Shown: positions 1 through 64,000, counted from the stretch's first letter. The stretch: DNA of 64,000 nt from an uncultured Ignavibacteria bacterium (GCA_964496505.1 CAZBZV010000015.1:754-64753), one strand, 5' to 3'. A program made the numbers and translations. Notes: generated by a model from the letters alone, not told the origin.

Positions 1-1
1 A

Positions 2-1849
2 TCCAATCCTCAGCCGACCCTTCCCACTACTACAATAGAAGCTGAGGTAAACGACACTATTAGCATAACCGGTACTGAGGTCACTTTTAATGTGGGTGGG
101 AATTCCCAGACAGTCTCGGCAATGACCGGCTATTTTACTTTCTTTTCCTCGGATGAGACGGTTATCAATGTTGCCGGCAACGGCGTAATTACGGCAGTCG
201 GACCGGGAACGGCCGAGCTTACCGCCAATCTGGGAACGGTTCAGGCTTCCGGGACGGTTACGGTTGAAGTTTCTGAAGCCGCTGCCACTCCAACCACTCC
301 GGCTCCTACGCCAACTGTTCCGGAGAGTGATGTGATCTCCCTGTTTAGCAATGCCTACACAAATGTCGGCGTGGATACATGGTCTGCCGATTGGGATGTT
401 GCCGATGTTTTTGATGAAACGATCGGCGACGATGATGTCAAGAAGTATGAAAATTTTGAGTTTGCCGGAATCGAATTCACATCGCAGCCAATTGATGCAT
501 CGAGCATGACCAAATTCCATATGGATATCTGGACGCCAAATTCAACTGCCTTGCCAGCCAAGTTCAATATCAAACTGGTTGATTTTGGGGCTGACGGAGC
601 CTTTGGCGGAGGTGACGATTCTGAACATGAAATGGTATTCGACAGAAACACTTCTCCTGCTCTTGTGACCGGCAGCTGGGTTTCAATCGATCTGCCGATG
701 TCGGCATTCTCCGGTTTACAATCCCGGTCGAATCTGGCACAGTTGATTATATCTGGGGATATTTCAACAATCTATGTTGACAATATTTACTTCTATGACG
801 CCGGTGAGCAGACAGCGCCAACCATTCCAGCTCCAACGCCCGACGAGGATCCCAACAGTGTAGTTTCGCTCTTTAGCGATATATATACCAATGTGCCGGT
901 TGATACATGGTCAGCTGTCTGGGATGTTGCCAATGTTGAAGATTACATGATAGGTTCTGATAACACCAAGAAATACACAGATCTTCTCTATGCTGGTATT
1001 GAGTTCAGAACAGCCACGATTGATGCTTCGGGAATGACTCATTTCCATATGAATGTCTGGACGCCGGATGCGACATCATCGCCATCGGTTTTCAAAGTCA
1101 AGCTGGTTGATTTTGGAGAGAACGGCGTTTATAACGGTGGAAGCGGAGATGACGTCGAAGATGAAATCACCTTTAATGATAATACAATGAACACAGGCAT
1201 CTGGGTTAGCATTGATATTCCTTTATCCAGTTTCACTGATCTGACTACAAGGGGCCACATTGGGCAGTTAATTATCTCAGGTGATCCAAACACTATATTT
1301 GTTGACAATATCTATTTCTATGATACCGGCATTCCGGAAGCACCATCGACTGCAGCACCGACTCCCACAGTCGACGCTGCCGATGTCATCTCTCTTTTCA
1401 GCGACGCCTATACTGATGTTCCGGTGGATACGTGGTCAGCACCCTGGGATACCGCTGATATTCAAGATTTTGTAATCGGTTCTGACACTGCCAAAAAATA
1501 CAGCAACCTGCTTTTTGCCGGCATAGAATTTACATCCAACACAATTGATGCTTCTCTAATGACCCATTTTCACATGGATCTCTGGACTCCGGATCCTACC
1601 GATGCTCCTGCGGTGCTTAGAATCAAGCTGGTGGATTTTGGACCTAATGGTGTCTGGGATGGGGGCGGTGATGATGTTGAACATGAAATCACCCTGGACG
1701 AAAGCATCTTGAATACCGGCAGCTGGGTCAGTATTGATTTGCCGCTTACTGACTTTGTAAATCTCACCACCAGGGGACATCTGGCCCAACTGATAATTTC
1801 GGGTGATCCGAACACGATATACGTTGATAATATTTATTTTCACAGGTGA
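2..1849 (+). CDS. 5'-truncated surface glycan-binding protein: Ig-like (Big_2-type) domain plus three ~170-aa CBM-like repeats
   Basis: Frame is open from the window edge (SNPQPTLPTTTIEAEVND...) and aligns with the middle of the downstream paralog. Ig-like motif SSDETVINVAGNGVITAVGPGTAELTA; three repeats of VISLFSxAYT..DTWSAxWD..MTHFHMDxWTP..YVDNIYF separated by P/T-rich linkers. Confidence 0.8.
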   Translation, partial: SNPQPTLPTTTIEAEVNDTISITGTEVTFNVGGNSQTVSAMTGYFTFFSSDETVINVAGNGVITAVGPGTAELTANLGTVQASGTVTVEVSEAAATPTTPAPTPTVPESDVISLFSNAYTNVGVDTWSADWDVADVFDETIGDDDVKKYENFEFAGIEFTSQPIDASSMTKFHMDIWTPNSTALPAKFNIKLVDFGADGAFGGGDDSEHEMVFDRNTSPALVTGSWVSIDLPMSAFSGLQSRSNLAQLIISGDISTIYVDNIYFYDAGEQTAPTIPAPTPDEDPNSVVSLFSDIYTNVPVDTWSAVWDVANVEDYMIGSDNTKKYTDLLYAGIEFRTATIDASGMTHFHMNVWTPDATSSPSVFKVKLVDFGENGVYNGGSGDDVEDEITFNDNTMNTGIWVSIDIPLSSFTDLTTRGHIGQLIISGDPNTIFVDNIYFYDTGIPEAPSTAAPTPTVDAADVISLFSDAYTDVPVDTWSAPWDTADIQDFVIGSDTAKKYSNLLFAGIEFTSNTIDASLMTHFHMDLWTPDPTDAPAVLRIKLVDFGPNGVWDGGGDDVEHEITLDESILNTGSWVSIDLPLTDFVNLTTRGHLAQLIISGDPNTIYVDNIYFHR

Positions 1850-1920
1850 TATGCCGGTGTAATGTGTGGACGGGGGTAAAAATATAATAATTTACTGCTT
1901 GTAAAATGTTCATATCGTTT

Positions 1921-1950
1921 TGATGCCGAATCTGTGCATGTTCGGCATCA
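1921..1950. other. Intergenic 10-bp perfect stem-loop
   Basis: TGATGCCGAA-N10-TTCGGCATCA between the two paralogous genes; no clear U-tract, so it may stabilise or attenuate the mRNA. Confidence 0.45.
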
Positions 1951-2023
1951 TATCTGTTCTAATAATTCTGACTCTTATGTTTTGAAATAGATTTAAAAGA
2001 ATAACTAAAAAACGGAGGAATCC

Positions 2024-4627
2024 ATGAAACATGTGAAATTTATTCTGTTGCTTGGTATTATCTTGCTTTCCGGCAATTTCCTCGCGCAGAACGCTGCTTT
2101 CGCGGAATCGTGCTGTGATGTTCCCGGGGACGCAAATGACGATGGCAGTGCCAACGTCAGCGATGCCGTGTACATCATCAATTATGTATTCATAGGAGGG
2201 CCGGTGCCGGCCTGTCACGAGAAGGGTGACGCAAATTGCGATGCCGCAATTAATGTCAGTGATGCAGTCTGGTTAATTAACTATGTCTTCATAGGTGGAA
2301 GACCGCCCTGCTGTATGGACGTAGTCTTTAGGGACGAATACGGCTCCAGGGTGACCTATCAGGCCTTTGCAGGATCATTTCTAGAAGCTGTTCAGGTCAC
2401 AACCGACCCTGTTTATGCTGGTACTCAGGCCTTAGATATCACCATTCCCGATGCAAGCTGGTCGGGAGGTGCATTTGTGGATACCGGTACGGCCGGCCGT
2501 AACCTCTTAGCATATAATGCGCTAACATTTTGGGCCAAAGCCAGTATGGATGCAACTCTCGATGTAGCCGGTATAGCAAATGACAATACCGGAACATCTC
2601 AGTACATTGCAGAAGTAACCGGCCTTGCCCTGACTACCACCTGGCAGCAGTATGTTATTCCTATTCCCCTTGCTGAAAAGCTTAATGCCGAAAATGGTCT
2701 CTTCTACTTTGCTGAAGGTGCTGAAGAGGGAGTTGGATACCAGATTCATATCGACGAAATAGTCTTTGACAGCCTGACTACCATAACCAATCCCCGCCCG
2801 GTAATACCAACTATCACATTGAATGTTACCCAGGATGATGAGATCACATTTGATGGTTCTTATGTGACATTTGATGTTGATGGTACCGATATTCAAGTCA
2901 ATGCCATGATGGACTATTTCACCTTCACATCATCCAATGAAACGGTTGTGTCGGTTGGCGGCGATGGAGTTATCACTGCCGTAGGTCCCGGTACCGCCGA
3001 GTTGACGGCAGTCCTGGGAACATCAAAATCAGTTCCTGCCACCGGAGTTGTTACAGTCAATGTCAGCGGACCTGAGCCTGAACCTGCAACACCTGCGCCG
3101 ACGCCAACGGTTCCATCCGACAGCGTTGTGGCTTTATGGAGCGATGCGTATACCAGTCACCCGGTTGATACCTGGTCGGCTACCTGGGATGATGCTGATG
3201 TTGAGGACTATTTGATCGGCACTGACAGCACCAAAAAGTACACCAACCTGGTTTTCGCAGGAGTTGAATTCACAACTACTACGCTTGACGCTTCTGCAAT
3301 GACCCATTTCCATATCGATGTATGGACTCCGAATTCGACAGCATCTCCGAATGTCTTCAAGGTAAAGTTTGTTGATTTCGGTCCCGACGGTGCATTTGGC
3401 GGCGGTGATGATTCCGAGCATGAATTGATTTTTGATGAAAATACCATGGATACTGAACAGTGGGTAAGTATCGATGTACCTCTGGCCAGTTTCGCTAATC
3501 TGGCATCGACCGAGCATCTGGCTCAGATGGTAATCTCCTCGGTTGGCCTCTCTACTGTTTATATCGACAATATCTATTTCTACGATGCGGGACTTGCCAC
3601 AGAACCGGATGTGGCGGCTTCCACGCCTCCACATGATCCGGGTAATGTTGCCTCACTCTATAGTGATGCATATACTGCCGCCACTACTGTGACCACATGG
3701 TCAGCCCCATGGGATCAGGCAGATGTGGAAGACTTTGCTATTGGCACTGATAACATGAAGAAATACACAAACCTTGTTTATGCCGGTATAGAGTTTAATC
3801 CCCTTGATGCATCTGCGATGACTCATTTTCACATGGATGTCTGGACACCGGATCCAACAGCAGCGCCAAGCGTATTCAAGGTCAAACTTGTCGATTACGG
3901 CGCCGATGGCAATTACGGCGGCGGTGATGATGTTGAGCACGAGTTGACTTTTGATGAAAACACTATGAACACCGCAATGTGGGTGGGCATTGATGTGCCG
4001 CTTACGGATTTCACAAATCTGACGACAACCGGTCATCTGGCCCAGATGGTCATTTCCGGTGATCCAAATACCGTTTTCGTCGACAATATCTATTTCTACC
4101 AGGGTGCTGCAACTGAACCGACATCTTCCGCTCCGACACCTTCTCTTGCTCCGGCTGATGTTTTTTCAATTTTCAGTGATGCTTACACGAACACGGATTT
4201 TGACGTCTGGTCATCCCAATGGGATAATGCTGATGTGGCTGACTTTACTATCGGTTCAGATAATCTGAAGAAATACTATAATCTTGTCTTCTCCATTGCC
4301 GAGTATACTACAACTGGAACCCAGGATATAAGTACAATGACCCATTTCCACATGGATGTCTGGACACCGGATGCTACCGACGCGTCTTCGGAGTTTAAGA
4401 TCAAACTGGTGGACTATGGGCCCAACGGTGTTTGGGATGGCGGCGGTGATGATACCGAGCATGAGTTAACTTTTGATCAGGCCACGATGAGCACCGGCAG
4501 CTGGGTAAGTTTTGATATACCATTAACCGACTTTACCGGATTGACTGGCAGGGAACACTTTGCTCAATTAATTCTCTCTGGTACATATGGAACTGTCTTT
4601 GTTGACAATGTATACTTTCATAAATAA
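2024..4627 (+). CDS. Secreted modular glycan-binding protein: N-terminal dockerin, CBM/galactose-binding-like domain, Ig-like domain, three CBM-like repeats
   Basis: RBS GGAGG; signal peptide ending AAFA; two dockerin repeats (GDANDDGSANVSDAVYIINYVF, GDANCDAAINVSDAVWLINYVF); YNALTFWAK..LTTTWQQYVIP..IHIDEIVF jelly-roll motif; same repeats as the upstream gene; no catalytic motif seen. Confidence 0.82.
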   Translation: MKHVKFILLLGIILLSGNFLAQNAAFAESCCDVPGDANDDGSANVSDAVYIINYVFIGGPVPACHEKGDANCDAAINVSDAVWLINYVFIGGRPPCCMDVVFRDEYGSRVTYQAFAGSFLEAVQVTTDPVYAGTQALDITIPDASWSGGAFVDTGTAGRNLLAYNALTFWAKASMDATLDVAGIANDNTGTSQYIAEVTGLALTTTWQQYVIPIPLAEKLNAENGLFYFAEGAEEGVGYQIHIDEIVFDSLTTITNPRPVIPTITLNVTQDDEITFDGSYVTFDVDGTDIQVNAMMDYFTFTSSNETVVSVGGDGVITAVGPGTAELTAVLGTSKSVPATGVVTVNVSGPEPEPATPAPTPTVPSDSVVALWSDAYTSHPVDTWSATWDDADVEDYLIGTDSTKKYTNLVFAGVEFTTTTLDASAMTHFHIDVWTPNSTASPNVFKVKFVDFGPDGAFGGGDDSEHELIFDENTMDTEQWVSIDVPLASFANLASTEHLAQMVISSVGLSTVYIDNIYFYDAGLATEPDVAASTPPHDPGNVASLYSDAYTAATTVTTWSAPWDQADVEDFAIGTDNMKKYTNLVYAGIEFNPLDASAMTHFHMDVWTPDPTAAPSVFKVKLVDYGADGNYGGGDDVEHELTFDENTMNTAMWVGIDVPLTDFTNLTTTGHLAQMVISGDPNTVFVDNIYFYQGAATEPTSSAPTPSLAPADVFSIFSDAYTNTDFDVWSSQWDNADVADFTIGSDNLKKYYNLVFSIAEYTTTGTQDISTMTHFHMDVWTPDATDASSEFKIKLVDYGPNGVWDGGGDDTEHELTFDQATMSTGSWVSFDIPLTDFTGLTGREHFAQLILSGTYGTVFVDNVYFHK

Positions 4628-4650
4628 ATTGAAGAGATTTCGGAAAAGCG

Positions 4651-5916
4651 ATGAAGGTGAAGCTAACATTGAGTAATACATCTGGAAAAAGGGCCGTTCT
4701 TTCACGGGAACGGCCCCTTGCAAATTCTGTCCTGAAGTTAATCTGGGAAAAAAGAAAGACTTCAAGGGCTGAAATTGCGCGTCTGACAGGATTATCCCGC
4801 TCGACGGTTTCGGAGATTATAGACAATCTTCTTGCCACCGGTTTGATAGCCGAAGTTGGAGCCGGTAAATCCAGCGGCGGAAGGCGTCCTATCGTTTTGG
4901 AATTTCAGGATGAGGCCCGCTGTATTATTGGCGTGGATCTGGGAGCAACCCACGTTTCGGTGGTCCTGACCGATCTGCGAGGCCATGTACTCTCATGGCA
5001 GGAGAAAAAGCATCCTGTAAGAACCGATCCCGAGGGTACCCGTGCGCTTATTATCAGTCTATGTGATCGATGTCTTAAAGAATGGGGCAATGGAAACAAA
5101 CGATTATTTAGTATCGGGGTTGCTGTTCCCAGCCCGGTGGATCCATTGAATCCAAGGCTGTTATCAGAGGTAGTTATCCCGGCCTGGCAGGGCGAAAGCG
5201 GTTTGGAGCAGATTCAAATCAAGTATGGCGTGCCGATTTATGTCGATAATGACGCAAATCTCGGCGCCCTCGCTGAACACTGGTGGGGAGCTGGAAGAGG
5301 CATTAACGATTTTATTTATATAAAAATCGCCCATGGCATCGGTGCCGGTTACATATTGAACGGAGACATATACCGCGGAGCGGGCGGTGTTGCTGGCGAA
5401 ATGGGGCATCTTCCCATAGATCCTAATGGAGAATTATGCGTTTGCGGTTTAAGGGGATGTTTGGCAACCCTTGTAGGAAAACCGGCAATCGCTGAGCGAA
5501 CCAAAAAACTATTGAAGAAATATCCCAAAAGTCAACTCAAGGCTGCAGATCTTACCCTGGATGCCATCGAAAAGGCCGCTCGCAATGGAGATCAATTGGC
5601 TCTGAGGATTGTAAGCGAAGTAGCTGAATACCTGGGAATCGCCATTTCAGGATGGTTTAATTTGATGAATCCAAATCTTGCAATATTGGGTGGGGGTTTT
5701 GCCGGGTTAGGAGAACTTCTTCTCGAGCCGTTACGATCCAAGGTGAGAAATAGTACTTTAGTAAGCAAAGCAGCGGTTGATATTAAAACCAGCGATCTCG
5801 GATCGCGGGCAATAGCAATTGGCGCCGCTACACTGGCTCTTGAGGCAATGTTTGCAGACCCTATCGAAGCACATGCACGGGCAAACGGGAGAATTAATGA
5901 CTCGGTACATCCATAG
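4651..5916 (+). CDS. ROK-family transcriptional repressor (XylR/NagC-like)
   Basis: N-terminal HTH SRAEIARLTGLSRSTVSEII, SSGGRRP, GVDLG, VDNDAN, GEMGH and CVCGLRGCL zinc motif. Confidence 0.95.
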   Translation: MKVKLTLSNTSGKRAVLSRERPLANSVLKLIWEKRKTSRAEIARLTGLSRSTVSEIIDNLLATGLIAEVGAGKSSGGRRPIVLEFQDEARCIIGVDLGATHVSVVLTDLRGHVLSWQEKKHPVRTDPEGTRALIISLCDRCLKEWGNGNKRLFSIGVAVPSPVDPLNPRLLSEVVIPAWQGESGLEQIQIKYGVPIYVDNDANLGALAEHWWGAGRGINDFIYIKIAHGIGAGYILNGDIYRGAGGVAGEMGHLPIDPNGELCVCGLRGCLATLVGKPAIAERTKKLLKKYPKSQLKAADLTLDAIEKAARNGDQLALRIVSEVAEYLGIAISGWFNLMNPNLAILGGGFAGLGELLLEPLRSKVRNSTLVSKAAVDIKTSDLGSRAIAIGAATLALEAMFADPIEAHARANGRINDSVHP

Positions 5917-6718
5917 ATTGAAAATCCTTGTCTTGCTTTTGGCGATATCATTAACAGTAAGTTGCGGCAATAATTCGGTTGAATCTGAGATTACATTGAA
6001 TTTAGTCTGGCAGGATGAATTCGAGGGGCCGGCCGGTCAATCGCCTGATCCGACCAAATGGGATTATGATATTGGAACCGACTGGGGTAATGTTCAGCTT
6101 GAATATGATACTGACAGACCGGAAAATGTCTCATTGGATGGAGAAGGAAATCTGGCTATCACTGCTCGCGAAGAATCATATATGGGGCAAGATTACACCT
6201 CAGCTCGGATTGTAACACGTGGTAAATTCGAACCTACCTATGGCAGAATTGAAGCCCGAATCAAACTTCCAACCGGGCAGGGAATCTGGCCCGCCTTTTG
6301 GATGCTCGGGAGCAACTTCAGTTCGGTTGGCTGGCCGCAATGCGGTGAAATAGACATAATGGAATACCGCGGCCAGGAACCCAGGATTATTCATGGCAGT
6401 CTGCACGGGCCGGGTTATTCCGGTGGGAATGCAATTACACGCAGATTTTATCTGGAAGATGGGCGTTTTGATAATGACTTCCATACTTTTGCTGTGGAAT
6501 GGGAAGCTGGTGTAATAAGGTGGTACATGAATGATATTGAATATCAGACCGTCTATCCATCGCTGGTCGATGGTGAATGGGTTTTCAACCATGCATTTTA
6601 TATCATTCTCAATGTTGCCGTTGGTGGAAATTATGTTGGTCCGCCAGATGAAACCACGGTTTTTCCACAGACAATGCTAATTGACTATGTCAGGGTTTAC
6701 AGTTGGGGAGGGAATTAA
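5897..6718 (+). CDS. GH16 endo-beta-1,3-glucanase (laminarinase-like), lipoprotein
   Basis: WPAFWML and catalytic EIDIME; lipobox LTVSC. Start moved to ATG 5897 (preceded by GGAG), overlapping the end of the ROK gene. Confidence 0.93.
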   Translation: MTRYIHRLKILVLLLAISLTVSCGNNSVESEITLNLVWQDEFEGPAGQSPDPTKWDYDIGTDWGNVQLEYDTDRPENVSLDGEGNLAITAREESYMGQDYTSARIVTRGKFEPTYGRIEARIKLPTGQGIWPAFWMLGSNFSSVGWPQCGEIDIMEYRGQEPRIIHGSLHGPGYSGGNAITRRFYLEDGRFDNDFHTFAVEWEAGVIRWYMNDIEYQTVYPSLVDGEWVFNHAFYIILNVAVGGNYVGPPDETTVFPQTMLIDYVRVYSWGGN

Positions 6719-6806
6719 CGCCCCAAGCTTGTGAATCCCTTTGTTTGGATCTGGAATGCAAAATTATATAGGCCTGCCTATATAGAAATTATAAGAAGAT
6801 CATATA

Positions 6807-8276
6807 ATGAATCCTTCAACAAATTACAAAACCGCACCGGAAGATCGAATATCATTTTCCCAGAGAATTATATACGGTCTGGGCGGTTTGATCAATAACC
6901 TTCTGGCGGCCGCCAGCGGCGGAATGATGATAGTCTTAAATCTTGGCCTTGGAATGAATCCTGCCCTGGTTGGCCTGCTTGGATCGCTTCCAAGATTGAC
7001 CGACGCCTTAACCGATCCGATCATGGGCTTTATTTCCGACAATACCGAATCTCGCTGGGGAAGAAGACGTCCATATATATTTGTAGGGGCGATAGCGGCT
7101 GGTGTTATCTTTGCTATATTGTGGCAGCTTCCAAGAGGACAGAGCGAAACATTTTACTTCGTGTATTTCCTGATCGGATCGATACTATTCTACATGGGTT
7201 ATACCGTATTTGCGACTCCCTGGGTAGCATTGGGGTATGAACTGACGGCTGATTACAATGAGCGTACAAGACTGATGGGTACCCAGAATTTTATCAGTCA
7301 GCTGGCATATGTTGTTTCGCCCTGGTTTCTATGGATAATGACTTATGAGAAGTTTTTCAAGGATCAGGTTGCCGGAGCCGCTGCATTGGCGATAATAATA
7401 GCCATCGTTACAATAGGTATCGGCATCCTCCCGGCAATATTTTTGAGAGAAAAGTACAAGAAAATTGCCCAATCAGAGATCGACAAAAAAGCGATAAAAG
7501 TAAGCGCTTCCAGAGCTCTGTGGAACAATCTTACAAAGTTCTTTAAGGGATTCGCGACCACGGTCAAATCGGGGCCCTTCTTAAAACTCTGTCTGGCTAC
7601 CTTTTTGGTTTTCAATGGCTTTATTTTGGTCTCTTCTTTCCAGTTTTATGTTATCATTTATTACGTCGCCGGAGGTGAACAAAATCTCGGGGCTCAATAT
7701 GCAGGATACGCCGGTACCATTGGAGCTGTTTCAACCTTTATAGTGATTATGATTGTAACATGGATCGGAACCAAAATCGGGAAGCGAAGAGCATTCCTCG
7801 TATCGACTGCAATGTCTATGCTGGGCTATGCCCTTAAATGGATATGCTATAATCCTGATCATCCCTGGTTGGTGATTGTGCCCGCACCGCTTCTGGCATT
7901 CAGTCTTGGGGGATTGTTTACCCTCATGCCATCGATGGTCGCTGATGTAGTTGATTATGATGAATTACAAACCCATCAGCGCCGCGAGGGAATGTTTGGA
8001 TCGATCTTCTGGTGGGTGGTAAAGCTGGGAATGTCGGCGGCTCTAGCAGGTGGAGGATTTCTTCTTAATGCCACCGGTTTTGACGTTGCACTCGAAGGCA
8101 ATCAGACCGCCAATACTATAACTCTTATGCGAATCTTTGATGCCGGGGTGCCTATCGTCACATCGGCCATCGCAATCTGGGCTGTGGCAACATTTCCCAT
8201 AACCGAACAGAAAGCCCGAGAGGTAAGAGAAGTGCTGGAAAAAAGGCGAGGTAAGCCTAATAGTGAAACGTCATAA
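6807..8276 (+). CDS. MFS glycoside-pentoside-hexuronide (GPH) sugar:cation symporter
   Basis: About 12 hydrophobic segments; DALTDPIMGFISD, RWGRRRPY, ELTADYNERT, ADVVDYDE..RREG motifs. Confidence 0.93.
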   Translation: MNPSTNYKTAPEDRISFSQRIIYGLGGLINNLLAAASGGMMIVLNLGLGMNPALVGLLGSLPRLTDALTDPIMGFISDNTESRWGRRRPYIFVGAIAAGVIFAILWQLPRGQSETFYFVYFLIGSILFYMGYTVFATPWVALGYELTADYNERTRLMGTQNFISQLAYVVSPWFLWIMTYEKFFKDQVAGAAALAIIIAIVTIGIGILPAIFLREKYKKIAQSEIDKKAIKVSASRALWNNLTKFFKGFATTVKSGPFLKLCLATFLVFNGFILVSSFQFYVIIYYVAGGEQNLGAQYAGYAGTIGAVSTFIVIMIVTWIGTKIGKRRAFLVSTAMSMLGYALKWICYNPDHPWLVIVPAPLLAFSLGGLFTLMPSMVADVVDYDELQTHQRREGMFGSIFWWVVKLGMSAALAGGGFLLNATGFDVALEGNQTANTITLMRIFDAGVPIVTSAIAIWAVATFPITEQKAREVREVLEKRRGKPNSETS

Positions 8277-8286
8277 TATTTTCTGA

Positions 8287-8330
8287 ATATAAAAAAAGGT
8301 GCCATTTTAAAATGACACCTTTTTTTATAT
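8287..8330. terminator. Bidirectional intrinsic terminator
   Basis: ATATAAAAAAAGGTGCCATT-TTAA-AATGACACCTTTTTTTATAT between convergent genes. Confidence 0.85.
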
Positions 8331-8341
8331 CCGGCTTTTAA

Positions 8342-10555
8342 TTATTCTATAATTTCAAATTCTGACTTAAGATCGGCCTCCGAGCTGCCTCCAACCCATA
8401 GATGGAACCTGCCCGGTTCTGTGACAAGCTTATTATCTTTACTGTAAAATGCCAGATCATCCGTTGTCAATTTAAAGGAAATTGAAGCGGTCTCTCCCGG
8501 AGCAAGCCTGACTCTCTTAAACTGCTTAAGTTCTTTTACGGGGCGGGTCACACTGCCGACAAGATCCCTGACATAAAGCTGAACAGCCTCTTCCGCCTTA
8601 TATTTGCCGGTGTTTTCCAAATCCACAGTGATATTAATGCTCTCTCCCAATTCGATTTTATCTTTGTCCAGGTTGAGACCCGAATATTTAAATTTCGAAT
8701 ATGAAAGACCGTATCCGAAGGGATAAAGCGGGGAATTGTCAATATCAAGATAGAAAGATGTATCTCCGCTTGAATGCTGAGGTGCACCCGCCTCTATATT
8801 GTCAATATTTGTTACAGATTTATCGTTTGCAGGCCGTCCGGTATTCTTATGGTTATAATAAATCGGAATCTGCCCGACTGCTCTTGGAAATGTAACCGGC
8901 AATTTTCCGGAGGGGGATTCAACACCAAACAGGAGTTCCGTAATAGCCGGGCCGGCCATTGTTCCGGGATGCCAGGCATACAAAATGGCATCGACTTTTT
9001 TTCTAATTTCTTCTAAGAGCAAGGGCCTTCCGGCCATAATTACCAGGATTACCGGTTTTCCCAATTTGGAGATTTCATCTATTAGCTCATTTTGAAAACC
9101 TGGCAGACTAATATCAGCCATGCAATGCGCTTCACCGGATAAAATTGATTCTTCACCAAGAAATAAAATGGTCAAATCCGACTTCTTGACCGTTTCAATG
9201 GCATCACCAAACTCTTCTCTGCTTTTGCTGCGCGTAGTTTTCATTGCACGGCTGTAATTAACTTCAACTGAATTTTTGACAAAGGCCTTGATAGCATGAA
9301 GCGGCGTCTGGCTCAATTTTCTGTCCCCGTCAAAAACCCAGGTGCCGAGTTGTTCATAAGCATCATCGGCCAGAGGTCCGATTATGGCAATCGATGATAG
9401 GTGGTTTTCTGACAAAGGGAGAATGTCATGTTTATTTTCCAGCAGAACACAACTCTGAATCGCCGAACTTCTGGCGATCTCAAGTGCCTCATTTAATCTG
9501 GAAGTTCCCGAATTATCTGCTTGAGTATAGGGATTATCGAACAGTCCCAGTTTAAACTTTGCCCGCAGTATGTTGGACGCCATCCTATCAATGTAATCCT
9601 CGGTGATCCTCCCTTCTTCTACCAGTACAGCGAGATGATCGGCATAGGTTCGACTGACCATTTCCATATCGACACCGGCATTTGCCGCCTGGTAGGCCGA
9701 TTCTTTATCATTTGCCGTCAATCCATGAACCGATAATTGACTGATTGCCTCCCAGTCGCTGACCACGAATCCGTTAAACTGCCATTCCTGTCGAAGGATT
9801 TGCTTCAAGAGAAATTCATTGGCCGTGGCCGGAATGCCGTCCAGGTCACTAAATGATGTCATTACTGATAATACACCGGCTAAGTGTGCGGCCTTGAACG
9901 GCGAAAGATAGACATTCCTCAGTTCGTTTTCGGGGATATTGGTGGTGTTATAGTCCTTCCCGGCCTCACATGCGCCATAACCGGCAAAATGCTTGGCACA
10001 GGCGGCTATACAATCTGACTTAGAGGGATCGTCACCCTGAAAACCTTGAATTATTGCCCTTGCAAACACTCCACTGAGATAGGGATCTTCACCGAAAGAC
10101 TCGGCAATTCGTCCCCAGCGAGGATCACGGCTGATATCGATCATTGGCGCAAAGGTCCAGTTGATACCGGCCTGTGAAGCTTCCTGCGCTGAAATTCGTC
10201 CACATTGCCTGACAACTTCAGGATTCCATGTCGCAGCGAGACCCAGAGGAATTGGAAAAATCGTTTTAAATCCGTGTATTACATCGCGGCCAATCAGAAG
10301 AGGAATACCCAGGCGGCTCTCTTCCACCGCTATTCGCTGAAGCTCATTTACAATATTGACATCAACCTCATTAAGAATACCGCCGATATTGCCATTGGTA
10401 ATTGTTTCTTTGAGTGATTTGGAAATCTTCCCAAATATACTATTCACCAATGACAACTGACCAATTTTTTCAGAAATGGTCATATCCTCTATCAGCTTTT
10501 CAATCTGCTTTTCTATTGCTGCTGAATCTTTCGCTGTTTTTTCGGCTATAGCCAT
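8342..10555 (-). CDS. bglX: GH3 beta-glucosidase (BglX-like), no signal peptide
   Basis: SRLGIPLL, DVIHG, RDPRWGR, CAKHFAGYG, nucleophile VSDW, C-terminal Fn3-like domain VQLYVRD..RPVKELK. Confidence 0.93.
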   Translation of the reverse strand: MAIAEKTAKDSAAIEKQIEKLIEDMTISEKIGQLSLVNSIFGKISKSLKETITNGNIGGILNEVDVNIVNELQRIAVEESRLGIPLLIGRDVIHGFKTIFPIPLGLAATWNPEVVRQCGRISAQEASQAGINWTFAPMIDISRDPRWGRIAESFGEDPYLSGVFARAIIQGFQGDDPSKSDCIAACAKHFAGYGACEAGKDYNTTNIPENELRNVYLSPFKAAHLAGVLSVMTSFSDLDGIPATANEFLLKQILRQEWQFNGFVVSDWEAISQLSVHGLTANDKESAYQAANAGVDMEMVSRTYADHLAVLVEEGRITEDYIDRMASNILRAKFKLGLFDNPYTQADNSGTSRLNEALEIARSSAIQSCVLLENKHDILPLSENHLSSIAIIGPLADDAYEQLGTWVFDGDRKLSQTPLHAIKAFVKNSVEVNYSRAMKTTRSKSREEFGDAIETVKKSDLTILFLGEESILSGEAHCMADISLPGFQNELIDEISKLGKPVILVIMAGRPLLLEEIRKKVDAILYAWHPGTMAGPAITELLFGVESPSGKLPVTFPRAVGQIPIYYNHKNTGRPANDKSVTNIDNIEAGAPQHSSGDTSFYLDIDNSPLYPFGYGLSYSKFKYSGLNLDKDKIELGESINITVDLENTGKYKAEEAVQLYVRDLVGSVTRPVKELKQFKRVRLAPGETASISFKLTTDDLAFYSKDNKLVTEPGRFHLWVGGSSEADLKSEFEIIE

Positions 10556-10560
10556 CCTGA

Positions 10561-13500
10561 TTACATTCCTATGTTCATTTGCAGATAAGTTCTAATTTCC
10601 CACTCACTGCCATTATCGAATCCCGGTGCATCCGGAACACATACGCCATCTACCCTGGTGGGACAATATCGAGGCGAATGCTGATCCAGAGTCCTGTAGA
10701 TCGCACTTAAACCGATACGTGTCTGGGGCAAGTCAAACCATTCCGGCGTCCCCAGTGCCTGCGAAATATCCGCACCCAGTTGCAAGGGATAAGTCAAGTT
10801 GAAATCCCTGTGATAATCATAGGGACCCCAATCATTAAGCTTCATCGAGGTAATCAATTTTGCCGTGCCATAAATTAGTCTGACATCGGCACCATAACGT
10901 TTAATCAGGCGATCATCATTGCCATTAGGCTCTCCCTCTCCGGCATATATATTAGCTATTACACCCAATCCCGGTCTGACCTTGGAGACAATTCTGGCGT
11001 AGGCTTCCCACAAATCACGGGGCGGAGTAGCTCCGGGAAAGGCGAATGTTGTTCGTCCGTCAGATAAAAATCCAATTGCCGCATCCTGTGTGGTCGGGAA
11101 ATGCCGAAATACAAAACCGAAAGTCGCCGCCAGTCTGGCATCCTCCCTCATATCGCTATCCCAGGAGTACATCCAGGTTGCCGGCGTTGGATCATAGGTT
11201 AAGACAAGTTCAAATGCAGTTGCTTCCCGATTTTCACGGACCGCGAATGGATCATCGAGAACGTTACGTGGTTCTCCCGGCTCCGGAACATCAGCCGGAA
11301 TTGGACCCTCGATAGGTTTCTGCCAGAGAAAATTTGGCGACATCTCAAGGTTGCCGAATCGAACTGAAAGGCCTGTTAAAATATTTCTCTGGTTGCCTTT
11401 GCCGCTGTCTTTCAACCTCCAGCCGGTAAAAGTTTGCGTTTCAGTCGGGCCGCCGCCGTCGGCTACCAGTCCCATTGACGCGCCCTGCAGATACCAGTTT
11501 AGCCTTCCTTTGGAATATGTAAGCTTGAATTTACCGCCAAAGGCATCGCCTGATTCAATGCGGGCCAGATATACCCGGTAATCTCCAGGCTCGCCCCTGA
11601 CCACCTGATAAGTCTGATCGACCTTATTATCACCCGACCAGATACCACCAACTTCTATTGTAAATGGTCCTCTTTGGGTTTCCAGATGAACTGTGGCCTT
11701 TCTGGTCTTGGGAAGAGGAATTGCGATGGAACTTACCGCATCCATTCTATCTTCAAGATCTTCCTGGTAAATCCCGGTGGCCGTAACAGAGCCGATATCT
11801 CGCTGATATTTCATTAGAACTGCCGGATTGGCGCCCCACCACAATTGCGGACCCACAGCCAGTTTGAGTCCATCCAAATCCTTTTTGCCGGCTATCTCCA
11901 TTCCAAGCGGAGCATCAGCGTTATAAACATCGATATTTGGACCATAATTGGCCTCCCGGTAAAGACCGAAGAAGTCACCTTCATACCCCCAATGATAATG
12001 TCCTGTACGATAGAAACCATCGACATTAAACCATGGGTCCTCCCATGATATTGAAGCATTGTAAACTTTCAATCGCTCAATGTCGTTTAATACCATAGTC
12101 CCATCATCGGTCAGAACAGTTTTGGGACGACCGCGATTTTCATAAAAAATCTCATTTATTGGATTCTCCGGGACATGGCCAAGATAATTAAGGGTTAACT
12201 GGCCCCTGACATTTGCAGACGGTTCAGCCACTATCTCAGAATAATATGATTGCAGGTGATCAAACCCGCGAAAAGCAGGGTATCCCTCGGTGTCAGGATC
12301 AGGGCTGTCCGGCGTACTGATATTATCTCCGCCGGTACTGATAGTCTCGAATTCTATTCTAAGGCCGCTAACTCTGACCCTGCTGGTTTTTTCAGACAAA
12401 TTCGCCGCTCTATCTCCGCGGGCTTCCAGCACAGAACCCATTAGATTTATATCATCAAAATGATTGCGAATACTCTGAAGAGTCGTATTTGATCCATAGG
12501 GGTCCAATAGATAAGCCTCTTCCAGCGCATAATAGGCCGCGCGAGGATACAGCTCATAAAGCCCTGTCTGGTCGGGAAATCCTTTGGCGCAAATTCCCCA
12601 CCATTCTTCATTCATATTGTTTTCGCCCTCAACATAATCTTCTTCATAGCCGCCATTGGGCCAGGAAGCGTTTATATCATGGATATCCAGATTTTCATCC
12701 TGGCGAAATTTCCACCAGCCATCAGAGAACTGAAATGTAAAGCCGCCACAGGCATTTCCAATTCTGCCTTTCCCATATGACTGCTCATATATCTCCTGCC
12801 ACTGGCCTTTAAGGTAGCGAGCCTGCATTAACTGATCTTCTTTCATGGTTCTCACGTTAAAAGCATCAGCTCCAAATTCCGTGAATATTAGCGGAATCCC
12901 GAGTTTCTCTTTTACTACTTCATATGCGTCCCGGGCGGAAATACCCCGATAGACGTTCGCGCCAAAGATATCGAGGCCTTCCATTTCTTCGGCAATAATA
13001 TCGATATACTGCAGATCTCCGTTGGCGATCGCAACGGGTCTGTTCGAATCTTTATCCTTTATCACCCGTGTAATCTCTCCAAGAAAAGAATAGAGATAAC
13101 GAGCCTTGGCAGCCTGCCGCTCACCCTCCGGAAGGGCCTCAGTTTCTGCAGATTTCCAGACCAGACCGTAATTGTTCTCATTTCCGAGAAGCCACATCAA
13201 CATTCCGGGAGTATCCTGGAATTGCTCCACCAGAGCTTCCATTTCAGCTTTCAATGCTGTACGAGTTCTCTCATCGGAATAATCTGTTTGAGGAATATAG
13301 ACGCCGTCAATAGTTACACCATATCTGCCGAGGGGATGATTGATCACTGTGTAGATTCCGTAAGTCTCATATATATATTCTACCCAGCGAGGTGGAATAC
13401 CGACATAATGACGAATCGTATTGACACCCATATTCTTCAGAAGGGGCATCTCTCTTGCCAGCGCCTGCTTGATGAAATCATCAGATTGATTCCACAGGCT

Positions 13501-13725
13501 GTATAAATAGTTTTGACCGATCGGCACATAATCCCAGTTCATGCCAAGAATCATGAAGTCCTCACCATTTACCTGGAGCTTTGAACCTGAGGGGTCGTTA
13601 ATTACGGTTACTTTTGTTACTTCCGCGCCAATAGCATTTTCAATGCTGAGAATATTTATGATGGTCAAAATCATTAAAATGATAATGGCTGGAGACTTAA
13701 AAAAAACTACATTCCTATTGGCCAT
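10561..13725 (-). CDS. Secreted clan GH-A glycoside hydrolase (GH2 TIM-barrel-like) fused to a ~600-aa probable outer-membrane beta-barrel
   Basis: Signal peptide; LKNMGVNTIRHY, WLLGNEN (acid/base) and FTEFGAD (nucleophile). C-terminal half is Gly/aromatic-rich with amphipathic beta-strand pattern, ending WEIRTYLQMNIGM. Confidence 0.75.
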   Translation of the reverse strand: MANRNVVFFKSPAIIILMILTIINILSIENAIGAEVTKVTVINDPSGSKLQVNGEDFMILGMNWDYVPIGQNYLYSLWNQSDDFIKQALAREMPLLKNMGVNTIRHYVGIPPRWVEYIYETYGIYTVINHPLGRYGVTIDGVYIPQTDYSDERTRTALKAEMEALVEQFQDTPGMLMWLLGNENNYGLVWKSAETEALPEGERQAAKARYLYSFLGEITRVIKDKDSNRPVAIANGDLQYIDIIAEEMEGLDIFGANVYRGISARDAYEVVKEKLGIPLIFTEFGADAFNVRTMKEDQLMQARYLKGQWQEIYEQSYGKGRIGNACGGFTFQFSDGWWKFRQDENLDIHDINASWPNGGYEEDYVEGENNMNEEWWGICAKGFPDQTGLYELYPRAAYYALEEAYLLDPYGSNTTLQSIRNHFDDINLMGSVLEARGDRAANLSEKTSRVRVSGLRIEFETISTGGDNISTPDSPDPDTEGYPAFRGFDHLQSYYSEIVAEPSANVRGQLTLNYLGHVPENPINEIFYENRGRPKTVLTDDGTMVLNDIERLKVYNASISWEDPWFNVDGFYRTGHYHWGYEGDFFGLYREANYGPNIDVYNADAPLGMEIAGKKDLDGLKLAVGPQLWWGANPAVLMKYQRDIGSVTATGIYQEDLEDRMDAVSSIAIPLPKTRKATVHLETQRGPFTIEVGGIWSGDNKVDQTYQVVRGEPGDYRVYLARIESGDAFGGKFKLTYSKGRLNWYLQGASMGLVADGGGPTETQTFTGWRLKDSGKGNQRNILTGLSVRFGNLEMSPNFLWQKPIEGPIPADVPEPGEPRNVLDDPFAVRENREATAFELVLTYDPTPATWMYSWDSDMREDARLAATFGFVFRHFPTTQDAAIGFLSDGRTTFAFPGATPPRDLWEAYARIVSKVRPGLGVIANIYAGEGEPNGNDDRLIKRYGADVRLIYGTAKLITSMKLNDWGPYDYHRDFNLTYPLQLGADISQALGTPEWFDLPQTRIGLSAIYRTLDQHSPRYCPTRVDGVCVPDAPGFDNGSEWEIRTYLQMNIGM

Positions 13726-13816
13726 ATACTATCTCCCGGGCTTATAAGTCTATGCAAAATAAGGAATTTATCTTAAAGATAATAATTCTAAAATACAAAA
13801 TCCTCCAATCCGAAAA

Positions 13817-13841
13817 ACTTTGTTCTCTTATCGAACAAAGT
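13817..13841. promoter_or_regulatory. XylR/ROK-type operator palindrome
   Basis: ACTTTGTTC-N7-GAACAAAGT, a perfect 9-bp inverted repeat overlapping the -10 box of the GH-A/GH3 operon promoter. Confidence 0.75.
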
Positions 13842-13865
13842 ACCGATTATATGCTGTTTTGTCAA
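13837..13865 (-). promoter_or_regulatory. Sigma70-type promoter for the 13725/10555 operon
   Basis: Minus strand TTGACA-N17-TACTTT. Confidence 0.7.
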
Positions 13866-14114
13866 GACAATTCGGCTTTTCAACTCAAAAATTATTGAGG
13901 ATCGATAGCTCGATCAAGTTATGGTTAAGTGGAATCTTACCTGATTAGTGGGTGCTCCTTTTATGCTTTTGCAAAATATAGCAAGATTGAAATCGATCGA
14001 TAATTACTTGAATTGCATGATGTGAAAAATGAAATTCGGCCCGCAAAACCTTCTTTCAAAAAACGGACAGTGTTCGTATATTGAGATGTCAACTCAATTA
14101 TTTAATGGAGGATT

Positions 14115-15434
14115 TTGATTATTTATTTGCTTAAAAAAGCTGCTATAATAATTCTATTTTGCGTATTGGTAACTTCATTATCCCAGTCAGCAAAGGGCGG
14201 CCAGCCATCCTATCCTTCTCGGGATGGGGATGCTGCTGAAACATCTTTTGCATTTGATCAGATAGATGAGAGCAACTATGCCTGTGATTATATTTGCGGT
14301 GATGCCAATGGCGACCAGACGGTAAATATTTCCGATGCGGTCTTTATCATCAATTATATCTTTATCGGAGGGGAAACGCCTTATCCAATCGAGGCAGCGG
14401 ATGCAAATGGGGATCGAAGCTGCAATGTCAGTGATGCTGTTTTCATTATAAATCATGTTTTTATTGGGGGACCCGCCCCGGTTGCATGCCCATTTTTGAT
14501 AAATATCGTAAACCTGCAACCTGGTGATAACACGGTCAATGGCACTGCGAACATTACGGATACAACCTTGTATCGGGTAGTTCTCTGGGCCAAAACCGAT
14601 CGCTGGTATGTTCAACCTTCGATCGCGAATCCATACACTGTTGTCCAGAGTGACGGTTCCTGGTCAAATTCCACTTATCCATGGGATCGTATGGTGGCGC
14701 TGCTGGTTGATTTAAGCTATGTCCCGGGATCGATAAGGGATTATCATCCGACCATGGATCCGGGAGTTGTATGCTGGGATGAATATCCGGACAAATCGAT
14801 TAAATATTTCAATTGGAGCAACCATCGCTGGCGAATCAAGAAAGGCGATTTATTGGGTCCCGGTCCGAACTATTTCTCCGATGATACTGCCAATGTCTGG
14901 ATCGACCAGCAAAATCGACTGCATCTGAAGATTGATTATCGCGACAATAGATGGTATTGCTCTGAAGTGGTTCTTGATCATTCACTGGGGTATGGGCTCT
15001 ATAAATTTAAGCTCGATTCCAGGGTTGACAGTCTTGATTATAATACAATTTTTGCGGGTTTTATTTATGAAACAATCAACGAGGAATTTGATATAGAGTT
15101 TTCTCAAAGGTTGGCTGACCCGTATAACGCCCAATATGTGGCCCAACCATGGTATACGGCCGGGAATATAGAATTTTTCAATATGCCGGGCAGCAGTCAG
15201 ACCTCTCATTCATTTGAATGGCGCCCGGATCGAATTGTTTTTAACAGTTGGAATGGTCACTCCGATACCCCGACGCCTTCCACATTAATTCACACATGGA
15301 CATACACCGGTGAAGATATCCCTATTCCCGGCAGTGAAAGAATGATATTTAACCTCTACCTCTTTGGGGGTGAAGCGCCTGTTCAGGCCATAGAAGATGA
15401 AGCGATCATTACCTCATTCCAATATACTGAATAA
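14115..15434 (+). CDS. Secreted dockerin-bearing GH16-like protein
   Basis: TTG start with GGAGG; signal peptide; dockerin CGDANGDQTVNISDAVFIINYIF x2; C-terminal ConA-like domain with GPGPNYFSD, LGYGLYKF and ExDxE motif (EFDIE). Confidence 0.75.
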   Translation: MIIYLLKKAAIIILFCVLVTSLSQSAKGGQPSYPSRDGDAAETSFAFDQIDESNYACDYICGDANGDQTVNISDAVFIINYIFIGGETPYPIEAADANGDRSCNVSDAVFIINHVFIGGPAPVACPFLINIVNLQPGDNTVNGTANITDTTLYRVVLWAKTDRWYVQPSIANPYTVVQSDGSWSNSTYPWDRMVALLVDLSYVPGSIRDYHPTMDPGVVCWDEYPDKSIKYFNWSNHRWRIKKGDLLGPGPNYFSDDTANVWIDQQNRLHLKIDYRDNRWYCSEVVLDHSLGYGLYKFKLDSRVDSLDYNTIFAGFIYETINEEFDIEFSQRLADPYNAQYVAQPWYTAGNIEFFNMPGSSQTSHSFEWRPDRIVFNSWNGHSDTPTPSTLIHTWTYTGEDIPIPGSERMIFNLYLFGGEAPVQAIEDEAIITSFQYTE

Positions 15435-15657
15435 TAAATGGAAGGATTCTTCAGGACCTAGCCTGCTCTTGCCCATATAGAAATTTATCCTTTGGATTAT
15501 TGAATTTAATAAAGGAGTTCGTGCAAAATATGTGTGATAGCAATATCATTTTAAATAATTATTGACAATAGACTGCAGAGACAGCTTTCTTTTGCAAGGT
15601 CATATAATTTTGATGTAAAAATAATTTTGCGATTAACTCCAGTGGAGGTGGCGTTAA

Positions 15658-16608
15658 ATGAATTACAGAAGAGTTGGAAAGGCTGGATTGAAAATATCGG
15701 AAATTGGTCTGGGGGCCTGGCTTACCTATGGCGGTTCGGTTGAGAACAAACAGGCTGGGTCTATCATCCAGGCGGCACTTGATAGTGGAATCAACTTTTT
15801 CGATCTGGCCGATGTGTACTCCCAGGGAAAAGCCGAAGAATTCGTCGGACGAGCAGTAAAGGGCCGCCTCAGATCTGATATTGTGATTTCAAGTAAACTC
15901 TTTTGGCCGATGTCGGAGAATATCAACGATCGCGGACTGAGCCGCAAACATATTATGGAATCGGTGGAAAAATCTCTAAAACGAATCGGTACCGACTATC
16001 TCGACATCTATTTCTGTCATAGATTCGATCCGGAGACTGAAGTCGAAGAAACGGTGCGTGCTATGGATGACCTGATCCATCAGGGAAAGATTCTTTATTG
16101 GGGTACCTCTGATTGGTCGGCAGCTCAGATAGAGCGGGCCGTTGGTGAAGCCAATTTCTATACAACCCATCCTCCGATTGTCGAACAGCCTGGCTATAAT
16201 ATGCTTGCAAGACATATCGAGCCCGAAATTATCCCGACTTGCATTCGAAACGGCATAGGGCTGACAGTCTATTCACCGCTGGCACAGGGGCTTTTGACCG
16301 GTAAGTACAATAAACATACTCCTTCGGATAGCCGCGGGGCAAAGACCTCATGGTTAGAGCATTCTTTGACTGAATCCAATATTGAGAAGGCAAGAACACT
16401 CACAGGGATCGCACAAAAGCTCGACATAACGTTATCGCAACTTGCATTGGCCTGGGTTTTGAGCCACAAAATTGTGAGTTCAGCAATAATCGGGGCCACC
16501 AGAATAGAACATGTATTAGAAAACGTTGCGGCTACAGATGTTGAACTAAGCTTAGAAACACTCGCAGAAATAGAGGATATAATTGCTGACAATCCCGATG
16601 AAAATTAG
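15658..16608 (+). CDS. Aldo/keto reductase (Kv-beta/Tas-like subfamily)
   Basis: GINFFDLADVY, ISSK, SLKRIGTDYLDIYFCHRFD, YSPLAQGLLTGKY, IIGAT. Confidence 0.93.
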   Translation: MNYRRVGKAGLKISEIGLGAWLTYGGSVENKQAGSIIQAALDSGINFFDLADVYSQGKAEEFVGRAVKGRLRSDIVISSKLFWPMSENINDRGLSRKHIMESVEKSLKRIGTDYLDIYFCHRFDPETEVEETVRAMDDLIHQGKILYWGTSDWSAAQIERAVGEANFYTTHPPIVEQPGYNMLARHIEPEIIPTCIRNGIGLTVYSPLAQGLLTGKYNKHTPSDSRGAKTSWLEHSLTESNIEKARTLTGIAQKLDITLSQLALAWVLSHKIVSSAIIGATRIEHVLENVAATDVELSLETLAEIEDIIADNPDEN

Positions 16609-16739
16609 CGCTTCTCCATACGGCCGAATCCGGATTCAAAATTGTGTTATTGCGGCACATAGCAGAGGGGCTTGGAGAATGCAGAAATGTTAATACCAAA
16701 CCGATCATTTTTTCACCCGATGAGTGGAAAGGTAAAATA

Positions 16740-19700
16740 ATGATTAGTTCTGAAAATGGTAAACCAAAATACACCTTGAATGAAGCCGGCGAGTTTGTAA
16801 TCGATGATTACAATTCTGCCAAACCGTTTTCCAGCTTTTTTCCGGGAATTGCCGGAATAAATGGAATTCCAATGTGGGTCTTTTATGTAAACCGTGGACA
16901 GTGTATCAGCGGCATGGGTGTCCAGGATAAAGACCACTCCATCCTCGAGTTCCTTCCCGCGAATCGTGCATATAATCTCACCGGCAGTCATGGATTCAGA
17001 ACATTTATAAAGCTTTCAGACAATTATCCGGTCAGGTATTATGAACCATTCCAGAATCATTACAGGGACAGTCAATTGTATGCTATCCAGCGAATGATTA
17101 TCGCGCCGTCTTATTTATCACTCGAGGAAATCAATACATCACTAAATCTTAAATTTACTGTAGATTATTTTACTGTTCCCCAGGATCGATATGCCGGTCT
17201 AATCAGGACTTTGTGTATTCAAAATATGGGACAAGAAACAGTCAGTCTGGAAGGACTTGACGGCCTGCCTGTAATAGTCCCGTATGGGGTCGATAATTTC
17301 TGCCTGAAAAATATGCGGCGGACTATTGAGGCTTTTGTAGAAGTGTGCAATTTCAACAATCGCGTGCCCTTTTTTAAGGCGAAAGTGGAACCGTCCGATC
17401 GGCCAGATGTCCTGAGAATTACCAGAGGCAATTTTTATCTGGGCTTTGAGACTGTTGAATCCGGGATAAATATTATTGACCCGATAGTAGACCCAAACAA
17501 AATCTTTGAGAGTCAAACGGATTTCAGTTATCCGGAGAGATTTCTTACCGCAGCACCTGAAGACATAATCAGGAATCAAAAATTGGAAAATCAACTCCCA
17601 TGCGCCATGGGCATTTTCACTGCTTCGATTCCGCCAGGAGGAAGCTATGCATACTCATCAATAATCGGCCATGCATCCTCACTCGATAAGTTAAATAAGA
17701 TAATTCCTGATATAGCCCGAAAGGGATATATTGACGCGAAAGCGAAAGAAAATCTGGAATTAATAGAAACTCTGACCCAAAGCAACCTAATCTGCTCCAA
17801 TGAGCCTGCGTTGGATCAATATGCCAGACAGAATTTCCTCGATAATACAATGAGGGGCGGGTTTCCATTTACATTAGATGCAAGCAAGAACAATGCGACC
17901 CTTTATCTGTATTCTCGCAAACACGGCGATATGGAAAGAGACTATAATGAATTCAGCCTCATGCCCACTCACTATTCTCAGGGTAACGGAAACTTTCGCG
18001 ATATTAACCAGAATCGCCGGTCAGATTTATTTTTTAATCCCGATCTCGGAAAGGACAATATTGAGTACTTCTATAATCTGATCCAGCTTGATGGTTTTAA
18101 TCCGCTCGTTTTGAAAGAAATCCATTTTGCAGTCAACAATCCCGGTAAGCTGAAATCTGTTTTAGAAAAATATTTAGAGGATGAATATCTCCAGGCGGTC
18201 ATAGGCTGGTTAAATAAGCCGTTTACACCCGGTGAGCTTCTGGCATTTATAAATGAAGGCGCTATTTCTCTGAATGTCGATTCAGATACGTTTATCGGAG
18301 AAATTCTTGAACAATGTTACAGGATTGCAGACACCGACTATGGCGAAAGCTATTGGATCGATCATTGGACCTACAATCTGGACCTGCTTGAAAATTATTT
18401 AGCTGTTTATCCGGATAGATTCCCTAATTTACTGTTCGGGGAAAAGGTATTTTCGTTCTATGACAATCCATATGTCGTACAGCCTCGCAATGAAAAATAC
18501 GTTCTCTGGAACGGTAAACCAATGCAGCTCGGGGCCGTACTTTTTGATGAAGAAAAGGAGGAATGGATCAGGAAACGAAAATCCGATCCTAATCGGGTTC
18601 GAACCGAATATGGTCAAGGAGATGTCTATTACACAACCCTGTTCAATAAGATACTATGCCTGATAGTTAATAAGCTGTCTTCATTGGATCCCGAGGGTGT
18701 CGGTGTGGAAATGGAAGCCGGAAAACCGGGTTGGTATGACGCATTAAACGGGTTGCCGGGATTATTCGGTTCAAGCATCAGCGAAACGCTGGAAATCAAA
18801 CGACATATTTCATTCCTGCTTGAAAAAATCGATGAAGATGACATGATTTGCGCTAAGGCATTGATCTTTCAAGAGCTAAAGGCGTTTATGGATGAATTGC
18901 ATGATATAATGGATCATAATCTATCAGCTTTTGAATATTGGGAAGCCGCCTCAAGTGCCAGAGAAGGATTCCGTGAGACGACCCGCCTGGGAATAAGTGG
19001 AAAAGAGATAACGGTTGAATTAAATAAGATCAAAGATTTCTTAAAAGCTGCTTTAAGTAAGTTGAATGATGGGATTAAAAAAGCTAAAGATGAGGAAAGC
19101 GATACAATATTCACATATTTCCGTTATGAGGTTGTTGATTACAAGAAGCTGCAAGTCACCGATTCGCGTGGTAATGAGAAGTCTAAATATAATGCGGACG
19201 ATCTTCCATGTATCAGACCTTTAAAATTTAAACGGATCCCATTGCCGCTTTTTTTGGAAGGCCCGGTACATTACCTGAGATGTCTTCCCGGAAATGACAG
19301 GGCCCTGGAGTTCGCCGCCAACATTAAAGAGAGCGCGCTTTATGATAAGGCATTAAAGATGTATAAGGTTAATGCCTCATTGAAGGATGAACCGATGGAA
19401 ATCGGGCGGGCAAGGGTCTTTTCACCGGGATGGCTCGAGAATGAATCCATCTGGCTTCATATGGAATATAAATACATGCTGGAACTTCTGCGCAACGGGC
19501 TCTATAACGAATTTTTCAGAGACTTCAAAGATGTGTTCGTACCATTTTTTAATCCCGAAGTTTATGGAAGAAGCATCCTGGAAAATTCTTCTTTTATTGT
19601 CAGCAGTGCCAATTCCGATCAGTCAATCCATGGGAATGGATTCGTAGCTCGCTTGACCGGGGCAACAGCCGAATTCATCCATATACTCTATACAATGCTA

Positions 19701-20066
19701 TTGGGCCTTAAGCCTTTTTGCCTTAATACAAATGGAAAATTACAATTCTGTCCCAAACCTTCCCTGCCCGGCTGGCTATTCACTCAAGAGAAAAGAAAAA
19801 TAAAAATATATATAGATAACCAATGGCATGAAATCGATCTGCCCTCCAAATCCTTCAGCTTTATCTTGTTTGGAAAGATACTCATCACCTACCATAATGA
19901 GTCTTTGAAAAATACATTTGGCGAGAATGCAGTACTACCTGCCGGATTCAAAATACAAGATTCAAATGGGGATACGAAAACATACAATACAGATACCCTT
20001 GGTGCAGAAATGGCAAATAAAATCCGTGAAAGGAAAGTCAACAGAATGGATATAGAGCTTCGCTAA
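16740..20066 (+). CDS. Beta-1,3-glucan phosphorylase, GH161-like
   Basis: PMWVFYVNRGQ, YSRKHGDMERDYN, SQGNGNFRDINQNRR, YWIDHWTYNLD, KPGWYDALNGLPGL, GWLENESIWLHMEYKY, GRSILENSSFI; no signal peptide. Likely start ATG 16740 after GGAAAGG. Confidence 0.8.
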   Translation: MISSENGKPKYTLNEAGEFVIDDYNSAKPFSSFFPGIAGINGIPMWVFYVNRGQCISGMGVQDKDHSILEFLPANRAYNLTGSHGFRTFIKLSDNYPVRYYEPFQNHYRDSQLYAIQRMIIAPSYLSLEEINTSLNLKFTVDYFTVPQDRYAGLIRTLCIQNMGQETVSLEGLDGLPVIVPYGVDNFCLKNMRRTIEAFVEVCNFNNRVPFFKAKVEPSDRPDVLRITRGNFYLGFETVESGINIIDPIVDPNKIFESQTDFSYPERFLTAAPEDIIRNQKLENQLPCAMGIFTASIPPGGSYAYSSIIGHASSLDKLNKIIPDIARKGYIDAKAKENLELIETLTQSNLICSNEPALDQYARQNFLDNTMRGGFPFTLDASKNNATLYLYSRKHGDMERDYNEFSLMPTHYSQGNGNFRDINQNRRSDLFFNPDLGKDNIEYFYNLIQLDGFNPLVLKEIHFAVNNPGKLKSVLEKYLEDEYLQAVIGWLNKPFTPGELLAFINEGAISLNVDSDTFIGEILEQCYRIADTDYGESYWIDHWTYNLDLLENYLAVYPDRFPNLLFGEKVFSFYDNPYVVQPRNEKYVLWNGKPMQLGAVLFDEEKEEWIRKRKSDPNRVRTEYGQGDVYYTTLFNKILCLIVNKLSSLDPEGVGVEMEAGKPGWYDALNGLPGLFGSSISETLEIKRHISFLLEKIDEDDMICAKALIFQELKAFMDELHDIMDHNLSAFEYWEAASSAREGFRETTRLGISGKEITVELNKIKDFLKAALSKLNDGIKKAKDEESDTIFTYFRYEVVDYKKLQVTDSRGNEKSKYNADDLPCIRPLKFKRIPLPLFLEGPVHYLRCLPGNDRALEFAANIKESALYDKALKMYKVNASLKDEPMEIGRARVFSPGWLENESIWLHMEYKYMLELLRNGLYNEFFRDFKDVFVPFFNPEVYGRSILENSSFIVSSANSDQSIHGNGFVARLTGATAEFIHILYTMLLGLKPFCLNTNGKLQFCPKPSLPGWLFTQEKRKIKIYIDNQWHEIDLPSKSFSFILFGKILITYHNESLKNTFGENAVLPAGFKIQDSNGDTKTYNTDTLGAEMANKIRERKVNRMDIELR

Positions 20067-20220
20067 TTACAAGGATCCTGGCGGAGATAATCAGGTAGAA
20101 ATATGACTGACTAAATTTATCGCACATTAAAACACCTCTGCGGTGATTATTGACAGTCCGTACTACCGGTTGGCTTTAAATAATTTCATGATTTGGCCGA
20201 TGATATGAAAGGAAATCTGG

Positions 20221-21345
20221 ATGAAAACATCTACACAACAATCAGTATGCGTTGCAACCTTTGCAATTGCATTGATGTTATTTTCATGTAGCCAAAATGA
20301 ATCGAAAACCGATCAGGATGATTTTCAGTCAGTCATGACAAAACTAAGAACAGAACTGGAATCAGGCCTTCCACAGCAGAGGGAAGAGCCATTTGAACTG
20401 CGATCTTTTGAGCCGTATATTGGTGATAATTGGATCGGGGATGCGGTTGCATACGGCTGTTATCGAGCCGGTCAGGCACCAGGACAGAAAGGCCCAAGCG
20501 ATGCTGAACTGCTTGAAGATTTGAAAATCATAGCCGGGCACTGGAATCTTATCAGGGTCTATGGTGCGGACCCTGATACCGAGCGCATTCTTCGTCTGAT
20601 TCAATCCCACAATCTGCCTATAAAAGTAATTCAAGGTATCTGGCTGGCTCCAGAGGAAAATGATCCGGAACAAAGAGAGGACAATGTAGGCCAGATTATG
20701 TTGGGAATCGAACTGGCGGAATCATATCCCGACATCTTAATCGCCATCAGTGTCGCAAATGAAACCCAGGTGTTCTGGTCAGCACACAAAATGAATCCCG
20801 AAAATCTTATTCGCTATATCCGTGCCGTAAGAAACAATGTCGCTGTACCGGTGACGACGGCTGATGACTATCTTTACTGGAACAAACCTGAAAGCAAGCA
20901 AGTGGCCGATGAAATTGATTTTGTCTTCACTCATATACATCCCCTTTGGAACGGAAAAACGCTGGATGAGGCCGTTAACTGGACCGATGAGATTTATAAT
21001 GAGCTCCAGGCAATTCACCCCGACCATATGATTGTTATTGGAGAAACAGGCTGGGCAACTAATTATAATCCCGAAAAAACCGGGCCCGGAGAACAGGCAA
21101 CGCTTATTAAGGGTGAGGTCGGGATAGATGCGCAGGCTGAGTTTTTGATCCAGATGAATCGCTGGGTGGAATCGAATCAGGTTACGACATTTATATTTGA
21201 GGCCTTCGATGAACCGTGGAAAGGCGGCGGCGAGAACTCCCCTCCTAACGAAATTGAGAAAAACTGGGGTGTTTACAATGAGGACCGCACTCCCAAAGAA
21301 TCATTGCTCAAGTATCTGGAGTATCATCAGAAAAGCCACGAGTAG
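20221..21345 (+). CDS. GH17 beta-1,3-glucanase/transglycosylase, lipoprotein
   Basis: Lipobox LFSC; IRVYG, SVANE (acid/base), IGETGW (nucleophile), FEAFDEPWK, EKNWG. Confidence 0.9.
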   Translation: MKTSTQQSVCVATFAIALMLFSCSQNESKTDQDDFQSVMTKLRTELESGLPQQREEPFELRSFEPYIGDNWIGDAVAYGCYRAGQAPGQKGPSDAELLEDLKIIAGHWNLIRVYGADPDTERILRLIQSHNLPIKVIQGIWLAPEENDPEQREDNVGQIMLGIELAESYPDILIAISVANETQVFWSAHKMNPENLIRYIRAVRNNVAVPVTTADDYLYWNKPESKQVADEIDFVFTHIHPLWNGKTLDEAVNWTDEIYNELQAIHPDHMIVIGETGWATNYNPEKTGPGEQATLIKGEVGIDAQAEFLIQMNRWVESNQVTTFIFEAFDEPWKGGGENSPPNEIEKNWGVYNEDRTPKESLLKYLEYHQKSHE

Positions 21346-21617
21346 GGTTATTGATAGATACTCAGTCAATCCCCTTCCAGGGACTTTTCTTGCTTATTTT
21401 GCAAAGAGATTCCTGATTCCTAATCGGGTTGGATTGAATGATTATTTTATATAAAGCTGCCGCGATTGTTATCACTTTGGGACCATTTTAATTCGAAGCA
21501 CCTTAAAACAACTTAAAAGAAATAAAAAGCACTTAATCCGCAACTCATTGAAAAATCAGCACTTATTCAGTAATTAATTGCATATTAACAAGTTGCGAAA
21601 ACAGGCCGGCGGGGAAG

Positions 21618-21655
21618 GGTGGTTCTCAGCCATCAAACCGGGGTTCGATTCCCCG
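21618..21655 (+). pseudogene. tRNA-Glu(CTC) fragment (anticodon arm and T arm only), possible att remnant
   Basis: GGTGG-TTCTCAG-CCATC anticodon arm, AAAC, then CGGGG-TTCGATT-CCCCG T arm; no D arm or acceptor stem can be formed. Confidence 0.7.
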
Positions 21656-21675
21656 CAAACTCATTTCCCGGTTTA

Positions 21676-22422
21676 TCAACCGGGATGAGCTACTTTCTCC
21701 TTTTTTTGCGAATAGTCATCCTCGAAATTATCGAGCAGATATAGTGTTTTGTAGGTATTCCAGCTTTGGCGGATTATCGGCGTGGGCTCTTTTCGATGCT
21801 TCCAGACATAATAACGGGTTTTTGGATCGGCCGGGCTTCCGGAGCCGAAATCTCCGTAAAGCTTACGATACCTGTCGTATTGGCGATCCGAGGCGGCACG
21901 GGCAAGGATTGAGGCTGCTCCGACAATCGTATGGTTTTCATCCGCCCTGTGTTCGGGAATGATCTCAAACCGTCGGTGAAGGCGTTTGGGAATCAGAAGC
22001 TTATTTTTTTGAAGAAGAGGGATCATGCTTGAATCGGTCAGTTTTTCCAGCCTCTGGAAAAACAGTTCCCGTGAGACCTCCCAGTTATCGACAATCACCT
22101 CTGCGAAAATGTGATTTCGATATAGATTTTTCAGTATCTTTAAAAATGCAACCATCTCCCATGAATTAAGATTGAAAGATTTATTGTCAATTTCGGAGGG
22201 CGGTATTTGCCTCACTGAAAACGCTTTGGCTGTTTTTTTGATAAGAGGTTCAAGATCATCGCGCTTTTTGCGGGTCAAGAGCTTGCTGTCCTTAATTCCG
22301 GACTTATGCCATAATGCTATTAAGCTTTCATCGGCCACTACTCCTGCGATGAAGATGCTTCCGATACAGGGACATTTGGTGGCATCATCAATACCGGCAA
22401 TAAGTCTCTTCATATTATCCAT
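21676..22422 (-). CDS. Atypical ribonuclease HII-family protein (archaeal-type motifs)
   Basis: IAGIDDATKCPCIG (canonical GIDEAGRGP), GIKDSKLL, VIVD, ADENHTIVGAASILAR, YGDFGSGSPADPKT. Confidence 0.8.
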   Translation of the reverse strand: MDNMKRLIAGIDDATKCPCIGSIFIAGVVADESLIALWHKSGIKDSKLLTRKKRDDLEPLIKKTAKAFSVRQIPPSEIDNKSFNLNSWEMVAFLKILKNLYRNHIFAEVIVDNWEVSRELFFQRLEKLTDSSMIPLLQKNKLLIPKRLHRRFEIIPEHRADENHTIVGAASILARAASDRQYDRYRKLYGDFGSGSPADPKTRYYVWKHRKEPTPIIRQSWNTYKTLYLLDNFEDDYSQKKEKVAHPG

Positions 22423-22616
22423 TCAAATCTTCGGTTTTTATGCTTTGTGCTATTTATATGCTACATTGAGCAATACAGAAAGTTCTCATTAAGGGGATGT
22501 ATTCATTAATGAATATCAGCCTGCATTTGCTGATGTCTGTTCAATATCTGCAGGACAGGCGCTTTTGTCTTTCATAATTCGAGTTGCAAAAATCGCCTTA
22601 TTTTCGGAAAAAGAAA

Positions 22617-22829
22617 TTATTTATCCTCGGCTCGATATTCCAAAATATCTCCCGGCTGGCAATCAAGTGCGGCACAAATTGCATCAAGCGTTGTCAGCCT
22701 GATTGCTTTCGCCTTGCCCTGCTTTAGAATCGACAGATTCGACATGGTGATCCCGACTTTTTCCGACAATTGGTTAAGCCGCATTTTTCTTTTCGCCAGC
22801 ATAACATCCAGATTAATTATAATCGCCAT
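22617..22829 (-). CDS. XRE/Cro-CI family HTH regulator (YozG-like)
   Basis: MAIIINLDVMLAKRKM..LSEKVGITMSNLSILKQGKAKAIRLTTL..LDCQPGDILEY. Confidence 0.92.
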   Translation of the reverse strand: MAIIINLDVMLAKRKMRLNQLSEKVGITMSNLSILKQGKAKAIRLTTLDAICAALDCQPGDILEYRAEDK

Positions 22830-22838
22830 AGCAAATCC

Positions 22839-23465
22839 TCAAATCGTTAATTCAGATTCCTGTTTTAATTCATAGCCCTCTTTAAAAGAGGCCCATACAG
22901 CATATAGAATTATTGCCGCAAGCAGCATTTTAAAGTCAATCGCGGCAAGAATGTTGTCGGCGGCCGATTCATTGAATGTGGAAAAATTAACCGTTTCAAC
23001 CATAAGCTCAACAGGCATAAAGAACGGGATGAGCTGGTAGAATATGAATCCACATGCTATATAGGCGCCCACAATTAGTGAGAAATACTTTATTATTTTC
23101 AAATTTTGCGGTTTAAAGAATGTCCCGGCATTTATAGATACAATTAACCGTTTTATCATGACAAGTGCCAGTATTAGAAGTGAAATATATACGAACCGCT
23201 TTATCAGATCATAGGTGAAAATATTGATCTGAACCCGCTGATATATGTCCGGATTGTGTGCCAGAATATTCTGGTCAAAAAGAATCGCCACATTATCCTG
23301 AGGATGATTCCAGGGTACATCCAGTTTTAGAATGCGGATTTCCTCAGGGCTTGAAATCAGCTCATGGGTTTTTTCAGCTATCTGCGCAACTCCTGTGATT
23401 GCAATAAAGAGAATGAAAAGATTGAATATTAGCCTGATCCCGGAAATTGTAAATAATTTGGGCAT
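22839..23465 (-). CDS. DUF2975-family membrane protein
   Basis: About 4 TM segments, FKPQN, C-terminal FKEGYELKQESELTI; directly upstream of the YozG-like HTH, the usual pairing. Confidence 0.85.
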   Translation of the reverse strand: MPKLFTISGIRLIFNLFILFIAITGVAQIAEKTHELISSPEEIRILKLDVPWNHPQDNVAILFDQNILAHNPDIYQRVQINIFTYDLIKRFVYISLLILALVMIKRLIVSINAGTFFKPQNLKIIKYFSLIVGAYIACGFIFYQLIPFFMPVELMVETVNFSTFNESAADNILAAIDFKMLLAAIILYAVWASFKEGYELKQESELTI

Positions 23466-23729
23466 AAATCACTCCTGCTTTTGTTTCTATATATATTATA
23501 TTATAATATATATTTATCGTTTATCAATAAATTATTTATGATAATAGTATATTTTATTCAATAATTGCTTGTTGTCTTGTACTAAACTTTCTCTATCTGG
23601 ATAAAAGCTGAGATTAGAAATGCGGGCAAACAAATCCAAATATATCCTTAAAATACTGGTTTTAAATGGCCCAAATGCACTTTTTTCGCCATTTTACGGC
23701 GGAACTCAAAATGGTTATCCGGAGTTTGA

Positions 23730-26054
23730 TTGAATTACAGTATAGATTTTAGATGGCAGAGTTTTTCAGTGAAGATTTCTATTTCTTTTTTAGCATTGAT
23801 ATTAATACTTATTTTGGCTCCAACATCGATAAAGGCCGAAAATCCGGGAATAGTTCAAGGAACCGTAACGGACATAGCCACTGGCGAAACCCTTCCCGGT
23901 GCGGCGGTTTCCCTGATCGGTACAAAAATCGGCGCAGTTACAGATGCCGATGGGCGTTTTTTTATTCGGAATGTGCCGGCCGGAACCTATTCGGTTCAGG
24001 TCTTTTTGATCGGTTACACCGCGATGGTGATGTCCGATATCGTGGTAAGCCCATCCCGTCCAGCTGAAATTTCGATCGAAATGACCCAGACCACACTCGA
24101 ATCCGATGAGGAGGTGGTTGTAAGGCCTGATTTCTTCTTGAAGCCTGTAGATGCCAACCTGAGTGTACAATCGCAATCGAGTGAGGAGATCAGACGTCTT
24201 CCCGGCAGTCTTGAAGATGTGGTGCGGGCGACCGCGAATCTTCCCGGTGTGGCCCAGGTTCAGGCCGGAAGAAATGATCTTATTGTCAGGGGCGGGGCGC
24301 CCTCGGAGAATCTGTATCTGGTTGACAATATTGAGCTTTCCAACATCAACCATTTCGGCACCCAGGGCGCCAGCGGCGGCCCCCTGAGTTTTATAAATCT
24401 GGATTTTGTGGAAAATATACGCTTTTATACGGGCGGATTCGGCGTGAAATACGGTGACAAACTCTCATCTGCGCTCGACATCCGTCTTCGCGATGGCCGT
24501 ACCGATCGAATCGGCGGTAAGGCCACAATTTCCGCCTCGCAGTTTGGATTGAATCTGGAAGGGCCGATTGGAGATAAGGGTAGTTTTCTTTTTTCAGCCA
24601 GGCGCAGTTACCTCGATCTGATTTTCAAGGCGGCCGGTTTTGAATTCGTGCCGGAGTACTGGGATTTCTTCCTGAAAACGAATTATCAGCTCGATCGCAA
24701 AAACAGTCTGTCATTTCTGGGAATTGCCGCCCTCGATAATGTTCGCTTCTTCAACGAGGATTCCGAAGATCTTTATGAGAATTCCCGGCGGCTGGACAGC
24801 GACCAGAAGCAGGTTATCGGAGGATTATCCTGGCGGCACCTGATTCCCGACGGATCGGTGACGATTTCTGCCGGACAGCATTACACCAAATACGATTACC
24901 GGCAGAATGACACGCTCTTGAATCCGATTTTTATCAGCGATTCATATGAATCGGAGACATATCTTAGTGCCGATGGTGTCTATCTTGCAGGCCCGAATCT
25001 GGTGTTGTCATCGGGATTGCAAACGAAGCTATTACTTACAAAAGGCGATATATTCCTCGATTCGTTTACATCATCATACGGCGAGATTTTGAGTATAGAT
25101 GAAAAGCATGATATAACAACCAATAAATCCTCGGGTTATATTCAGCTCTCAAAGGATTTCAGGAACCTGCGCCTTACCGGAGGCGTCAGAGTTGATTATT
25201 TCGGCCTGATTGATAAACACTGGACAGTTGCCCCTCGCCTGTCATCATCTCTCGGGCTTTCGGAGAGTTTTTTCTTAAACGGCAGTGTAGGGCGCTATTA
25301 CCAGACGCCGTCAGTTGTGTGGATTGCATCCAACCCGTATAATGAAAGCTTAAGTTTTGTCGGCAATGATCAGTATATTGGCGGCTTTGAATACCGCATA
25401 CGGGATGATACGAGGATTACCGTAGAGGGCTATTACAAGCGCTATTTTAATGTTCCGGCCAGCATTCAGCAGGAATACATCGTGATGTCCAATTCAGGTG
25501 GAGGTTTTGGGGGAGCTGAGGAGAGCTTTACCTCATTTGGAATCGATTCTCTGCAAAGCGAGGGCAAAGGGCGTTCCTATGGTATGGAGATTTTCGCAGA
25601 GAAGAAGCTTTCGGAGATACCATGTTACGGCACTATTAGCCTGAGCTTCGGCAAGTCAGAATATGCCGGAATTGACGGTGTCTGGCGGGATGGAAGCTAT
25701 GACCAGACATTCATAGGTAACTTAAGCGGAGGATATATCTTCAATCAGAGCTGGGAGATCGCTACCAGGTTTCGGATTGCCACAGGACGGCCCTATACGC
25801 CCTATGATTACGGGGGAAATCAGGATCCCGATTTATACAATTCCAGGCGCGTTGTTGCCAATCACAGCCTTGATTTTCGCGTGGACAAGCGCTGGTTTTT
25901 CAAAGGCTGGACTTTGATCACATACCTCGATATAGAAAATATCTACAACCGCAAGGCTCGCCAGGTGCCGCGTTATAATGCCCGTGAAGGGGAAATTGAG
26001 ACAATCAATGAGATTGGAATTTTCCCGACTCTCGGGATAAGCGCCGAGTTTTAG
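23730..26054 (+). CDS. TonB-dependent outer-membrane receptor with N-terminal carboxypeptidase-regulatory-like domain
   Basis: GTVTDIATGETLPGA..TDADGRF; plug motifs LPGV, IVRGGAPSENLYLVD, GGFGVKYGDKLSS; terminal ISAEF. Confidence 0.92.
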   Translation: MNYSIDFRWQSFSVKISISFLALILILILAPTSIKAENPGIVQGTVTDIATGETLPGAAVSLIGTKIGAVTDADGRFFIRNVPAGTYSVQVFLIGYTAMVMSDIVVSPSRPAEISIEMTQTTLESDEEVVVRPDFFLKPVDANLSVQSQSSEEIRRLPGSLEDVVRATANLPGVAQVQAGRNDLIVRGGAPSENLYLVDNIELSNINHFGTQGASGGPLSFINLDFVENIRFYTGGFGVKYGDKLSSALDIRLRDGRTDRIGGKATISASQFGLNLEGPIGDKGSFLFSARRSYLDLIFKAAGFEFVPEYWDFFLKTNYQLDRKNSLSFLGIAALDNVRFFNEDSEDLYENSRRLDSDQKQVIGGLSWRHLIPDGSVTISAGQHYTKYDYRQNDTLLNPIFISDSYESETYLSADGVYLAGPNLVLSSGLQTKLLLTKGDIFLDSFTSSYGEILSIDEKHDITTNKSSGYIQLSKDFRNLRLTGGVRVDYFGLIDKHWTVAPRLSSSLGLSESFFLNGSVGRYYQTPSVVWIASNPYNESLSFVGNDQYIGGFEYRIRDDTRITVEGYYKRYFNVPASIQQEYIVMSNSGGGFGGAEESFTSFGIDSLQSEGKGRSYGMEIFAEKKLSEIPCYGTISLSFGKSEYAGIDGVWRDGSYDQTFIGNLSGGYIFNQSWEIATRFRIATGRPYTPYDYGGNQDPDLYNSRRVVANHSLDFRVDKRWFFKGWTLITYLDIENIYNRKARQVPRYNAREGEIETINEIGIFPTLGISAEF

Positions 26055-26227
26055 CGCAATAGAAACTATTATTTTCCTCATCCTGCGTAGGCATATTACG
26101 CAATGCCTATGTGATTAATTAGTATTGTATTAATCCCCATTAAGTCGGATATTTTAACATACAAAAACTCGATTTACTGCAAATTGCACTTTGATAAAGT
26201 CTTCATTAAACCGAGGAGTAAAACCCG

Positions 26228-29200
26228 ATGAACCTGAAACAAATACTGATTTTGGCAATATCCATGTTTCTTATTTTTATTCTTGTCGATTTTTCCCAAA
26301 TCGACATTCTCTATGCTCAGTATTTCGGGCGCAACAAAATTCAGTATGAGGACTTCGACTTTGATGTTATCGAGACTGAGAATTTTAATGTCTATCATTA
26401 CCCCGCGGAAAAAACCGCCGCCTCGGATGCGGCCCGTATGGTCGAGCGCTGGTACAGGCGTCTTTCCAATATCTTTGCTCATGAAATGAAAGATAAGCAG
26501 CCCCTGATTCTTTATGCCAATCATGCCGATTTCCAGCAGACCAATGTTATCCCCGGCATAATTCAGCAGGGCGTGGGCGGTGTGACCGAGGGTCTCAAGA
26601 ATCGAGTTGTGATTCCGCTCACGGGCAATTATGCTGAAAACAACCATGTGATCGGGCATGAGCTGGTGCATGCTTTCCAGTATGATATTATGAGAAATCG
26701 CGGCGGTATCTCACAGTCGGCGCAGCTTCCGCTCTGGATGGTTGAGGGTATGTCGGAATATCTTTCGATTGGCCGGCAGGATGCTCTTACCGCCATGTGG
26801 ATGCGCGATGCGGTGTTGTATGAGGACATGCCGAGCATGAGCCAGCTAATCCGAAATCGTGAATATTTTCCCTACCGTTTCGGGCATGCGCTCTGGGCTT
26901 ATATTGCCGGCAAATGGGGGGATATGGCGGTGCCGGAGCTATTTCGGGCAATACTCGCCGTGGGATGGAATAAGGGCTTCAAAGAGGTGCTAAATATGTC
27001 TCCGGATTCGGTTGCGGCTGAATGGAAGAGAGCAACGATAAGACGTTACAGTTCAGAAATCCGCGGAAAAACCAAACCGGGCGATATCGGCGAAGCTATT
27101 ATAAAGGATGACAATGGCACCAACCTCTCGCCTGTGGTCAGCCCTGACGGAAAATATGTTGCCGTGATATCTCAGCAGGATTTGTTTTCGCTCGATTTGT
27201 ATCTGGTTGATGCCCAGACCGGCGAGTTTATCGATAAGCTGATCAGCTCCAACACCGACTCGCATTTCGATGCTTTGCGGTTTATGAGCTCGGCCGGGGC
27301 ATGGTCGCCCGACAGCAAAAAGTTCGCATTTGTAGTCTTCGAAAACGGCGACAACCGTGTAGCAATCCTTGATGTTGAGTCACGAGATATCGAAAAGGAG
27401 CTTAAGATCGAAAAGCTCGATGATATCAAGCATCTGGCATGGTCTCCCGACGGCAGTCGGATTGTCATGAGCGGGACATCGGGGGGAATCAGTAATATTT
27501 ATCTATATGATCTCAACCAGCACAATTTCGAGCAGTTGACCGATGACCGCTATTTCGAAATGCAGCCGTCATGGTCGCCCGACGGGCAGACATTGGCCTT
27601 TGTAACCGACCGCGGACCGGATACTGATTTCGAGGAACTGACATTCGAGAGGGTCAGAATAGCCCTGATGAATATGAATGACGGCAGTATCGAGATGCTT
27701 TCCATATCCGATAATGCCAAGCATATAAATCCGCAGTTTTCGGCGGAGGGTGACGATCTCTATTTCGTGGCCGATCCTGACGGTTACAGCGACTTATACC
27801 GCTATTCATTTGCAGACAGATCTTTTTATCGTCTGACGAATATTGCCACCGGTATCAGCGGACTTACCGAGCTTTCGCCTGCCATGTCGCTCTCGCGGGA
27901 GAAAGGCACTGCTGTTTTTGCGGTCTTCGAGGACAAAAATTATTATGTCTATGGCCTGGATGTTGAGGCCAATCGGGGTATTGCCTATACTCCGGAGGAG
28001 GGCCGGCTTGCGGCCAATACCGCCCTTCCTCCGAAGTCTATCGACAGCTATGTTTCCGAATATCTGGACGAGGAGGAGCACGGACTTCCCAGCGATGACG
28101 GCTTCTCGATATCCGATTATGATCCCTCACTGGGGCTTCTTTACGCCGGACGTCCTGTTATTGGAGCAACAGTAGATCGTTTCGGCACATCATTGGGCGG
28201 CTCTATCAATTTGATCTTCTCGGATATGCTGGGCAACCATTGGCTCTCCGTGGCGGCGCAGGTCAACGGCGGACTGAAGGATCTGGGCGCCCAGGTTGTC
28301 TACCAGAACCGTGATAATCGACTCAACTGGGGCGGCGCAGTCGGACATATACCGTACCAGACCGCCAGGTTTTCCACCGATATCGATACGGTTGAGATAA
28401 ACGGCGACAGCGTTATCGCCGACGAGTTCACATTAATCCGTCAACGCGTATTTATCGACAGGATTTCCGCCCAGGCAGAGTATCCGCTTTCCGAAAACCG
28501 CAGGCTGGAGTTCTCAACCGGCTATACTCATGTCGGTTATGATACCGAGCGGGAACGTGTCCTTCTGGCCGGGAATGTTATATTGGAAGATGAGACCACG
28601 GATATAAGTTCACCCAAGGGACTGCATTTATCGCAGACATCGGTTGCTTATGTGGGCGACTATTCATTCTTCGGCTTCACCTCTCCTATTAAGGGTAAAC
28701 GTTTCCGTCTGGAAGCAGAACCGACTTTCGGTTCTCTCACCTACCTGACAATTCTGGCCGATTACAGGCATTACTTTTTCATATCGCCTCTAACCCTGGC
28801 ATTTAGGGGATATCATCTTGGAAGATATCTTGATGATGCCAATAGCGACAGGCTTTCGCAGTTGTATCTTGGATTTGAGACTATGGTAATAGGGTATTCG
28901 ATCGGCTCATTTGATGTGTCCGAATGCACCTCAACAGACGGCTCAGAGGGCTGTGCCGAAATTGACCGCCTGATAGGATCTCGTCTGGCAGTATTCAACG
29001 CCGAGCTGCGCCTGCCGCTTTTCGGAAATCAGCAGTACGGGCTGATAAATTTCTCAGCCATTCCAACCGAGTTGACCGCCTTCTTTGACGGAGGTGTGGC
29101 CTGGAGCCAGGGTACCGAGCCGGAGTTCAAATGGGCTGAGAGAACTACCGAAAGAGTGCCGGTCTTCAGCGCAGGGGTAGCGGCAAGAATAAATCTTTTC

Positions 29201-29293
29201 GGATATCTGGTGGGGCAGTTTTATCTGGCCTGGCCCTTTCAGCGTCCCGAAACAACAACAGAATTTGGATTTGTTATCGCCCCTGGCTGGTAA
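26228..29293 (+). CDS. Omp85/BamA-superfamily protein with N-terminal zinc metallopeptidase (MA clan) and TolB-like PD40 propeller
   Basis: QYFGRNKIQY, HELVH..WMVEG, repeated WSPDG motifs, C-terminal barrel NAELRLP..FFDGG..SAGVAAR..FGFVIAPGW. Confidence 0.85.
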   Translation: MNLKQILILAISMFLIFILVDFSQIDILYAQYFGRNKIQYEDFDFDVIETENFNVYHYPAEKTAASDAARMVERWYRRLSNIFAHEMKDKQPLILYANHADFQQTNVIPGIIQQGVGGVTEGLKNRVVIPLTGNYAENNHVIGHELVHAFQYDIMRNRGGISQSAQLPLWMVEGMSEYLSIGRQDALTAMWMRDAVLYEDMPSMSQLIRNREYFPYRFGHALWAYIAGKWGDMAVPELFRAILAVGWNKGFKEVLNMSPDSVAAEWKRATIRRYSSEIRGKTKPGDIGEAIIKDDNGTNLSPVVSPDGKYVAVISQQDLFSLDLYLVDAQTGEFIDKLISSNTDSHFDALRFMSSAGAWSPDSKKFAFVVFENGDNRVAILDVESRDIEKELKIEKLDDIKHLAWSPDGSRIVMSGTSGGISNIYLYDLNQHNFEQLTDDRYFEMQPSWSPDGQTLAFVTDRGPDTDFEELTFERVRIALMNMNDGSIEMLSISDNAKHINPQFSAEGDDLYFVADPDGYSDLYRYSFADRSFYRLTNIATGISGLTELSPAMSLSREKGTAVFAVFEDKNYYVYGLDVEANRGIAYTPEEGRLAANTALPPKSIDSYVSEYLDEEEHGLPSDDGFSISDYDPSLGLLYAGRPVIGATVDRFGTSLGGSINLIFSDMLGNHWLSVAAQVNGGLKDLGAQVVYQNRDNRLNWGGAVGHIPYQTARFSTDIDTVEINGDSVIADEFTLIRQRVFIDRISAQAEYPLSENRRLEFSTGYTHVGYDTERERVLLAGNVILEDETTDISSPKGLHLSQTSVAYVGDYSFFGFTSPIKGKRFRLEAEPTFGSLTYLTILADYRHYFFISPLTLAFRGYHLGRYLDDANSDRLSQLYLGFETMVIGYSIGSFDVSECTSTDGSEGCAEIDRLIGSRLAVFNAELRLPLFGNQQYGLINFSAIPTELTAFFDGGVAWSQGTEPEFKWAERTTERVPVFSAGVAARINLFGYLVGQFYLAWPFQRPETTTEFGFVIAPGW

Positions 29294-29360
29294 CATTTCC
29301 AGTTTCCCAAATGACCCATTGCTTCAGCAGTTGGTTTTCAAACCTTTTCTAACCTTGACC

Positions 29361-29391
29361 GGGCGGAATCATTATGATTCCGCCTCTTTTT
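29361..29391 (+). terminator. Intrinsic terminator
   Basis: GGGCGGAATCAT-T-ATGATTCCGCCT followed by CTTTTT. Confidence 0.75.
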
Positions 29392-29486
29392 ATGAGAAAT
29401 AGGGACCTGAAATTAATCTCTTGCAATCAACATTCAATTACTCTTAATTAGATCAATACCAATATCATTTTACTCAGGAGGAGAAT

Positions 29487-30476
29487 ATGAAAAAATGCCT
29501 TATCGCATTTTTTATGATAGTGCTGCTAAGTGTTGCGGCTCAATCTGAAGAACAAAACAGAATTCAACCGTTTTATCCGGTTAATACATATTCTATTGTT
29601 TGCTATGATTCTGCCACCGGGCAGTTTGGGGCGGCGGTGCAGTCGCACTGGTTCAAGGTTGCCGATGTTATCTGGGCCGAGCCTGATGTTGGTGTGGTGG
29701 CCACGCAGTCGCTGGCCGATTTCTCCTACGGCAAGCTTGGGCTGGAGATGATGAAAACCGGCAAAACCGCACAACAGGCGTTAGACGGGCTTAAGGCCTC
29801 CGATCCGAACTCCGATGTGCGCCAGGTAGCGATGATCGATAATATGGGAAATATCGCCACTCATACGGGGGAGAACTGCATCGCCATGGCGGGCCATCGC
29901 ACAGGAGCGAATTACTCTGTGCAAGCTAACCTGATGGAGAAATCCACTGTATGGGATGCAATGGCCGAGGCGTTTGAGATTACAGAGGGCGAACTGGCTG
30001 ACCGTATGATGGCTGCGCTCGAAGCGGCACAGGCCGAGGGCGGTGATATCCGCGGCAAGCAGTCGGCGGCAATGCTGGTGGTGACCGGAGAGCCGACCGG
30101 GATGCCCTGGGTGGACAAGATCGTCGATCTGCGTGTTGACGACTCCCCGGAGCCGTTGAAAGAATTAAGGCGGCTGATAAATATCAATCGCGCTTATGAA
30201 TATATGAATCTGGGGGATGAGTATTTCTTCAAGGGCGAGGTGGAGAAAGCCAAAGAGGCCTATTCCAAATCGGCCGAGCTCGCACCCGGCAATCCTGAGA
30301 TTCTGTTCTGGCAGGCGGTGACTATGGCCTCGGCCGGTGAAGAGGAGATGGCCATGCCGATTTTCAAGAAGGTCTTCGAGATGGATGAGAACTGGCGGGT
30401 ATTGGTACCGCGTCTGGTCGACTCCGGCCTTCTGCCGGATGATCCGGAATTAATAGAGAGGATTGTAGGGCAGTAA
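29487..30476 (+). CDS. DUF1028 (Ntn-hydrolase-like) secreted protein with C-terminal TPR
   Basis: TYSIV..GAAVQS, GVVATQS, GGDIRGKQSAA, DLRVDDSPEPLKEL; TPR-like helices at the C-terminus. Confidence 0.87.
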   Translation: MKKCLIAFFMIVLLSVAAQSEEQNRIQPFYPVNTYSIVCYDSATGQFGAAVQSHWFKVADVIWAEPDVGVVATQSLADFSYGKLGLEMMKTGKTAQQALDGLKASDPNSDVRQVAMIDNMGNIATHTGENCIAMAGHRTGANYSVQANLMEKSTVWDAMAEAFEITEGELADRMMAALEAAQAEGGDIRGKQSAAMLVVTGEPTGMPWVDKIVDLRVDDSPEPLKELRRLININRAYEYMNLGDEYFFKGEVEKAKEAYSKSAELAPGNPEILFWQAVTMASAGEEEMAMPIFKKVFEMDENWRVLVPRLVDSGLLPDDPELIERIVGQ

Positions 30477-30496
30477 ATATTTGTATCCCACCTATC

Positions 30497-30667
30497 GGGC
30501 TTGTTGAAAAAGATATTTTTCATCGCGCAGGGTCTTGGCCCCCGATGGAATCGGGGGTTGTGACCCTGCGCCTTATTATATATAGCATGCATTTACGTTG
30601 GGTCACAATTCCGTCTTCGACGGAATCAAGACCCAACGTTACATCATCAGGGATTATCAACACTCCC
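30497..30667. mobile_element. MITE-like element A carrying two REP-like hairpins
   Basis: Imperfect terminal IRs GGGCTTGTTGAAAA / TTATCAACACTCCC, flanked by TATC on both sides, inside a CCCACCT..AGGTGGG palindrome; inverted shorter relative at 62127-62226. Confidence 0.7.
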
Positions 30668-30809
30668 TATCAGGTGGGTTTATTCCAGACTGGGTATGCC
30701 CATTACAAGCAAAGCATTTGGATTATTGTACATCATAAAGGCATTCAGTTGAATTTCTTGCAGATTGTAAATCGCAGCATAGCAGATGAATGATTTGAAC
30801 CCACCTGTT

Positions 30810-31073
30810 GGGGAGTGTTTTAAAAAAGCCTGTGGTAATGAAGCATAAGGAAGAATCCGGAACGAAGCAAAGCGAAGTAGAGTGATTCTGCCTATCATCA
30901 TGAAAAAAATACAAATAGGCAAAACCACTGCGCTTCGCTTCGGGTTTTTCCCTACTCCATATCACACAATCATTCTTAGGGAACGAAGCTACCTAAGAAT
31001 CTTTAACTAATCAAACAGATTCTTCGCTTCGCTCAGGATGACATTACCCGCCACAGTCTTTTTCGATAAACCC
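30810..31073. mobile_element. MITE-like element B with REP-like cargo
   Basis: Ends GGGAGTGTTTTAAAAAAGCCTGTGG / CCACAGTCTTTTTCGATAAACCC inside a CACCTGTT..AACAGGTG palindrome; internal GATTCTTCGCTTCGCTCAGGATGAC-type repeats. Confidence 0.6.
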
Positions 31074-31091
31074 AACAACAGGTGTACGACT

Positions 31092-32732
31092 TCAATCGAT
31101 CAAAATCGATTCGGGGACGTCCTCCTCTTTTTCGGGAAGTCTGTAATAGTCTCCGCGTTCACGCACAACCTTTTCAAGCCAGCTCTCCGGGTAACCCTTC
31201 TCCTCGGGACGGCCTTTCTCGTTTTTGACATAGCCGTCATTATACTTCACGATCAAATACTCGCCCAGCTCACGCCATCTATCCACGACATTCTCGGCAT
31301 TATCAACTGAGTAACGCGTAAGAAACTCGAGCATCAGGTCATGGTCTGATGCGCTGAATCCAAGCGCCATCTGCTCGATATGCGGCTGCATGTTGATGTA
31401 GTATTCCTCGAGCTCGCTTTGCACTGCCTGAATGTCTTTGATCATATATGAGTATTTCAGGTTGCAGAAATTTGAGACGAAATTAAAGACCCACCATGCC
31501 GACTCCCATGTAAAATCCTGCAGTGATCCCACGGCATACGATTTGGGAATCTCGGTAATACCGCAGTAAAGCGGAGTGTAGCATGTAAACCAGGTATCAT
31601 CAACGCCGTACCAGAATACTCCGCCGATCGGATCGGGCAGGCATCCCCGTGACTGCGAGACAAACGAAAACCCGGTCTGCTGGGTGGAGATAGGGCGCTC
31701 CCACATATAGGTCACGCTGTCGACCTGCCATTCCATCGGACGCCATCTGTAAGGTGTATTATACGGTCCGGCGTCGACACCTCTGGTCATATCAAAGGGC
31801 GTGCCCTCGTAATGATCGCGCATCAGCGAGAAGACGTCGGAAAGCGATATCTTCTCATCGGGCTTTATCCAGAGCGGGTATTCCTCGGCACCCGCGACTG
31901 CACGATGGTAGTCGGGATCGAATTCCTGTGAGGGCGCTGCGCGCCTGAATATACTCCAGACTCGCGTATCGGCATATTTGTGATTGGAGGGCGTGTCCGG
32001 GCAGTAAGCCTTGCGGAAACTGAACGGCTCGCCGGAATCGGGGTTGTAGAAATCCTGCTCGACTGCGAATTCGATGACATTATCGGAGTAAAGGCAATTC
32101 TCCGGATCATCCAGCGGAAATTCACCGATACGCGCCTTGTTAGCATGAGCCGAAATATAACCGTCGGGGATACGTCTGGCCACCCAGACCGCGCCGGTAT
32201 TGCCCGGACCCATACCGCTCATCTCCATAATCCAGGCCTCCTCGGTATCGGCGATCGAGAACGATTCGCCGGTGGAACGGTATCCGTATTTCTCGACCAG
32301 GTCGGTCATGACCTCGATCGCCTCGCGGGCGGTTTTGGCACGCTGAAGAGCCAGATACATCAAATCCCAATAGTGCAGCACGCCCAGGGTATCCTGCAAC
32401 TCCTCGCGTCCGGTAAAAGTGGTTTCGCTGATTGCCAGTTGATTCTCGTTCATCAGATCGACAATGGCATAAGTATGCGGTACCTGATGGATTTTCCCGC
32501 GCACATTGCCGTGCCAGTCCTTGATTTCAAGGGAATCCTCGACATGATCCTCGGCCGGAGTGTACTCCAGATGCGGATGGAACTCGCCATCGCAGGTATA
32601 GGTAATCATAACCGAGCCGTCTTCCGAAGCTCCTTTGGTAACCAGAAGGTTGGTACAGGGATAAACAGCCGAAGCTGAGAGCAGTACCGCAAAAATTATA
32701 GCAACTATTAACGATTTTTTCATATCTGCCAT
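31092..32732 (-). CDS. C69-family dipeptidase (secernin-like), secreted
   Basis: Signal peptide followed by the N-terminal nucleophile CTNLLV; MNENQLAISETT, LALQRAKTAREAI, MRDHYEGT, ERPIS. Confidence 0.9.
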   Translation of the reverse strand: MADMKKSLIVAIIFAVLLSASAVYPCTNLLVTKGASEDGSVMITYTCDGEFHPHLEYTPAEDHVEDSLEIKDWHGNVRGKIHQVPHTYAIVDLMNENQLAISETTFTGREELQDTLGVLHYWDLMYLALQRAKTAREAIEVMTDLVEKYGYRSTGESFSIADTEEAWIMEMSGMGPGNTGAVWVARRIPDGYISAHANKARIGEFPLDDPENCLYSDNVIEFAVEQDFYNPDSGEPFSFRKAYCPDTPSNHKYADTRVWSIFRRAAPSQEFDPDYHRAVAGAEEYPLWIKPDEKISLSDVFSLMRDHYEGTPFDMTRGVDAGPYNTPYRWRPMEWQVDSVTYMWERPISTQQTGFSFVSQSRGCLPDPIGGVFWYGVDDTWFTCYTPLYCGITEIPKSYAVGSLQDFTWESAWWVFNFVSNFCNLKYSYMIKDIQAVQSELEEYYINMQPHIEQMALGFSASDHDLMLEFLTRYSVDNAENVVDRWRELGEYLIVKYNDGYVKNEKGRPEEKGYPESWLEKVVRERGDYYRLPEKEEDVPESILID

Positions 32733-32845
32733 CTCCTTAATGAATTGTCTATTATATGATTACGATTTCAAATCCAATATCAGCGCAAATATCCCGTCTG
32801 ATTCAGACAAATTTATTATAATTGTCTAATAATCGCAATAATTTC

Positions 32846-32873
32846 TTGACAAATCGAGTAAAGAGGCTATTAT
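32846..32873 (+). promoter_or_regulatory. Sigma70-type promoter of the cohesin-dockerin gene pair
   Basis: TTGACA-N16-TATTAT. Confidence 0.6.
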
Positions 32874-32986
32874 TTAATTGATAGACTGCTACCGTAAAGA
32901 ATACTTATCGCATAGAGGATTAATCTCAGGGATAAATGCTATCGTTTTAGGCGTTTTTTGTTTTAACCTATAATTCGGGAGGAGAT

Positions 32987-34462
32987 ATGTCTAAACGATG
33001 CTCATCGAAAGCTGTGGGGAAAACATCCACGGCGATAACTATTTTTATTCTTCTCATTTCATTCAGCTTCATTTCGAGCGGAGCTCATGCCGTTGCGCCG
33101 GGGAATATCCGGGTTGCTATGCCGCAATATCATGAATTCTATGATGTAGACAGCTATATTAGTATTCCAGTCTTACTGGAAAACAACTCTGATATCGAGA
33201 TTAGCGGCTTTGATTTTCTGATCCAGTACGATACCAGTGTTGTCGAGCTGGTGGATGTAAATTTTGAGACGATTGATGAATGCAACTGGTTTCTCCTGGG
33301 ACATCGCCCCGAACTTCCAGGGGTGGAAAAGATATATGCAGCCCCCGGCACGGATCCTCTGGGATGTAATTTCTCCAATTCTTTTGATACACTCTTTTTC
33401 CTGCAGTTCTATATCAAGCCGGACAGCGCAAACGAATGTCTGACCTTTCCCCTTAGATTTTACTGGACTCAATGTTCTGATAACAGCTTAATCAACATGT
33501 TTGGCGACAGTCTTTTTATGTCCGACAGTATATACGATTTTTATGAAGATCAGCTTATTCATAAAGACGATACCCTTCCTACAATTCACGGTGCCCCGGA
33601 TTCATGCTATAATCTTGCAGGAGGATACGGCAAGTACAGGCTGGTGGATTTTGCCAATGGCGTGATTGATGTTGCCTGTATCGATGATATCGATGAAACC
33701 GGAGATGTAAATCTTAATCAGATTCCCTATGAGATTGCTGATTATGTGATGTTCACTAATTATTATTTAATAGGACCAGATGTATTTGATGTAGATCTTC
33801 AAAGACAACTGCAGGCGACGGATTGTGATAAGGATGGTATCTATCCCACCCTGCGCGATTTGGTATTCCTGTATCGGGTGATTATAGGCGACTTTCCACC
33901 TCTGCCTAAGGATAGAGGCGTTGGAAATAAGCTCTTTCCGCCTACCGCGCTTTTTGTGCAAGATACGATAGCAAAGGAAATTCATCTGGTATTCCCCGAC
34001 AGCCTGAGTGCCATACATCTGATTTTTGACGGCGAGATTGTACCGTTGGATGAGGTCCCCGAGGGCGCCGGTTTCAGTTATCAGAATAATGTCACGCGTT
34101 TTATTGCTGCGCCCGGTTATTCTGGTTCCGATAGCGCGACATATCAGGGATTGTACTTCAGGTATGATGGATGGGGGATATTGGACAGCTGTGAAGTTGC
34201 CGATTGGGAGATGCGCGATATCGCATCAGCAGTTCAGGTGATCGGCGGGGAGCCGATGTGCGGGGATATCAATGCTGATGACGTTATAGATATCGCCGAT
34301 GTTATCTACCTGCTGAACTATATTTTCCTCGCCGAAGAACCACCGGTCTCGATGACTGCGGCCGATGTTAACTGCGACGGCGCTGTGAATATAGTCGATG
34401 CCATCTCAATCGTCCGTTATATCTTTACCGGCAGCCCGGTACCCTGCGGTAATTGTGATTAA
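32987..34462 (+). CDS. Secreted cohesin-like and dockerin domain protein (paralog 1)
   Basis: Signal peptide; cohesin-like ISIPVLLEN..ISGFDFLIQYDTSVVELVDV..LFFLQFYI; internal dockerin-like GDVNLN..EIADYV / TDCDKDG..LRDLV; C-terminal dockerin CGDINADD..DVNCDG. Confidence 0.72.
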   Translation: MSKRCSSKAVGKTSTAITIFILLISFSFISSGAHAVAPGNIRVAMPQYHEFYDVDSYISIPVLLENNSDIEISGFDFLIQYDTSVVELVDVNFETIDECNWFLLGHRPELPGVEKIYAAPGTDPLGCNFSNSFDTLFFLQFYIKPDSANECLTFPLRFYWTQCSDNSLINMFGDSLFMSDSIYDFYEDQLIHKDDTLPTIHGAPDSCYNLAGGYGKYRLVDFANGVIDVACIDDIDETGDVNLNQIPYEIADYVMFTNYYLIGPDVFDVDLQRQLQATDCDKDGIYPTLRDLVFLYRVIIGDFPPLPKDRGVGNKLFPPTALFVQDTIAKEIHLVFPDSLSAIHLIFDGEIVPLDEVPEGAGFSYQNNVTRFIAAPGYSGSDSATYQGLYFRYDGWGILDSCEVADWEMRDIASAVQVIGGEPMCGDINADDVIDIADVIYLLNYIFLAEEPPVSMTAADVNCDGAVNIVDAISIVRYIFTGSPVPCGNCD

Positions 34463-34491
34463 GAATTTGAAATGACACTTCGGGAGGAGAT

Positions 34492-35964
34492 ATGTCTAAA
34501 CGATGTCCATCAAAAGCTGTGGGGAAAATATCCACGGCGGTAATGATTTTTATGCTTCTCATTTCTTTCAGCTTCATTTCGAGCGGCGCCCATGCGGCTG
34601 TTCAAAGTGATATCAAGGTCAGTATCCCGGAGGGGGATTTTGCCTTTTTTGGAACAAACATATCGGTTCCTGTCATCATGGAAAATAATACCGATATCCA
34701 GATCGGCGGATTCGAATTCATGATCAAGTACGATACCACTGTCCTGGAATTTTTGGATATCAACCTTGATCCGATAAACAGCTGTAACTGGGATCTTCTC
34801 GGACATCATACCGAGCTTTCAGGGGTCGAGAAAATATACGCGGTGCCGGGCACCGGCCCGTTGGGATGCGATTTCACCAATGGTGTCGACACTCTCTGCT
34901 TCCTCGAATTTTATGTTATTGTCGATTTCGATAACGAGTGCCAGGGTTTTCCGATAAGATTTTACTGGACTCAGTGTACGGATAACACGCTTATCAACAC
35001 AACAGACGACAGTCTGCTCATGTCATATCAAGTCTTTGATTTATATACCGAGCAATTTATCCAGCAGGATGATGTTCTGCCGACTATCCACGGCGCTCCC
35101 GATTCATGTTACAATCTTGCGGGCGCTGCCGGAAAATACAGGCTGGTGGATTTCTACAATGGTGAGGTTAAGATCCCCTGTCAGTATGTTCCGGATAATA
35201 CCGGAGACGTGAACCTGAATGGGCTGCAATATGAAATCGCTGATTATGTTATGTTTCAAAGCTATTATCTCAATGGTGTAGAAGTATTTGTGGTAAATCC
35301 CCAGGGACAGTTGCAGGCGACAGATTGCAATAAGGATGGCGTGTATCCCACTCTGCGCGACCTGGTTTTCATGTATCGAGTTATTATCGGGGACATTAAT
35401 CCATTGCCCAAAATGGGCGATGATGGCAACAAGCTCTTCCCGCCTACTGCGCTGTTTGTCCAGGATACGCTGGCGCAGGAAGTAAATCTGGTATTCCCGG
35501 ACAGCCTGAATGCTATACATCTGATTTTTGACGGTGAGATAGTTCCGACTTATAACGGTCCGGGTGATTTTGCTTATGCATTTGATGGATCAGTTACCCG
35601 CCTTTTGATCGCACCCTGGTTTGGCGGGAATGACGACGCGGTATATCAGGGAATGCTTTTTACTTATACCGGCAGCGGAATCCTTGACAGCTCTGATGTT
35701 GCCGATTGGGAGATGCGTAATATCGGCTCTGCCGTTCAGGTGATCGGCGGAGAGCCGATGTGCGGTGATATCAATGCTGACGGTATGATACAGCTTGATG
35801 ATGCGGTCTATCTCCTGTATTACATATTCTATTCGATGGAACCGCCTGTATCTATGACCGCCGCTGATGTTACCTGCGACGGCAAGATCAATATCAGCGA
35901 TGCGGTTCTAATAGTCCGTTATCTGTTTACCGGCAGCCCGGTTCCCTGCGGAAACTGCCCGTAA
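34492..35964 (+). CDS. Secreted cohesin-like and dockerin domain protein (paralog 2)
   Basis: Collinear paralog of 32987..34462; same RBS/start DNA TTCGGGAGGAGATATGTCTAAACGATG; ISVPVIMEN..IGGFEFMIKYDTTVLEFLDI. Confidence 0.72.
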   Translation: MSKRCPSKAVGKISTAVMIFMLLISFSFISSGAHAAVQSDIKVSIPEGDFAFFGTNISVPVIMENNTDIQIGGFEFMIKYDTTVLEFLDINLDPINSCNWDLLGHHTELSGVEKIYAVPGTGPLGCDFTNGVDTLCFLEFYVIVDFDNECQGFPIRFYWTQCTDNTLINTTDDSLLMSYQVFDLYTEQFIQQDDVLPTIHGAPDSCYNLAGAAGKYRLVDFYNGEVKIPCQYVPDNTGDVNLNGLQYEIADYVMFQSYYLNGVEVFVVNPQGQLQATDCNKDGVYPTLRDLVFMYRVIIGDINPLPKMGDDGNKLFPPTALFVQDTLAQEVNLVFPDSLNAIHLIFDGEIVPTYNGPGDFAYAFDGSVTRLLIAPWFGGNDDAVYQGMLFTYTGSGILDSSDVADWEMRNIGSAVQVIGGEPMCGDINADGMIQLDDAVYLLYYIFYSMEPPVSMTAADVTCDGKINISDAVLIVRYLFTGSPVPCGNCP

Positions 35965-35983
35965 TATAAGACAATTAGAAAGC

Positions 35984-36021
35984 ATAAAAAAACCCATCCA
36001 CATTATGGATGGGTTTTTTAT
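35984..36021. terminator. Intrinsic terminator
   Basis: ATAAAAAAACCCATCCA-CATTA-TGGATGGGTTTTTTAT. Confidence 0.85.
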
Positions 36022-36124
36022 TTGTATACTGATTATATGGAACAGGGATGCTTATAATCCTGTTTGCACAGTATGTAAACAGGATCGAAAGACAGCTTTG
36101 AATATCTGAAAAGGAGGTTCAATT

Positions 36125-36676
36125 ATGCCGCGTTTAAAATATGTAAAGCCGTCTGAGGCGCAGGGCGAGATGAAGGAAATTATGGATCATATCGAAAAGG
36201 ATTTCGGCGCGGTTCCGAATATCTTTCAGGGCATGGCCGGAAGCCCGGTTGCGCTCAAAGCCTATCTTGCATTGAATAATATCATCGATGAGGGCAACTT
36301 GTCCCAGCAGGAGCAGGAGATAACCCGTATCGCAGTCAGCCAGTATAACGATTGTGAATACTGCCTTGCCGCCCATACCGCCGGGGCGAAGAGCACCGGC
36401 ATGAAGGACGAGGAGATTATGGACATCCGCAAGGGTAACGGCTCCAACGAAAAATACAATGCGCTTTTTATGTTTACCCAGCAGATTATGGAAACAAAAG
36501 GCTTTGTCTCGGATGAAGATATGGAGAAATTTACCGAAGCCGGGTATACCAGGGAGCATATTCCCGAGGTAATTACCATAATCGCCCAAAAGACCTTATC
36601 GAATTACTTCAACCATGTACATAACACCGAACTGGATATGCCGAAGGCGCCTGAGCTGGAGATGCAGGAAGCCTGA
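36125..36676 (+). CDS. AhpD/carboxymuconolactone decarboxylase-family alkylhydroperoxidase
   Basis: FGAVPNIF, E..RIAVSQYNDCEYCLAAH (CxxC-H), SNYFNH; RBS AAGGAGG. Confidence 0.9.
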   Translation: MPRLKYVKPSEAQGEMKEIMDHIEKDFGAVPNIFQGMAGSPVALKAYLALNNIIDEGNLSQQEQEITRIAVSQYNDCEYCLAAHTAGAKSTGMKDEEIMDIRKGNGSNEKYNALFMFTQQIMETKGFVSDEDMEKFTEAGYTREHIPEVITIIAQKTLSNYFNHVHNTELDMPKAPELEMQEA

Positions 36677-36694
36677 GGAATGTGATAGGTATGA

Positions 36695-36732
36695 ATAAGC
36701 CCGTTGGAATAATCCGGCGGGCTTTTTTATTT
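36695..36732. terminator. Bidirectional terminator
   Basis: AAGCCCGTTGGA..TCCGGCGGGCTT followed by TTTT, between convergent genes. Confidence 0.8.
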
Positions 36733-36737
36733 TTGGT

Positions 36738-38348
36738 TTAGAATTTCCATGGAAATTCGGTTTTATCGTAGAATTCGTCTGCCAATGTCTCCCGGTTTCG
36801 GGCTATCAGGTAATCGGTGGGACCGTGGAAAACGCTGTTGATTTGAATTATATCCTCGGCTTTCTGGGCGGTGTAGATAACCATACCGTTCTGCGGATTC
36901 TCCGGATTACGCCAGCAGGATATAAATCGAAGATGAGTACCCTGATACACCGAATCGGTAGTAATGGATGCTGAATCGATTTTAAATGGGAACTCCTCCT
37001 TTAGCATTGCCAGATAGGAATTACCCTCAAGAGTGCCGTAAGCGACAATGTTAAAATCCGAAAGGTCTTCAGTAAGCGCCTCCTCATCAGTCATAATCCG
37101 AGCCTCGGGAAATATTCGTTCTTTTACGGCTACCACATAATCTCGCAGACCTTTTTCGGTCTCAGTATCGCCTTCATGGGTTGGTACTATCATTACCACC
37201 TTTTCCTTGTTTCCCATGGCTTTATTGATGCTGCCGCTGAATGGAATCTGATCTTGCTGTTTCTCCGTGTATTCGGGTATGTAATCCTCGAAAGCTGCGA
37301 GGAGCTCCGGATAAAAGCTCTCGAAAATGGGATATGTATCTCTGCTGTTCTCATAGTTTTCCAGTTTATCCAGCAGGCCGGGGACATAGATAAATCCTCT
37401 GGAGCGCTCCTTGTTTAGGGCACGCTTGCCTTCCTTTGATCCATCGTGGATATAAGCCAGACGAGTGGTAACCGCCCGAACAACATGCTCATTGACTATT
37501 ATCGGCCATGAAGGATAGGCCTGGGACGACATCTTTTCCTTAACCGGCCTGATTAAATCCTCGTACTCTTCCACCTGATCATGAAATTTTGAGGTCAGCG
37601 GATTGACAAAGGAATGGCTGAACTCATGCCAGGCCAGATATTTGAAATATTTCTCGGTGCCGAAATGCGGGACATCTTCTTCCGCACCATGCGGCCCGCA
37701 AATATTATAAATATCGAACCTGCCGTCGTCACGTTCCATCCGCGGCCCGAAGCCTCCCGGATGAAAAAGAAGCGCAAGTATAATATTGTAGCTGTGGTTC
37801 TCCATGCCGTAATAATCTTCCAGAATATCGACATAATTACGTCCCTCGATTTTTGCTTCGACATTCTCGGTGATAGTCCCGTAAAGCTCATGGTGCGCGC
37901 CGTAAAAATCCATGAATTTGCTCTTTTCGACAAAATCTCTCAGCTTTTCGACGAAGTCTTTGAGGTTATCCTCGCCCCACGCCCGTCTTTGGAGATAGGG
38001 AGTAAACGGTCTGATAATTTCCAGTTCGGGCGGATTGGAGAGATACAGCATGGCGGCTGCGGGAGCGTCGAAACTGAATCCCAGCGAACTCATAGAGGCA
38101 AACTTCTGGACCGCTGGATGATCCTTGTACCCGGAGAAGTAAGTATCGATTTCGGTCTTATAGCCGAATTCATAGTCGGTAATTAACCCGGTCTTTTCCT
38201 CATATCCAGATAAATATTGCACTATTCCCAGCAATTCGATGCGCGGATCGACTGAAATATTGACATTTTTGCTCCATAAGGCAGCATTTGAAAGGGCGCT
38301 TATGAGAATCATGATTACTATCAAAACCTGACAGCCTTTAACTTCCAT
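36738..38348 (-). CDS. DUF4932-like secreted protein, putative zinc metallopeptidase
   Basis: Signal peptide; VDPRIELL; HEFSHSFVNP plus downstream NEHVVRA (HExxH+E). Confidence 0.75.
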   Translation of the reverse strand: MEVKGCQVLIVIMILISALSNAALWSKNVNISVDPRIELLGIVQYLSGYEEKTGLITDYEFGYKTEIDTYFSGYKDHPAVQKFASMSSLGFSFDAPAAAMLYLSNPPELEIIRPFTPYLQRRAWGEDNLKDFVEKLRDFVEKSKFMDFYGAHHELYGTITENVEAKIEGRNYVDILEDYYGMENHSYNIILALLFHPGGFGPRMERDDGRFDIYNICGPHGAEEDVPHFGTEKYFKYLAWHEFSHSFVNPLTSKFHDQVEEYEDLIRPVKEKMSSQAYPSWPIIVNEHVVRAVTTRLAYIHDGSKEGKRALNKERSRGFIYVPGLLDKLENYENSRDTYPIFESFYPELLAAFEDYIPEYTEKQQDQIPFSGSINKAMGNKEKVVMIVPTHEGDTETEKGLRDYVVAVKERIFPEARIMTDEEALTEDLSDFNIVAYGTLEGNSYLAMLKEEFPFKIDSASITTDSVYQGTHLRFISCWRNPENPQNGMVIYTAQKAEDIIQINSVFHGPTDYLIARNRETLADEFYDKTEFPWKF

Positions 38349-38537
38349 TATATCATCCCAAGCTATTAAAAAATTCCGTCAATCTCTTTAATATTAGTAA
38401 ATATTTAAAAAATAGTACCGTATCTATTATAATATTATTTTCGCCGTATGGCTCAAAAAAAAATTTCGGTTAATTTGAGAGCCGGTGCCCATATTCCGAT
38501 ATATTCATATATGGCGTATTATTTTTGAGGATTAGAA

Positions 38538-39905
38538 ATGACACCTATTGGGAAAAGACTACGAGATTTTTTATACCGCTTCAGACCGCTGCCGAGCTAT
38601 TACGGGGATGATTTCAAGCGGATCTACGAATTTCTGCAGCACAGCCGCTGGTGGAGACGGGAGCGCGTCAGGGATTATAAGCTCAGGAAATTGAAGGAGC
38701 TGATTGAGCATGCAGAAAAAAATGTCCCCTATTACCGGGAGCTGTTTGCAAAACATGGAATAAAAGCGAAAGATATAAATTCATTTAAAGATTTTGCCAA
38801 AATTCCAGTCCTGACCAAAGGAAAAGTCCAGGAAAACATTGAGCAATTGAAGGCTGTAAACTTCGAATCGTATAACCCGTTGATAGCAAAGACCTCGGCG
38901 ACCTCCGGAGCGGAGACGATACTTTTTCGGAGCGCCTATCTCGAGTCTTTTCGCAAAGCGGTTATCTGGCGGATATACAATGAATACGGCTTCGACTTTC
39001 GGGATAAGAAAGCAACTATCACCAATCCTCATAGCTTCGAGCCTGACGCTCCTGTGTACGAGTATGATAAGCTGGAAAATGAGTTGGTAATCGACACCTC
39101 GCACCTGGTGGCGCGGCATTTCGACAAGGCATACCAGGCATTAAAGGACTTTAATCCCAAAATGATCTGGTCGCATCCGAATATGCTGGGTCTTCTGGCG
39201 GAATACATCCACGAAAAAGGTCTCGAACCGCTGGAAATAACACTGATCGGCACCTATGCGGTAAAATTCGATCCGGCCCTTAAGGATTTGACCTCAAAGG
39301 TTATCAAAGGGCGGTATTTTGAATATTACGGCAATCGTGAAAATACTATCGCCGCCTGGGGAGATTCCAACGGGGAGTTTTTCGAAGTTTCTGAGTACTG
39401 CCATTTCGAACTGGAGAATGCCATATCCGTTGCGGATTACAAAAGGGGCGATTTGATCACCACCAGTCTGCACAATTACGCTTTTCCGCTAATAAGATAT
39501 CATTCCGAGGATGTTGCCGAATGGCTGGGAAAAACCGACCCTTCCAAGCCCTATCCTGCTATCCGCCTGATCGGAGGACGCGGCAAGGATTTGCTGGTTT
39601 CAAAAGAAGGCCTGATCGATATCCCTGTATTGGGCTTTCTTCAGAAAAATGATTTCGATAAAATCAGCAATTATCAAATCGAGCAGATATCTCTTCAAAA
39701 AATCATATTTCGTGGAGTTGTCAGAAAAAACTTCGATGGCAATGATGATAAAGAGAGGCTTTATCAACTGCTGAAGGAGCTTCTTCCCGATTACTTTGAA
39801 ATAGAGATCGAATATGTTAAGGATATTCGGGTTACCCCACAGGGTAAATCGCGGATGGTGATTTCCCCTCTTGCAATGGATTATCTAAACACATATACTA
39901 AATAA
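38538..39905 (+). CDS. CapK/phenylacetate-CoA-ligase-like adenylate-forming protein (paralog 1)
   Basis: HAEKNVPYYR, IPVLTK, TSATSG, YYGNRE, TTSLHNYAFPLIRY, GRGKD, TPQGK. Confidence 0.85.
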   Translation: MTPIGKRLRDFLYRFRPLPSYYGDDFKRIYEFLQHSRWWRRERVRDYKLRKLKELIEHAEKNVPYYRELFAKHGIKAKDINSFKDFAKIPVLTKGKVQENIEQLKAVNFESYNPLIAKTSATSGAETILFRSAYLESFRKAVIWRIYNEYGFDFRDKKATITNPHSFEPDAPVYEYDKLENELVIDTSHLVARHFDKAYQALKDFNPKMIWSHPNMLGLLAEYIHEKGLEPLEITLIGTYAVKFDPALKDLTSKVIKGRYFEYYGNRENTIAAWGDSNGEFFEVSEYCHFELENAISVADYKRGDLITTSLHNYAFPLIRYHSEDVAEWLGKTDPSKPYPAIRLIGGRGKDLLVSKEGLIDIPVLGFLQKNDFDKISNYQIEQISLQKIIFRGVVRKNFDGNDDKERLYQLLKELLPDYFEIEIEYVKDIRVTPQGKSRMVISPLAMDYLNTYTK

Positions 39906-39934
39906 GGGAATTTAATTATTGCGACTGCTGAATT

Positions 39935-41302
39935 ATGATCAATATATCCAAAAAAATTCGTGATTATATCTACCTGTATCGGCCGTTGCCCGATTATTAC
40001 GGTACGCAGTTTAAGAAGATCTACGCCTTTCTGAAGGAAAGCCGTCATTGGGACCGGCAGCGGATTGCTGAGTACAAGCTGGAGAGGCTGAAAGAGCTTG
40101 TGCGGCATGCGCAGGCCAATGTCCCTTTCTATCGGGAATTATACGGGAAACATGATATCAATGCGGAGGATATAAAAACATTCGAGGATTTTTCACAGCT
40201 TCCGGTGCTGACCAAAAAAGCTCTTCAGAATAATTTCGATACGCTCAAAGCCGACAATATTAAAAAATTCGATCCGATTCCCGGCTCAACCTCGGCCACC
40301 TCGGCAGGCGCAACCAAATTCCTTCGCAGTGCATACCTGGAAGCGTATCGTAAGGCTGTAATCTGGCGCTTTTTTAATGAATATGGCTATCATTTCCGCC
40401 AGAAAAGGGTAAATATAACCAATCCGATTAATTTCGATCCTGATGCTCCAGTCTTTGAATACGATAAACTCGAAAACGAATTGATTATAGATACTGCCCA
40501 TCTCATGGCACAGCGTTTCGAGAAAGCATACGATGCAATCCTCTCTTTCAAGCCCAGGCTGGTATGGGCGCATGCCAACATGCTTGGACCGCTGGCCGAA
40601 TATGTACTCCGCAATGATCTTCCCCCTGTTGAGTCCGAATTAGTGGCGACCTTCGCCATAAAATTCGAGTCCCATGTGCGCCGGATGGTTGAGAAAGTAT
40701 TCAAAGGTAAGTATTTTGAATATTACGGCAACCGCGAGAATACTATCGCTGCATGGGGTGACAATAGCAAAAAGTTCTTCGAGGTATCCGAATACTGCCA
40801 CCTCGAACTGGATACCAGAGCTTCCTGCGGAAGGAAGGATGAAGGCGATTTGATCACGACCAGCCTGCATAACTATGCCTTTCCATTGATAAGATATCAT
40901 TCCGAAGATTACGCTAAATGGCTGGGATACACCGATGATGATAAACCATACCCCGCCCTGAAACTGATCGGCGGCCGCGGAAAGGATTTGATTTTAACCC
41001 CCGAAGGATTAATAGAACCATATATTTTTGTGCATGCCAAACAACAGGGTTTCGATAAAATGCAGACATACCAGATCGAGCAGCTTGCAATCGACAAGCT
41101 TCTCTTTCGCATCGTACCTAAGCCGGAGTATGATCGCAATAGAGATGAAGCTACCATGATAAAGCTTATCAAAGAGGCTTTGCCCGGAGAGTTCGAAATT
41201 AAAATCGAGTATGTCGATGCCATACCTCCCACTCCGCAGGGAAAATTTCGTCTGGTAATCTCGCCCCTGGCCCTCGATTATATCAATCAATACGAGTCCT
41301 GA
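39935..41302 (+). CDS. CapK/phenylacetate-CoA-ligase-like adenylate-forming protein (paralog 2)
   Basis: Same length (455 aa) and motifs as the upstream gene (LPVLTK, TSATSAG, YYGNRE, NYAFPLIRY, TPQGKFR). Confidence 0.85.
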   Translation: MINISKKIRDYIYLYRPLPDYYGTQFKKIYAFLKESRHWDRQRIAEYKLERLKELVRHAQANVPFYRELYGKHDINAEDIKTFEDFSQLPVLTKKALQNNFDTLKADNIKKFDPIPGSTSATSAGATKFLRSAYLEAYRKAVIWRFFNEYGYHFRQKRVNITNPINFDPDAPVFEYDKLENELIIDTAHLMAQRFEKAYDAILSFKPRLVWAHANMLGPLAEYVLRNDLPPVESELVATFAIKFESHVRRMVEKVFKGKYFEYYGNRENTIAAWGDNSKKFFEVSEYCHLELDTRASCGRKDEGDLITTSLHNYAFPLIRYHSEDYAKWLGYTDDDKPYPALKLIGGRGKDLILTPEGLIEPYIFVHAKQQGFDKMQTYQIEQLAIDKLLFRIVPKPEYDRNRDEATMIKLIKEALPGEFEIKIEYVDAIPPTPQGKFRLVISPLALDYINQYES

Positions 41303-41534
41303 ATCTTTTAATACTTTATCAAAACGATAGACTTGTAATTCCTTTTTTGTTTGTATTCCAGTGGGAAAGAATATATATTATTATTTAATTTGGAAATGAC
41401 ACCTGTAATTTTGCCTCTGGGGAAAACTGTGTATAACAACCTTAGTCGAAAAATATGAACAAATCTGCATAATCGCTGTATTTCTTTAAGATGGGAATGA
41501 AATAACGCAAACATCAAAATACAGGAGTAAGAGA

Positions 41535-44402
41535 ATGCTAAGACGCGGCATTAATTTGTTGATACTGACATTTTTCATGTTAAGCGGAAGTGTTCTGCTT
41601 TTTGCGCAGTCATCCGAGACTCCGCAGACTCAGATGTCATTCAGCCTGAGCGAGGCGATTCCGCTTGATCCCAATGTCACCATGGGGAAACTAGACAATG
41701 GAGTGACCTACTACATAAAAACCAACCATAAACCCGAAGAACGTGCGGAATTGCGTCTTGCGATCAACGCCGGCTCGGTGCTGGAAACCGATGCTCAACG
41801 AGGTCTGGCGCATTTTACCGAGCATATGGCCTTTAACGGTTCGAAGAATTTCGAGAAGCAGGAGCTGGTGGATTATCTGGAATCGATTGGAATGCGTTTC
41901 GGTCCCGACCTTAACGCCTATACCAGCTTCGATGAAACCGTGTATATGCTGCAGGTACCTACCGATAGTACCGAACTGGTCGAGACAGCCTTCCAGATCC
42001 TCGAGGACTGGGCGCATCAGTTAAGTCTCGAGGCCGAGGAGATCGACAAGGAGCGCGGTGTGATTGTCGAGGAATGGCGCGGGGGACGCGGCGCCGAAGC
42101 GCGTATGATGGATGAGCAGTTTCCGATCCTTTTGCAAGGCTCCAAATATGCCGAAAGGCTTCCTATCGGCAAAATGGAGGTTGTCGAAAATTTCGAATAT
42201 GAGGTATTAAGAGATTTTTATTACGACTGGTACCGTCCCGACAATATAGCGGTGGTGGCAGTCGGTGATTTCGATCCGGAGTGGATTGAGGGATTGATTA
42301 AAAAGCATTTTGCTCAAATCCCCATGCCGGAGGACCCGCCGGTAAGAGAGGAATTCGAGGTTCCCGATCATGAGGAAACCCTGTTTGCGATAGCCTCCGA
42401 TCCCGAGGCTGCGATGTCGAGGGTGGCAATCTATTACAAACATCCTCTGAAGAAAATCGAAACTGCAGAGGATTACCGCGAAAAAATCCTGTCAGACCTA
42501 TACAACGGCATGCTGAATCAGCGCCTTATGGAGCTTACCAAGAAAGCCGATCCGCCCTTTATTGCCGGCTTTTCCGGAGAGGGCAGATTTTTGAGAACCA
42601 AGAATGTTTACTTTCTGGTTGCCATGGTCATGGAAGGCGGAATCGAGAAGGGCCTGGAAGCGATATTGACCGAGGCCAAACGTGTCAAGCAGCACGGTTT
42701 CACCGAAAGTGAACTGGAACGGCAGAAGAAAGAAACGCTGCGTGCCATGGAGAAGCAGTTTAATGAGCGTGACAAAACCGAATCGCGGAGATTCGCAATG
42801 CAGTTTGTCAGCAATTATCTCAACGACAATAAAGTTCCGGGAATTGAATGGGAATACGAACTTTACCGGCAGGTTGTACCGGATATAACACTGGATGAGA
42901 TCAATGAGCTGGCCGACAAATGGATTCGCGATGAAAGCCGTGTAATCATGGTCAACTCTCCGGAGAAGGAAGGGCTCGAGATCCCCACAGAGGAAGATCT
43001 TCTTGCTGTTTTCGAAAAGGTCGAGGCCAGTGATATCATGGCTTACTCCGACGAGGTTTCGGATAAGCCGCTGGTCGAGAATCCGCCCCAGGGCTCCGAA
43101 GTCGTGATTGAAGAATATATCGAGGAGATCGATACATATCACTGGACCCTTGCCAATGGTGTCGAGGTCGTCCTGAAGCCAACGGACTTCAAAAATGATG
43201 AGGTTCGCTTCAATGCCTTTAGTCCGGGCGGAACCTCGCTTGTCACCGATAATGATTACATGGCAGCCGCTACCGCCACGGCATTAATGAATGAGGGCGG
43301 AATTGCGGATTTGAACAAGATAAAGCTGGATAAGATGCTGGCTGGCAAGGTTGTCAGCGTTTCTCCCTGGATGAGTTCCGAGGAGGAAGGTATTAGCGGC
43401 AGCGCTTCACCAGAGGATCTGGAAACGATGTTCCAGCTAATATACTTGTTCTTCACCAATCCCCGTACCGACGGCACTGCCTTTCAATCTTACAAGAACA
43501 GGCTGACAACCGTCTATGAGAACCGTAGTTCCAATCCTGAGGCTGTTTTCAGTGATACCATTAGCTGGACCATGGCCCAGCATCATCCCCGCATGAAACC
43601 GTGGTCGCTGGAACGTCTGAAGGAGATGGACCTTGAGAAATCAATCGAGATATACAATGATCGTTTTGCCGATGCCGGCGATTTTACATTTGTCCTGGTA
43701 GGCAACCTGAATCCGGATGAGATCAGGCCCATGATCGAGACCTGGCTGGGCGGCCTTCCCTCAACAGGACGTACCGAAAGCTGGCGCAATCTGGAAATCG
43801 ACCCACCCAGCGGCCTGGTTGAAAAAGAGGTGCGCAAAGGCCTGGAGCCGAAAAGTTATGTGCGTATTCTCTTCCCGGGTGATTTCGAGTGGAGCCGTCA
43901 GAACCGTTATGACCTGATGTCTACCGCCAGCTGCCTTCGCATCAAACTGCGCGAGGTACTGCGCGAGGATATGGGCGGTACTTACGGCGTTGGTGTCTGG
44001 GCTTCCACATCAAAATATCCCGAGGAGGAATATCAGTTCGGAATCACATTCGGATGTAATCCCGAGCGTGTGGAAGAGCTGACCGAAACGGTATTTATGC
44101 AGCTTGACAGCTTGCAGCAGTATGGTATCGAGGAAAGCTATATCCAGAAAGTAGCTGAGATGCAGAGACGTGAAAGAGAGAAAGACTTAAAGGAAAACAG
44201 GTTCTGGCTCTCAAGCCTGCGGCAGGCATACAGCCATGACATCGATCCGCGCCTGATATTGCATCTTGAAGAGCTTGTTTCGGAACTGGATGCCGGGGAC
44301 ATACAGGAAACTGCCAGAGAATACCTGGATATGTCCAACTATGCAGTCTTTGTGCTTTATCCGGAGAAGGATATGCAGGTGCAGGAAGAACAGCAGCAAT
44401 AG
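41535..44402 (+). CDS. pqqL: M16B zinc peptidase (PqqL-like), secreted
   Basis: Signal peptide; GLAHFTEHMAFNG (HxxEH), NAYTSFDETVY, KERGVIVEE, WYRPDN, LREDMGGTY. Confidence 0.92.
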   Translation: MLRRGINLLILTFFMLSGSVLLFAQSSETPQTQMSFSLSEAIPLDPNVTMGKLDNGVTYYIKTNHKPEERAELRLAINAGSVLETDAQRGLAHFTEHMAFNGSKNFEKQELVDYLESIGMRFGPDLNAYTSFDETVYMLQVPTDSTELVETAFQILEDWAHQLSLEAEEIDKERGVIVEEWRGGRGAEARMMDEQFPILLQGSKYAERLPIGKMEVVENFEYEVLRDFYYDWYRPDNIAVVAVGDFDPEWIEGLIKKHFAQIPMPEDPPVREEFEVPDHEETLFAIASDPEAAMSRVAIYYKHPLKKIETAEDYREKILSDLYNGMLNQRLMELTKKADPPFIAGFSGEGRFLRTKNVYFLVAMVMEGGIEKGLEAILTEAKRVKQHGFTESELERQKKETLRAMEKQFNERDKTESRRFAMQFVSNYLNDNKVPGIEWEYELYRQVVPDITLDEINELADKWIRDESRVIMVNSPEKEGLEIPTEEDLLAVFEKVEASDIMAYSDEVSDKPLVENPPQGSEVVIEEYIEEIDTYHWTLANGVEVVLKPTDFKNDEVRFNAFSPGGTSLVTDNDYMAAATATALMNEGGIADLNKIKLDKMLAGKVVSVSPWMSSEEEGISGSASPEDLETMFQLIYLFFTNPRTDGTAFQSYKNRLTTVYENRSSNPEAVFSDTISWTMAQHHPRMKPWSLERLKEMDLEKSIEIYNDRFADAGDFTFVLVGNLNPDEIRPMIETWLGGLPSTGRTESWRNLEIDPPSGLVEKEVRKGLEPKSYVRILFPGDFEWSRQNRYDLMSTASCLRIKLREVLREDMGGTYGVGVWASTSKYPEEEYQFGITFGCNPERVEELTETVFMQLDSLQQYGIEESYIQKVAEMQRREREKDLKENRFWLSSLRQAYSHDIDPRLILHLEELVSELDAGDIQETAREYLDMSNYAVFVLYPEKDMQVQEEQQQ

Positions 44403-44424
44403 AAGATTAACATGAAAGTATAAT

Positions 44425-44462
44425 AGAATGCCTCAGGTCGTCACGACTTGAGGCATTCTTTT
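44425..44462 (+). terminator. Intrinsic terminator of pqqL, probably shared with a convergent ncRNA
   Basis: AGAATGCCTCAGGTCG-TCA-CGACTTGAGGCATTCT followed by TTT. Confidence 0.8.
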
Positions 44463-44630
44463 AGTTGGAACCCTGAAGGGTATTGAGACATACCATGCAC
44501 CATTTGATGGCACAGGCAGTTTTATTGCTCACTAATGCGCATGCCCCCAAAACTGTTTCTCGTTTTGCAAATACTAAAACAAATCGCCAATGGTGCAGGA
44601 TAGGTCAGTCGTGATTTGTTATTAGGCTCT
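44425..44630 (-). ncRNA. Candidate structured ncRNA of about 200 nt (possibly 6S-like)
   Basis: Own promoter upstream; helices UGCACCAUU/AAUGGUGCA, UCACGACU/AGUCGUGA, CAGUUUU/AAAACUG, GUUUU/AAAAC, ACCC/GGGU; G-U pairs favour the minus strand; no credible ORF. Confidence 0.55.
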
Positions 44631-44636
44631 GCAAAC

Positions 44637-44664
44637 AATATATCCTTTGCACTTTCTTTGTCAA
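44637..44664 (-). promoter_or_regulatory. Sigma70-type promoter facing the candidate ncRNA
   Basis: Minus strand TTGACA-N16-TATATT, with no minus-strand gene downstream. Confidence 0.6.
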
Positions 44665-44831
44665 GATACTTTAGTATTCATATAAATATTTTTAGTGCTT
44701 TTGCATGCTGCGCCTGAACGTTTTCAGGCAATTTCAGCATTGGTTTTTTTGACATTTAATCATTTCATTTCCCGCCATTTGTATTATTTTCTCATCCGAT
44801 AACGTCTGTTCGAAGCGAAAGGGAATGTTAT

Positions 44832-45605
44832 ATGAAAAAAATCAGAATGCTTTCATGGAATATCAACGGCATCAGGGCAATCCATAAAAAGGGTGCGCTG
44901 GAATGGTTTTTTACCGAACAGCCCGATATCCTCTGCCTGCAGGAGACAAAGGCTCAGGAGGAACAGGTTCCCAGGCAGTTGAAAGAGGTCGAGGGATATC
45001 ATGTCTACTTTACATCTGCTGAAAGAAAGGGCTACAGCGGGGTGGCGCTATACAGCAAAATCGAACCGAATGACGTAAAGCACGGTTTGGACACTCCGGT
45101 ATTCGATATCGAGGGCAGAACCATAATTGCAGAATACAATAATTTCGTGCTCTTCAATATATATTTCCCAAACGGCAAGCAGTCAAAGGATCGTCTGAAA
45201 TATAAGATGGATTTTTACGATGCCTTTTTCGATTATGCGGAAAATTTAAAAAAGAAAGGGAAGAATATCATAATCTGCGGCGATGTCAACACTGCCCATA
45301 GGGAGATCGATCTCGCTCGTCCAAAGGAAAATGAAAAGGTCTCCGGATTTCTTCCCGAGGAACGTGCCTGGATGGATAAGCTTTTCGATCATGGCTATGT
45401 CGATACATTCAGGATGTTCAATCAGGAGCCGGAACATTATACCTGGTGGGATATGAAAAGCAGGGCCCGTGACAGGAATGTGGGCTGGAGAATCGACTAC
45501 TTTATAGTCAACGAGAGTTTGAAGAAAAAAGTAAAAGATGCCTACATCCTGCCCAAGATCATGGGCTCGGATCATTGCCCGGTTGGTCTCGAGGTTAGTG
45601 TTTGA
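44832..45605 (+). CDS. xth: Exodeoxyribonuclease III / AP endonuclease
   Basis: [53 protein letters not shown]. Confidence 0.96.
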
Positions 45606-46540
45606 TGGCACGGTATCTCTCATTACTTTTCCCGCTGATTATGGCGGCGATGCTATTTCCACATAGCCTGTCGGCTGATGGCTTCGATATTCGTGATATC
45701 GAGCTTGACAAGGGCAGCTTCCACTCGCGAGAATATAACACCGATTTACGATCAACTCTTTATTTCGATGATGATGCTATGGAACGCCGCAAGAAGGCGC
45801 AGCGCAAACTCTTTAATGATATTGGAAATGCCGCCGAGAATATGTTCTCGGATGCTGTGCATATCTATTCCGCACCCTCACGGATCAGTACAACTGATGC
45901 GTTCTGGCTGGGAGGGATTATCGCCGCAGGCGGCATTATCTATATCTACGATCAGGAGATATATGATATCTTCCAGCGCAATCGGGATAATGAGGTTATG
46001 AAAGAGGTCAGCGAAGCCGGGGAGCTTTTTGATGAGATCGGGCATGGCGGACGGGCGGCTAAGTATTATGTTGCAATTCTCGCTTTCGGGTATGTCTCCG
46101 GAATCGACAAGCTGGTGCAGATACCGGCCGAAATTCTCGAATCCTACTATGTGGCCGGGCTGATCAAGGTGACTGCCAACCGTCTTCTGGGACGACGCCG
46201 TCCAAATGAGGGACTGGGACCGCGATACTTCGAATTCAATGGCGGGACATCATTTCCGTCCGGGCATGCCGCCAATGTTTCGCAGGTGGCGACCATACTT
46301 TCACGGCATATAAACTATCTTCCGTTCACGATTGCGGCCTATACCGCATTGGGAACAGTTTGTGTGGAAAGGATGACCTCGGAGTCGCACTGGCCCTCGG
46401 ATGTTTATTTTGCGGTGGTTTATGGCTGGGCGGTGTCGAACGAAATCTTCCGCCTGAACCGCGAAAGACGTTTGAGCATTCAGCCCACGGCGTTAAGCGC
46501 CGATAATATACCGGGATTGATGATTTCATTTAAATTTTAA
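45602..46540 (+). CDS. PAP2-superfamily phosphatase
   Basis: K..LGRRRP, SFPSGH and [10 protein letters not shown] motifs; signal peptide. Confidence 0.88.
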
Positions 46541-46626
46541 CAACCGGAACAGTCGACCGTTGTATAACATATAAATCATATAGTAAATCATATAGCATTG
46601 GCCATCTACAAATCAGGAAATCGATT

Positions 46627-47466
46627 TTGAAAATCATTATTGCAGCATTTGTATTAATCAGCATCTTTGCATACTCATCCGGCGCGGCACAGGACAGCCC
46701 TTATCTATGGTTGAATGATTATGACAGCGCCAATACTATTGTTACCCGAATCGATGTTCCTGAGGGATTCAAGCGGGTCAATCCCATGTCCGGCACATTC
46801 GCCCACTGGCTCCAGCATCTGCCGCTTAAGGAGGACGGTTCGAAAGTTTATCTTTACAACGGCAATGAGAAAAACAGCCAGAATCACCATTATGCGGTGG
46901 TAGATATTGATCGCAGTGAGAGGGATTTACAGCAGTGCGCGGACGCTATTATCAGGATGCGGGCGGAGTATTTCTATTCACTCGGTAAGTATGACATGAT
47001 CCATTTCAATTTCACCTCAGGGCACGAGGCCAAATACCGAAGCTGGATTCAGGGCCATCGTCCCAAAGTCGACCGGGTGCGCGTGAATTGGGTGAAAAAT
47101 GCCGAGGTGGATTCATCATACGAGGGATTTCAATTATATCTCGATTCGGTTTTTATGTATGCCGGTACTTATTCGCTGTCCAACGAACTTCAGCCGGTTG
47201 AGGACATTACCAAGATGCGTATCGGCGATGTTTTCATCAAGCCCGGCTTTCCGGGGCATGCTATGATAGTGGTCGATATGGCTGTGGATAAGGATAACGG
47301 CAGGAACATATTTCTTCTGGCGCAGGGTTACACTCCCGCGCAGGATATTCATATCGTGAAGAATCCCAATGATGACGACTTGAGCCCATGGTACCCTCTC
47401 GATTTCGGCGACACCCTCAAAACCCCCGAATGGACCTTCAAAAAAGACGACTTGAAGCGGTTTTGA
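46627..47466 (+). CDS. DUF4846-family secreted protein
   Basis: WLQHLPLK, DLQQCADAIIRMRAEY, VFMYAGTYSL, PGHAMIVVD, LAQGYTPAQDIH. Confidence 0.85.
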   Translation: MKIIIAAFVLISIFAYSSGAAQDSPYLWLNDYDSANTIVTRIDVPEGFKRVNPMSGTFAHWLQHLPLKEDGSKVYLYNGNEKNSQNHHYAVVDIDRSERDLQQCADAIIRMRAEYFYSLGKYDMIHFNFTSGHEAKYRSWIQGHRPKVDRVRVNWVKNAEVDSSYEGFQLYLDSVFMYAGTYSLSNELQPVEDITKMRIGDVFIKPGFPGHAMIVVDMAVDKDNGRNIFLLAQGYTPAQDIHIVKNPNDDDLSPWYPLDFGDTLKTPEWTFKKDDLKRF

Positions 47467-47640
47467 GATAACTTTTCAATATCATTTTCTGCAGTTTTTC
47501 CGGACATTTTATTTGACAACTCTGCATCTAATTCGTTAATAGAATACGTGCACCATTATCGCATAGACATCGGGGAATAATTCGGTAGTATAGATGTAGA
47601 ATATATAGAAAAGAAATCAATCTAATTTATTGGAGGTAAA

Positions 47641-48423
47641 ATGAGAAATAAGGCGATTTTTGTCATTACAATAATATTCATATCTGCATTATGTCTTGCC
47701 AATAATGAGGATGCCGATCCGGCAAACGCAAAAACCGGAGATATTATGGTGGTAGCTCGCGGCTGCACACCTCCGCCCTATGAAACCGGACTGAAGCTGA
47801 TCTTAAACAGGATGCCAGAAGGAGCTGAGCGTATAATTGTGACATCATACCCCAACACTTTGATTGACAACGAGGATTCAATGCAAAAGCTATGGCGTGA
47901 ATATATGCTTAAATTCCAATCTATGCTTAGGTCGGGAAGCATGCTCGATACCGCTAACGGAGTAGTAATTATAAGACCAAGTGTTTATTTTTATGATGAT
48001 TATCGCGTTGCTGTTGGAATAACTGATTCGCTTGGCCGTTATATCTTTTCGGACCTTCCGCCCGGTGAATATCAGTTGATTCTTGACGGCTCACGACCTT
48101 TCAATCCGGTTAAAGAATATGAACGTTCAAATAGACTCTTCGCGCAGAGAACTGATTTTCCTGATTTTAAAATCAACTACCCGCCCGACATTGAGGAAAG
48201 GCTCTATCAACAAGAGGGCAGCAAAGGACTATGGCCATTCGGCCAAACCCTCTGTCAAGATGGAATAATTGATAGCATAAGAGTTGCCCCGGATAGTATG
48301 TCTATTTCAAAAATCGCGACTCAATTCACAGATGGTTTTGAAGACTTTGGATATAGGATTAAAATCTGGAATAGTAAATTTAAAGCAAGGGACGGGCAAA
48401 ATGAAAGCAAAAACAATAATTAA
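47641..48423 (+). CDS. Hypothetical secreted protein with a prealbumin/carboxypeptidase-regulatory-like segment
   Basis: RBS GGAGG, signal peptide, TDSLGRYIFSDLPPGEYQL; overlaps the start of the S8 gene. Confidence 0.65.
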   Translation: MRNKAIFVITIIFISALCLANNEDADPANAKTGDIMVVARGCTPPPYETGLKLILNRMPEGAERIIVTSYPNTLIDNEDSMQKLWREYMLKFQSMLRSGSMLDTANGVVIIRPSVYFYDDYRVAVGITDSLGRYIFSDLPPGEYQLILDGSRPFNPVKEYERSNRLFAQRTDFPDFKINYPPDIEERLYQQEGSKGLWPFGQTLCQDGIIDSIRVAPDSMSISKIATQFTDGFEDFGYRIKIWNSKFKARDGQNESKNNN

Positions 48424-50665
48424 GAGGATGTCTTTTTTCTATATAGTTGTAGTTTTCATTCTTTTGGTTAATGAAAACTTGTCTGGAAAAATCGATCCCC
48501 TATTGCAGAGCTTAAAAGCACAACAGAAGGAAAGCATAAGAACGACATTGGGGCTTGATGGATTGGAATATGTTTCATCGCCTATACTGATTGCCAATCT
48601 TAAAAATATAATTGATATTTCCGAAGATAAGGGGGAATTAACCGTATATACGATTATTCAAACGGATGGTGAATTTGAAGAATTCAGTCATTTTGGAATT
48701 AGAACCAATACAAAGATAGGAAACTTTTATACTGCTGAATTAACAATGGATCAGATTGATTCATTGGCCGCACAAAAAGGCATTGTAAGAATAGATGCCA
48801 GTGTTAAATGTAAGTTGAATCTGGATACCAGTTTAACAACAATGAAAGTAGATGCTGCAATTGATACGTTCGGTTTAACGGGAAAAGGGGTAATTATTGG
48901 GGTTATAGATGCAGGTTTTGATATTTGGAATGCCGATTTTCAAAAGCAAAATGATACCACAACCAGGATATTGTATTATTTTGATGTGAATGACAATTCA
49001 GGACCATCTCCATTAAGCTATGGCACCGAGTTTAATAGCAGGCAAATAAATAACTTATCTTGTGGACATCTCGATTTTGATGGACATGGTACCGCGGTTG
49101 CCGGAATCGAATGTGGCAACGGAAAAAGGACAAAAAATGGACTTCCCCCTGGCACTTACAAAGGTGTAGCTCCTGAAGCCTCCATTATCATTTTTGATTT
49201 CGTTTATAAAGAGCACTTAAGTACCGGTAAGATATTGGATGGCGTTGGATATATAATGCAAAAAAGCCAATCTTTGAATATGCCTTGTGTAATCAATATA
49301 AGTTCTGGGTCATTTAAAGGTCCAAAGGATGAGACAAGCCCATTCGAAATGGCATTGTTTAATGCTGGTTTTAATACTGGTAGGGCTATAGTTGCAAGTG
49401 CTGGCAATCGCAATTATATATATCCGAAGCCCTTGTACAAAGGCCAAAAGTGGCATGCAAGCCGAAATAGTCAATCATATCCGAGTATTCAAGATACGGT
49501 TGAGATTTTTGTGGCAACAGACACCATGGCTCAACCCCAAGGTAGTGATGAGTATATTGCGATTCAAATATGGTACCCGGCTGGACAGAATTTTTACGTT
49601 GGATTGATTTCTCCATCCGGAGATTCATGCGGACATTGGGGACCTAACGATGGTAATGCTCCACCCGGACTGACGTGCCCTAAGCCATTTGGATTAATCG
49701 GTATACATAATGAAGATTATGATTTAATGCATCCTGATCCATATCCAGACACTTATGGTGAAATTACAATTGACTTGATGGATTGGTATATGGGTTATCC
49801 CCTTGAAAGGGGAACATGGAAAATAACAATGGATAGCGGAGTGGGAAAATGGGATACGTATATTTACTTCAGCAATACACACACACCTCAGAATTCGGGA
49901 GATTATTCTTATATTCCGGACTTCAATAACGATGGATGTGTTACTGAGCCGGGCAATGCTGAATGTGTTATCGCAGTAGGCGCCTATACCTCCAAAAATA
50001 GCTGGATTGATGCCGATTCTATCTTTATATACGATATAAATTTTACTCCTGGTGATACTAGTTTTTTTTCTTCGCGAGGGCCTACTCGGGATGGAAGGAA
50101 TAAGCCTGATATTTTGGCACCTGGTGCAATGATTGCATCATCTGTTTCTGATCACTACATAAATGGGCCTGTGGGTTATACAAAATATGATAGCACTCAT
50201 TTGGCGTATGATTCTTGTCATTATCATCGCTCAGGCACTAGCTTTGCCGCACCGCATATTGCAGGTTTAGTAGCATTGATGTTTCAGGTTGATTCCGAAT
50301 TGACATGTATTGATCTAATAGATTGTCTTCAAAGTACCGCGTCCGGAATAGGCCACGTTAATGCAGTTGAAGCGCTTCGATGCGTGGGAGCGGATTCATT
50401 CTGCCAGGGAGGATGCGGAGATGCAAATGGTGACGGGCCTGTGAATGTTTCAGATGCAGTCTGGGTAATCAATTATGTTTTTATCGGCGGACCTGAGCCT
50501 TTGCCAGTACTGGCATGTGGTGATGCGAACACAGATGGAGCCGTTAATGTATCTGATGCCGTATTTATAATTGAATATACTTTCCAGGGCGGCCCGGATC
50601 CGGGAGATTGTTCGCCAGGATCATGGACCGGCCAGGGCGGAAATTGTTGTCCATTTACTCGTTGA
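48401..50665 (+). CDS. S8 subtilase with inserted domain and C-terminal dockerin
   Basis: Catalytic triad VIDAG, GHGTAVAG, SGTSFAAPH; SAGN; FSSRGPTRDGRNKPDILAPG; dockerin CGDANGDGPVNVSDAV x2. Start moved to ATG 48401 to give a signal peptide. Confidence 0.9.
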   Translation: MKAKTIIKRMSFFYIVVVFILLVNENLSGKIDPLLQSLKAQQKESIRTTLGLDGLEYVSSPILIANLKNIIDISEDKGELTVYTIIQTDGEFEEFSHFGIRTNTKIGNFYTAELTMDQIDSLAAQKGIVRIDASVKCKLNLDTSLTTMKVDAAIDTFGLTGKGVIIGVIDAGFDIWNADFQKQNDTTTRILYYFDVNDNSGPSPLSYGTEFNSRQINNLSCGHLDFDGHGTAVAGIECGNGKRTKNGLPPGTYKGVAPEASIIIFDFVYKEHLSTGKILDGVGYIMQKSQSLNMPCVINISSGSFKGPKDETSPFEMALFNAGFNTGRAIVASAGNRNYIYPKPLYKGQKWHASRNSQSYPSIQDTVEIFVATDTMAQPQGSDEYIAIQIWYPAGQNFYVGLISPSGDSCGHWGPNDGNAPPGLTCPKPFGLIGIHNEDYDLMHPDPYPDTYGEITIDLMDWYMGYPLERGTWKITMDSGVGKWDTYIYFSNTHTPQNSGDYSYIPDFNNDGCVTEPGNAECVIAVGAYTSKNSWIDADSIFIYDINFTPGDTSFFSSRGPTRDGRNKPDILAPGAMIASSVSDHYINGPVGYTKYDSTHLAYDSCHYHRSGTSFAAPHIAGLVALMFQVDSELTCIDLIDCLQSTASGIGHVNAVEALRCVGADSFCQGGCGDANGDGPVNVSDAVWVINYVFIGGPEPLPVLACGDANTDGAVNVSDAVFIIEYTFQGGPDPGDCSPGSWTGQGGNCCPFTR

Positions 50666-50736
50666 TGAAGTAAAACCGGCAAGAAAATTCACCATAAACC
50701 AGTATTAACAGCTTACCTGAAGAAAAAATGTGGACT

Positions 50737-53499
50737 CTACTTCCCGGCAGGTTCTTCCAAAACGCCCACGCCTTCGTGCTGGTCGGCGTTGAGATAGACA
50801 CGCAGGACTTTGCCGTCAGTGACCGCGGGGACATCGATGACATGCACACATTCTGAAAGATGCGCGTAGTCGGGAAGAATCTCCGGGAGAAGATTGGGAG
50901 AGTTGGTGAGGAAATCCTCGTTAAATTTTATGCCCGGATCGTCGGGATAAAGCGGCAGATATCTTATATTGGATTCCACCAGATCCTGGAAGAAATGCGT
51001 GCCGAACGACAGGTCGGGCACATAATTGCCCTTCTGGCGCGCGACCTCGATCAGCATGGCGGTGTTGTTGATATCGGAATAGGTAACATTGACACCCAGC
51101 TTGATATCGCCCCGGCTGCCCCATCGTCCCGGACCCATCAGGATAAATTTATGCTCCGGCAGGCGCTTGTTGAGCTTGTTGACCACCCGTCCCACCGCCA
51201 GAAGCTCGTTTAATTCTTTGATGTCAGCATAACCGGCCGGATCGACATAAACAATATGAGTGATCTCCGGCACCATGCCGTTGGAAATAAACCTGTGAGC
51301 CGAGAAGATAATATCATCGGGCGGGATATCATGCGGAATCTTGTCGCCGGTATCCTGCTCGACATAGCTCTGCGGGCGGCATTGCAGGAGGTAGAAATTT
51401 TTGCCGTCATGCGCGAACTCGAGATCAACCGGCCGATCCAGCTTAGTCTCCAAAAGCCGCATTAGCGTCCGCACTTGCGGTATAAACTTGCCGTCTGCTA
51501 CCAGGCTGTCAAAAGTTACAATCAGGTCATCATGCTCATAATCGATATTAAATGCTATGGGCTTTTTGATTTGGTCGTCTTTATGAATCGAGAGGATTTT
51601 ATTGATTCCGGGAATCTGATCACCGACCTCTTTCAGAAGCTCCCTGATATGCATAGTATAGAAGCTGTTCTCCTTCAGATTGATCACATCTACCTGGCTG
51701 GGTGAATAGCGAATCTGCTCGTCTATCGATGTATTTGCACGCAAATTCGGCTGTCCTGGCGCGATCAGTACCGGGTAATCATCAGAAAGCCTGTCGACCG
51801 CACGAGTCCCAAGGCCGGGTACCAGCCTCAGCAGCCCGTTTTCGCGCTTGATTCGGGGCGACCAGCGGAATTCGTTGCGGCTGAACGCCACGCCTGCAAA
51901 TGTTGGCAGGAAATAATCGCCTACACGATTGCCGACCACCTCCTGAATCATGATCGCCATCTCCTCATCAAAATCGATCAGGCCGTTATGAGTGCGGTAC
52001 TCGATCGGATCGGGCGAAAAGACCGAGGCATAAACCTCAGCGATAGCATCAAGCAAAGCCTCCAGCCTTTCACGCTTGCTGCCCTGATTGGCAAGAAAGA
52101 GGCTCTTGTATTTGCCGGAAAAAGCCATACCCACGCCGTCCTCGAGAAGGCTGGAGCTTCTCACGATCAACGGGCGCTCCTCGAAATCGTCAAGCGCCAC
52201 CGAAAGCCCCGCCACTATCTCCGGAGGGAAATGCGAATTTTTGAAGGTATGGACAATATGCGGGTATTCGAATCTGATCTGGTTAATATCTTTGTATTTC
52301 TGCTCCACCACCTCGGCGAAATTATTGTAATGCATGAAATGCAGGATCATGTCCGAGGTTATGTACCATGTGCGCGGGATTTTTATATCACCTAAAACGT
52401 CCGAATGCTCCGGAGATTTCCTGATAATCTGCGCCGCCAGCGTAAGTCCCGCCGCTTTGCCGCCGAGTTTACCATGACTTTCGCTGGAAAAGATGACATG
52501 CTCCAGGAGATCGTAAAAATCACTGATTTCGATAAAATTCTTGGCAATATTTATATAATTTAACTGGTTAGACAAAAACCGCCTGATAAGCGATACCAGA
52601 ACTCCTCGTCGACTGGGGGAATGCAGCTCCACACCATCTCCGATATGATGGTATCTCCGGATAGCATCAGCGACCTCGGAGATAGAGAGATTGCGGTTAA
52701 CCACCTGAATCAGGAAGTTAAGCTTGTCCTCATGGATCCAGTGCTCAATTTTGGACGATATCTCCTCATCCGTAAGATTTTCCGAGGCCAGTTTGAATAT
52801 TTTTTTTGAAAGCTCGTTGGAAATGGTGAATTTACGCACCTGATGCGGTCGGTTGGAGTCCTTTTCAATCTGATCCTCATCGCTTTTCCTGTCGGCCCCT
52901 GACGACCGACGCAGCTTTTCCGCATCGCTGAATCCGCTCCAGCAGAGGAAGTTCAGCATTTTAAGCGAGACTGTAAGAAAGAGATTTCTGTCGGTTTGAT
53001 ACAACAGGTCGAGTACTACCTGCCATTCGGCGATACCCTCACCGTCCTGGTCATCTTCTGCCGCCTGCCATTCACTGAACATGCCCTTGACCTGCTGATA
53101 CATCATAAAATGTCCCAGCCGGTCGGCAATAGTCCTGATCAGCTTGGTCTCTTCCTTCAGGAAAGGGCCGTGATCCGCCTGCGGCATCTCCTCGGTATAA
53201 AAAATGCTGAGCATGCCTACAGTCTTGTCCTGCACCCGGATTTCCGCATTCTGAACCCATCTGGTCTCCATAAAATCGGGAGTGGTATACACCTTCTCGT
53301 TTAAGGTCAGCTTGGCCTTGCAAATATCCGGATACTGCCATCCGGGCGGGATAGCATCGATAATACCCCAGCAGACATCATCCAGGTTCGTGTCAGGACG
53401 ATTAATAACCTCCTCTATGCGGTAGAGGCAGTTGAGCTCCTTGGCGCGCTCCTGTAGATCGAGGAGAAGTTTTTCTACCGGATCATGTTCGACGGACAT
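50737..53499 (-). CDS. PEP-synthase/PPDK nucleotide-binding-domain protein with N-terminal GAF-like region and no pyruvate-binding barrel
   Basis: LGGKAAGL, VRSSSLLEDG..FSGKY, MIQEVVG, GLGTRAV, DLEFA..LLQCRP; N-terminal LQERAKELNCLY..PPGWQYP..GPFLKEE; C-terminal GPGRWGS..SFGTHFF. Confidence 0.8.
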   Translation of the reverse strand: MSVEHDPVEKLLLDLQERAKELNCLYRIEEVINRPDTNLDDVCWGIIDAIPPGWQYPDICKAKLTLNEKVYTTPDFMETRWVQNAEIRVQDKTVGMLSIFYTEEMPQADHGPFLKEETKLIRTIADRLGHFMMYQQVKGMFSEWQAAEDDQDGEGIAEWQVVLDLLYQTDRNLFLTVSLKMLNFLCWSGFSDAEKLRRSSGADRKSDEDQIEKDSNRPHQVRKFTISNELSKKIFKLASENLTDEEISSKIEHWIHEDKLNFLIQVVNRNLSISEVADAIRRYHHIGDGVELHSPSRRGVLVSLIRRFLSNQLNYINIAKNFIEISDFYDLLEHVIFSSESHGKLGGKAAGLTLAAQIIRKSPEHSDVLGDIKIPRTWYITSDMILHFMHYNNFAEVVEQKYKDINQIRFEYPHIVHTFKNSHFPPEIVAGLSVALDDFEERPLIVRSSSLLEDGVGMAFSGKYKSLFLANQGSKRERLEALLDAIAEVYASVFSPDPIEYRTHNGLIDFDEEMAIMIQEVVGNRVGDYFLPTFAGVAFSRNEFRWSPRIKRENGLLRLVPGLGTRAVDRLSDDYPVLIAPGQPNLRANTSIDEQIRYSPSQVDVINLKENSFYTMHIRELLKEVGDQIPGINKILSIHKDDQIKKPIAFNIDYEHDDLIVTFDSLVADGKFIPQVRTLMRLLETKLDRPVDLEFAHDGKNFYLLQCRPQSYVEQDTGDKIPHDIPPDDIIFSAHRFISNGMVPEITHIVYVDPAGYADIKELNELLAVGRVVNKLNKRLPEHKFILMGPGRWGSRGDIKLGVNVTYSDINNTAMLIEVARQKGNYVPDLSFGTHFFQDLVESNIRYLPLYPDDPGIKFNEDFLTNSPNLLPEILPDYAHLSECVHVIDVPAVTDGKVLRVYLNADQHEGVGVLEEPAGK

Positions 53500-53571
53500 T
53501 TACATCACTCCAAAATAACAATATACCCGTTTTATTATACGAAGTCGATGGATTATTTTCCAGAAAAGCTT

Positions 53572-54870
53572 TCAGACCCAGCCCCGATCGCGGCAGGCCT
53601 GGGCCACCCCTCCAACAGCTATAATATAAGCCGCATCGCGCATATAAAGCTTATTTTTTTCTGCCAGCTCGATGACTTTGTAATAGGCTGAGGTCATTTT
53701 GACATCGAGCTTGCCCAGGACCTCATCCTTGGGCCAGAAATAATTGATATTGCCCTGAATCTGCTCAAAATAGCTGCAGATCGCACCCCCGGCATTGGCC
53801 AAAAGATCGGGCAGGACGAAAATCCCGCGTCCCTCGATTTTCTTATCGGCCTCGGGAGTGGTGGGGCCGTCAGCGCCCTCGGCAATAATCTTTACTTTAT
53901 CACTTATTTTATCGACATTTTCGTCAGTGATCTGATTCTCCAGCGCCGCCGGAATCAAAATATCCACATCCTGCTCGATCCAGGCCTCGCCCGGCAGGAC
54001 CTCATATCCCAGATCGCGTGCTCTTTCCCTGTCGATACCGCCGAATCGGTCGGTGATTCGTTTAAGCTCATTTAAGTTTATGCCGGATTCTTTACGGTAG
54101 GCATAGGAGGCCTGATCCTCCTGATCCCAGCAGGAAACGCAGATGGTAGTCCCGCCGATCTCATGATAGAGTTTGATGGCGTTACGGGCGACATTGCCGA
54201 ATCCCTGTACACTGGCGGTTGTGTTGGAGGGATTCAAGTTCATATCGTAGAGTACTTCACGGAGTGCATAGACAAGGCCGTATCCGGTCGATTCTTCCTT
54301 GCCCATCGAACCTGCCAAACGCACCGGTTTGCCGGCCGTTATTCCCGCTCTTCTTTCGCCTTCAATCGCCTCGTATTCATCCATCATCCAGATCATATGC
54401 TGGGGGCTGACCATAATATCGGGGGAGATCACATCACGTTTGGGTCCGATATCACGGGCAAGCTGCCGCACCCATTTACGGCAAATCTGCTCCTGCTCGG
54501 AAAGGCTGAGATTATGCGGATCGCAGATCACACCGCCGTTAGCGCCGCCCAATGGTATATCGGCTACGGCCGCCTTCCATGTGCTCCACATCGCTTGTGC
54601 ACGAGCGGTGTCGATTGAGACCTCGGGATGAAACCGCAGTCCGCCCTTGCAGGGTCCGAGAGCGTCGTTATGATGTACACGAAAGCCGCGAAATATCCTG
54701 AAATTGCCGTCATCCATCCTGACCGGAATCGAAAAATTATACTCTCTTAGAGGAGTTAGAAGAATTTCCCGAACGGATTTTTCAAGTTCAAGCTGTTCTG
54801 CCACTTTGCGGAATTGTGAGCGAGCCATTTCGAAGGGATTGAAGGCCGGCATAGCTATAGATTTCTCCAT
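53572..54870 (-). CDS. Glu/Leu/Phe/Val dehydrogenase homolog with degenerate active site
   Basis: GPCKGGLRFHP, VQGFGNV, DILIPAALE, LPDLLANAGG; but PLGGANGG replaces GG(A/G)KGG. Alternative start at 54852. Confidence 0.9.
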   Translation of the reverse strand: MEKSIAMPAFNPFEMARSQFRKVAEQLELEKSVREILLTPLREYNFSIPVRMDDGNFRIFRGFRVHHNDALGPCKGGLRFHPEVSIDTARAQAMWSTWKAAVADIPLGGANGGVICDPHNLSLSEQEQICRKWVRQLARDIGPKRDVISPDIMVSPQHMIWMMDEYEAIEGERRAGITAGKPVRLAGSMGKEESTGYGLVYALREVLYDMNLNPSNTTASVQGFGNVARNAIKLYHEIGGTTICVSCWDQEDQASYAYRKESGINLNELKRITDRFGGIDRERARDLGYEVLPGEAWIEQDVDILIPAALENQITDENVDKISDKVKIIAEGADGPTTPEADKKIEGRGIFVLPDLLANAGGAICSYFEQIQGNINYFWPKDEVLGKLDVKMTSAYYKVIELAEKNKLYMRDAAYIIAVGGVAQACRDRGWV

Positions 54871-54984
54871 TGACGGGTATAGTGTCTTAGTCCAGGCCGT
54901 TGACAGGCCCCGGATTTATTGGAATCGAATTTCTGCAGAAAAAGCCTGTTGAATCGATCGATTAAATATCTCAGCATCAGTCAA

Positions 54985-55013
54985 AATGTACTTCACAGGA
55001 TGAAAACTGTCAA
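54985..55013 (-). promoter_or_regulatory. Sigma70-type promoter of the GDH-like/dikinase-like operon
   Basis: Minus strand TTGACA-N17-TACATT. Confidence 0.7.
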
Positions 55014-55039
55014 GATGTTAATCGAAAGAAGGCGGCCGC

Positions 55040-55074
55040 AAAAATACAGGGCGCAAGTGGATGCGCCCTGCATT
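55040..55074 (-). terminator. Intrinsic terminator
   Basis: Minus strand AUGCAGGGCGCA-UCCACU-UGCGCCCUGUAU followed by UUUU. Confidence 0.7.
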
Positions 55075-55209
55075 ATAGGAACGTGAAAGTGCCGCTTAGA
55101 AGGCCTTAGCGGCGCTCGGAATTAATGTGGTTTTCGTTAGGAGAATATTTTGGCATTATAAGAAGATTATAATTATCTATTAACCATAGATTTAAGTGCC
55201 CATGATACG

Positions 55210-55244
55210 AGAAGCCCGCTCAATAAATTCAAGCGGGCTTTCTT
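55210..55244. terminator. Terminator downstream of the M28 peptidase gene
   Basis: AAGCCCGCT..AGCGGGCTT inverted repeat. Confidence 0.7.
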
Positions 55245-55265
55245 AATTATATATCTAACTATGAC

Positions 55266-58004
55266 TTAACAGTCCGGCTCGCCATCGCCGTTGGGATCGC
55301 CCGGCGTATTTCCGCCGATAAAGACAAAGTTTATAATCATCACGGCATCCGAGACATTCACAGAGCCATCGCAATTGGCATCACCCGAAGCCTCCTCGGG
55401 AATTGGCGGATCGCCGCCGATGAAGACATAGTTGATGATCAAAACCGCATCGCTGACATTAATATCGCCGTCGTTGTTGGCATCCCCGACAATATAAAGC
55501 GGGGCAACATTCAATGGCATCGGGGGAGATGTGTAATAAGGCGTATCATTTAACATCAATTCAATGTTAAAATCGGTAAGACCGGCATCAAGGGCAGTGA
55601 ATTGCATACTCCAGTTGCCCATCATTTCAACAGTGGCAATGGTAGGATCTCCCACTGAAACATCCATGGAATAATAATTCGTATCCGGCTGATAAATCTG
55701 CGCCTGATCGTCCATAAACCAAACCTCATACTCCGGCGAGACATCACCCTCGATCAATTCCAATGAGCCCAGAATAACGTCATCATCAACTGTAAGGATA
55801 ACACTGGTTGAATCATAAAGGTGCAGACCGAATACAGGTACCTCCTCGAAACACTGAATCTGCGTAACCTCAAAGGCATCAATCCCGGCCTCCACAATGC
55901 TCTGCGGTTCTCCATCATTGGCGGTGAAACGTATCTGCATATTATCGCTCAAAGTCACCCCGGCTGCGGCCAGGTCGAGATCGGTGATCTCGTAATGCGC
56001 CCAATCGAGGCCGTTGCTTTCGTCGTGAACAGCAATCGTAGTCCATGTCCCTGCGCCCCCGTTATTATTGATTTCCACCTGGAGTTTATCCACGCCGCCT
56101 TCGGTATTCGTCAGGAAAAGATAATAATCATAGGATATAGCCCCGGGCAGAGACATATCAAAGACAGGCGAGGTCAGTCTTACCGCGCCGTTATCGATAT
56201 CAGTATTACCGAACTGATTCTGGGTCAGGTAGCACATTCCGCTGCCGTCGGCATCCGAGGAAGGGTCATAATCCCAGCCGTCATCATCAACCGGCACACC
56301 TCTCTCCCAGTATCCGCTGGTTGCCCCCAGGTTTGATGCTACCCAGCCCTGATCCAGTTGGAAATTATCCTGCATGGAATAAGCCAGATTCGTTGCAGAA
56401 GCCGCTGTATGTGGAACATCGGTATCATAAAACCTGCCGTTCTCCTCTTCATCGGCGCCCACATAGAACTGCACCCGATTGCCGCATGCAGTGCCGGGGA
56501 TTGTTGCGGTATATATATTGGGAAGCGTCTCGGTCATTGCGGTGCTGTCGAACGCTCCGCCATCAATGGCATAAAAGAGCTTGCCTGAGCCGGGAACCGG
56601 AGTGCCGCTGTTAACGCCGTAAACCTGGACATTAAATGTTGTCGGCTGATCCGGGGTTAACTCCTCTGGAAGCCCACCGGGAAAATCAAAGGCCACATGG
56701 GGCTGGGCATAAGTCTGGCCGACCACATAAACAGTCGCCAGTGCCGCCTTGGTCATCTCGGTCATATATTCAAAATTCATGTAAGTCGTGCTGTCCTTGT
56801 AGCTGTGGTAGACAGTCGAGAAAATACCCTCATGCAGGAATGTCGCCTCGTAGCCGTTTTGTATGAAGGGATGATGATCGGAGCCTGAGAGTGATCCGGC
56901 GAAGCTGGAAGTTATCCCTACCAGAGAATCTGCCAGATCGGCAAACAAGTTGGTATAGGTCAGAATAGGCCCGTAGTACAGCTTACAGGTATTGGTATTC
57001 TCGTAATGCGCGATCATATCCATATTGAACATATAAATAATGCTGTCGCCATTGGCCGCGGCATTATCAGCATAATGATATGAGCCGTTTAATCCCTGTT
57101 CTTCCGAATCAAAAGCAATGAATATAAAGGTAACATCGGTCTGCTCATTCATTAGAATTCGCGCCAGCTCTATTGTGGCTGCAGTGCCGGAGCCATTGTC
57201 ATCTGCTGCAGGCGAGCCGCTGACCCCGTCAAAATGCCCTCCCACGACTATTTGTAGATCGGGTCGGACAGTTCCTTCCTTGACCGCGACGACATTGTAG
57301 CAGTTTCCGACATATGATGTGAATGGATCGAGGTAAACCGAATCATAGCCGAATTCGATAAATTTGGACTGGATCCAGTCGCGTGCGGCATAATTGGAAT
57401 CAGTTCCGGCAAGGCGATGGTAGAAAGCCTGAAGTCGGTATGTATAGGATTCCAGCGAATCCTGACTGACATTGGAGATTAATGTCATTAAATCACCCAC
57501 GCCGGTTATCATATCGCGGTCCAGTTTTTCCGCCTCCGGAAATACCACGGGTACCTCTCCCGGTCTCAGGCGCACAAGCTGCGGCCGCGGCTCCATCAGA
57601 TCAATCTGCTCGGAATCAACCCGATAAACACGCATTTCCCCCGATTCATAAACTATCTCGAATTTTTCAGCATTCTCCCTGTCCATTCGATTATCAAGAG
57701 CCAGTTCAACCTGGCTGATATCGGAGGCAAGAAAACGATAATCCAGACCGGATTCATCCAGGGCCTCGGCATTGCTCGGTTCAATCAGGGCAAGATAGCC
57801 GTCATGCAATGCCAGTACCGGCATTGCCGGGGAGGCTTTTAGTTTCAAAGCCTGCTCTTTTGAAAATACTGAAATTTTGTAAAGATCGCCCCGCAAGATT
57901 TGCTCTTCATTAAATGGGATATCCTCAGCAAATGAGGGATTTGCCAATAACAATCCAAAAAACAACGCTGCAATCAACCCAAAGCTTGTACCGGCCTTAA
58001 TCAT
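55266..58004 (-). CDS. M28-family aminopeptidase with accessory beta domains and C-terminal dockerin
   Basis: Signal peptide; GGHFD, ADDNGSG, SEEQGLNGS, NMDM, SDH, YH; dockerin GDANNDGDINVSDAVLIINYVF / GDANCDGSVNVSDAVMIINFVF. Confidence 0.9.
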   Translation of the reverse strand: MIKAGTSFGLIAALFFGLLLANPSFAEDIPFNEEQILRGDLYKISVFSKEQALKLKASPAMPVLALHDGYLALIEPSNAEALDESGLDYRFLASDISQVELALDNRMDRENAEKFEIVYESGEMRVYRVDSEQIDLMEPRPQLVRLRPGEVPVVFPEAEKLDRDMITGVGDLMTLISNVSQDSLESYTYRLQAFYHRLAGTDSNYAARDWIQSKFIEFGYDSVYLDPFTSYVGNCYNVVAVKEGTVRPDLQIVVGGHFDGVSGSPAADDNGSGTAATIELARILMNEQTDVTFIFIAFDSEEQGLNGSYHYADNAAANGDSIIYMFNMDMIAHYENTNTCKLYYGPILTYTNLFADLADSLVGITSSFAGSLSGSDHHPFIQNGYEATFLHEGIFSTVYHSYKDSTTYMNFEYMTEMTKAALATVYVVGQTYAQPHVAFDFPGGLPEELTPDQPTTFNVQVYGVNSGTPVPGSGKLFYAIDGGAFDSTAMTETLPNIYTATIPGTACGNRVQFYVGADEEENGRFYDTDVPHTAASATNLAYSMQDNFQLDQGWVASNLGATSGYWERGVPVDDDGWDYDPSSDADGSGMCYLTQNQFGNTDIDNGAVRLTSPVFDMSLPGAISYDYYLFLTNTEGGVDKLQVEINNNGGAGTWTTIAVHDESNGLDWAHYEITDLDLAAAGVTLSDNMQIRFTANDGEPQSIVEAGIDAFEVTQIQCFEEVPVFGLHLYDSTSVILTVDDDVILGSLELIEGDVSPEYEVWFMDDQAQIYQPDTNYYSMDVSVGDPTIATVEMMGNWSMQFTALDAGLTDFNIELMLNDTPYYTSPPMPLNVAPLYIVGDANNDGDINVSDAVLIINYVFIGGDPPIPEEASGDANCDGSVNVSDAVMIINFVFIGGNTPGDPNGDGEPDC

Positions 58005-58321
58005 TCTACCTCCAGGGACCTTATGATATGTAATTGAAGATTTTTATACTAACTTCTTAAATGGCATGTAAAAAACAATACCGCTTGCCTGTAAAATACA
58101 ATCTTTACCGTTATTGTCAACGAATTTAGGCCGGACGCCGTTTAGATTATAACCCGATTGTTTATCCTCAAGTCCAAAATTGGAACATAAGAACCATATC
58201 ACGGTTTTAGCTATTATGTAGGATTATATTTATACGCTTAAAAAGTCAGGGGTTAATGACCGGGATAATCTTCTTTCCCGTGAAATCAATAAGACGACTG
58301 TAAAGAATTCAGGAGCTAAAT

Positions 58322-59590
58322 ATGGAGCGTAATGAACTTTCCAGCAGATTCCTGGAAGTCAGAAAGAAGTCGGAGGAGCTTTGCGAACCGCTTGAAACCG
58401 AAGACTATGTAGTTCAGCCTGTTGATGATGTCAGCCCGCCCAAATGGCATATCGGGCACACGTCATGGTTCTTCGAACGCTTACTTCTACAGGAATACGA
58501 GCCGAATTTCAAGCTTTTTCACGACCAGTATCACTACATTTTCAACTCATATTATGAATCTCTCGGTGAAAGAGTAATGCGCACCCTGAGGGGTACGCTG
58601 TCACGTCCTACCGTAGCAGAAGTAATGGAATATCGCAAATCGGTAACCGAGCGTATGTTGAATCTGCTGGAAAAGGTTGATGATGAGAAATGGCCTGAAA
58701 TCGAAACGCTTACCACTCTTGGAATAAATCATGAACAGCAGCATCAAGAGCTTTTCCTGATGGATATCAAATATATCTATTCCGCCAATCCATTAAAGCC
58801 TGCCTATAATAAAGATTTTGAGGAAATTCCAGCGAGTAAACATAATGACAGAAGATATCTTCTTTTCAAAGGAGGACAACATCAGATCGGCGCTAACGGC
58901 TACGGTTTTGCCTATGATAACGAATATCCCCGGCATGATACATTGATACGCGATTTCGCGCTGGCCAAACATCCAGTCACCAACGGGGAATACCTGGAAT
59001 TTATGAATGACGGCGGATATGAGGATCATCGTCTCTGGCTATCCGACGGCTGGGATACAATCAATACTCAAAAATGGAAACACCCGTTGCACTGGGAGAA
59101 GACCAAAGATGGCTGGATGGTTATGACTCTCTCAGGATTCAAACCGGTAAATCCAGATGAACCCGTATCCCATGTCAGCTATTACGAGGCTTCGGCCTTT
59201 GCACGCTGGGCCGGGAAACGTTTGCCGTCGGAGGATGAATGGGAGTTTGCCGCAAGTCAGAAAGGCAATTCGGTAGAAGAGGGCAATTTCATGGATAACA
59301 GAATTTATCATCCCACGGGCAACATCCTGCCTCAGGATGAGGACAGGCTCAATTCCATGATGGGCGACCTGTGGGAATGGACAATGAGCGCATATCTGCC
59401 CTATCCCGGATACGAGCAGGCTTTTGGCGCTCTGGGTGAATATAACGGTAAATTCATGAGTAATCAGATGGTGCTCAGGGGCGGATGCTGCGCGACTCCG
59501 CGCGACCATATCCGTCCAACATACAGAAATTTCTTTCAATGTGATAAACGCTGGCAGTTCAGTGGAATAAGACTGGCCGAGGATGCCTGA
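58322..59590 (+). CDS. egtB: Ergothioneine biosynthesis sulfoxide synthase EgtB
   Basis: DinB-like SPPKWHIGHTSWFFE, FNSYY, HEQQHQE; FGE-sulfatase-like domain RLPSEDEWE, GEYNGKFM, YRNFF. Confidence 0.93.
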   Translation: MERNELSSRFLEVRKKSEELCEPLETEDYVVQPVDDVSPPKWHIGHTSWFFERLLLQEYEPNFKLFHDQYHYIFNSYYESLGERVMRTLRGTLSRPTVAEVMEYRKSVTERMLNLLEKVDDEKWPEIETLTTLGINHEQQHQELFLMDIKYIYSANPLKPAYNKDFEEIPASKHNDRRYLLFKGGQHQIGANGYGFAYDNEYPRHDTLIRDFALAKHPVTNGEYLEFMNDGGYEDHRLWLSDGWDTINTQKWKHPLHWEKTKDGWMVMTLSGFKPVNPDEPVSHVSYYEASAFARWAGKRLPSEDEWEFAASQKGNSVEEGNFMDNRIYHPTGNILPQDEDRLNSMMGDLWEWTMSAYLPYPGYEQAFGALGEYNGKFMSNQMVLRGGCCATPRDHIRPTYRNFFQCDKRWQFSGIRLAEDA

Positions 59591-60629
59591 TATGAAAACA
59601 AAAGACAAAAACCGGCAGATGAGAGTGATAAATCCGGGCGAAAGCCTAGAAAGATTCGGCGATCTGGAGGAATTCGCAATCGATGTTTTGGTTGGATTGT
59701 CCGAAATAAACAAGAAACTGCCCTCGAAATATCTCTATGACGCTGAGGGCAGCCGTCTCTTTAAGGAGATAACGGGCCTGAAGGAATATTATCCAACCGA
59801 ATGCGAGAGAGAGACCCTGGAAAATAACAAGGATCGGATTGTAAGCCATATGGCTGACGAAGCGTTTAATCTGGTTGAATTCGGTTCCGGCGATGGGCAG
59901 AAAACCAGCCTGCTGCTGGAGCATTTCCTCAAACTCGATCTGGATTTTCAGTATGCCCCGATAGATATCTCCCAGTCTGTCATGGTCGAGCTTTTTGATG
60001 ACCTGGATCAGAAATTTCCATCCCTCCAGGTGGAAGGTATAGTCTCGGAATATTTCTCTGGCATCAGATGGCTGAATAATCGTTCGGACCGGAAAAACCT
60101 GGTTTTATTCCTGGGATCGAATATCGGCAATTTCAGCCATGCCGAAGCGCGAATATTCCTGCGAAATCTTTGGAGCTGCCTGAATAATGGCGATCTGGTA
60201 CTGGTCGGTTTTGACCTGAAGAAGGATATCGAGATGCTGCTGAAAGCATATAACGATTCAGAAGGCGTAACTGCCAAATTCAACATTAACATCCTCACCA
60301 GAATAAACCGCGAGCTGGGCGGGCAGTTCGATCTTTCAAAATTCAGGCATTTCGGCACATACGATGTATTTACCGGCGCCATGGAAAGCTACCTGGTCAG
60401 CCTGGAACGGCAGGAGGTCTTTGTCGAGGAGATTGGGCGCTCATTCAGCTTCCGCCCCTGGGAGCCCATTCATGTCGAATACTCCTACAAGTATCTGCAG
60501 TCCGACATCGAAATCCTCGCAAAGGAAACCGGCTTTAAAGTACGTGAACATCTGTACGATTCCAAAAAGTATTTCATCGACTCGATCTGGGAAGTAAAGA
60601 AGACCGAGAATAACAACAGCCAATGTTAG
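59583..60629 (+). CDS. egtD: L-histidine N-alpha-methyltransferase EgtD
   Basis: LPSKYLYDAEGSRLF, EYYPT, EFGSGDGQKT, FLGSNIGNF, AYNDSEGVTAKFN, EYSYKY. Confidence 0.94.
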   Translation: MPDMKTKDKNRQMRVINPGESLERFGDLEEFAIDVLVGLSEINKKLPSKYLYDAEGSRLFKEITGLKEYYPTECERETLENNKDRIVSHMADEAFNLVEFGSGDGQKTSLLLEHFLKLDLDFQYAPIDISQSVMVELFDDLDQKFPSLQVEGIVSEYFSGIRWLNNRSDRKNLVLFLGSNIGNFSHAEARIFLRNLWSCLNNGDLVLVGFDLKKDIEMLLKAYNDSEGVTAKFNINILTRINRELGGQFDLSKFRHFGTYDVFTGAMESYLVSLERQEVFVEEIGRSFSFRPWEPIHVEYSYKYLQSDIEILAKETGFKVREHLYDSKKYFIDSIWEVKKTENNNSQC

Positions 60630-60639
60630 GAAGCTCTTT

Positions 60640-62016
60640 ATGAGCAAAAACTATGATGCGATTATCATCGGCACCGGGCAGGGAGGAGTCCCCCTGGCGG
60701 TCGATCTTGCCAATGCCGGATGGAAAACTGCTGTTATCGAGAAAGCCCACCCTGGAGGGAGTTGTATTAATTTTGGATGTACTCCTACCAAAACCATGAT
60801 CGCCAGCGCGCGGGTGGCATATCTCGCAAAACGCGGCCTTGATTTTGGAGTCGAGAGCGGCGATGTCAGGGTTGATCTTAAAAAAGTCCGCGATCGCAAA
60901 CGTCAGATAGTAAGCAGCTTCAGAAGCGGTGTAGAAAAACGGCTGGAGCATGACAATATCGATCTGATTCACGGTCAGGCGGAATTTTTATCCTCGAATG
61001 AAATCAAAGTGAGAAATACAGATGGCGAGACGATAATCTCTGGCAAAAAGATCTTTATTAATACCGGCACGCGGCCCTCGGTGCCTCCGATAGAGGGCAT
61101 CGACGAAGTCGGCCCTCTGGACTCTGAAGCGATTATGGAGCTCGATTCCCTCCCTGAGCATCTGGTTATAATCGGTGGAGGATATATCGGCTGCGAGTTC
61201 GGGCAGATTTTCAGACGATTCGGCAGCCGGGTGACAATAATCCAGCGTGATGACGCTCTTCTCAACCGGGAGGATCCCGATATTTCCGAAGAGGTGGCAA
61301 AGATATTCAAACAGGACGGTATCGAAGTGCTTTTTAACACCGAGGCCAAAAGTGTGATAAAAAATGAAAGCGGCAAAATATTAATGACACTCAAGACCGA
61401 GATGGGAGAAAAGCCTCTGGAAGCGTCACATCTGATGATGGCGTCGGGACGGACGCCCAATACGGACATGCTAAACCTAAAAGCGGCTGGTGTAAAAAGC
61501 GATGAGCGCGGATTTATTCCGGCTAATGATCGCCTGCAAACATCTGTCGAGGGAATCTACTGCCTCGGCGATGTTAAAGGAGGCCCGGCTTTCACGCATA
61601 TATCCTATGATGACTATCGAGTACTGAAGGAGAATCTGCTAAATGACGGAAATTCTTCAATAGAAGGGCGTCTGGTTCCCTATGTTGTCTTCATCGATCC
61701 ACAACTCGGACGGGTCGGAATGAACGAGACTGAAGCAAAAGCGGCGAATCTGAATTACAAAGTTGCTAAAATGCCTATGAAAAAGGCGGCTCGTGCGCTT
61801 GAGATGGACGAGACTCGCGGCCTGATGAAAGCGGTTGTTGATGCCGACTCCGGACTTATTCTGGGCTGTACGATTCTGGGAGTTGAAGGGGGCGAGATTA
61901 TGAATGTACTTCAGATGGCTATGCTGGGGAAAGTGCCCTACACAAAAATTCGCGATACCGCAATCGCCCATCCCACACTGGGCGAATCATTGAACAATCT
62001 CTTTATGACCATATAA
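60640..62016 (+). CDS. Class-I pyridine nucleotide-disulfide oxidoreductase (RclA/MerA-like core)
   Basis: IIGTGQGG, GGSCINFGCTPTK, IGGGYIG, GDVKGGPAFTH, HPTLGE; no NmerA domain and no C-terminal Cys pair. Confidence 0.9.
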   Translation: MSKNYDAIIIGTGQGGVPLAVDLANAGWKTAVIEKAHPGGSCINFGCTPTKTMIASARVAYLAKRGLDFGVESGDVRVDLKKVRDRKRQIVSSFRSGVEKRLEHDNIDLIHGQAEFLSSNEIKVRNTDGETIISGKKIFINTGTRPSVPPIEGIDEVGPLDSEAIMELDSLPEHLVIIGGGYIGCEFGQIFRRFGSRVTIIQRDDALLNREDPDISEEVAKIFKQDGIEVLFNTEAKSVIKNESGKILMTLKTEMGEKPLEASHLMMASGRTPNTDMLNLKAAGVKSDERGFIPANDRLQTSVEGIYCLGDVKGGPAFTHISYDDYRVLKENLLNDGNSSIEGRLVPYVVFIDPQLGRVGMNETEAKAANLNYKVAKMPMKKAARALEMDETRGLMKAVVDADSGLILGCTILGVEGGEIMNVLQMAMLGKVPYTKIRDTAIAHPTLGESLNNLFMTI

Positions 62017-62126
62017 CTACTTTAAATAGGCTAAAGCCCTTTAGCGGTTTTGCCTTTCATGCTCCACACTCACTGGGCGCACCAGGAAATACGCATAGAA
62101 CAGATTTGGGGTGCCCCACTGCGTAA

Positions 62127-62226
62127 GCGGTGTTGATAAACTCTGATGGTGTAGCGTTGGGTCTTGATTCCGTCCCAGACGGAATCAAGACCCAACGCGA
62201 CGAAAAATATCTTTTTCAACAAGCCC
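62127..62226. mobile_element. MITE-like element (inverted, shorter relative of element A)
   Basis: Ends GCGGTGTTGATAAA / TTTTTCAACAAGCCC; perfect 21-bp hairpin at 62154-62198 preceded by GTA (GTAG); sits inside a GGGTGCCCCAC..GTGGGGCACCC palindrome. Confidence 0.7.
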
Positions 62227-62441
62227 CAACGCGGGTGGGGCACCCAGAAAATATATACCTGCCCAAACGAAGTTTGAGCAGCCCACCCACATAACAATAA
62301 TAATGGAATTTGCAGGTCATATCCCTGCAAGATTTGACGGCGTCGAAAGTCACAGACTTTCGGCATGCCAATATGAATCTAAGGCAGAATCGCTCCCTTA
62401 AGCCTCACTTAATTTCGGATTCTGCCTCATTCCTATTAATT

Positions 62442-64000
62442 TTATTTCCCGCAGCAATTCGGATCGGGCGGGTTGCCGCCGATGAATACATAGTTGATAA
62501 TCAAAACAGCATCCGAGACATTAACCGAACCATCGGCATTGGCATCACCCACACACAATGGAACCGGCGCGGCGCCGCCAATGAAGACATAGTTGATTAC
62601 GATTACTGCATCCGACACATTCACGCTCAAATCATTATTGCAGTCGCCGCAGATAACGTCATATTCTGTGGTAAATGTCCAGACCGGACCGGCAGTCGAT
62701 TCATCGGCCTCGTCAAAGGCAATAATCTGCCAGAAATACTCCGTGCCGTATTCAAGATCAGTGGGCGGATCATAGACCTGCGCCAGTTGATCATCGCTTA
62801 TAAGCGGTGGTGGATCGGTCGTTCCGAAGTAAACATCGTAATGTACCTGGTCATTGGTATTGGGATCGCCGCCCATCCAGCTCAATGATGCTGTCAGGGC
62901 AACTCCGGTTGCCTTGTCTTCGGGATCGGGAGAGGCGGGAGCATAAGGCGGAACATTCGGTTCCGGAATCAGCGACTTGAAGGCATAGGCAATGCCGGAG
63001 GAACCAAAGGTAAGGCAGGCAATGTTCGGCTCGGTGTTGGCCGAGATATCTCCTACCTGGATATGCTTTACGGCGTCTGCGCAGTTGTAGCTGAAAAGCT
63101 CGCTACCGTCGTTATCTATAACATACAGCTTATTGTCATCTCCACCGGCAATCGCCTCATCATCACCATCACCGTCGACATCATACCCGAACACGCTTTG
63201 AACATCATCGCCAATCGGGAAGCTCCAGATCAAAGAACCGGTCAGGCCATCATAAGCATAGACCGAGGCTGATGATCCGCCGCCCACAATCACATCCGGA
63301 TTCTTGTCGCCGTTGATATCGCCATGAGCCAGTCCGTAAGCGTTACTGTTAAGATCGACCGAGGCGGTCCAGAGCGTATCATGAGTAGCGCCGTCGATCA
63401 TGTAGACCGTATTGGGATTTAAGGAAACACCTGCGGCCACATCCGGAACATCATCATTGTTAACATCAAAAACTTCCACATATTCAACCTTATTGGCGCA
63501 GACATACTCCCACATAAAGGATCCGTCACTGCCGTCCACAACAACAACCCTGCTTCCGTTCGTTGCTCCCGTCAGTCCGCAGACCACATCGACAGGACCG
63601 CTGCCATTCATCTGGGCAACCGCTACTTCCTCCAGATCGGCTCCTGCCGGATAATTCCAGATCTCGAGCCCGGTAGTGCCGTCAATAGCATAAACATGGC
63701 TGTCGTCAGTACCCGCGATAACATCATCGGCGCCGTCGCCATTCAGATCGGCAGATACGAGACAGGAGCGGTAAATCTGGTCTGTGGGTGTGGTAAATTG
63801 CCAGAGAATATCCCCGCTCATACCGTCCAAAGCGGTAACCATATCATCCGCGCCGCCAACCGCTATATCATAATCGCCGTCATTATCGTAATCCCCATGA
63901 GTGATCGCATACAGGTTTTCTGTGCCGGTCCATGACCAAAGAATAACATCTCCTGTCTTGCCGTCAATAGCGGTAGCTTTGTCATCGACGGAAACAGCCG
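62442..64000 (-). CDS. 5'-truncated FG-GAP/PQQ-like beta-propeller protein with Fn3-like domain and C-terminal dockerin
   Basis: Frame is open to the window edge; repeated DxNGDGxxDV and AIDGxTGxxIW motifs; LSW..YDVYFGT..TEYFWQI; dockerin CGDCNNDLSVNVSDAV / GDANADGSVNVSDAV. Confidence 0.85.
   Translation of the reverse strand, partial: AVSVDDKATAIDGKTGDVILWSWTGTENLYAITHGDYDNDGDYDIAVGGADDMVTALDGMSGDILWQFTTPTDQIYRSCLVSADLNGDGADDVIAGTDDSHVYAIDGTTGLEIWNYPAGADLEEVAVAQMNGSGPVDVVCGLTGATNGSRVVVVDGSDGSFMWEYVCANKVEYVEVFDVNNDDVPDVAAGVSLNPNTVYMIDGATHDTLWTASVDLNSNAYGLAHGDINGDKNPDVIVGGGSSASVYAYDGLTGSLIWSFPIGDDVQSVFGYDVDGDGDDEAIAGGDDNKLYVIDNDGSELFSYNCADAVKHIQVGDISANTEPNIACLTFGSSGIAYAFKSLIPEPNVPPYAPASPDPEDKATGVALTASLSWMGGDPNTNDQVHYDVYFGTTDPPPLISDDQLAQVYDPPTDLEYGTEYFWQIIAFDEADESTAGPVWTFTTEYDVICGDCNNDLSVNVSDAVIVINYVFIGGAAPVPLCVGDANADGSVNVSDAVLIINYVFIGGNPPDPNCCGK

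Follow-up and report, generated by a model that had tools for sequence, protein, structure and literature searches.

Dockerin-bearing genes of a Zixibacterium as probable parts of a T9SS-anchored, mainly proteolytic cohesin-dockerin display system

Seven genes in the window, the whole 64,000-nucleotide stretch of DNA from an uncultured Zixibacterium that was analysed, carry a dockerin, and the locus thereby raises the question of what this module does on proteins as different as peptidases, a beta-propeller and a protein with a GH16 fold. We consider it fairly probable (roughly 60%) that these genes are part of a T9SS-anchored, mainly proteolytic cohesin-dockerin display system of Zixibacterium, which would represent a protein-digesting cousin of the cellulosome in the little-known Zixibacteria.

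Pfam Dockerin_1 (PF00404) exceeds its cut-off of 22.9 bits in 7/7 of the named genes (31.2-46.2 bits), as the first-pass annotation had anticipated from their duplicated calcium loops; the same scan places each module at the terminus then given, and the ranges proposed for the two N-terminal dockerins fit those obtained here. Protein A (867 aa; 2024..4627, plus strand) contains a signal peptide, an N-terminal Cys-stapled dockerin (nt ~2111-2314, aa 34-88; 31.2 bits), a Big_2 domain, also matched by Pfam, and three ~170-aa repeats. The repeats are probably carbohydrate-binding, given that the closest ESM Atlas clusters (0.96-0.89) are auto-named carbohydrate-binding, Big_2 and CBM_11; Big_2 and CBM_11 occur on only part of the cluster members, however, and the previous label of "CBM protein" is thus retained as a lead only. 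Protein B (439 aa; 14115..15434, plus strand) carries its dockerin near the N-terminus (nt ~14283-14489, aa 62-115; 46.2 bits), followed by a domain with a predicted GH16 beta-glucanase fold (nt ~14490-15431). Protein C (491 aa; 32987..34462, plus strand) is of adaptor type and consists of a signal peptide, a cohesin (~33116-33679), an internal divergent dockerin (~33698-33901), a beta-module termed X (~33977-34237) and a divergent C-terminal dockerin (~34244-34453; 37.6 bits). Protein D (490 aa; 34492..35964, plus strand) is its tandem paralogue, with 66% identity and the same four modules (cohesin ~34621-35181, internal dockerin ~35200-35403, X ~35479-35739 and C-terminal dockerin ~35746-35955; 36.3 bits).

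The remaining three genes carry C-terminal dockerins. Protein E is a subtilisin-family (S8) peptidase (48284..50665, plus strand; Peptidase_S8 127.9 bits) whose true start, judged from the sequence, is likely the Met at nt ~48401, and its dockerin (nt ~50402-50614; 34.5 bits) is followed by a Cys-rich tail of 23 aa. Protein F (912 aa; 55266..58004, minus strand) belongs to the M28 aminopeptidase family (Peptidase_M28 111.3 bits) and has a dockerin at nt ~55296-55496 (38.7 bits) and a 14-aa Ca-loop-like tail with Cys as its final residue. Protein G, an FG-GAP/PQQ-type beta-propeller (62442..64000, minus strand; 62442-63842 in the protein scan), has its dockerin at nt ~62448-62663 (41.2 bits); its ORF extends past the window end and reaches 994 aa on the contig.

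The dockerin, which is type I-like, consists of two tandem segments of ~22 residues, each with a calcium-binding loop (D-x-N/D-x-D-G...D) and then a helix. Both repeats are retained in the alignments, the models show helices where the module should have them, and the PDB sequence matches are dockerins only. The signature N[VI]SDAV..I[NE]..F.GG, previously noticed in the five non-cohesin proteins, is present in 10/10 of their repeats; across the genome, 69 of 13,630 ORFs contain it, with 109 matches in all, against 0 in residue-shuffled ORFs. The flanking cysteines noticed at the same time are general, with Cys on both flanks in 92 of the 109 full-length dockerins of the genome. The dockerins here also have a third, TSP3-like calcium loop, and their tails are of fixed length, as in 47 ORFs exactly 14 residues follow the last helix, the final one being Cys. 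Thrombospondin-type calcium repeats are found elsewhere in dockerin-bearing proteins. The dockerin cores show 66% mean column identity (46 aligned), far above the likeness of the unrelated bodies that bear them, as would be expected if the partner is shared. The dockerins of proteins that also bear a cohesin rank with the most divergent ones, with 0.29-0.50 identity to the consensus versus a median of 0.71.

The fold of protein B is recognisable from its predicted structure. Neither Pfam nor a PDB sequence search matched GH16 in this protein, and a BLASTP comparison with the GH16 of the window found nothing either. However, its structure model (pLDDT 85) matches GH16 lichenases and laminarinases in the PDB (1gbg, E 1.4e-9, TM 0.71), and nearly all of the best 50 fold matches are GH16. 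In addition, E324, D326 and E328 form an ExDxE motif, which we take to be the GH16 catalytic motif, and are invariant across 31 homologues. According to the model, protein B folds as a GH16 beta-glucanase, with a beta-jelly-roll, in keeping with its first designation as GH16-like.

The assignment of the cohesins likewise draws on predicted structure. Against the Pfam Cohesin (PF00963) cut-off of 24.1 bits, proteins C and D reach 22.3 and 22.9 bits in the protein scan, just under it, and 23.8 (24.7 with neighbours) and 24.5 bits in a six-frame scan, which is borderline; other cohesins of the genome clearly exceed it (63.1, 38.0 and 29.4 bits). The AlphaFold model of protein C has a mean pLDDT of 72, with ~80-90 in the N-terminal sandwich (aa 42-229), and Foldseek against the PDB gives 88 matches at E<=0.001, with cohesins only among the top matches listed (TM on target up to 0.81; 5nrk_A, the best cited, E 4.6e-8 and TM 0.80 on target). 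Proteins C and D are thus predicted to have the cohesin fold, a nine-stranded flattened beta-sandwich (jelly-roll). This bears out the earlier "cohesin-like" label, and the lack of such a fold, which had been named as grounds for abandoning the proposal, is not what the model of protein C predicts. A comparison by hhalign identifies the internal module as homologous to dockerins (94.7%, E 6.4e-8, vs 0.1% for the control), and cohesin and internal dockerin lie side by side in 10 ORFs.

The genome to which the window belongs (3.9 Mb in 143 contigs, 96% complete, 3.7% contamination) places these genes in a much larger set. Counts that the first-pass annotation had suggested gave 117 PF00404 matches (116 over cut-off) and 16 PF00963 matches (8 over cut-off), and 11 ORFs contain a match to a C/D cohesin profile. 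With a profile built on the window's seven dockerins, 120 dockerin ORFs are counted, 110 with a C-terminal, 9 with an N-terminal and 1 with an internal dockerin, and the system takes up about 3-4% of the genome's genes. Another dockerin ORF lies within 5 kb of 9/15 cohesin ORFs, as opposed to a control mean of 2.9, and 0 of 2,000 control samples reach 9, the loci not being independent of one another. Across the phylum, PF00404 occurs in 80/81 sampled genomes, and the cassette of proteins C and D occurs in the same 80, in many copies per genome; the single sampled genome without PF00404 also has no cassette. The dockerin set noticed in the window is real, but the window holds 7 of the 120 dockerin genes, the anchoring parts lie outside it, and the trait is phylum-wide and not a feature of the window.

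The cargo was classified by a hand tally of Pfam results for all 120 dockerin ORFs. Peptidases account for 38 of them (S8 12, C25 5, C1 5, M1 4, M28 3, M14 3, C11 2, C10 2, M4 1 and C39-like 1), the C25 enzymes being gingipain-like. Other ORFs encode 2 PAD_porph proteins (PPAD-type deiminases), 8 propellers, 6 Fib_succ_major and 4 beta-helix proteins; 5 are also cohesin-bearing, and 43 have no other Pfam domain. Classic cellulase Pfam families are found in 0/120, in agreement with the description of the system as non-cellulolytic, and one dockerin ORF (protein B) has a GH16 fold. The suggestion of polymer scavenging fits the hydrolase clients, but the cargo is mainly proteolytic, and beta-glucan proteins are a minority that carries the rarer N-terminal form of the dockerin. 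By a crude hydrophobic-stretch heuristic, a signal-peptide-like segment is present in 109/119 dockerin ORFs versus 1,113/2,663 of all ORFs of at least 200 aa.

Candidate anchors are found elsewhere in the genome. A Por_Secre_tail ends eight cohesin ORFs (three on contig C41, two on C2 and one each on C11, C5 and C38), and cassettes sit on both T9SS-anchored and dockerin-ended proteins. SprA (695 bits, cut-off 200) and PorU (680 bits, cut-off 420) are present, and a PorV-like gene with a score under the cut-off adjoins PorU. The dockerin proteins were also considered as T9SS cargo in their own right (type A CTD), an idea that we rejected, as only 1/120 has both dockerin and Por_Secre_tail by the profile built here; by Pfam coordinates, a dockerin-like stretch lies just ahead of the CTD in 3 ORFs (C41, C61 and C63). 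Dockerin and CTD are exchangeable on related bodies: among 52 CTD proteins, 24 are paralogous to a dockerin protein (e.g., 45% identity over 1,124 aa), and the homologues of proteins C and B from other lineages have a T9SS tail instead of the dockerin.

From these computed domain identities, folds, counts, architectures, co-occurrences and gene clusters, we infer the binding and its calcium dependence, the surface location, the pairing rules and the passage of clients over the outer membrane. About 120 Sec-exported proteins, nearly a third of them peptidases and the rest including deiminases, propellers, beta-helix proteins and a few glycan-active proteins, would be tagged by the duplicated-F-hand, Cys-stapled dockerin, mostly at the extreme C-terminus. 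Their receptors would be the ~16 cohesin modules, most of which belong to proteins with a T9SS sorting domain at the C-terminus; such anchors would be exported via SprA, and the PorU sortase would attach them to the external side of the outer membrane. Enzyme dockerins would then plug into the anchored cohesins in a calcium-dependent manner, giving a cell-bound, largely proteolytic enzyme display. Proteins C and D might function as adaptors, in that the dockerin of an enzyme would fit their cohesin, and the divergent dockerin of C or D would itself enter another cohesin.

The original idea of an extracellular complex or surface tag thus gains from the genuine dockerins, the predicted cohesin fold, the T9SS-tailed anchors elsewhere and the hydrolase clients. 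However, the number of cohesins per ORF does not exceed two (the maximum is at C41:22928-25198). A multi-cohesin scaffoldin is therefore lacking, and the term "multi-enzyme complex" may go too far for a system that could display its enzymes one-to-one. CBM2 and CBM3 were matched on none of the cohesin ORFs of the genome. A cellulosome in the strict sense was rejected, as there is neither a tandem-cohesin CBM scaffoldin nor any dockerin-borne classic cellulase. Further points count against the proposed reading. The cohesins of proteins C and D remain just under the Pfam cut-off in the protein scan. With ~16 cohesin modules for 120 dockerins, a ratio of about 1:7, the imbalance has to be offset by expression level. 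In addition, the clients have no T9SS tail and no type II secretion system was found in the genome, where PilQ, encoded in a pilMNOPQ operon, is the sole secretin and a single PilC/GspF-type gene occurs; with 143 contigs, 96% completeness and 3.7% contamination, a secretion system may have been missed.

The secretion problem might suggest that the dockerin is primarily an export tag, with clients folded in the periplasm joining cohesin-CTD carriers and leaving through the T9SS as non-covalent passengers, so that display is a by-product. Clients with signal peptides and no T9SS tail, a full T9SS core in a genome with no T2SS found, and the exchange of dockerin and CTD on paralogous bodies are all consistent with this idea. 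C25 gingipains, PPAD and C10 peptidases are classic T9SS cargo in Porphyromonas, and the same families carry dockerins here. Moreover, the extreme C-terminal position in 110/120 and the 14-residue, Cys-ended tail of 47 ORFs are typical of a recognised terminus. The 9 N-terminal dockerins indicate, however, that a C-terminal position is dispensable. Export of the clients could also be due to the single type IV pilus-type machine, and every exported client would require a cohesin carrier of its own, although cleavage could free carriers for reuse. We know of no precedent for non-covalent T9SS passengers and regard this explanation as quite unlikely.

The excess of dockerins over cohesins, ~7 to 1, might instead suggest that these modules do not bind cohesins at all but are stand-alone, calcium-binding, disulfide-stapled stabilising or adhesion modules, possibly with polysaccharide, LPS or mineral surfaces as ligands, the cohesin folds being otherwise employed. 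Non-cellulosomal dockerin-like modules are reportedly widespread and of unclear role, the Cys staples and the third TSP3-like loop are unlike clostridial dockerins, and thrombospondin-type repeats in the same proteins fit such a function. This appears unlikely, as the helix faces are very strongly conserved over more than 100 unrelated proteins, which argues for one shared protein partner; dockerins and cassette co-occur strictly (both in 80/81 genomes, neither in 1/81), cohesin and dockerin genes cluster, and the dockerins borne by cohesin proteins diverge from the rest, a feature shared with hierarchical cellulosomes. The cassette itself could be mainly self-assembling, its cohesin binding the internal dockerin and X of the next copy to form a polymeric coat or fibre, with the enzymes secondary. 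The cassette always keeps the cohesin beside a true dockerin homologue (10 ORFs with both), the beta X module after it is reminiscent of the type II X-dockerin dyads known from cellulosomes, and many copies per genome, on T9SS-anchored and dockerin-ended proteins, occur phylum-wide. We nonetheless doubt this strongly, since the internal dockerin could equally bind in cis as in trans and 110 enzyme-type dockerins would be left unexplained.

The proposed T9SS-anchored display system shares features with several known ones. Clostridial and ruminococcal cellulosomes employ type I, II and III cohesin-dockerin pairs, and their richest producers have ~70 to over 200 dockerins, a range that includes the number here. 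The duplicated calcium-binding F-hand dockerin, with near-symmetrical repeats compatible with dual binding, the cohesin beta-sandwich and cohesin-plus-dockerin adaptors are common to both. The system here differs in its Gram-negative host, its predicted T9SS-tail anchor instead of SLH or sortase, the absence of a multi-cohesin primary scaffoldin, CBM3 and cellulases, its mostly peptidase cargo, and its Cys-stapled dockerins, often with an extra Ca-loop-like tail. In T9SS display by Bacteroidota, such as that of the Porphyromonas gingipains and PPAD, each cargo bears its own C-terminal sorting domain. C25, PPAD-type deiminase, C10 and S8 enzymes are surface-destined there as they would be here, and SprA, PorU and a PorV-like gene are present, but most such enzymes of Zixibacterium carry a dockerin and the sorting domain is on the cohesin proteins.

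The closest precedents are two published proposals. For Ca. Stygibacter (Cloacimonadota), a Gram-negative of the same superphylum, a cellulosome-like complex directed at protein and non-cellulosic glycans has been proposed (Williams et al., 2021; PMC8542988), with signal-peptide enzymes carrying C-terminal dockerins, including S8 and C25, and a cohesin protein with a final T9SS C-terminal domain that would attach it to the surface. Cohesin ORFs with a sorting domain, T9SS machinery, and S8 and C25 dockerin hydrolases are all present in Zixibacterium. Ca. Stygibacter has a few dockerin enzymes and a single scaffoldin of 3,755 aa in which tandem cohesins are combined with CBM2/CBM3, whereas the Zixibacterium combines 120 dockerin ORFs with numerous small anchors of one or two cohesins each, the cassette, adaptors, dockerins at the N-terminus, and Cys staples and a third calcium loop in its dockerins. 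The passages of that study considered here do not take up how clients would get across the outer membrane. The "planctosome" of freshwater Planctomycetes (Nemodlikiaceae) is a proposed cohesin-dockerin system, non-cellulolytic, that would degrade polypeptides (Andrei et al., 2019; PMC6461901) and likewise has an anchoring protein, a dockerin-plus-cohesin adaptor and dockerin-bearing metallopeptidases, including M14. It comprises a handful of parts from a different phylum, with a lamin-tail-domain anchor and not a T9SS one, compared with ~3-4% of genes and 80/81 sampled genomes of the phylum here. The concept is therefore not new, the same model being in print for both; what is new is the phylum, the scale, the cohesin, internal-dockerin and X cassette, and the Cys-stapled dockerins.

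A Pfam scan of the 37 ORFs of the window places a Dockerin_1 domain above the 22.9-bit cut-off in exactly seven of them, and these are the seven genes to which the first-pass annotation had assigned one. The domain is N-terminal in a CBM-like protein (protein A, 2024-4627, plus strand) and in a GH16-like protein (protein B, 14115-15434, plus strand). It is C-terminal in the tandem pair of cohesin-bearing proteins C (32987-34462) and D (34492-35964) and in an S8 protein (protein E, 48284-50665), all on the plus strand, as well as in an M28 protein (protein F, 55266-58004, minus strand) and an FG-GAP/PQQ propeller protein (protein G, 62442-63842, minus strand, the ORF extending past the window). 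In translation, each of the seven dockerins consists of two tandem Ca-loop-plus-helix segments, and the cysteines said to flank the module are indeed present. The signature proposed for the five non-cohesin proteins also holds, matching 10 of their 10 repeats and nothing in shuffled ORFs.

The window, bases 754-64753 of contig C15, samples a dockerin system that extends over the whole genome. In the assembly to which it belongs (3.9 Mb in 143 contigs, 96% complete, 3.7% contamination), PF00404 has 117 matches, 116 of them over the cut-off, and a profile built from the seven dockerins of the window and searched against 13,630 six-frame ORFs identifies 120 dockerin ORFs. A horizontally acquired island confined to the window was rejected as an explanation because dockerin genes occur on dozens of contigs and across the phylum. 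The dockerin is C-terminal in 110 of the 120 ORFs, N-terminal in nine and internal in one. Six of the nine N-terminal dockerins belong to proteins with a C-terminal Fib_succ_major domain (PF09603), so placed that the tag appears to shift to the N-terminus where the C-terminus is already occupied; these six lie on four contigs (C4, C33, C43 and C99; loci L083, L115, L125 and L140), three of them consecutively on C43. By a crude test, a hydrophobic, signal-like start is found in 109 of 119 dockerin ORFs, as compared with 1,113 of 2,663 among all ORFs of at least 200 aa.

The cargo was tallied by hand from Pfam results for all 120 dockerin ORFs (113 of them outside the window) and 11 cohesin-only ORFs. 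Peptidases account for 38 of the 120 and comprise S8 (12), C25 (5), C1 (5), M1 (4), M28 (3), M14 (3), C11 (2), C10 (2), M4 (1) and C39-like (1) members. The other dockerin ORFs encode two Porphyromonas-type peptidyl-arginine deiminases, eight propeller proteins, the six Fib_succ_major proteins, five cohesin-bearing proteins, four beta-helix proteins and 14 proteins with some other recognised domain, and in 43 the dockerin is the sole domain recognised. Pfam finds none of the classic cellulase families among the 120.

These dockerins differ from clostridial ones in their flanking cysteines and in an extra, Ca-loop-like tail. Across the genome, a Cys stands on each side of 92 of 109 full dockerins. 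What follows the last dockerin helix can be sorted into discrete classes by length and sequence. The largest (47 ORFs, including protein F, 55266-55340) is exactly 14 residues long, reads PC-DxDGDGxPD-C with a terminal Cys, and by its sequence resembles an additional, third Ca loop of thrombospondin type, bracketed by cysteines. A Cys-rich tail of 20-23 residues (about 15 ORFs, including protein E, 50615-50662), an eight-residue PCxxC tail (about 15 ORFs, including proteins C and D) and a tail ending in PCDC (about seven ORFs) make up the other classes. Such differences may reflect distinct cohesin specificities, or recognition of the C-terminus itself.

Proteins C and D are tandem paralogues with 66% identity. 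Their Pfam Cohesin scores are marginal for both, being 22.3 and 22.9 bits, respectively, against a cut-off of 24.1 in the protein scan, and 23.8 and 24.5 bits in a second, genome-wide scan with PF00963. The cohesin label that protein C had received is supported by its predicted fold, and the refuting outcome named in the first-pass annotation, a lack of any cohesin fold, did not arise. An AlphaFold model based on an alignment of 14 homologues has a mean pLDDT of 72, rising to about 80-90 across the N-terminal sandwich, and matches 5nrk_A in the PDB with an E-value of 4.6e-8 and a TM-score of 0.80 on the target; it has 88 matches at E<=0.001, and the top PDB matches listed are cohesins only. 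In the alignment of homologues, the cohesin is also seen to be separated from a beta module, here termed X, by a conserved helical module. Comparison by hhalign identifies this helical module as a divergent dockerin (94.7%, E 6.4e-8; the X module, used as control, gives 0.1%), and C and D therefore consist of a cohesin, an internal dockerin, X and a C-terminal dockerin. Their C-terminal dockerins rank among the most divergent of the genome, with identities to the genome consensus of 0.45 and 0.47, respectively, against a genome median of 0.71. A complex prediction, run without controls, that paired the cohesin of C (residues 38-232) with the S8 protease dockerin and two Ca scored 0.14 and 0.09, where the mark is 0.32, and weighs neither for nor against binding.

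In the genome as a whole, PF00963 has 16 matches, eight over the cut-off. A profile of the C/D cohesins finds 11 ORFs, in which the internal dockerin accompanies the cohesin in 10 and the X module in eight; together with the Pfam-type cohesins, this gives 15 cohesin ORFs with about 16 modules. Eight of these ORFs end in a type IX secretion (T9SS) sorting domain: three consecutive ones on contig C41, two on C2, and those on C11, C5 and C38. The genome has 54 such T9SS tails, and it also encodes SprA (695 bits), the PorU sortase (680 bits) and, adjoining PorU, a PorV-like protein that scores below the cut-off. Cohesin proteins with a terminal dockerin, namely C and D and those on contigs C47 and C27, look like adaptors.

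Cohesin and dockerin genes are clustered. Another dockerin ORF lies no more than 5 kb from nine of the 15 cohesin ORFs, where 2.9 would be expected; none of 2,000 random samples reached nine, a count to be read with the loci not being independent and with C and D counting each other. The densest cluster (C41, 15868-37488; loci L123 and L124) runs from one dockerin gene through three T9SS-tailed cohesin genes to a gene for a 3,376-aa Big_9/cadherin-repeat protein with a terminal dockerin, and one of its cohesin genes encodes a pair of cohesins together with an internal dockerin of divergent sequence. It is a candidate for the core 'sca-like' locus.

Dockerin and T9SS tail are, on sequence evidence, alternative addresses. 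They occur together in one of the 120 dockerin ORFs by profile and in three ORFs by Pfam coordinates, and for 24 of 52 T9SS-tailed proteins there is a dockerin-bearing paralogue, as in the case of an S8 plus FG-GAP body with 45% identity over 1,124 aa. The same exchange is seen across lineages: the protein C homologue P0014 has a T9SS tail at its end, and protein B homologues from outside Zixibacteria have either such a tail or a PEGA domain.

Proteins A and B both belong to a locus, at 2024-21345, that probably serves the utilisation of laminarin-type beta-1,3-glucan; it also contains a ROK regulator, a GH16, an MFS_2 sugar transporter, a GH3, a GH2-like protein of 1,054 aa, an aldo-keto reductase, a GH17-like protein and a 1,140-aa ORF with a distant match to the GH149 beta-1,3-glucan phosphorylases (130 bits against a cut-off of 1150). 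No sequence link of protein B to GH16 was found by Pfam, by phmmer against the PDB or by BLASTP against the window's own GH16. The case for its GH16-like label is made by the predicted fold and a motif: the model (pLDDT 85) resembles lichenases and laminarinases of family GH16 (1gbg, E 1.4e-9, TM 0.71), and E324, D326 and E328, which we take to be the GH16 catalytic motif, are invariant across 31 homologues. For protein A, the Atlas neighbours belong to carbohydrate-binding, Big_2 and CBM_11 clusters, and phmmer against the PDB matches its dockerin only; its description as a CBM protein is only a lead.

Several other genes of the window deserve mention. An ergothioneine-type pair at 58322-62016, comprising EgtB (TIGR03440, 564 bits against a cut-off of 360) and EgtD (TIGR03438, 304 bits against 291), precedes an FAD-dependent pyridine nucleotide-disulfide oxidoreductase that scores below every equivalog cut-off; such a pair beside peptidase genes is unexpected in a presumed anaerobe. 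Two tandem 455-aa paralogues with 57% identity (38538-39905 and 39935-41302), flanked by a DUF4932 protein and an M16 peptidase, have weak matches to PaaK-type adenylate-forming ligases (at most 73 bits, far below the cut-offs). In a 1,021-aa protein (26228-29293), beta-propeller repeats of the PD40/WD40-like kind are joined to an Omp85-superfamily barrel at the C-terminus, which is an unusual fusion for a barrel of the outer membrane, and in a 920-aa protein (50737-53499) the sole recognised domain is PPDK_N, the AMP/ATP-binding domain of pyruvate phosphate dikinase, at residues 344-722.

The best-supported reading, to which we assign a probability of roughly 60%, is that dockerin enzymes dock in a Ca-dependent manner onto cohesins fixed by the T9SS, directly or through adaptors. 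The T9SS would export the cohesin proteins and fix them to the outer face of the outer membrane, and the dockerin enzymes, mainly peptidases, would plug into these surface cohesins, in some cases with an adaptor such as C or D in between, so that the hydrolases and their products would be kept at the cell surface. What the analysis shows is which domains are present, how they fold and are arranged, how many there are, and that they co-occur and cluster; binding, its Ca dependence, the location of the partners and their pairing rules are what we infer here.

How the clients, that is, the dockerin-tagged secreted proteins, cross the outer membrane is a separate question. They have Sec-type starts and no T9SS tail. 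A canonical type II secretion system was considered as their export route, and none was found in the 96%-complete assembly: the only secretin scores as PilQ (307 bits, over the cut-off) and not GspD (200 bits against 351), its gene lies within a pilM-pilN-pilO-AMIN-pilQ operon, and there is one gene of the PilC/GspF type. This leaves three routes. The clients could be exported by the pilus-type machine, or else a system could be missing from the assembly. The third route, a long shot in our estimation, would make dockerin-cohesin pairing a second, indirect T9SS secretion signal: some 110 Sec-exported enzymes would dock in the periplasm onto T9SS-tailed cohesin proteins, be pulled through SprA as non-covalent passengers and arrive at the surface already assembled, with the fixed-length, Cys-terminated, Ca-loop tails helping to keep the plug stable for export. 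The same two observations, enzymes lacking a T9SS tail and no type II system found, speak in its favor. Docking onto T9SS-fixed surface cohesins is the preferred reading, and for the secretion field it raises the question of how enzymes without a tail, over 100 in number, get to receptors anchored by the T9SS when the cell is a diderm with no detected type II system.

The nearest relatives of protein C, with 62-65% identity, are from Candidatus Zixiibacteriota assemblies, and 557 relatives were confirmed among one-per-species genomes, Ignavibacteria, Calditrichota and GN15 included. Within the phylum, PF00404 is present in 80 of 81 sampled genomes, with counts of at least 69 in many of them, and the cassette of cohesin, internal dockerin and X is present in the same 80; the sole genome with neither is 94% complete. 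Zixibacteria are widespread, uncultured inhabitants of anoxic communities, and to our knowledge their feeding mode has been inferred from genomes alone. A tag that is carried by about 3-4% of genes, is near-universal in the sampled phylum and has peptidases as its dominant cargo would mean that cell-bound proteolysis is the trait central to their lifestyle, and it would serve as a simple genomic marker of that trait. In addition, the system would give the cohesin-dockerin field many naturally occurring dockerins with disulfide staples and three Ca loops, spread over at least four classes of tail, as well as the new cassette; these might yield new orthogonal pairs with which to assemble proteins.

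The concept of a T9SS or proteolytic cohesin-dockerin system has already been published, as the passages considered here from two papers make clear (PMC8542988; PMC6461901). Ca. Stygibacter has C-terminal dockerins on GH18, GH57, S8 and C25 enzymes and a 3,755-aa cohesin/CBM scaffoldin with a T9SS C-terminal domain (Williams et al., 2021; PMC8542988); the route of the clients across the outer membrane is not raised in those passages. A proteolytic 'planctosome' was proposed by Andrei et al. (2019; PMC6461901). A preprint on giant genes of Omnitrophota deals with something else: the dockerin repeats in the part considered lie inside giant proteins. A search of the open-access literature returned no report of dockerins in Zixibacteria, only unrelated work for dockerins with Latescibacteria, and single mentions alongside Ignavibacteria. 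A cellulosome in the strict sense is ruled out because neither of two defining features, a multi-cohesin scaffoldin with a cellulose-binding CBM and dockerin-borne cellulases, was found in the genome. Relative to the published systems, the phylum is new, as is the far larger scale, with the proviso that the supplements of both papers (PMC8542988; PMC6461901) may hold dockerin counts. Also new are the many one- or two-cohesin anchors in place of a multi-cohesin scaffoldin, the cassette of cohesin, dockerin and X, and the Cys-stapled dockerins with an extra Ca loop.

Follow-up and report, generated by a model that had tools for sequence, protein, structure and literature searches.

The lysine of the PxGGxKGG motif is the catalytic residue of glutamate dehydrogenase (GDH). 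In a stretch of 64,000 nucleotides from an uncultured Ignavibacteria bacterium (the window in the following), a GDH paralogue carries asparagine at this position and is followed by the gene of a dikinase-like protein of 920 amino acids. What is a glutamate dehydrogenase without its lysine kept for, and what does it have to do with its neighbour?

A GDH paralogue without the catalytic lysine

The gene and the codon in question are:

53572-54870, minus strand: Lys-less GDH paralogue, open reading frame of 432 aa (426 aa from a second ATG at 54852)
54538-54540, minus strand: AAC codon of Asn111 at the site of the catalytic Lys in PxGGxKGG; the window reads PLGGANGG

The protein belongs to the Glu/Leu/Phe/Val dehydrogenase (ELFV) superfamily, both Pfam domains of which are present (ELFV_dehydrog_N, PF02812, 1.4e-48; ELFV_dehydrog, PF00208, 5e-61), and it matches Thermococcus GDH (1euz) with 340 bits. 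It stays below the cut-off of all five NCBIfam GDH equivalog models; the best of them, NF040817 GdhA_Arch, scores 393 bits where 750 would be needed. The catalytic lysine that distinguishes a competent GDH (EC 1.4.1.2-4) is absent from the window protein: the AAC codon for Asn, as originally predicted (GGANGG), is read directly, and 110/110 Lys-group relatives have Lys in this column. The motif set checked for a competent GDH comprised KGG, TWK, the Asp of PAPD, TGKP, GRxEATG, GFGNV, EGAN and NAGGV..S. Relative to the 110 Lys-bearing relatives, DVPAPDVMT has become DVISPDIMV, ITGKPVGmGGSLGRTEATG has become ITAGKPVRLAGSMGKEESTG and EGAN has become EGAD (N334D), with GFGNVA unchanged; the motif changes and the intact Rossmann motif of the original prediction are all real by this standard. 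Of the substrate and cofactor motifs, K75, K99, D151, GFGNVA and S366 are retained, and the alterations are PAP to ISP, T to A, R to K, EGAN to EGAD and GGVT to GGAI. Ten sites with a conservation of 95% or more among the 110 Lys-bearing relatives are changed in the Lys-less clade, all of them in or beside classic GDH active-site motifs. N334D and the other pocket changes may impair the binding of cofactor or substrate, and the Lys-less fold could still perform some catalysis.

The loss of the lysine is shared by a clade of 17 rows (15 Asn, 2 Thr; support 100) with members down to about 67% identity, and Lys is missing in 10 of the best 120 homologues. The AAC codon is covered by contigs of runs X1 and X2, from two studies, with no variant listed at the codon, and the Asn motif recurs in three of four other genomes of the same genus. 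Over the same genome pairs, dN/dS is 0.05-0.09 for the Lys-less GDH and 0.017-0.037 for its canonical paralogue; the 920-aa partner has 0.026-0.046. Synonymous sites of both genes are near saturation. Because the clade has the loss in common and dN/dS is this low, the Asn state is neither error nor decay and marks a conserved Lys-less paralogue under strong purifying selection. A sequencing or assembly error or early gene decay, which the single codon underlying the catalytic difference might suggest, is refuted by a loss common to 17 related sequences from several sources, by the dN/dS values, by intact reading frames, by the agreement of the two studies at the codon and by the same-genus genomes, and keeps next to no probability. 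The concern attached to the original prediction, that orthologs might carry Lys, is thereby removed.

The dikinase-like partner

The downstream gene and its parts are:

50737-53499, minus strand: sensor dikinase-like protein, open reading frame of 920 aa, of the long PPDK_N type without the C-terminal nucleotidyltransferase
53050-53499, minus strand: N-terminal small alpha/beta domain, residues 1-150, tentatively GAF-like
51334-52470, minus strand: PPDK_N ATP-grasp nucleotide-binding domain, residues 344-722 (Pfam PF01326, 2e-58)
50740-51336, minus strand: C-terminal His-bearing domain, residues 722-920, with GPGRWGS at 789-795 and SFGTHFFQDLVE at 831-842
50995-50997, minus strand: codon of His835, within the C-terminal His-bearing domain

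PPDK_N is the sole Pfam domain of the protein and is matched over profile positions 3-321 of 328. PEP-utilizers and the PEP-utilizers_C barrel were both absent in the Pfam search, as was a match to any equivalent acceptor-binding domain, which bears out the predicted combination of an intact PPDK-type ATP-grasp with a missing pyruvate barrel. All NCBIfam equivalog cut-offs are missed by far; the PEP synthase model, for instance, gives 57.7 bits with its cut-off at 739.75. The AF2 model has a pLDDT of 80.3. The closest relatives (67-91% identity) have 918-924 aa and likewise lack NTP_transf_2, which is present in the usual long form of about 1060-1068 aa.

The best fold matches of the ATP-grasp are rifampin phosphotransferase (RPH), PEP synthase and PPDK (5hv1/5hv3, 2ols, 1kbl; E 9.6e-15 to 1e-6), headed in Foldseek by RPH 5hv3 (9.6e-15); the isolated ATP-binding domain 5hv6 gives a TM of 0.70-0.73, normalised to the target. 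In contrast to these enzymes, the window protein has no RIF-binding domain and no PEP-utilizers_C. K348, R447, D692, E694, Q706 and R708, which we take to be the conserved nucleotide and Mg residues, are invariant in 61/61 aligned long proteins, and the protein thus possesses the PPDK_N ATP-grasp expected of PEP-utilising dikinases.

The His motif that had been noted, SFGTHFFQDLVE, is equally invariant in 61/61 aligned long proteins. The domain bearing it is common to long, short and receiver-type paralogues, and no fewer than 90% of 88 sequences have the His; past the motif, the protein continues for 78 residues. Modelled alone by AF2 (pLDDT 92.8, pTM 0.91), it resembles the phospho-His domains of RPH, PPDK and Enzyme I with Z of 4.7-5.2 (RPH His domain 757-867, 5.2; PPDK carrier domain, 5.1 and 4.8), a Z of about 5 that DRTGG, cyclase-type hydrolases and chaperonin apical domains reach as well. 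There was no Foldseek match at E <= 0.001 and no PEP-utilizers (PF00391) match at Pfam E up to 10, and the TSH motif is absent. Of the proposed His-phosphorylating dikinase, the conserved His stands; its placement on a swivel domain is tentative, PEP-utilizers being absent by sequence and the structural match being tied with unrelated folds. Similarly, the GAF-like character ascribed to the N-terminus is suggested by the order of elements in the AF2 model (H-H-E-E-E-E-H) and by language-model look-alikes in the atlas that include GAF clusters (scores 0.86-0.89), against which stands the absence of a Pfam match even at E up to 10.

Origin in a three-gene cassette

The window pair has relatives of a larger kind. 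The full cassette, a class defined in this analysis and for which a literature search on GDH/dikinase-like cassettes found no paper, consists of a GDH with Lys, a short PPDK_N protein and a long protein with GAF-like, PPDK_N, His-bearing and nucleotidyltransferase domains. A dikinase-like gene lies downstream in 80/99 sampled GDH rows, and 88 of the 99 keep the Lys. The pair is thus a reduced copy, derived by duplication, of a widespread cassette of three genes in which the GDH normally retains the lysine, and the idea of a stand-alone novel module has to be given up. Since most cassettes keep a Lys-bearing GDH, the function of the cassette does not require a dead one.

The same genome provides the comparison. 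Its contig C4 carries a complete cassette, the GDH of which is 70% identical to the window GDH and has Lys and canonical motifs; on contig C23 an E. coli-type GdhA adjoins a receiver-PPDK_N protein, and a fourth ELFV enzyme has Lys, too. The active paralogue that the original prediction called for is hence represented by three Lys-bearing GDH-family genes. All four ELFV paralogues occur again in the relatives G002 and G003. The long proteins of the window and of C4 are 64% identical and fall into one clade (support 98), and a GDH precedes the long protein in 21/30 loci found with it, 7 of the other 9 being cut at a contig end. The 920-aa protein is accordingly an ortholog of the cassette's long protein, directly after a GDH of the same subfamily. 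The short PPDK_N gene is absent at the window locus, where the gap is only 72 nt, as is NTP_transf_2: the window protein ends at residue 920 and the C4 copy has this domain at 958-1023. In all clade members with readable context (the window, L005=L038, L006=L039 and L040; L034 is cut) the partner is long and without nucleotidyltransferase and the short gene is missing. In the tree, the nucleotidyltransferase-less partners group together in a single clade (99), with the C4-type long proteins as its sister. In the window lineage, Lys disappeared from the GDH, the cassette was deprived of its short gene and the nucleotidyltransferase was dropped from the long protein; the two remaining genes have co-diverged, both forming matching clades.

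Expression and predicted binding of the pair

The non-coding elements are:

55040-55113, minus strand: two conserved hairpins upstream of the GDH promoter (55113-55091; 55070-55047, followed by a T-run)
54985-55013, minus strand: promoter-like TTGACA-17-TACATT upstream of the GDH paralogue, 10/12 consensus matches
53500-53571, minus strand: intergenic gap of 72 nt with a promoter-like element and GGAG before the ATG
53562-53534, minus strand: promoter-like TGGAAA-17-TATAAT within the gap, 10/12 consensus matches

The 72-nt spacing had been stated correctly. Both hexamers of TTGACA-17-TACATT are invariant in 4/4 aligned relatives despite near-saturated synonymous sites, in agreement with the promoter proposed for the pair; that it is the only one is doubtful, as TGGAAA-17-TATAAT is kept in the gaps of loci L005/L038, L006/L039 and L034. 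The gap yielded no terminator-like site. The second conserved element puts strict co-transcription in doubt, and the two genes may be transcribed partly apart. Further upstream, both hairpins are conserved in the alignment of relatives, with paired changes in the first stem; the region 54871-55160 folds as RNA with a z of -3.64 and has no Rfam family match, and the second hairpin may be the terminator of the upstream peptidase gene.

Partner residues 355-920 and the GDH paralogue scored 0.51 in complex prediction (runs 0.43, 0.51 and 0.51; best of three controls 0.00), with at least 63% contact agreement between runs and a partner pLDDT of at least 88. The mark applied was reached by 116/157 solved complexes and 2/215 mismatched pairs; at 0.60 or below it was reached by 18 of those 157 complexes and by both mismatches, and a score of 0.51 lies in a band in which a pass is more likely false than true unless prior likelihood speaks for the pair. 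The prediction thus gives weak support for binding of the two proteins. The coupling of pseudoenzyme and partner that had been proposed is backed by the matching clades and, weakly, by this score.

Possible functions

An inactive GDH would not be without parallel. GdhA of Thermus thermophilus is described as the inactive regulatory subunit of a GdhA/GdhB hetero-hexamer (PMC9570180; bioRxiv 10.1101/2025.10.31.685773). As so described, it resembles the window protein in being a GDH-fold paralogue kept by selection beside a catalytic GDH, and both chains of its PDB entry, 3aoe, are sequence relatives of the window GDH (E 1.9e-87 and 1.1e-58); the likeness refers to the inactive regulatory role. 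By analogy, the Lys-less paralogue could form hetero-hexamers with the C4 GDH and modulate it allosterically, the dikinase-like gene being inherited cassette context with a separate role. Besides this precedent, the 70% identity to the C4 GDH and the presence of both genes also in G002 and G003 argue for such a subunit, and since the changes are confined to the active-site region, the oligomer surfaces are probably kept. However, the two GDH genes reside on separate contigs, unlike the presumably adjacent GdhA/GdhB genes of Thermus, the window paralogue is paired and has co-diverged with a nucleotidyltransferase-less dikinase-like protein instead of standing next to its catalytic sister, and genome G005 has the Lys-less cassette GDH and no Lys-bearing GDH of the same subfamily, its other GDHs being two E. 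coli-type enzymes of about 30% identity. We consider this possibility quite unlikely.

Somewhat unlikely, too, is a split dikinase made up of the two proteins: the GDH fold, its remodelled pocket binding another substrate, would provide the acceptor-binding or a second catalytic module, and the pair would carry out a metabolic step and not act as a regulator. In this step, an amino or oxo acid would be phosphorylated or converted. The changes are pocket-centred and conserved, not scattered: Ile152 occurs in 21/21 Lys-less rows against 2/110 Lys rows and Thr364 is substituted in 20/21 Lys-less rows, a pattern that suggests a directed change of the pocket, although with just two to three phylogenetically independent contrasts convergence cannot reach significance. 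In addition, PPDK-type enzymes need the acceptor-binding module that the 920-aa protein lacks, and two-component small-molecule dikinases exist, with HpeI (9goj) among the fold matches. On the other hand, no ELFV-family reaction is known to proceed without the catalytic Lys, and the sensor-type domain at the N-terminus and the paralogue with a receiver domain on C23 speak for signalling.

The reading that we tentatively prefer, and to which we concede nearly an even chance, is that of a GDH paralogue that binds ligands without catalysis and has a His-phosphorylating regulatory dikinase as its partner. Of the ligand-sensing pseudoenzyme and dikinase envisaged originally, the conserved Lys-less paralogue and its coupling to the neighbour hold; ligand sensing, phosphorylation and the acceptor are parts that we infer. 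Against this reading speak the Lys-bearing GDH of most cassettes, the low band of the complex score, the tied fold match of the His domain and its missing PEP-utilizers match and TSH motif, the pocket changes that may impair binding and the promoter-like element in the gap. Together with Thermus GdhA, two further systems provide precedents. ADLP of Thermus thermophilus, an alanine-dehydrogenase-like pseudoenzyme with its catalytic Lys replaced and NAD(H) binding kept, regulates an unrelated enzyme, a CoA transferase, by direct binding (bioRxiv 10.1101/2025.10.31.685773). It thus exemplifies a dead amino-acid dehydrogenase as the cofactor-sensing partner of another enzyme; its fold family is AlaDH and not ELFV, its partner a CoA transferase, and kinship with the window protein is not implied. 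VadK (Rv1127c) of Mycobacterium tuberculosis is a truncated PPDK and regulatory His kinase that, given ATP/Mg, autophosphorylates on His422 and that has metabolic enzymes as interaction partners (PMC13400623). As described there, it shares with the window protein a PPDK_N-type ATP-binding domain followed by a His-bearing domain, and the absence of the PEP/pyruvate barrel. In contrast to VadK, the window protein, of 920 aa, carries an additional N-terminus of sensor type as well as a helical region, its His domain is not matched by PEP-utilizers and reads GTHFF instead of the usual motif, and its genetic partner is a GDH-fold protein.

After duplication, the catalytic Lys of the GDH copy was lost and its substrate pocket was reshaped while strong purifying selection stayed. 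The product would be a non-catalytic GDH-fold subunit that has probably retained the binding of NAD(P)(H) and of a dicarboxylate and that would work physically with the 920-aa partner. The latter, whose ATP-grasp is presumably complete for catalysis and whose invariant His would sit on a swivel-like domain, would most likely autophosphorylate on His835 from ATP and then hand the phosphoryl group on, the GDH-fold protein acting as gate or acceptor of the transfer. The two-gene locus probably acts in control rather than in catalysis, and its output would tune the glutamate/2-oxoglutarate node that is served by the three Lys-bearing GDH-family enzymes of the genome.

A glutamate dehydrogenase paralogue without the catalytic lysine

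The pair consists of two co-oriented genes separated by 72 nt, and the following features were read on and immediately upstream of them.

50737-53499, minus strand, open reading frame of the 920-residue dikinase-like protein
53562-53534, minus strand, promoter-like TGGAAA-17-TATAAT within the 72-nt gap, which also contains a GGAG
53572-54870, minus strand, open reading frame of the lysine-less glutamate dehydrogenase (GDH) paralogue, 432 residues
55013-54985, minus strand, promoter-like TTGACA-17-TACATT upstream of the GDH gene
55040-55113, minus strand, two conserved hairpins upstream of the TTGACA element, kept across relatives

The Lys-less GDH contains both Glu/Leu/Phe/Val dehydrogenase Pfam domains; its matches to hexameric GDH structures of archaea and bacteria reach up to 340 bits, and it stays under all curated NCBIfam thresholds for GDH (e.g. 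393 bits versus 750). A second in-frame ATG at 54852 gives 426 residues, the stored length of the identical protein P0001. Its motif reads PLGGANGG, with the AAC codon at 54538-54540; the lysine of GGxKGG, the catalytic residue of GDH, is replaced by asparagine as originally noted. The lysine is absent from ten of the 120 best database relatives (eight Asn, two Thr). In a tree of 131 GDH rows, 17 Lys-less rows including that of the window (15 Asn, two Thr) form a single clade with a support of 100; some of these 17 are one sequence from two collections (L005 = L038, L006 = L039). A degenerate DNA pattern for PLGGxNGGVxCDPH was present in 4/285 genomes of the phylum, namely in that of the window and in three of the four other genomes of its genus; the search did not find it in the remaining same-genus genome (98% complete) or in the other 280 genomes.

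Because pairwise dN/dS within the Lys-less clade amounts to 0.05-0.09, compared to 0.017-0.037 for the canonical paralogue in the same genome pairs, the Lys-less GDH is under strong, somewhat relaxed, purifying selection. The AAC codon is covered by contigs of runs from two studies, and no variant occurs at this position. A sequencing or assembly error or a decaying gene is a negligible explanation and was rejected, since the loss is common to 17 related rows at such low dN/dS and the codon is the same in both studies.

The TTGACA-17-TACATT element is invariant in 4/4 aligned relatives although synonymous divergence in both genes is near saturation, in agreement with the upstream promoter that had been proposed. 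That it is the only one is doubtful, however: TGGAAA-17-TATAAT is kept in the gaps of L005/L038, L006/L039 and L034, and the dikinase-like gene may therefore have a promoter of its own too. Paired substitutions were found in the stem of the first hairpin, the second is preceded by an invariant TTTCACGTTCCTATAAT and followed by a T-run, and the 290-nt region containing the hairpins has a fold z of -3.64. An Rfam scan of 54800-55320 returned only a chance-level match to IS128 (17 bits versus a gathering score of 80). The hairpins could act as the upstream peptidase gene's terminator, as a small RNA or as a regulatory leader.

On either side of the pair lies a gene for a large secreted-type peptidase (48284-50665, plus strand; 55266-58004, minus strand), one a subtilase S8 and one an M28 peptidase, each with a terminal Dockerin_1 domain. 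In a genome of Zixibacteria type, such dockerin-bearing peptidases hint at a putative cell-surface proteolytic assembly supplying amino acids. Two genes away, a DinB_2 plus FGE-sulfatase protein (58322-59590, plus strand) has an EgtB/OvoA-like sulfoxide-synthase architecture and no evident link to the GDH-dikinase pair.

Altered columns in the pocket

Ten columns with 95% or higher conservation among the 110 Lys-bearing rows are altered in the Lys-less clade (V89A, L92Q, V103A, K111N/T, V152I, T154V/A, N334D, F356L, V363A and T364I/V). They are located in or beside the motifs MWMTWK, GGxKGG, DVPAPDVMT, EGAN and NAGGVTCS; GDH motifs of this kind are, we assume, those assigned to substrate and cofactor contacts. 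In addition, ITGKPVGmGGSLGRTEATG has become ITAGKPVRLAGSMGKEESTG in this clade. K75, K99, D151, GFGNVA and S366 are retained in the Lys-less GDH, and its pocket appears to be remodelled, not randomly degraded.

The 920-residue partner protein

The only Pfam domain of the partner is PPDK_N (residues 344-722, E 2e-58); neither PEP-utilizers nor PEP-utilizers_C was found by Pfam, and the predicted PPDK-type ATP-grasp without a pyruvate barrel is confirmed. An ordinary PEP synthase was rejected, the protein having no barrel and scoring 57.7 bits against a cut-off of 739.75. An AF2 model of the whole protein (pLDDT 80.3) has four regions.

Residues 1-150, region 1, small alpha/beta domain labelled 'GAF-like'
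Up to approximately residue 335, region 2, helical
Region 3, ATP-grasp, with rifampin phosphotransferase, PEP synthase, HpeI and PPDK as the best structural relatives
C-terminal 200 residues, region 4, with GRWGS and a histidine

A GAF-like N-terminus is suggested by look-alike clusters only (scores 0.86-0.89), but neither the N-terminal 335 nor the C-terminal 199 residues matched any Pfam family at E up to 10, so this part of the original description stands in weakened form. Foldseek with the whole model returned ATP-grasp matches only. Residues K348, R447, D692, E694, Q706 and R708 of the ATP-grasp are invariant in 61/61 sequences.

The C-terminal domain is common to the long, short and receiver-type paralogues of the family, and its histidine is retained in at least 90% of 88 sequences. 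Modelled alone, it folds confidently (pLDDT 92.8, pTM 0.91). A Foldseek search against the PDB gave nothing at E ≤ 0.001 (best matches chaperonin chains, E 0.045-0.19), and a VIA wide scan gave seven chains with Z ≥ 5 and none with Z ≥ 8; the fold is therefore left without assignment. In this exhaustive scan, Z values of 4.7-5.2 were reached with several phospho-His carrier domains (RPH 757-867, the PPDK carrier domain 2fm4, maize PPDK 387-518, Enzyme I and the Bacillus pyruvate kinase C-terminal domain). DRTGG, cyclase-type hydrolases, LeuD and chaperonin apical domains scored equally, and some of these tied folds belong to the 'swivelling beta/beta/alpha' class. The modelled domain is consistent with a phospho-His swivel domain that has diverged strongly, which is not proof of one. 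The histidine motif claimed before is well conserved, and its phospho-His role is a reasonable reading though not a proven one.

The pair is a reduced copy of a widespread cassette

The genome of the window has four ELFV-family genes, so that beside the window copy three family enzymes with lysine were found. The first (contig C4) is 70% identical to the window copy and has PLGGAKGG and all canonical motifs, the second (C23) is an E. coli-type GdhA, and the third (C29) retains the lysine in PFGGAKGA. On C4 the GDH gene opens a complete cassette, followed by a 584-residue PPDK_N protein and a 1065-residue long protein, which shares 64% identity with the 920-residue partner and bears a C-terminal NTP_transf_2 domain. 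A Metallophos phosphoesterase gene (L035:8810-9670, minus strand) is convergent with the end of this long gene, with an overlap of 8 nt, and has no counterpart beside the reduced copy. At the C23 locus (L036, 4912-7890 and 8213-9571, both minus strand) GdhA is followed by a receiver-domain/PPDK_N protein of 992 residues, whose C-terminal His-bearing domain is the same; this enzyme family is therefore coupled to another, unrelated GDH type as well. Transhydrogenase genes (PntA and PntB) adjoin this locus.

The arrangement is general. A same-subfamily GDH lies directly upstream of the long gene in 21 of 30 genome loci found with the 920-residue protein (seven others are cut at a contig end, and two have upstream room yet no GDH), and a dikinase-like gene lies downstream in 80 of the 99 GDH rows with readable flanks, 88 of which keep the lysine. 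The long-protein family is large (7929/7999 scored candidates at E ≤ 0.001), with a usual length of 1060-1068 residues including the nucleotidyltransferase. The module proposed as novel is thus real as a pair, but it is a derived copy of this general arrangement. Full-text searches of literature outside subscription journals found no paper on the cassette of GDH, PPDK_N proteins and nucleotidyltransferase, nor on Lys-less GDHs in such a setting. New in the window is the reduced two-gene form beside the full cassette in one genome, and also the co-divergence of the two remaining genes and the pocket substitutions common to Lys-less lineages.

All members of the Lys-less clade with readable flanks (the window, L005 = L038, L006 = L039 and L040; L034 is cut) lack the short gene, and their long partner lacks the nucleotidyltransferase. 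These partners form one clade (support 99; FastTree with 72 rows, IQ-TREE quick with 34 rows) that nests beside C4-type long proteins with the domain (support 97-98), and the closest database relatives of the 920-residue protein (67-91% identity, 918-924 residues) also have no nucleotidyltransferase. In the simplest history, the cassette would have been duplicated in an ancestor of the window lineage, after which the catalytic lysine, the short gene and the nucleotidyltransferase would have been lost and the two remaining genes would have co-diverged. The related genomes G002 and G003 have the same four GDH paralogues as that of the window; in G001 (83% complete) just two of them were seen, the Lys-less copy and the counterpart of the C29 enzyme. 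In two metagenome loci (L085:3510-6254 and L109:3212-5953) a long protein without nucleotidyltransferase lies approximately 700 nt upstream, not downstream, of a Lys-bearing GDH, and L061, L065 and L090 combine a Lys-bearing GDH with such a protein and lack the short gene. The two losses, of the nucleotidyltransferase and of the lysine, are therefore not strictly coupled.

Recurrence of the lysine loss

Four more Lys-less rows were found in otherwise standard three-gene cassettes (L024 and L025 with Met, L026 and L107 with Asn). The minimum number of changes at the lysine position is at least three on the FastTree GDH tree and at least two on the IQ-TREE quick tree. An AU test with GDH sequences did not reject a single origin of the 19 distinct Lys-less rows (p-AU 0.411, delta lnL 7.2), and the case for independent loss accordingly depends on the tree of the partner gene. 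There, a topology that keeps all partners of Lys-less GDHs in one group is worse by 250 log-likelihood units (p-AU 1.8e-97), with the caveat that a FastTree of these proteins was known when the group was named, although membership followed the residue in GDH and not tree position. Either loss of the lysine happened repeatedly, or a Lys-less gene has passed from one operon to another.

Ile152 is present in 21/21 Lys-less rows compared to 2/110 Lys rows, and Thr364 is lost in 20/21 compared to 0/110. A sign test on these convergent sites with independent contrasts comprised only two to three independent pairs, with which 0.05 cannot be reached. Lys-less GDH operons fall into at least three separate operon lineages with substitutions at two pocket sites in common, which suggests a recurrent, selected non-catalytic state.

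Discussion

We tentatively favour, at somewhat less than even chances, a model in which the Lys-less GDH is a non-catalytic ligand-binding subunit and its partner a His-phosphorylating regulatory dikinase. This reading is favoured because the Lys-less GDH combines strong conservation with pocket-focused changes, because its divergence tightly parallels that of a partner in which the ATP-grasp is complete and the invariant histidine retained, because paralogous partners bear sensor-type N-termini, and because the genome has three other Lys-bearing family enzymes. Partner residues 355-920 and the Lys-less GDH, both given as alignments, were also submitted to one complex prediction. It scored 0.51 (runs 0.43, 0.51, 0.51), rated as 'weak support', with 0.00 for the best of three controls; the mark is passed by 116/157 solved complexes and 2/215 mismatched pairs, but both of these mismatches and only 18 of the 157 complexes pass it at 0.60 or under. 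Contacts agreed in at least 63% between runs and partner pLDDT was at least 88, with no interface in the output. Predicted binding would be a small increment over genetic linkage.

The same conserved, co-diverging genes could instead encode a neofunctionalised metabolic pair, which we regard as unlikely. For the regulatory reading, each half has a precedent. VadK is a truncated PPDK with a regulatory role that is autophosphorylated on His422 and binds to methylcitrate-cycle enzymes (PMC13400623). For the GDH half, two reports describe dead GDH and alanine-dehydrogenase paralogues of Thermus as regulatory subunits (PMC9570180; bioRxiv 10.1101/2025.10.31.685773). A hetero-hexamer subunit of this Thermus type, unconnected to the neighbouring gene, would share that precedent and set the co-divergence aside, and we consider it distinctly improbable.

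The subunit-dikinase reading can be extended, speculatively and with considerable doubt, to a hitherto unknown split His-dependent phosphotransfer system in which the GDH-fold protein is the specificity or acceptor module, a carbon/nitrogen signalling route independent of PII, GlnD and GlnE with the pair in the window as its minimal two-protein form. The dehydrogenase fold would read glutamate, 2-oxoglutarate or NAD(P)H, a state that the dikinase-like protein would write as phosphorylation. Catalysis by the GDH fold would then no longer be needed, and this form would have dropped the short paralogue together with the nucleotidyltransferase output.

Glutamate dehydrogenase stands where carbon metabolism meets that of nitrogen; to our knowledge its control in bacteria is little known outside a few model organisms. 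The conserved occurrence next to gdh, across many uncultivated lineages, of His-bearing enzymes that use ATP and are equipped with sensors hints at an unstudied control or partner system. The pair in the window may represent a natural minimal version of it, with two proteins, a strongly conserved non-catalytic GDH fold and a co-evolving partner. In such a minimal version, what the GDH fold does apart from catalysis would be separated from its enzymatic role, and it offers a simple pair for binding, phosphorylation and structure work.
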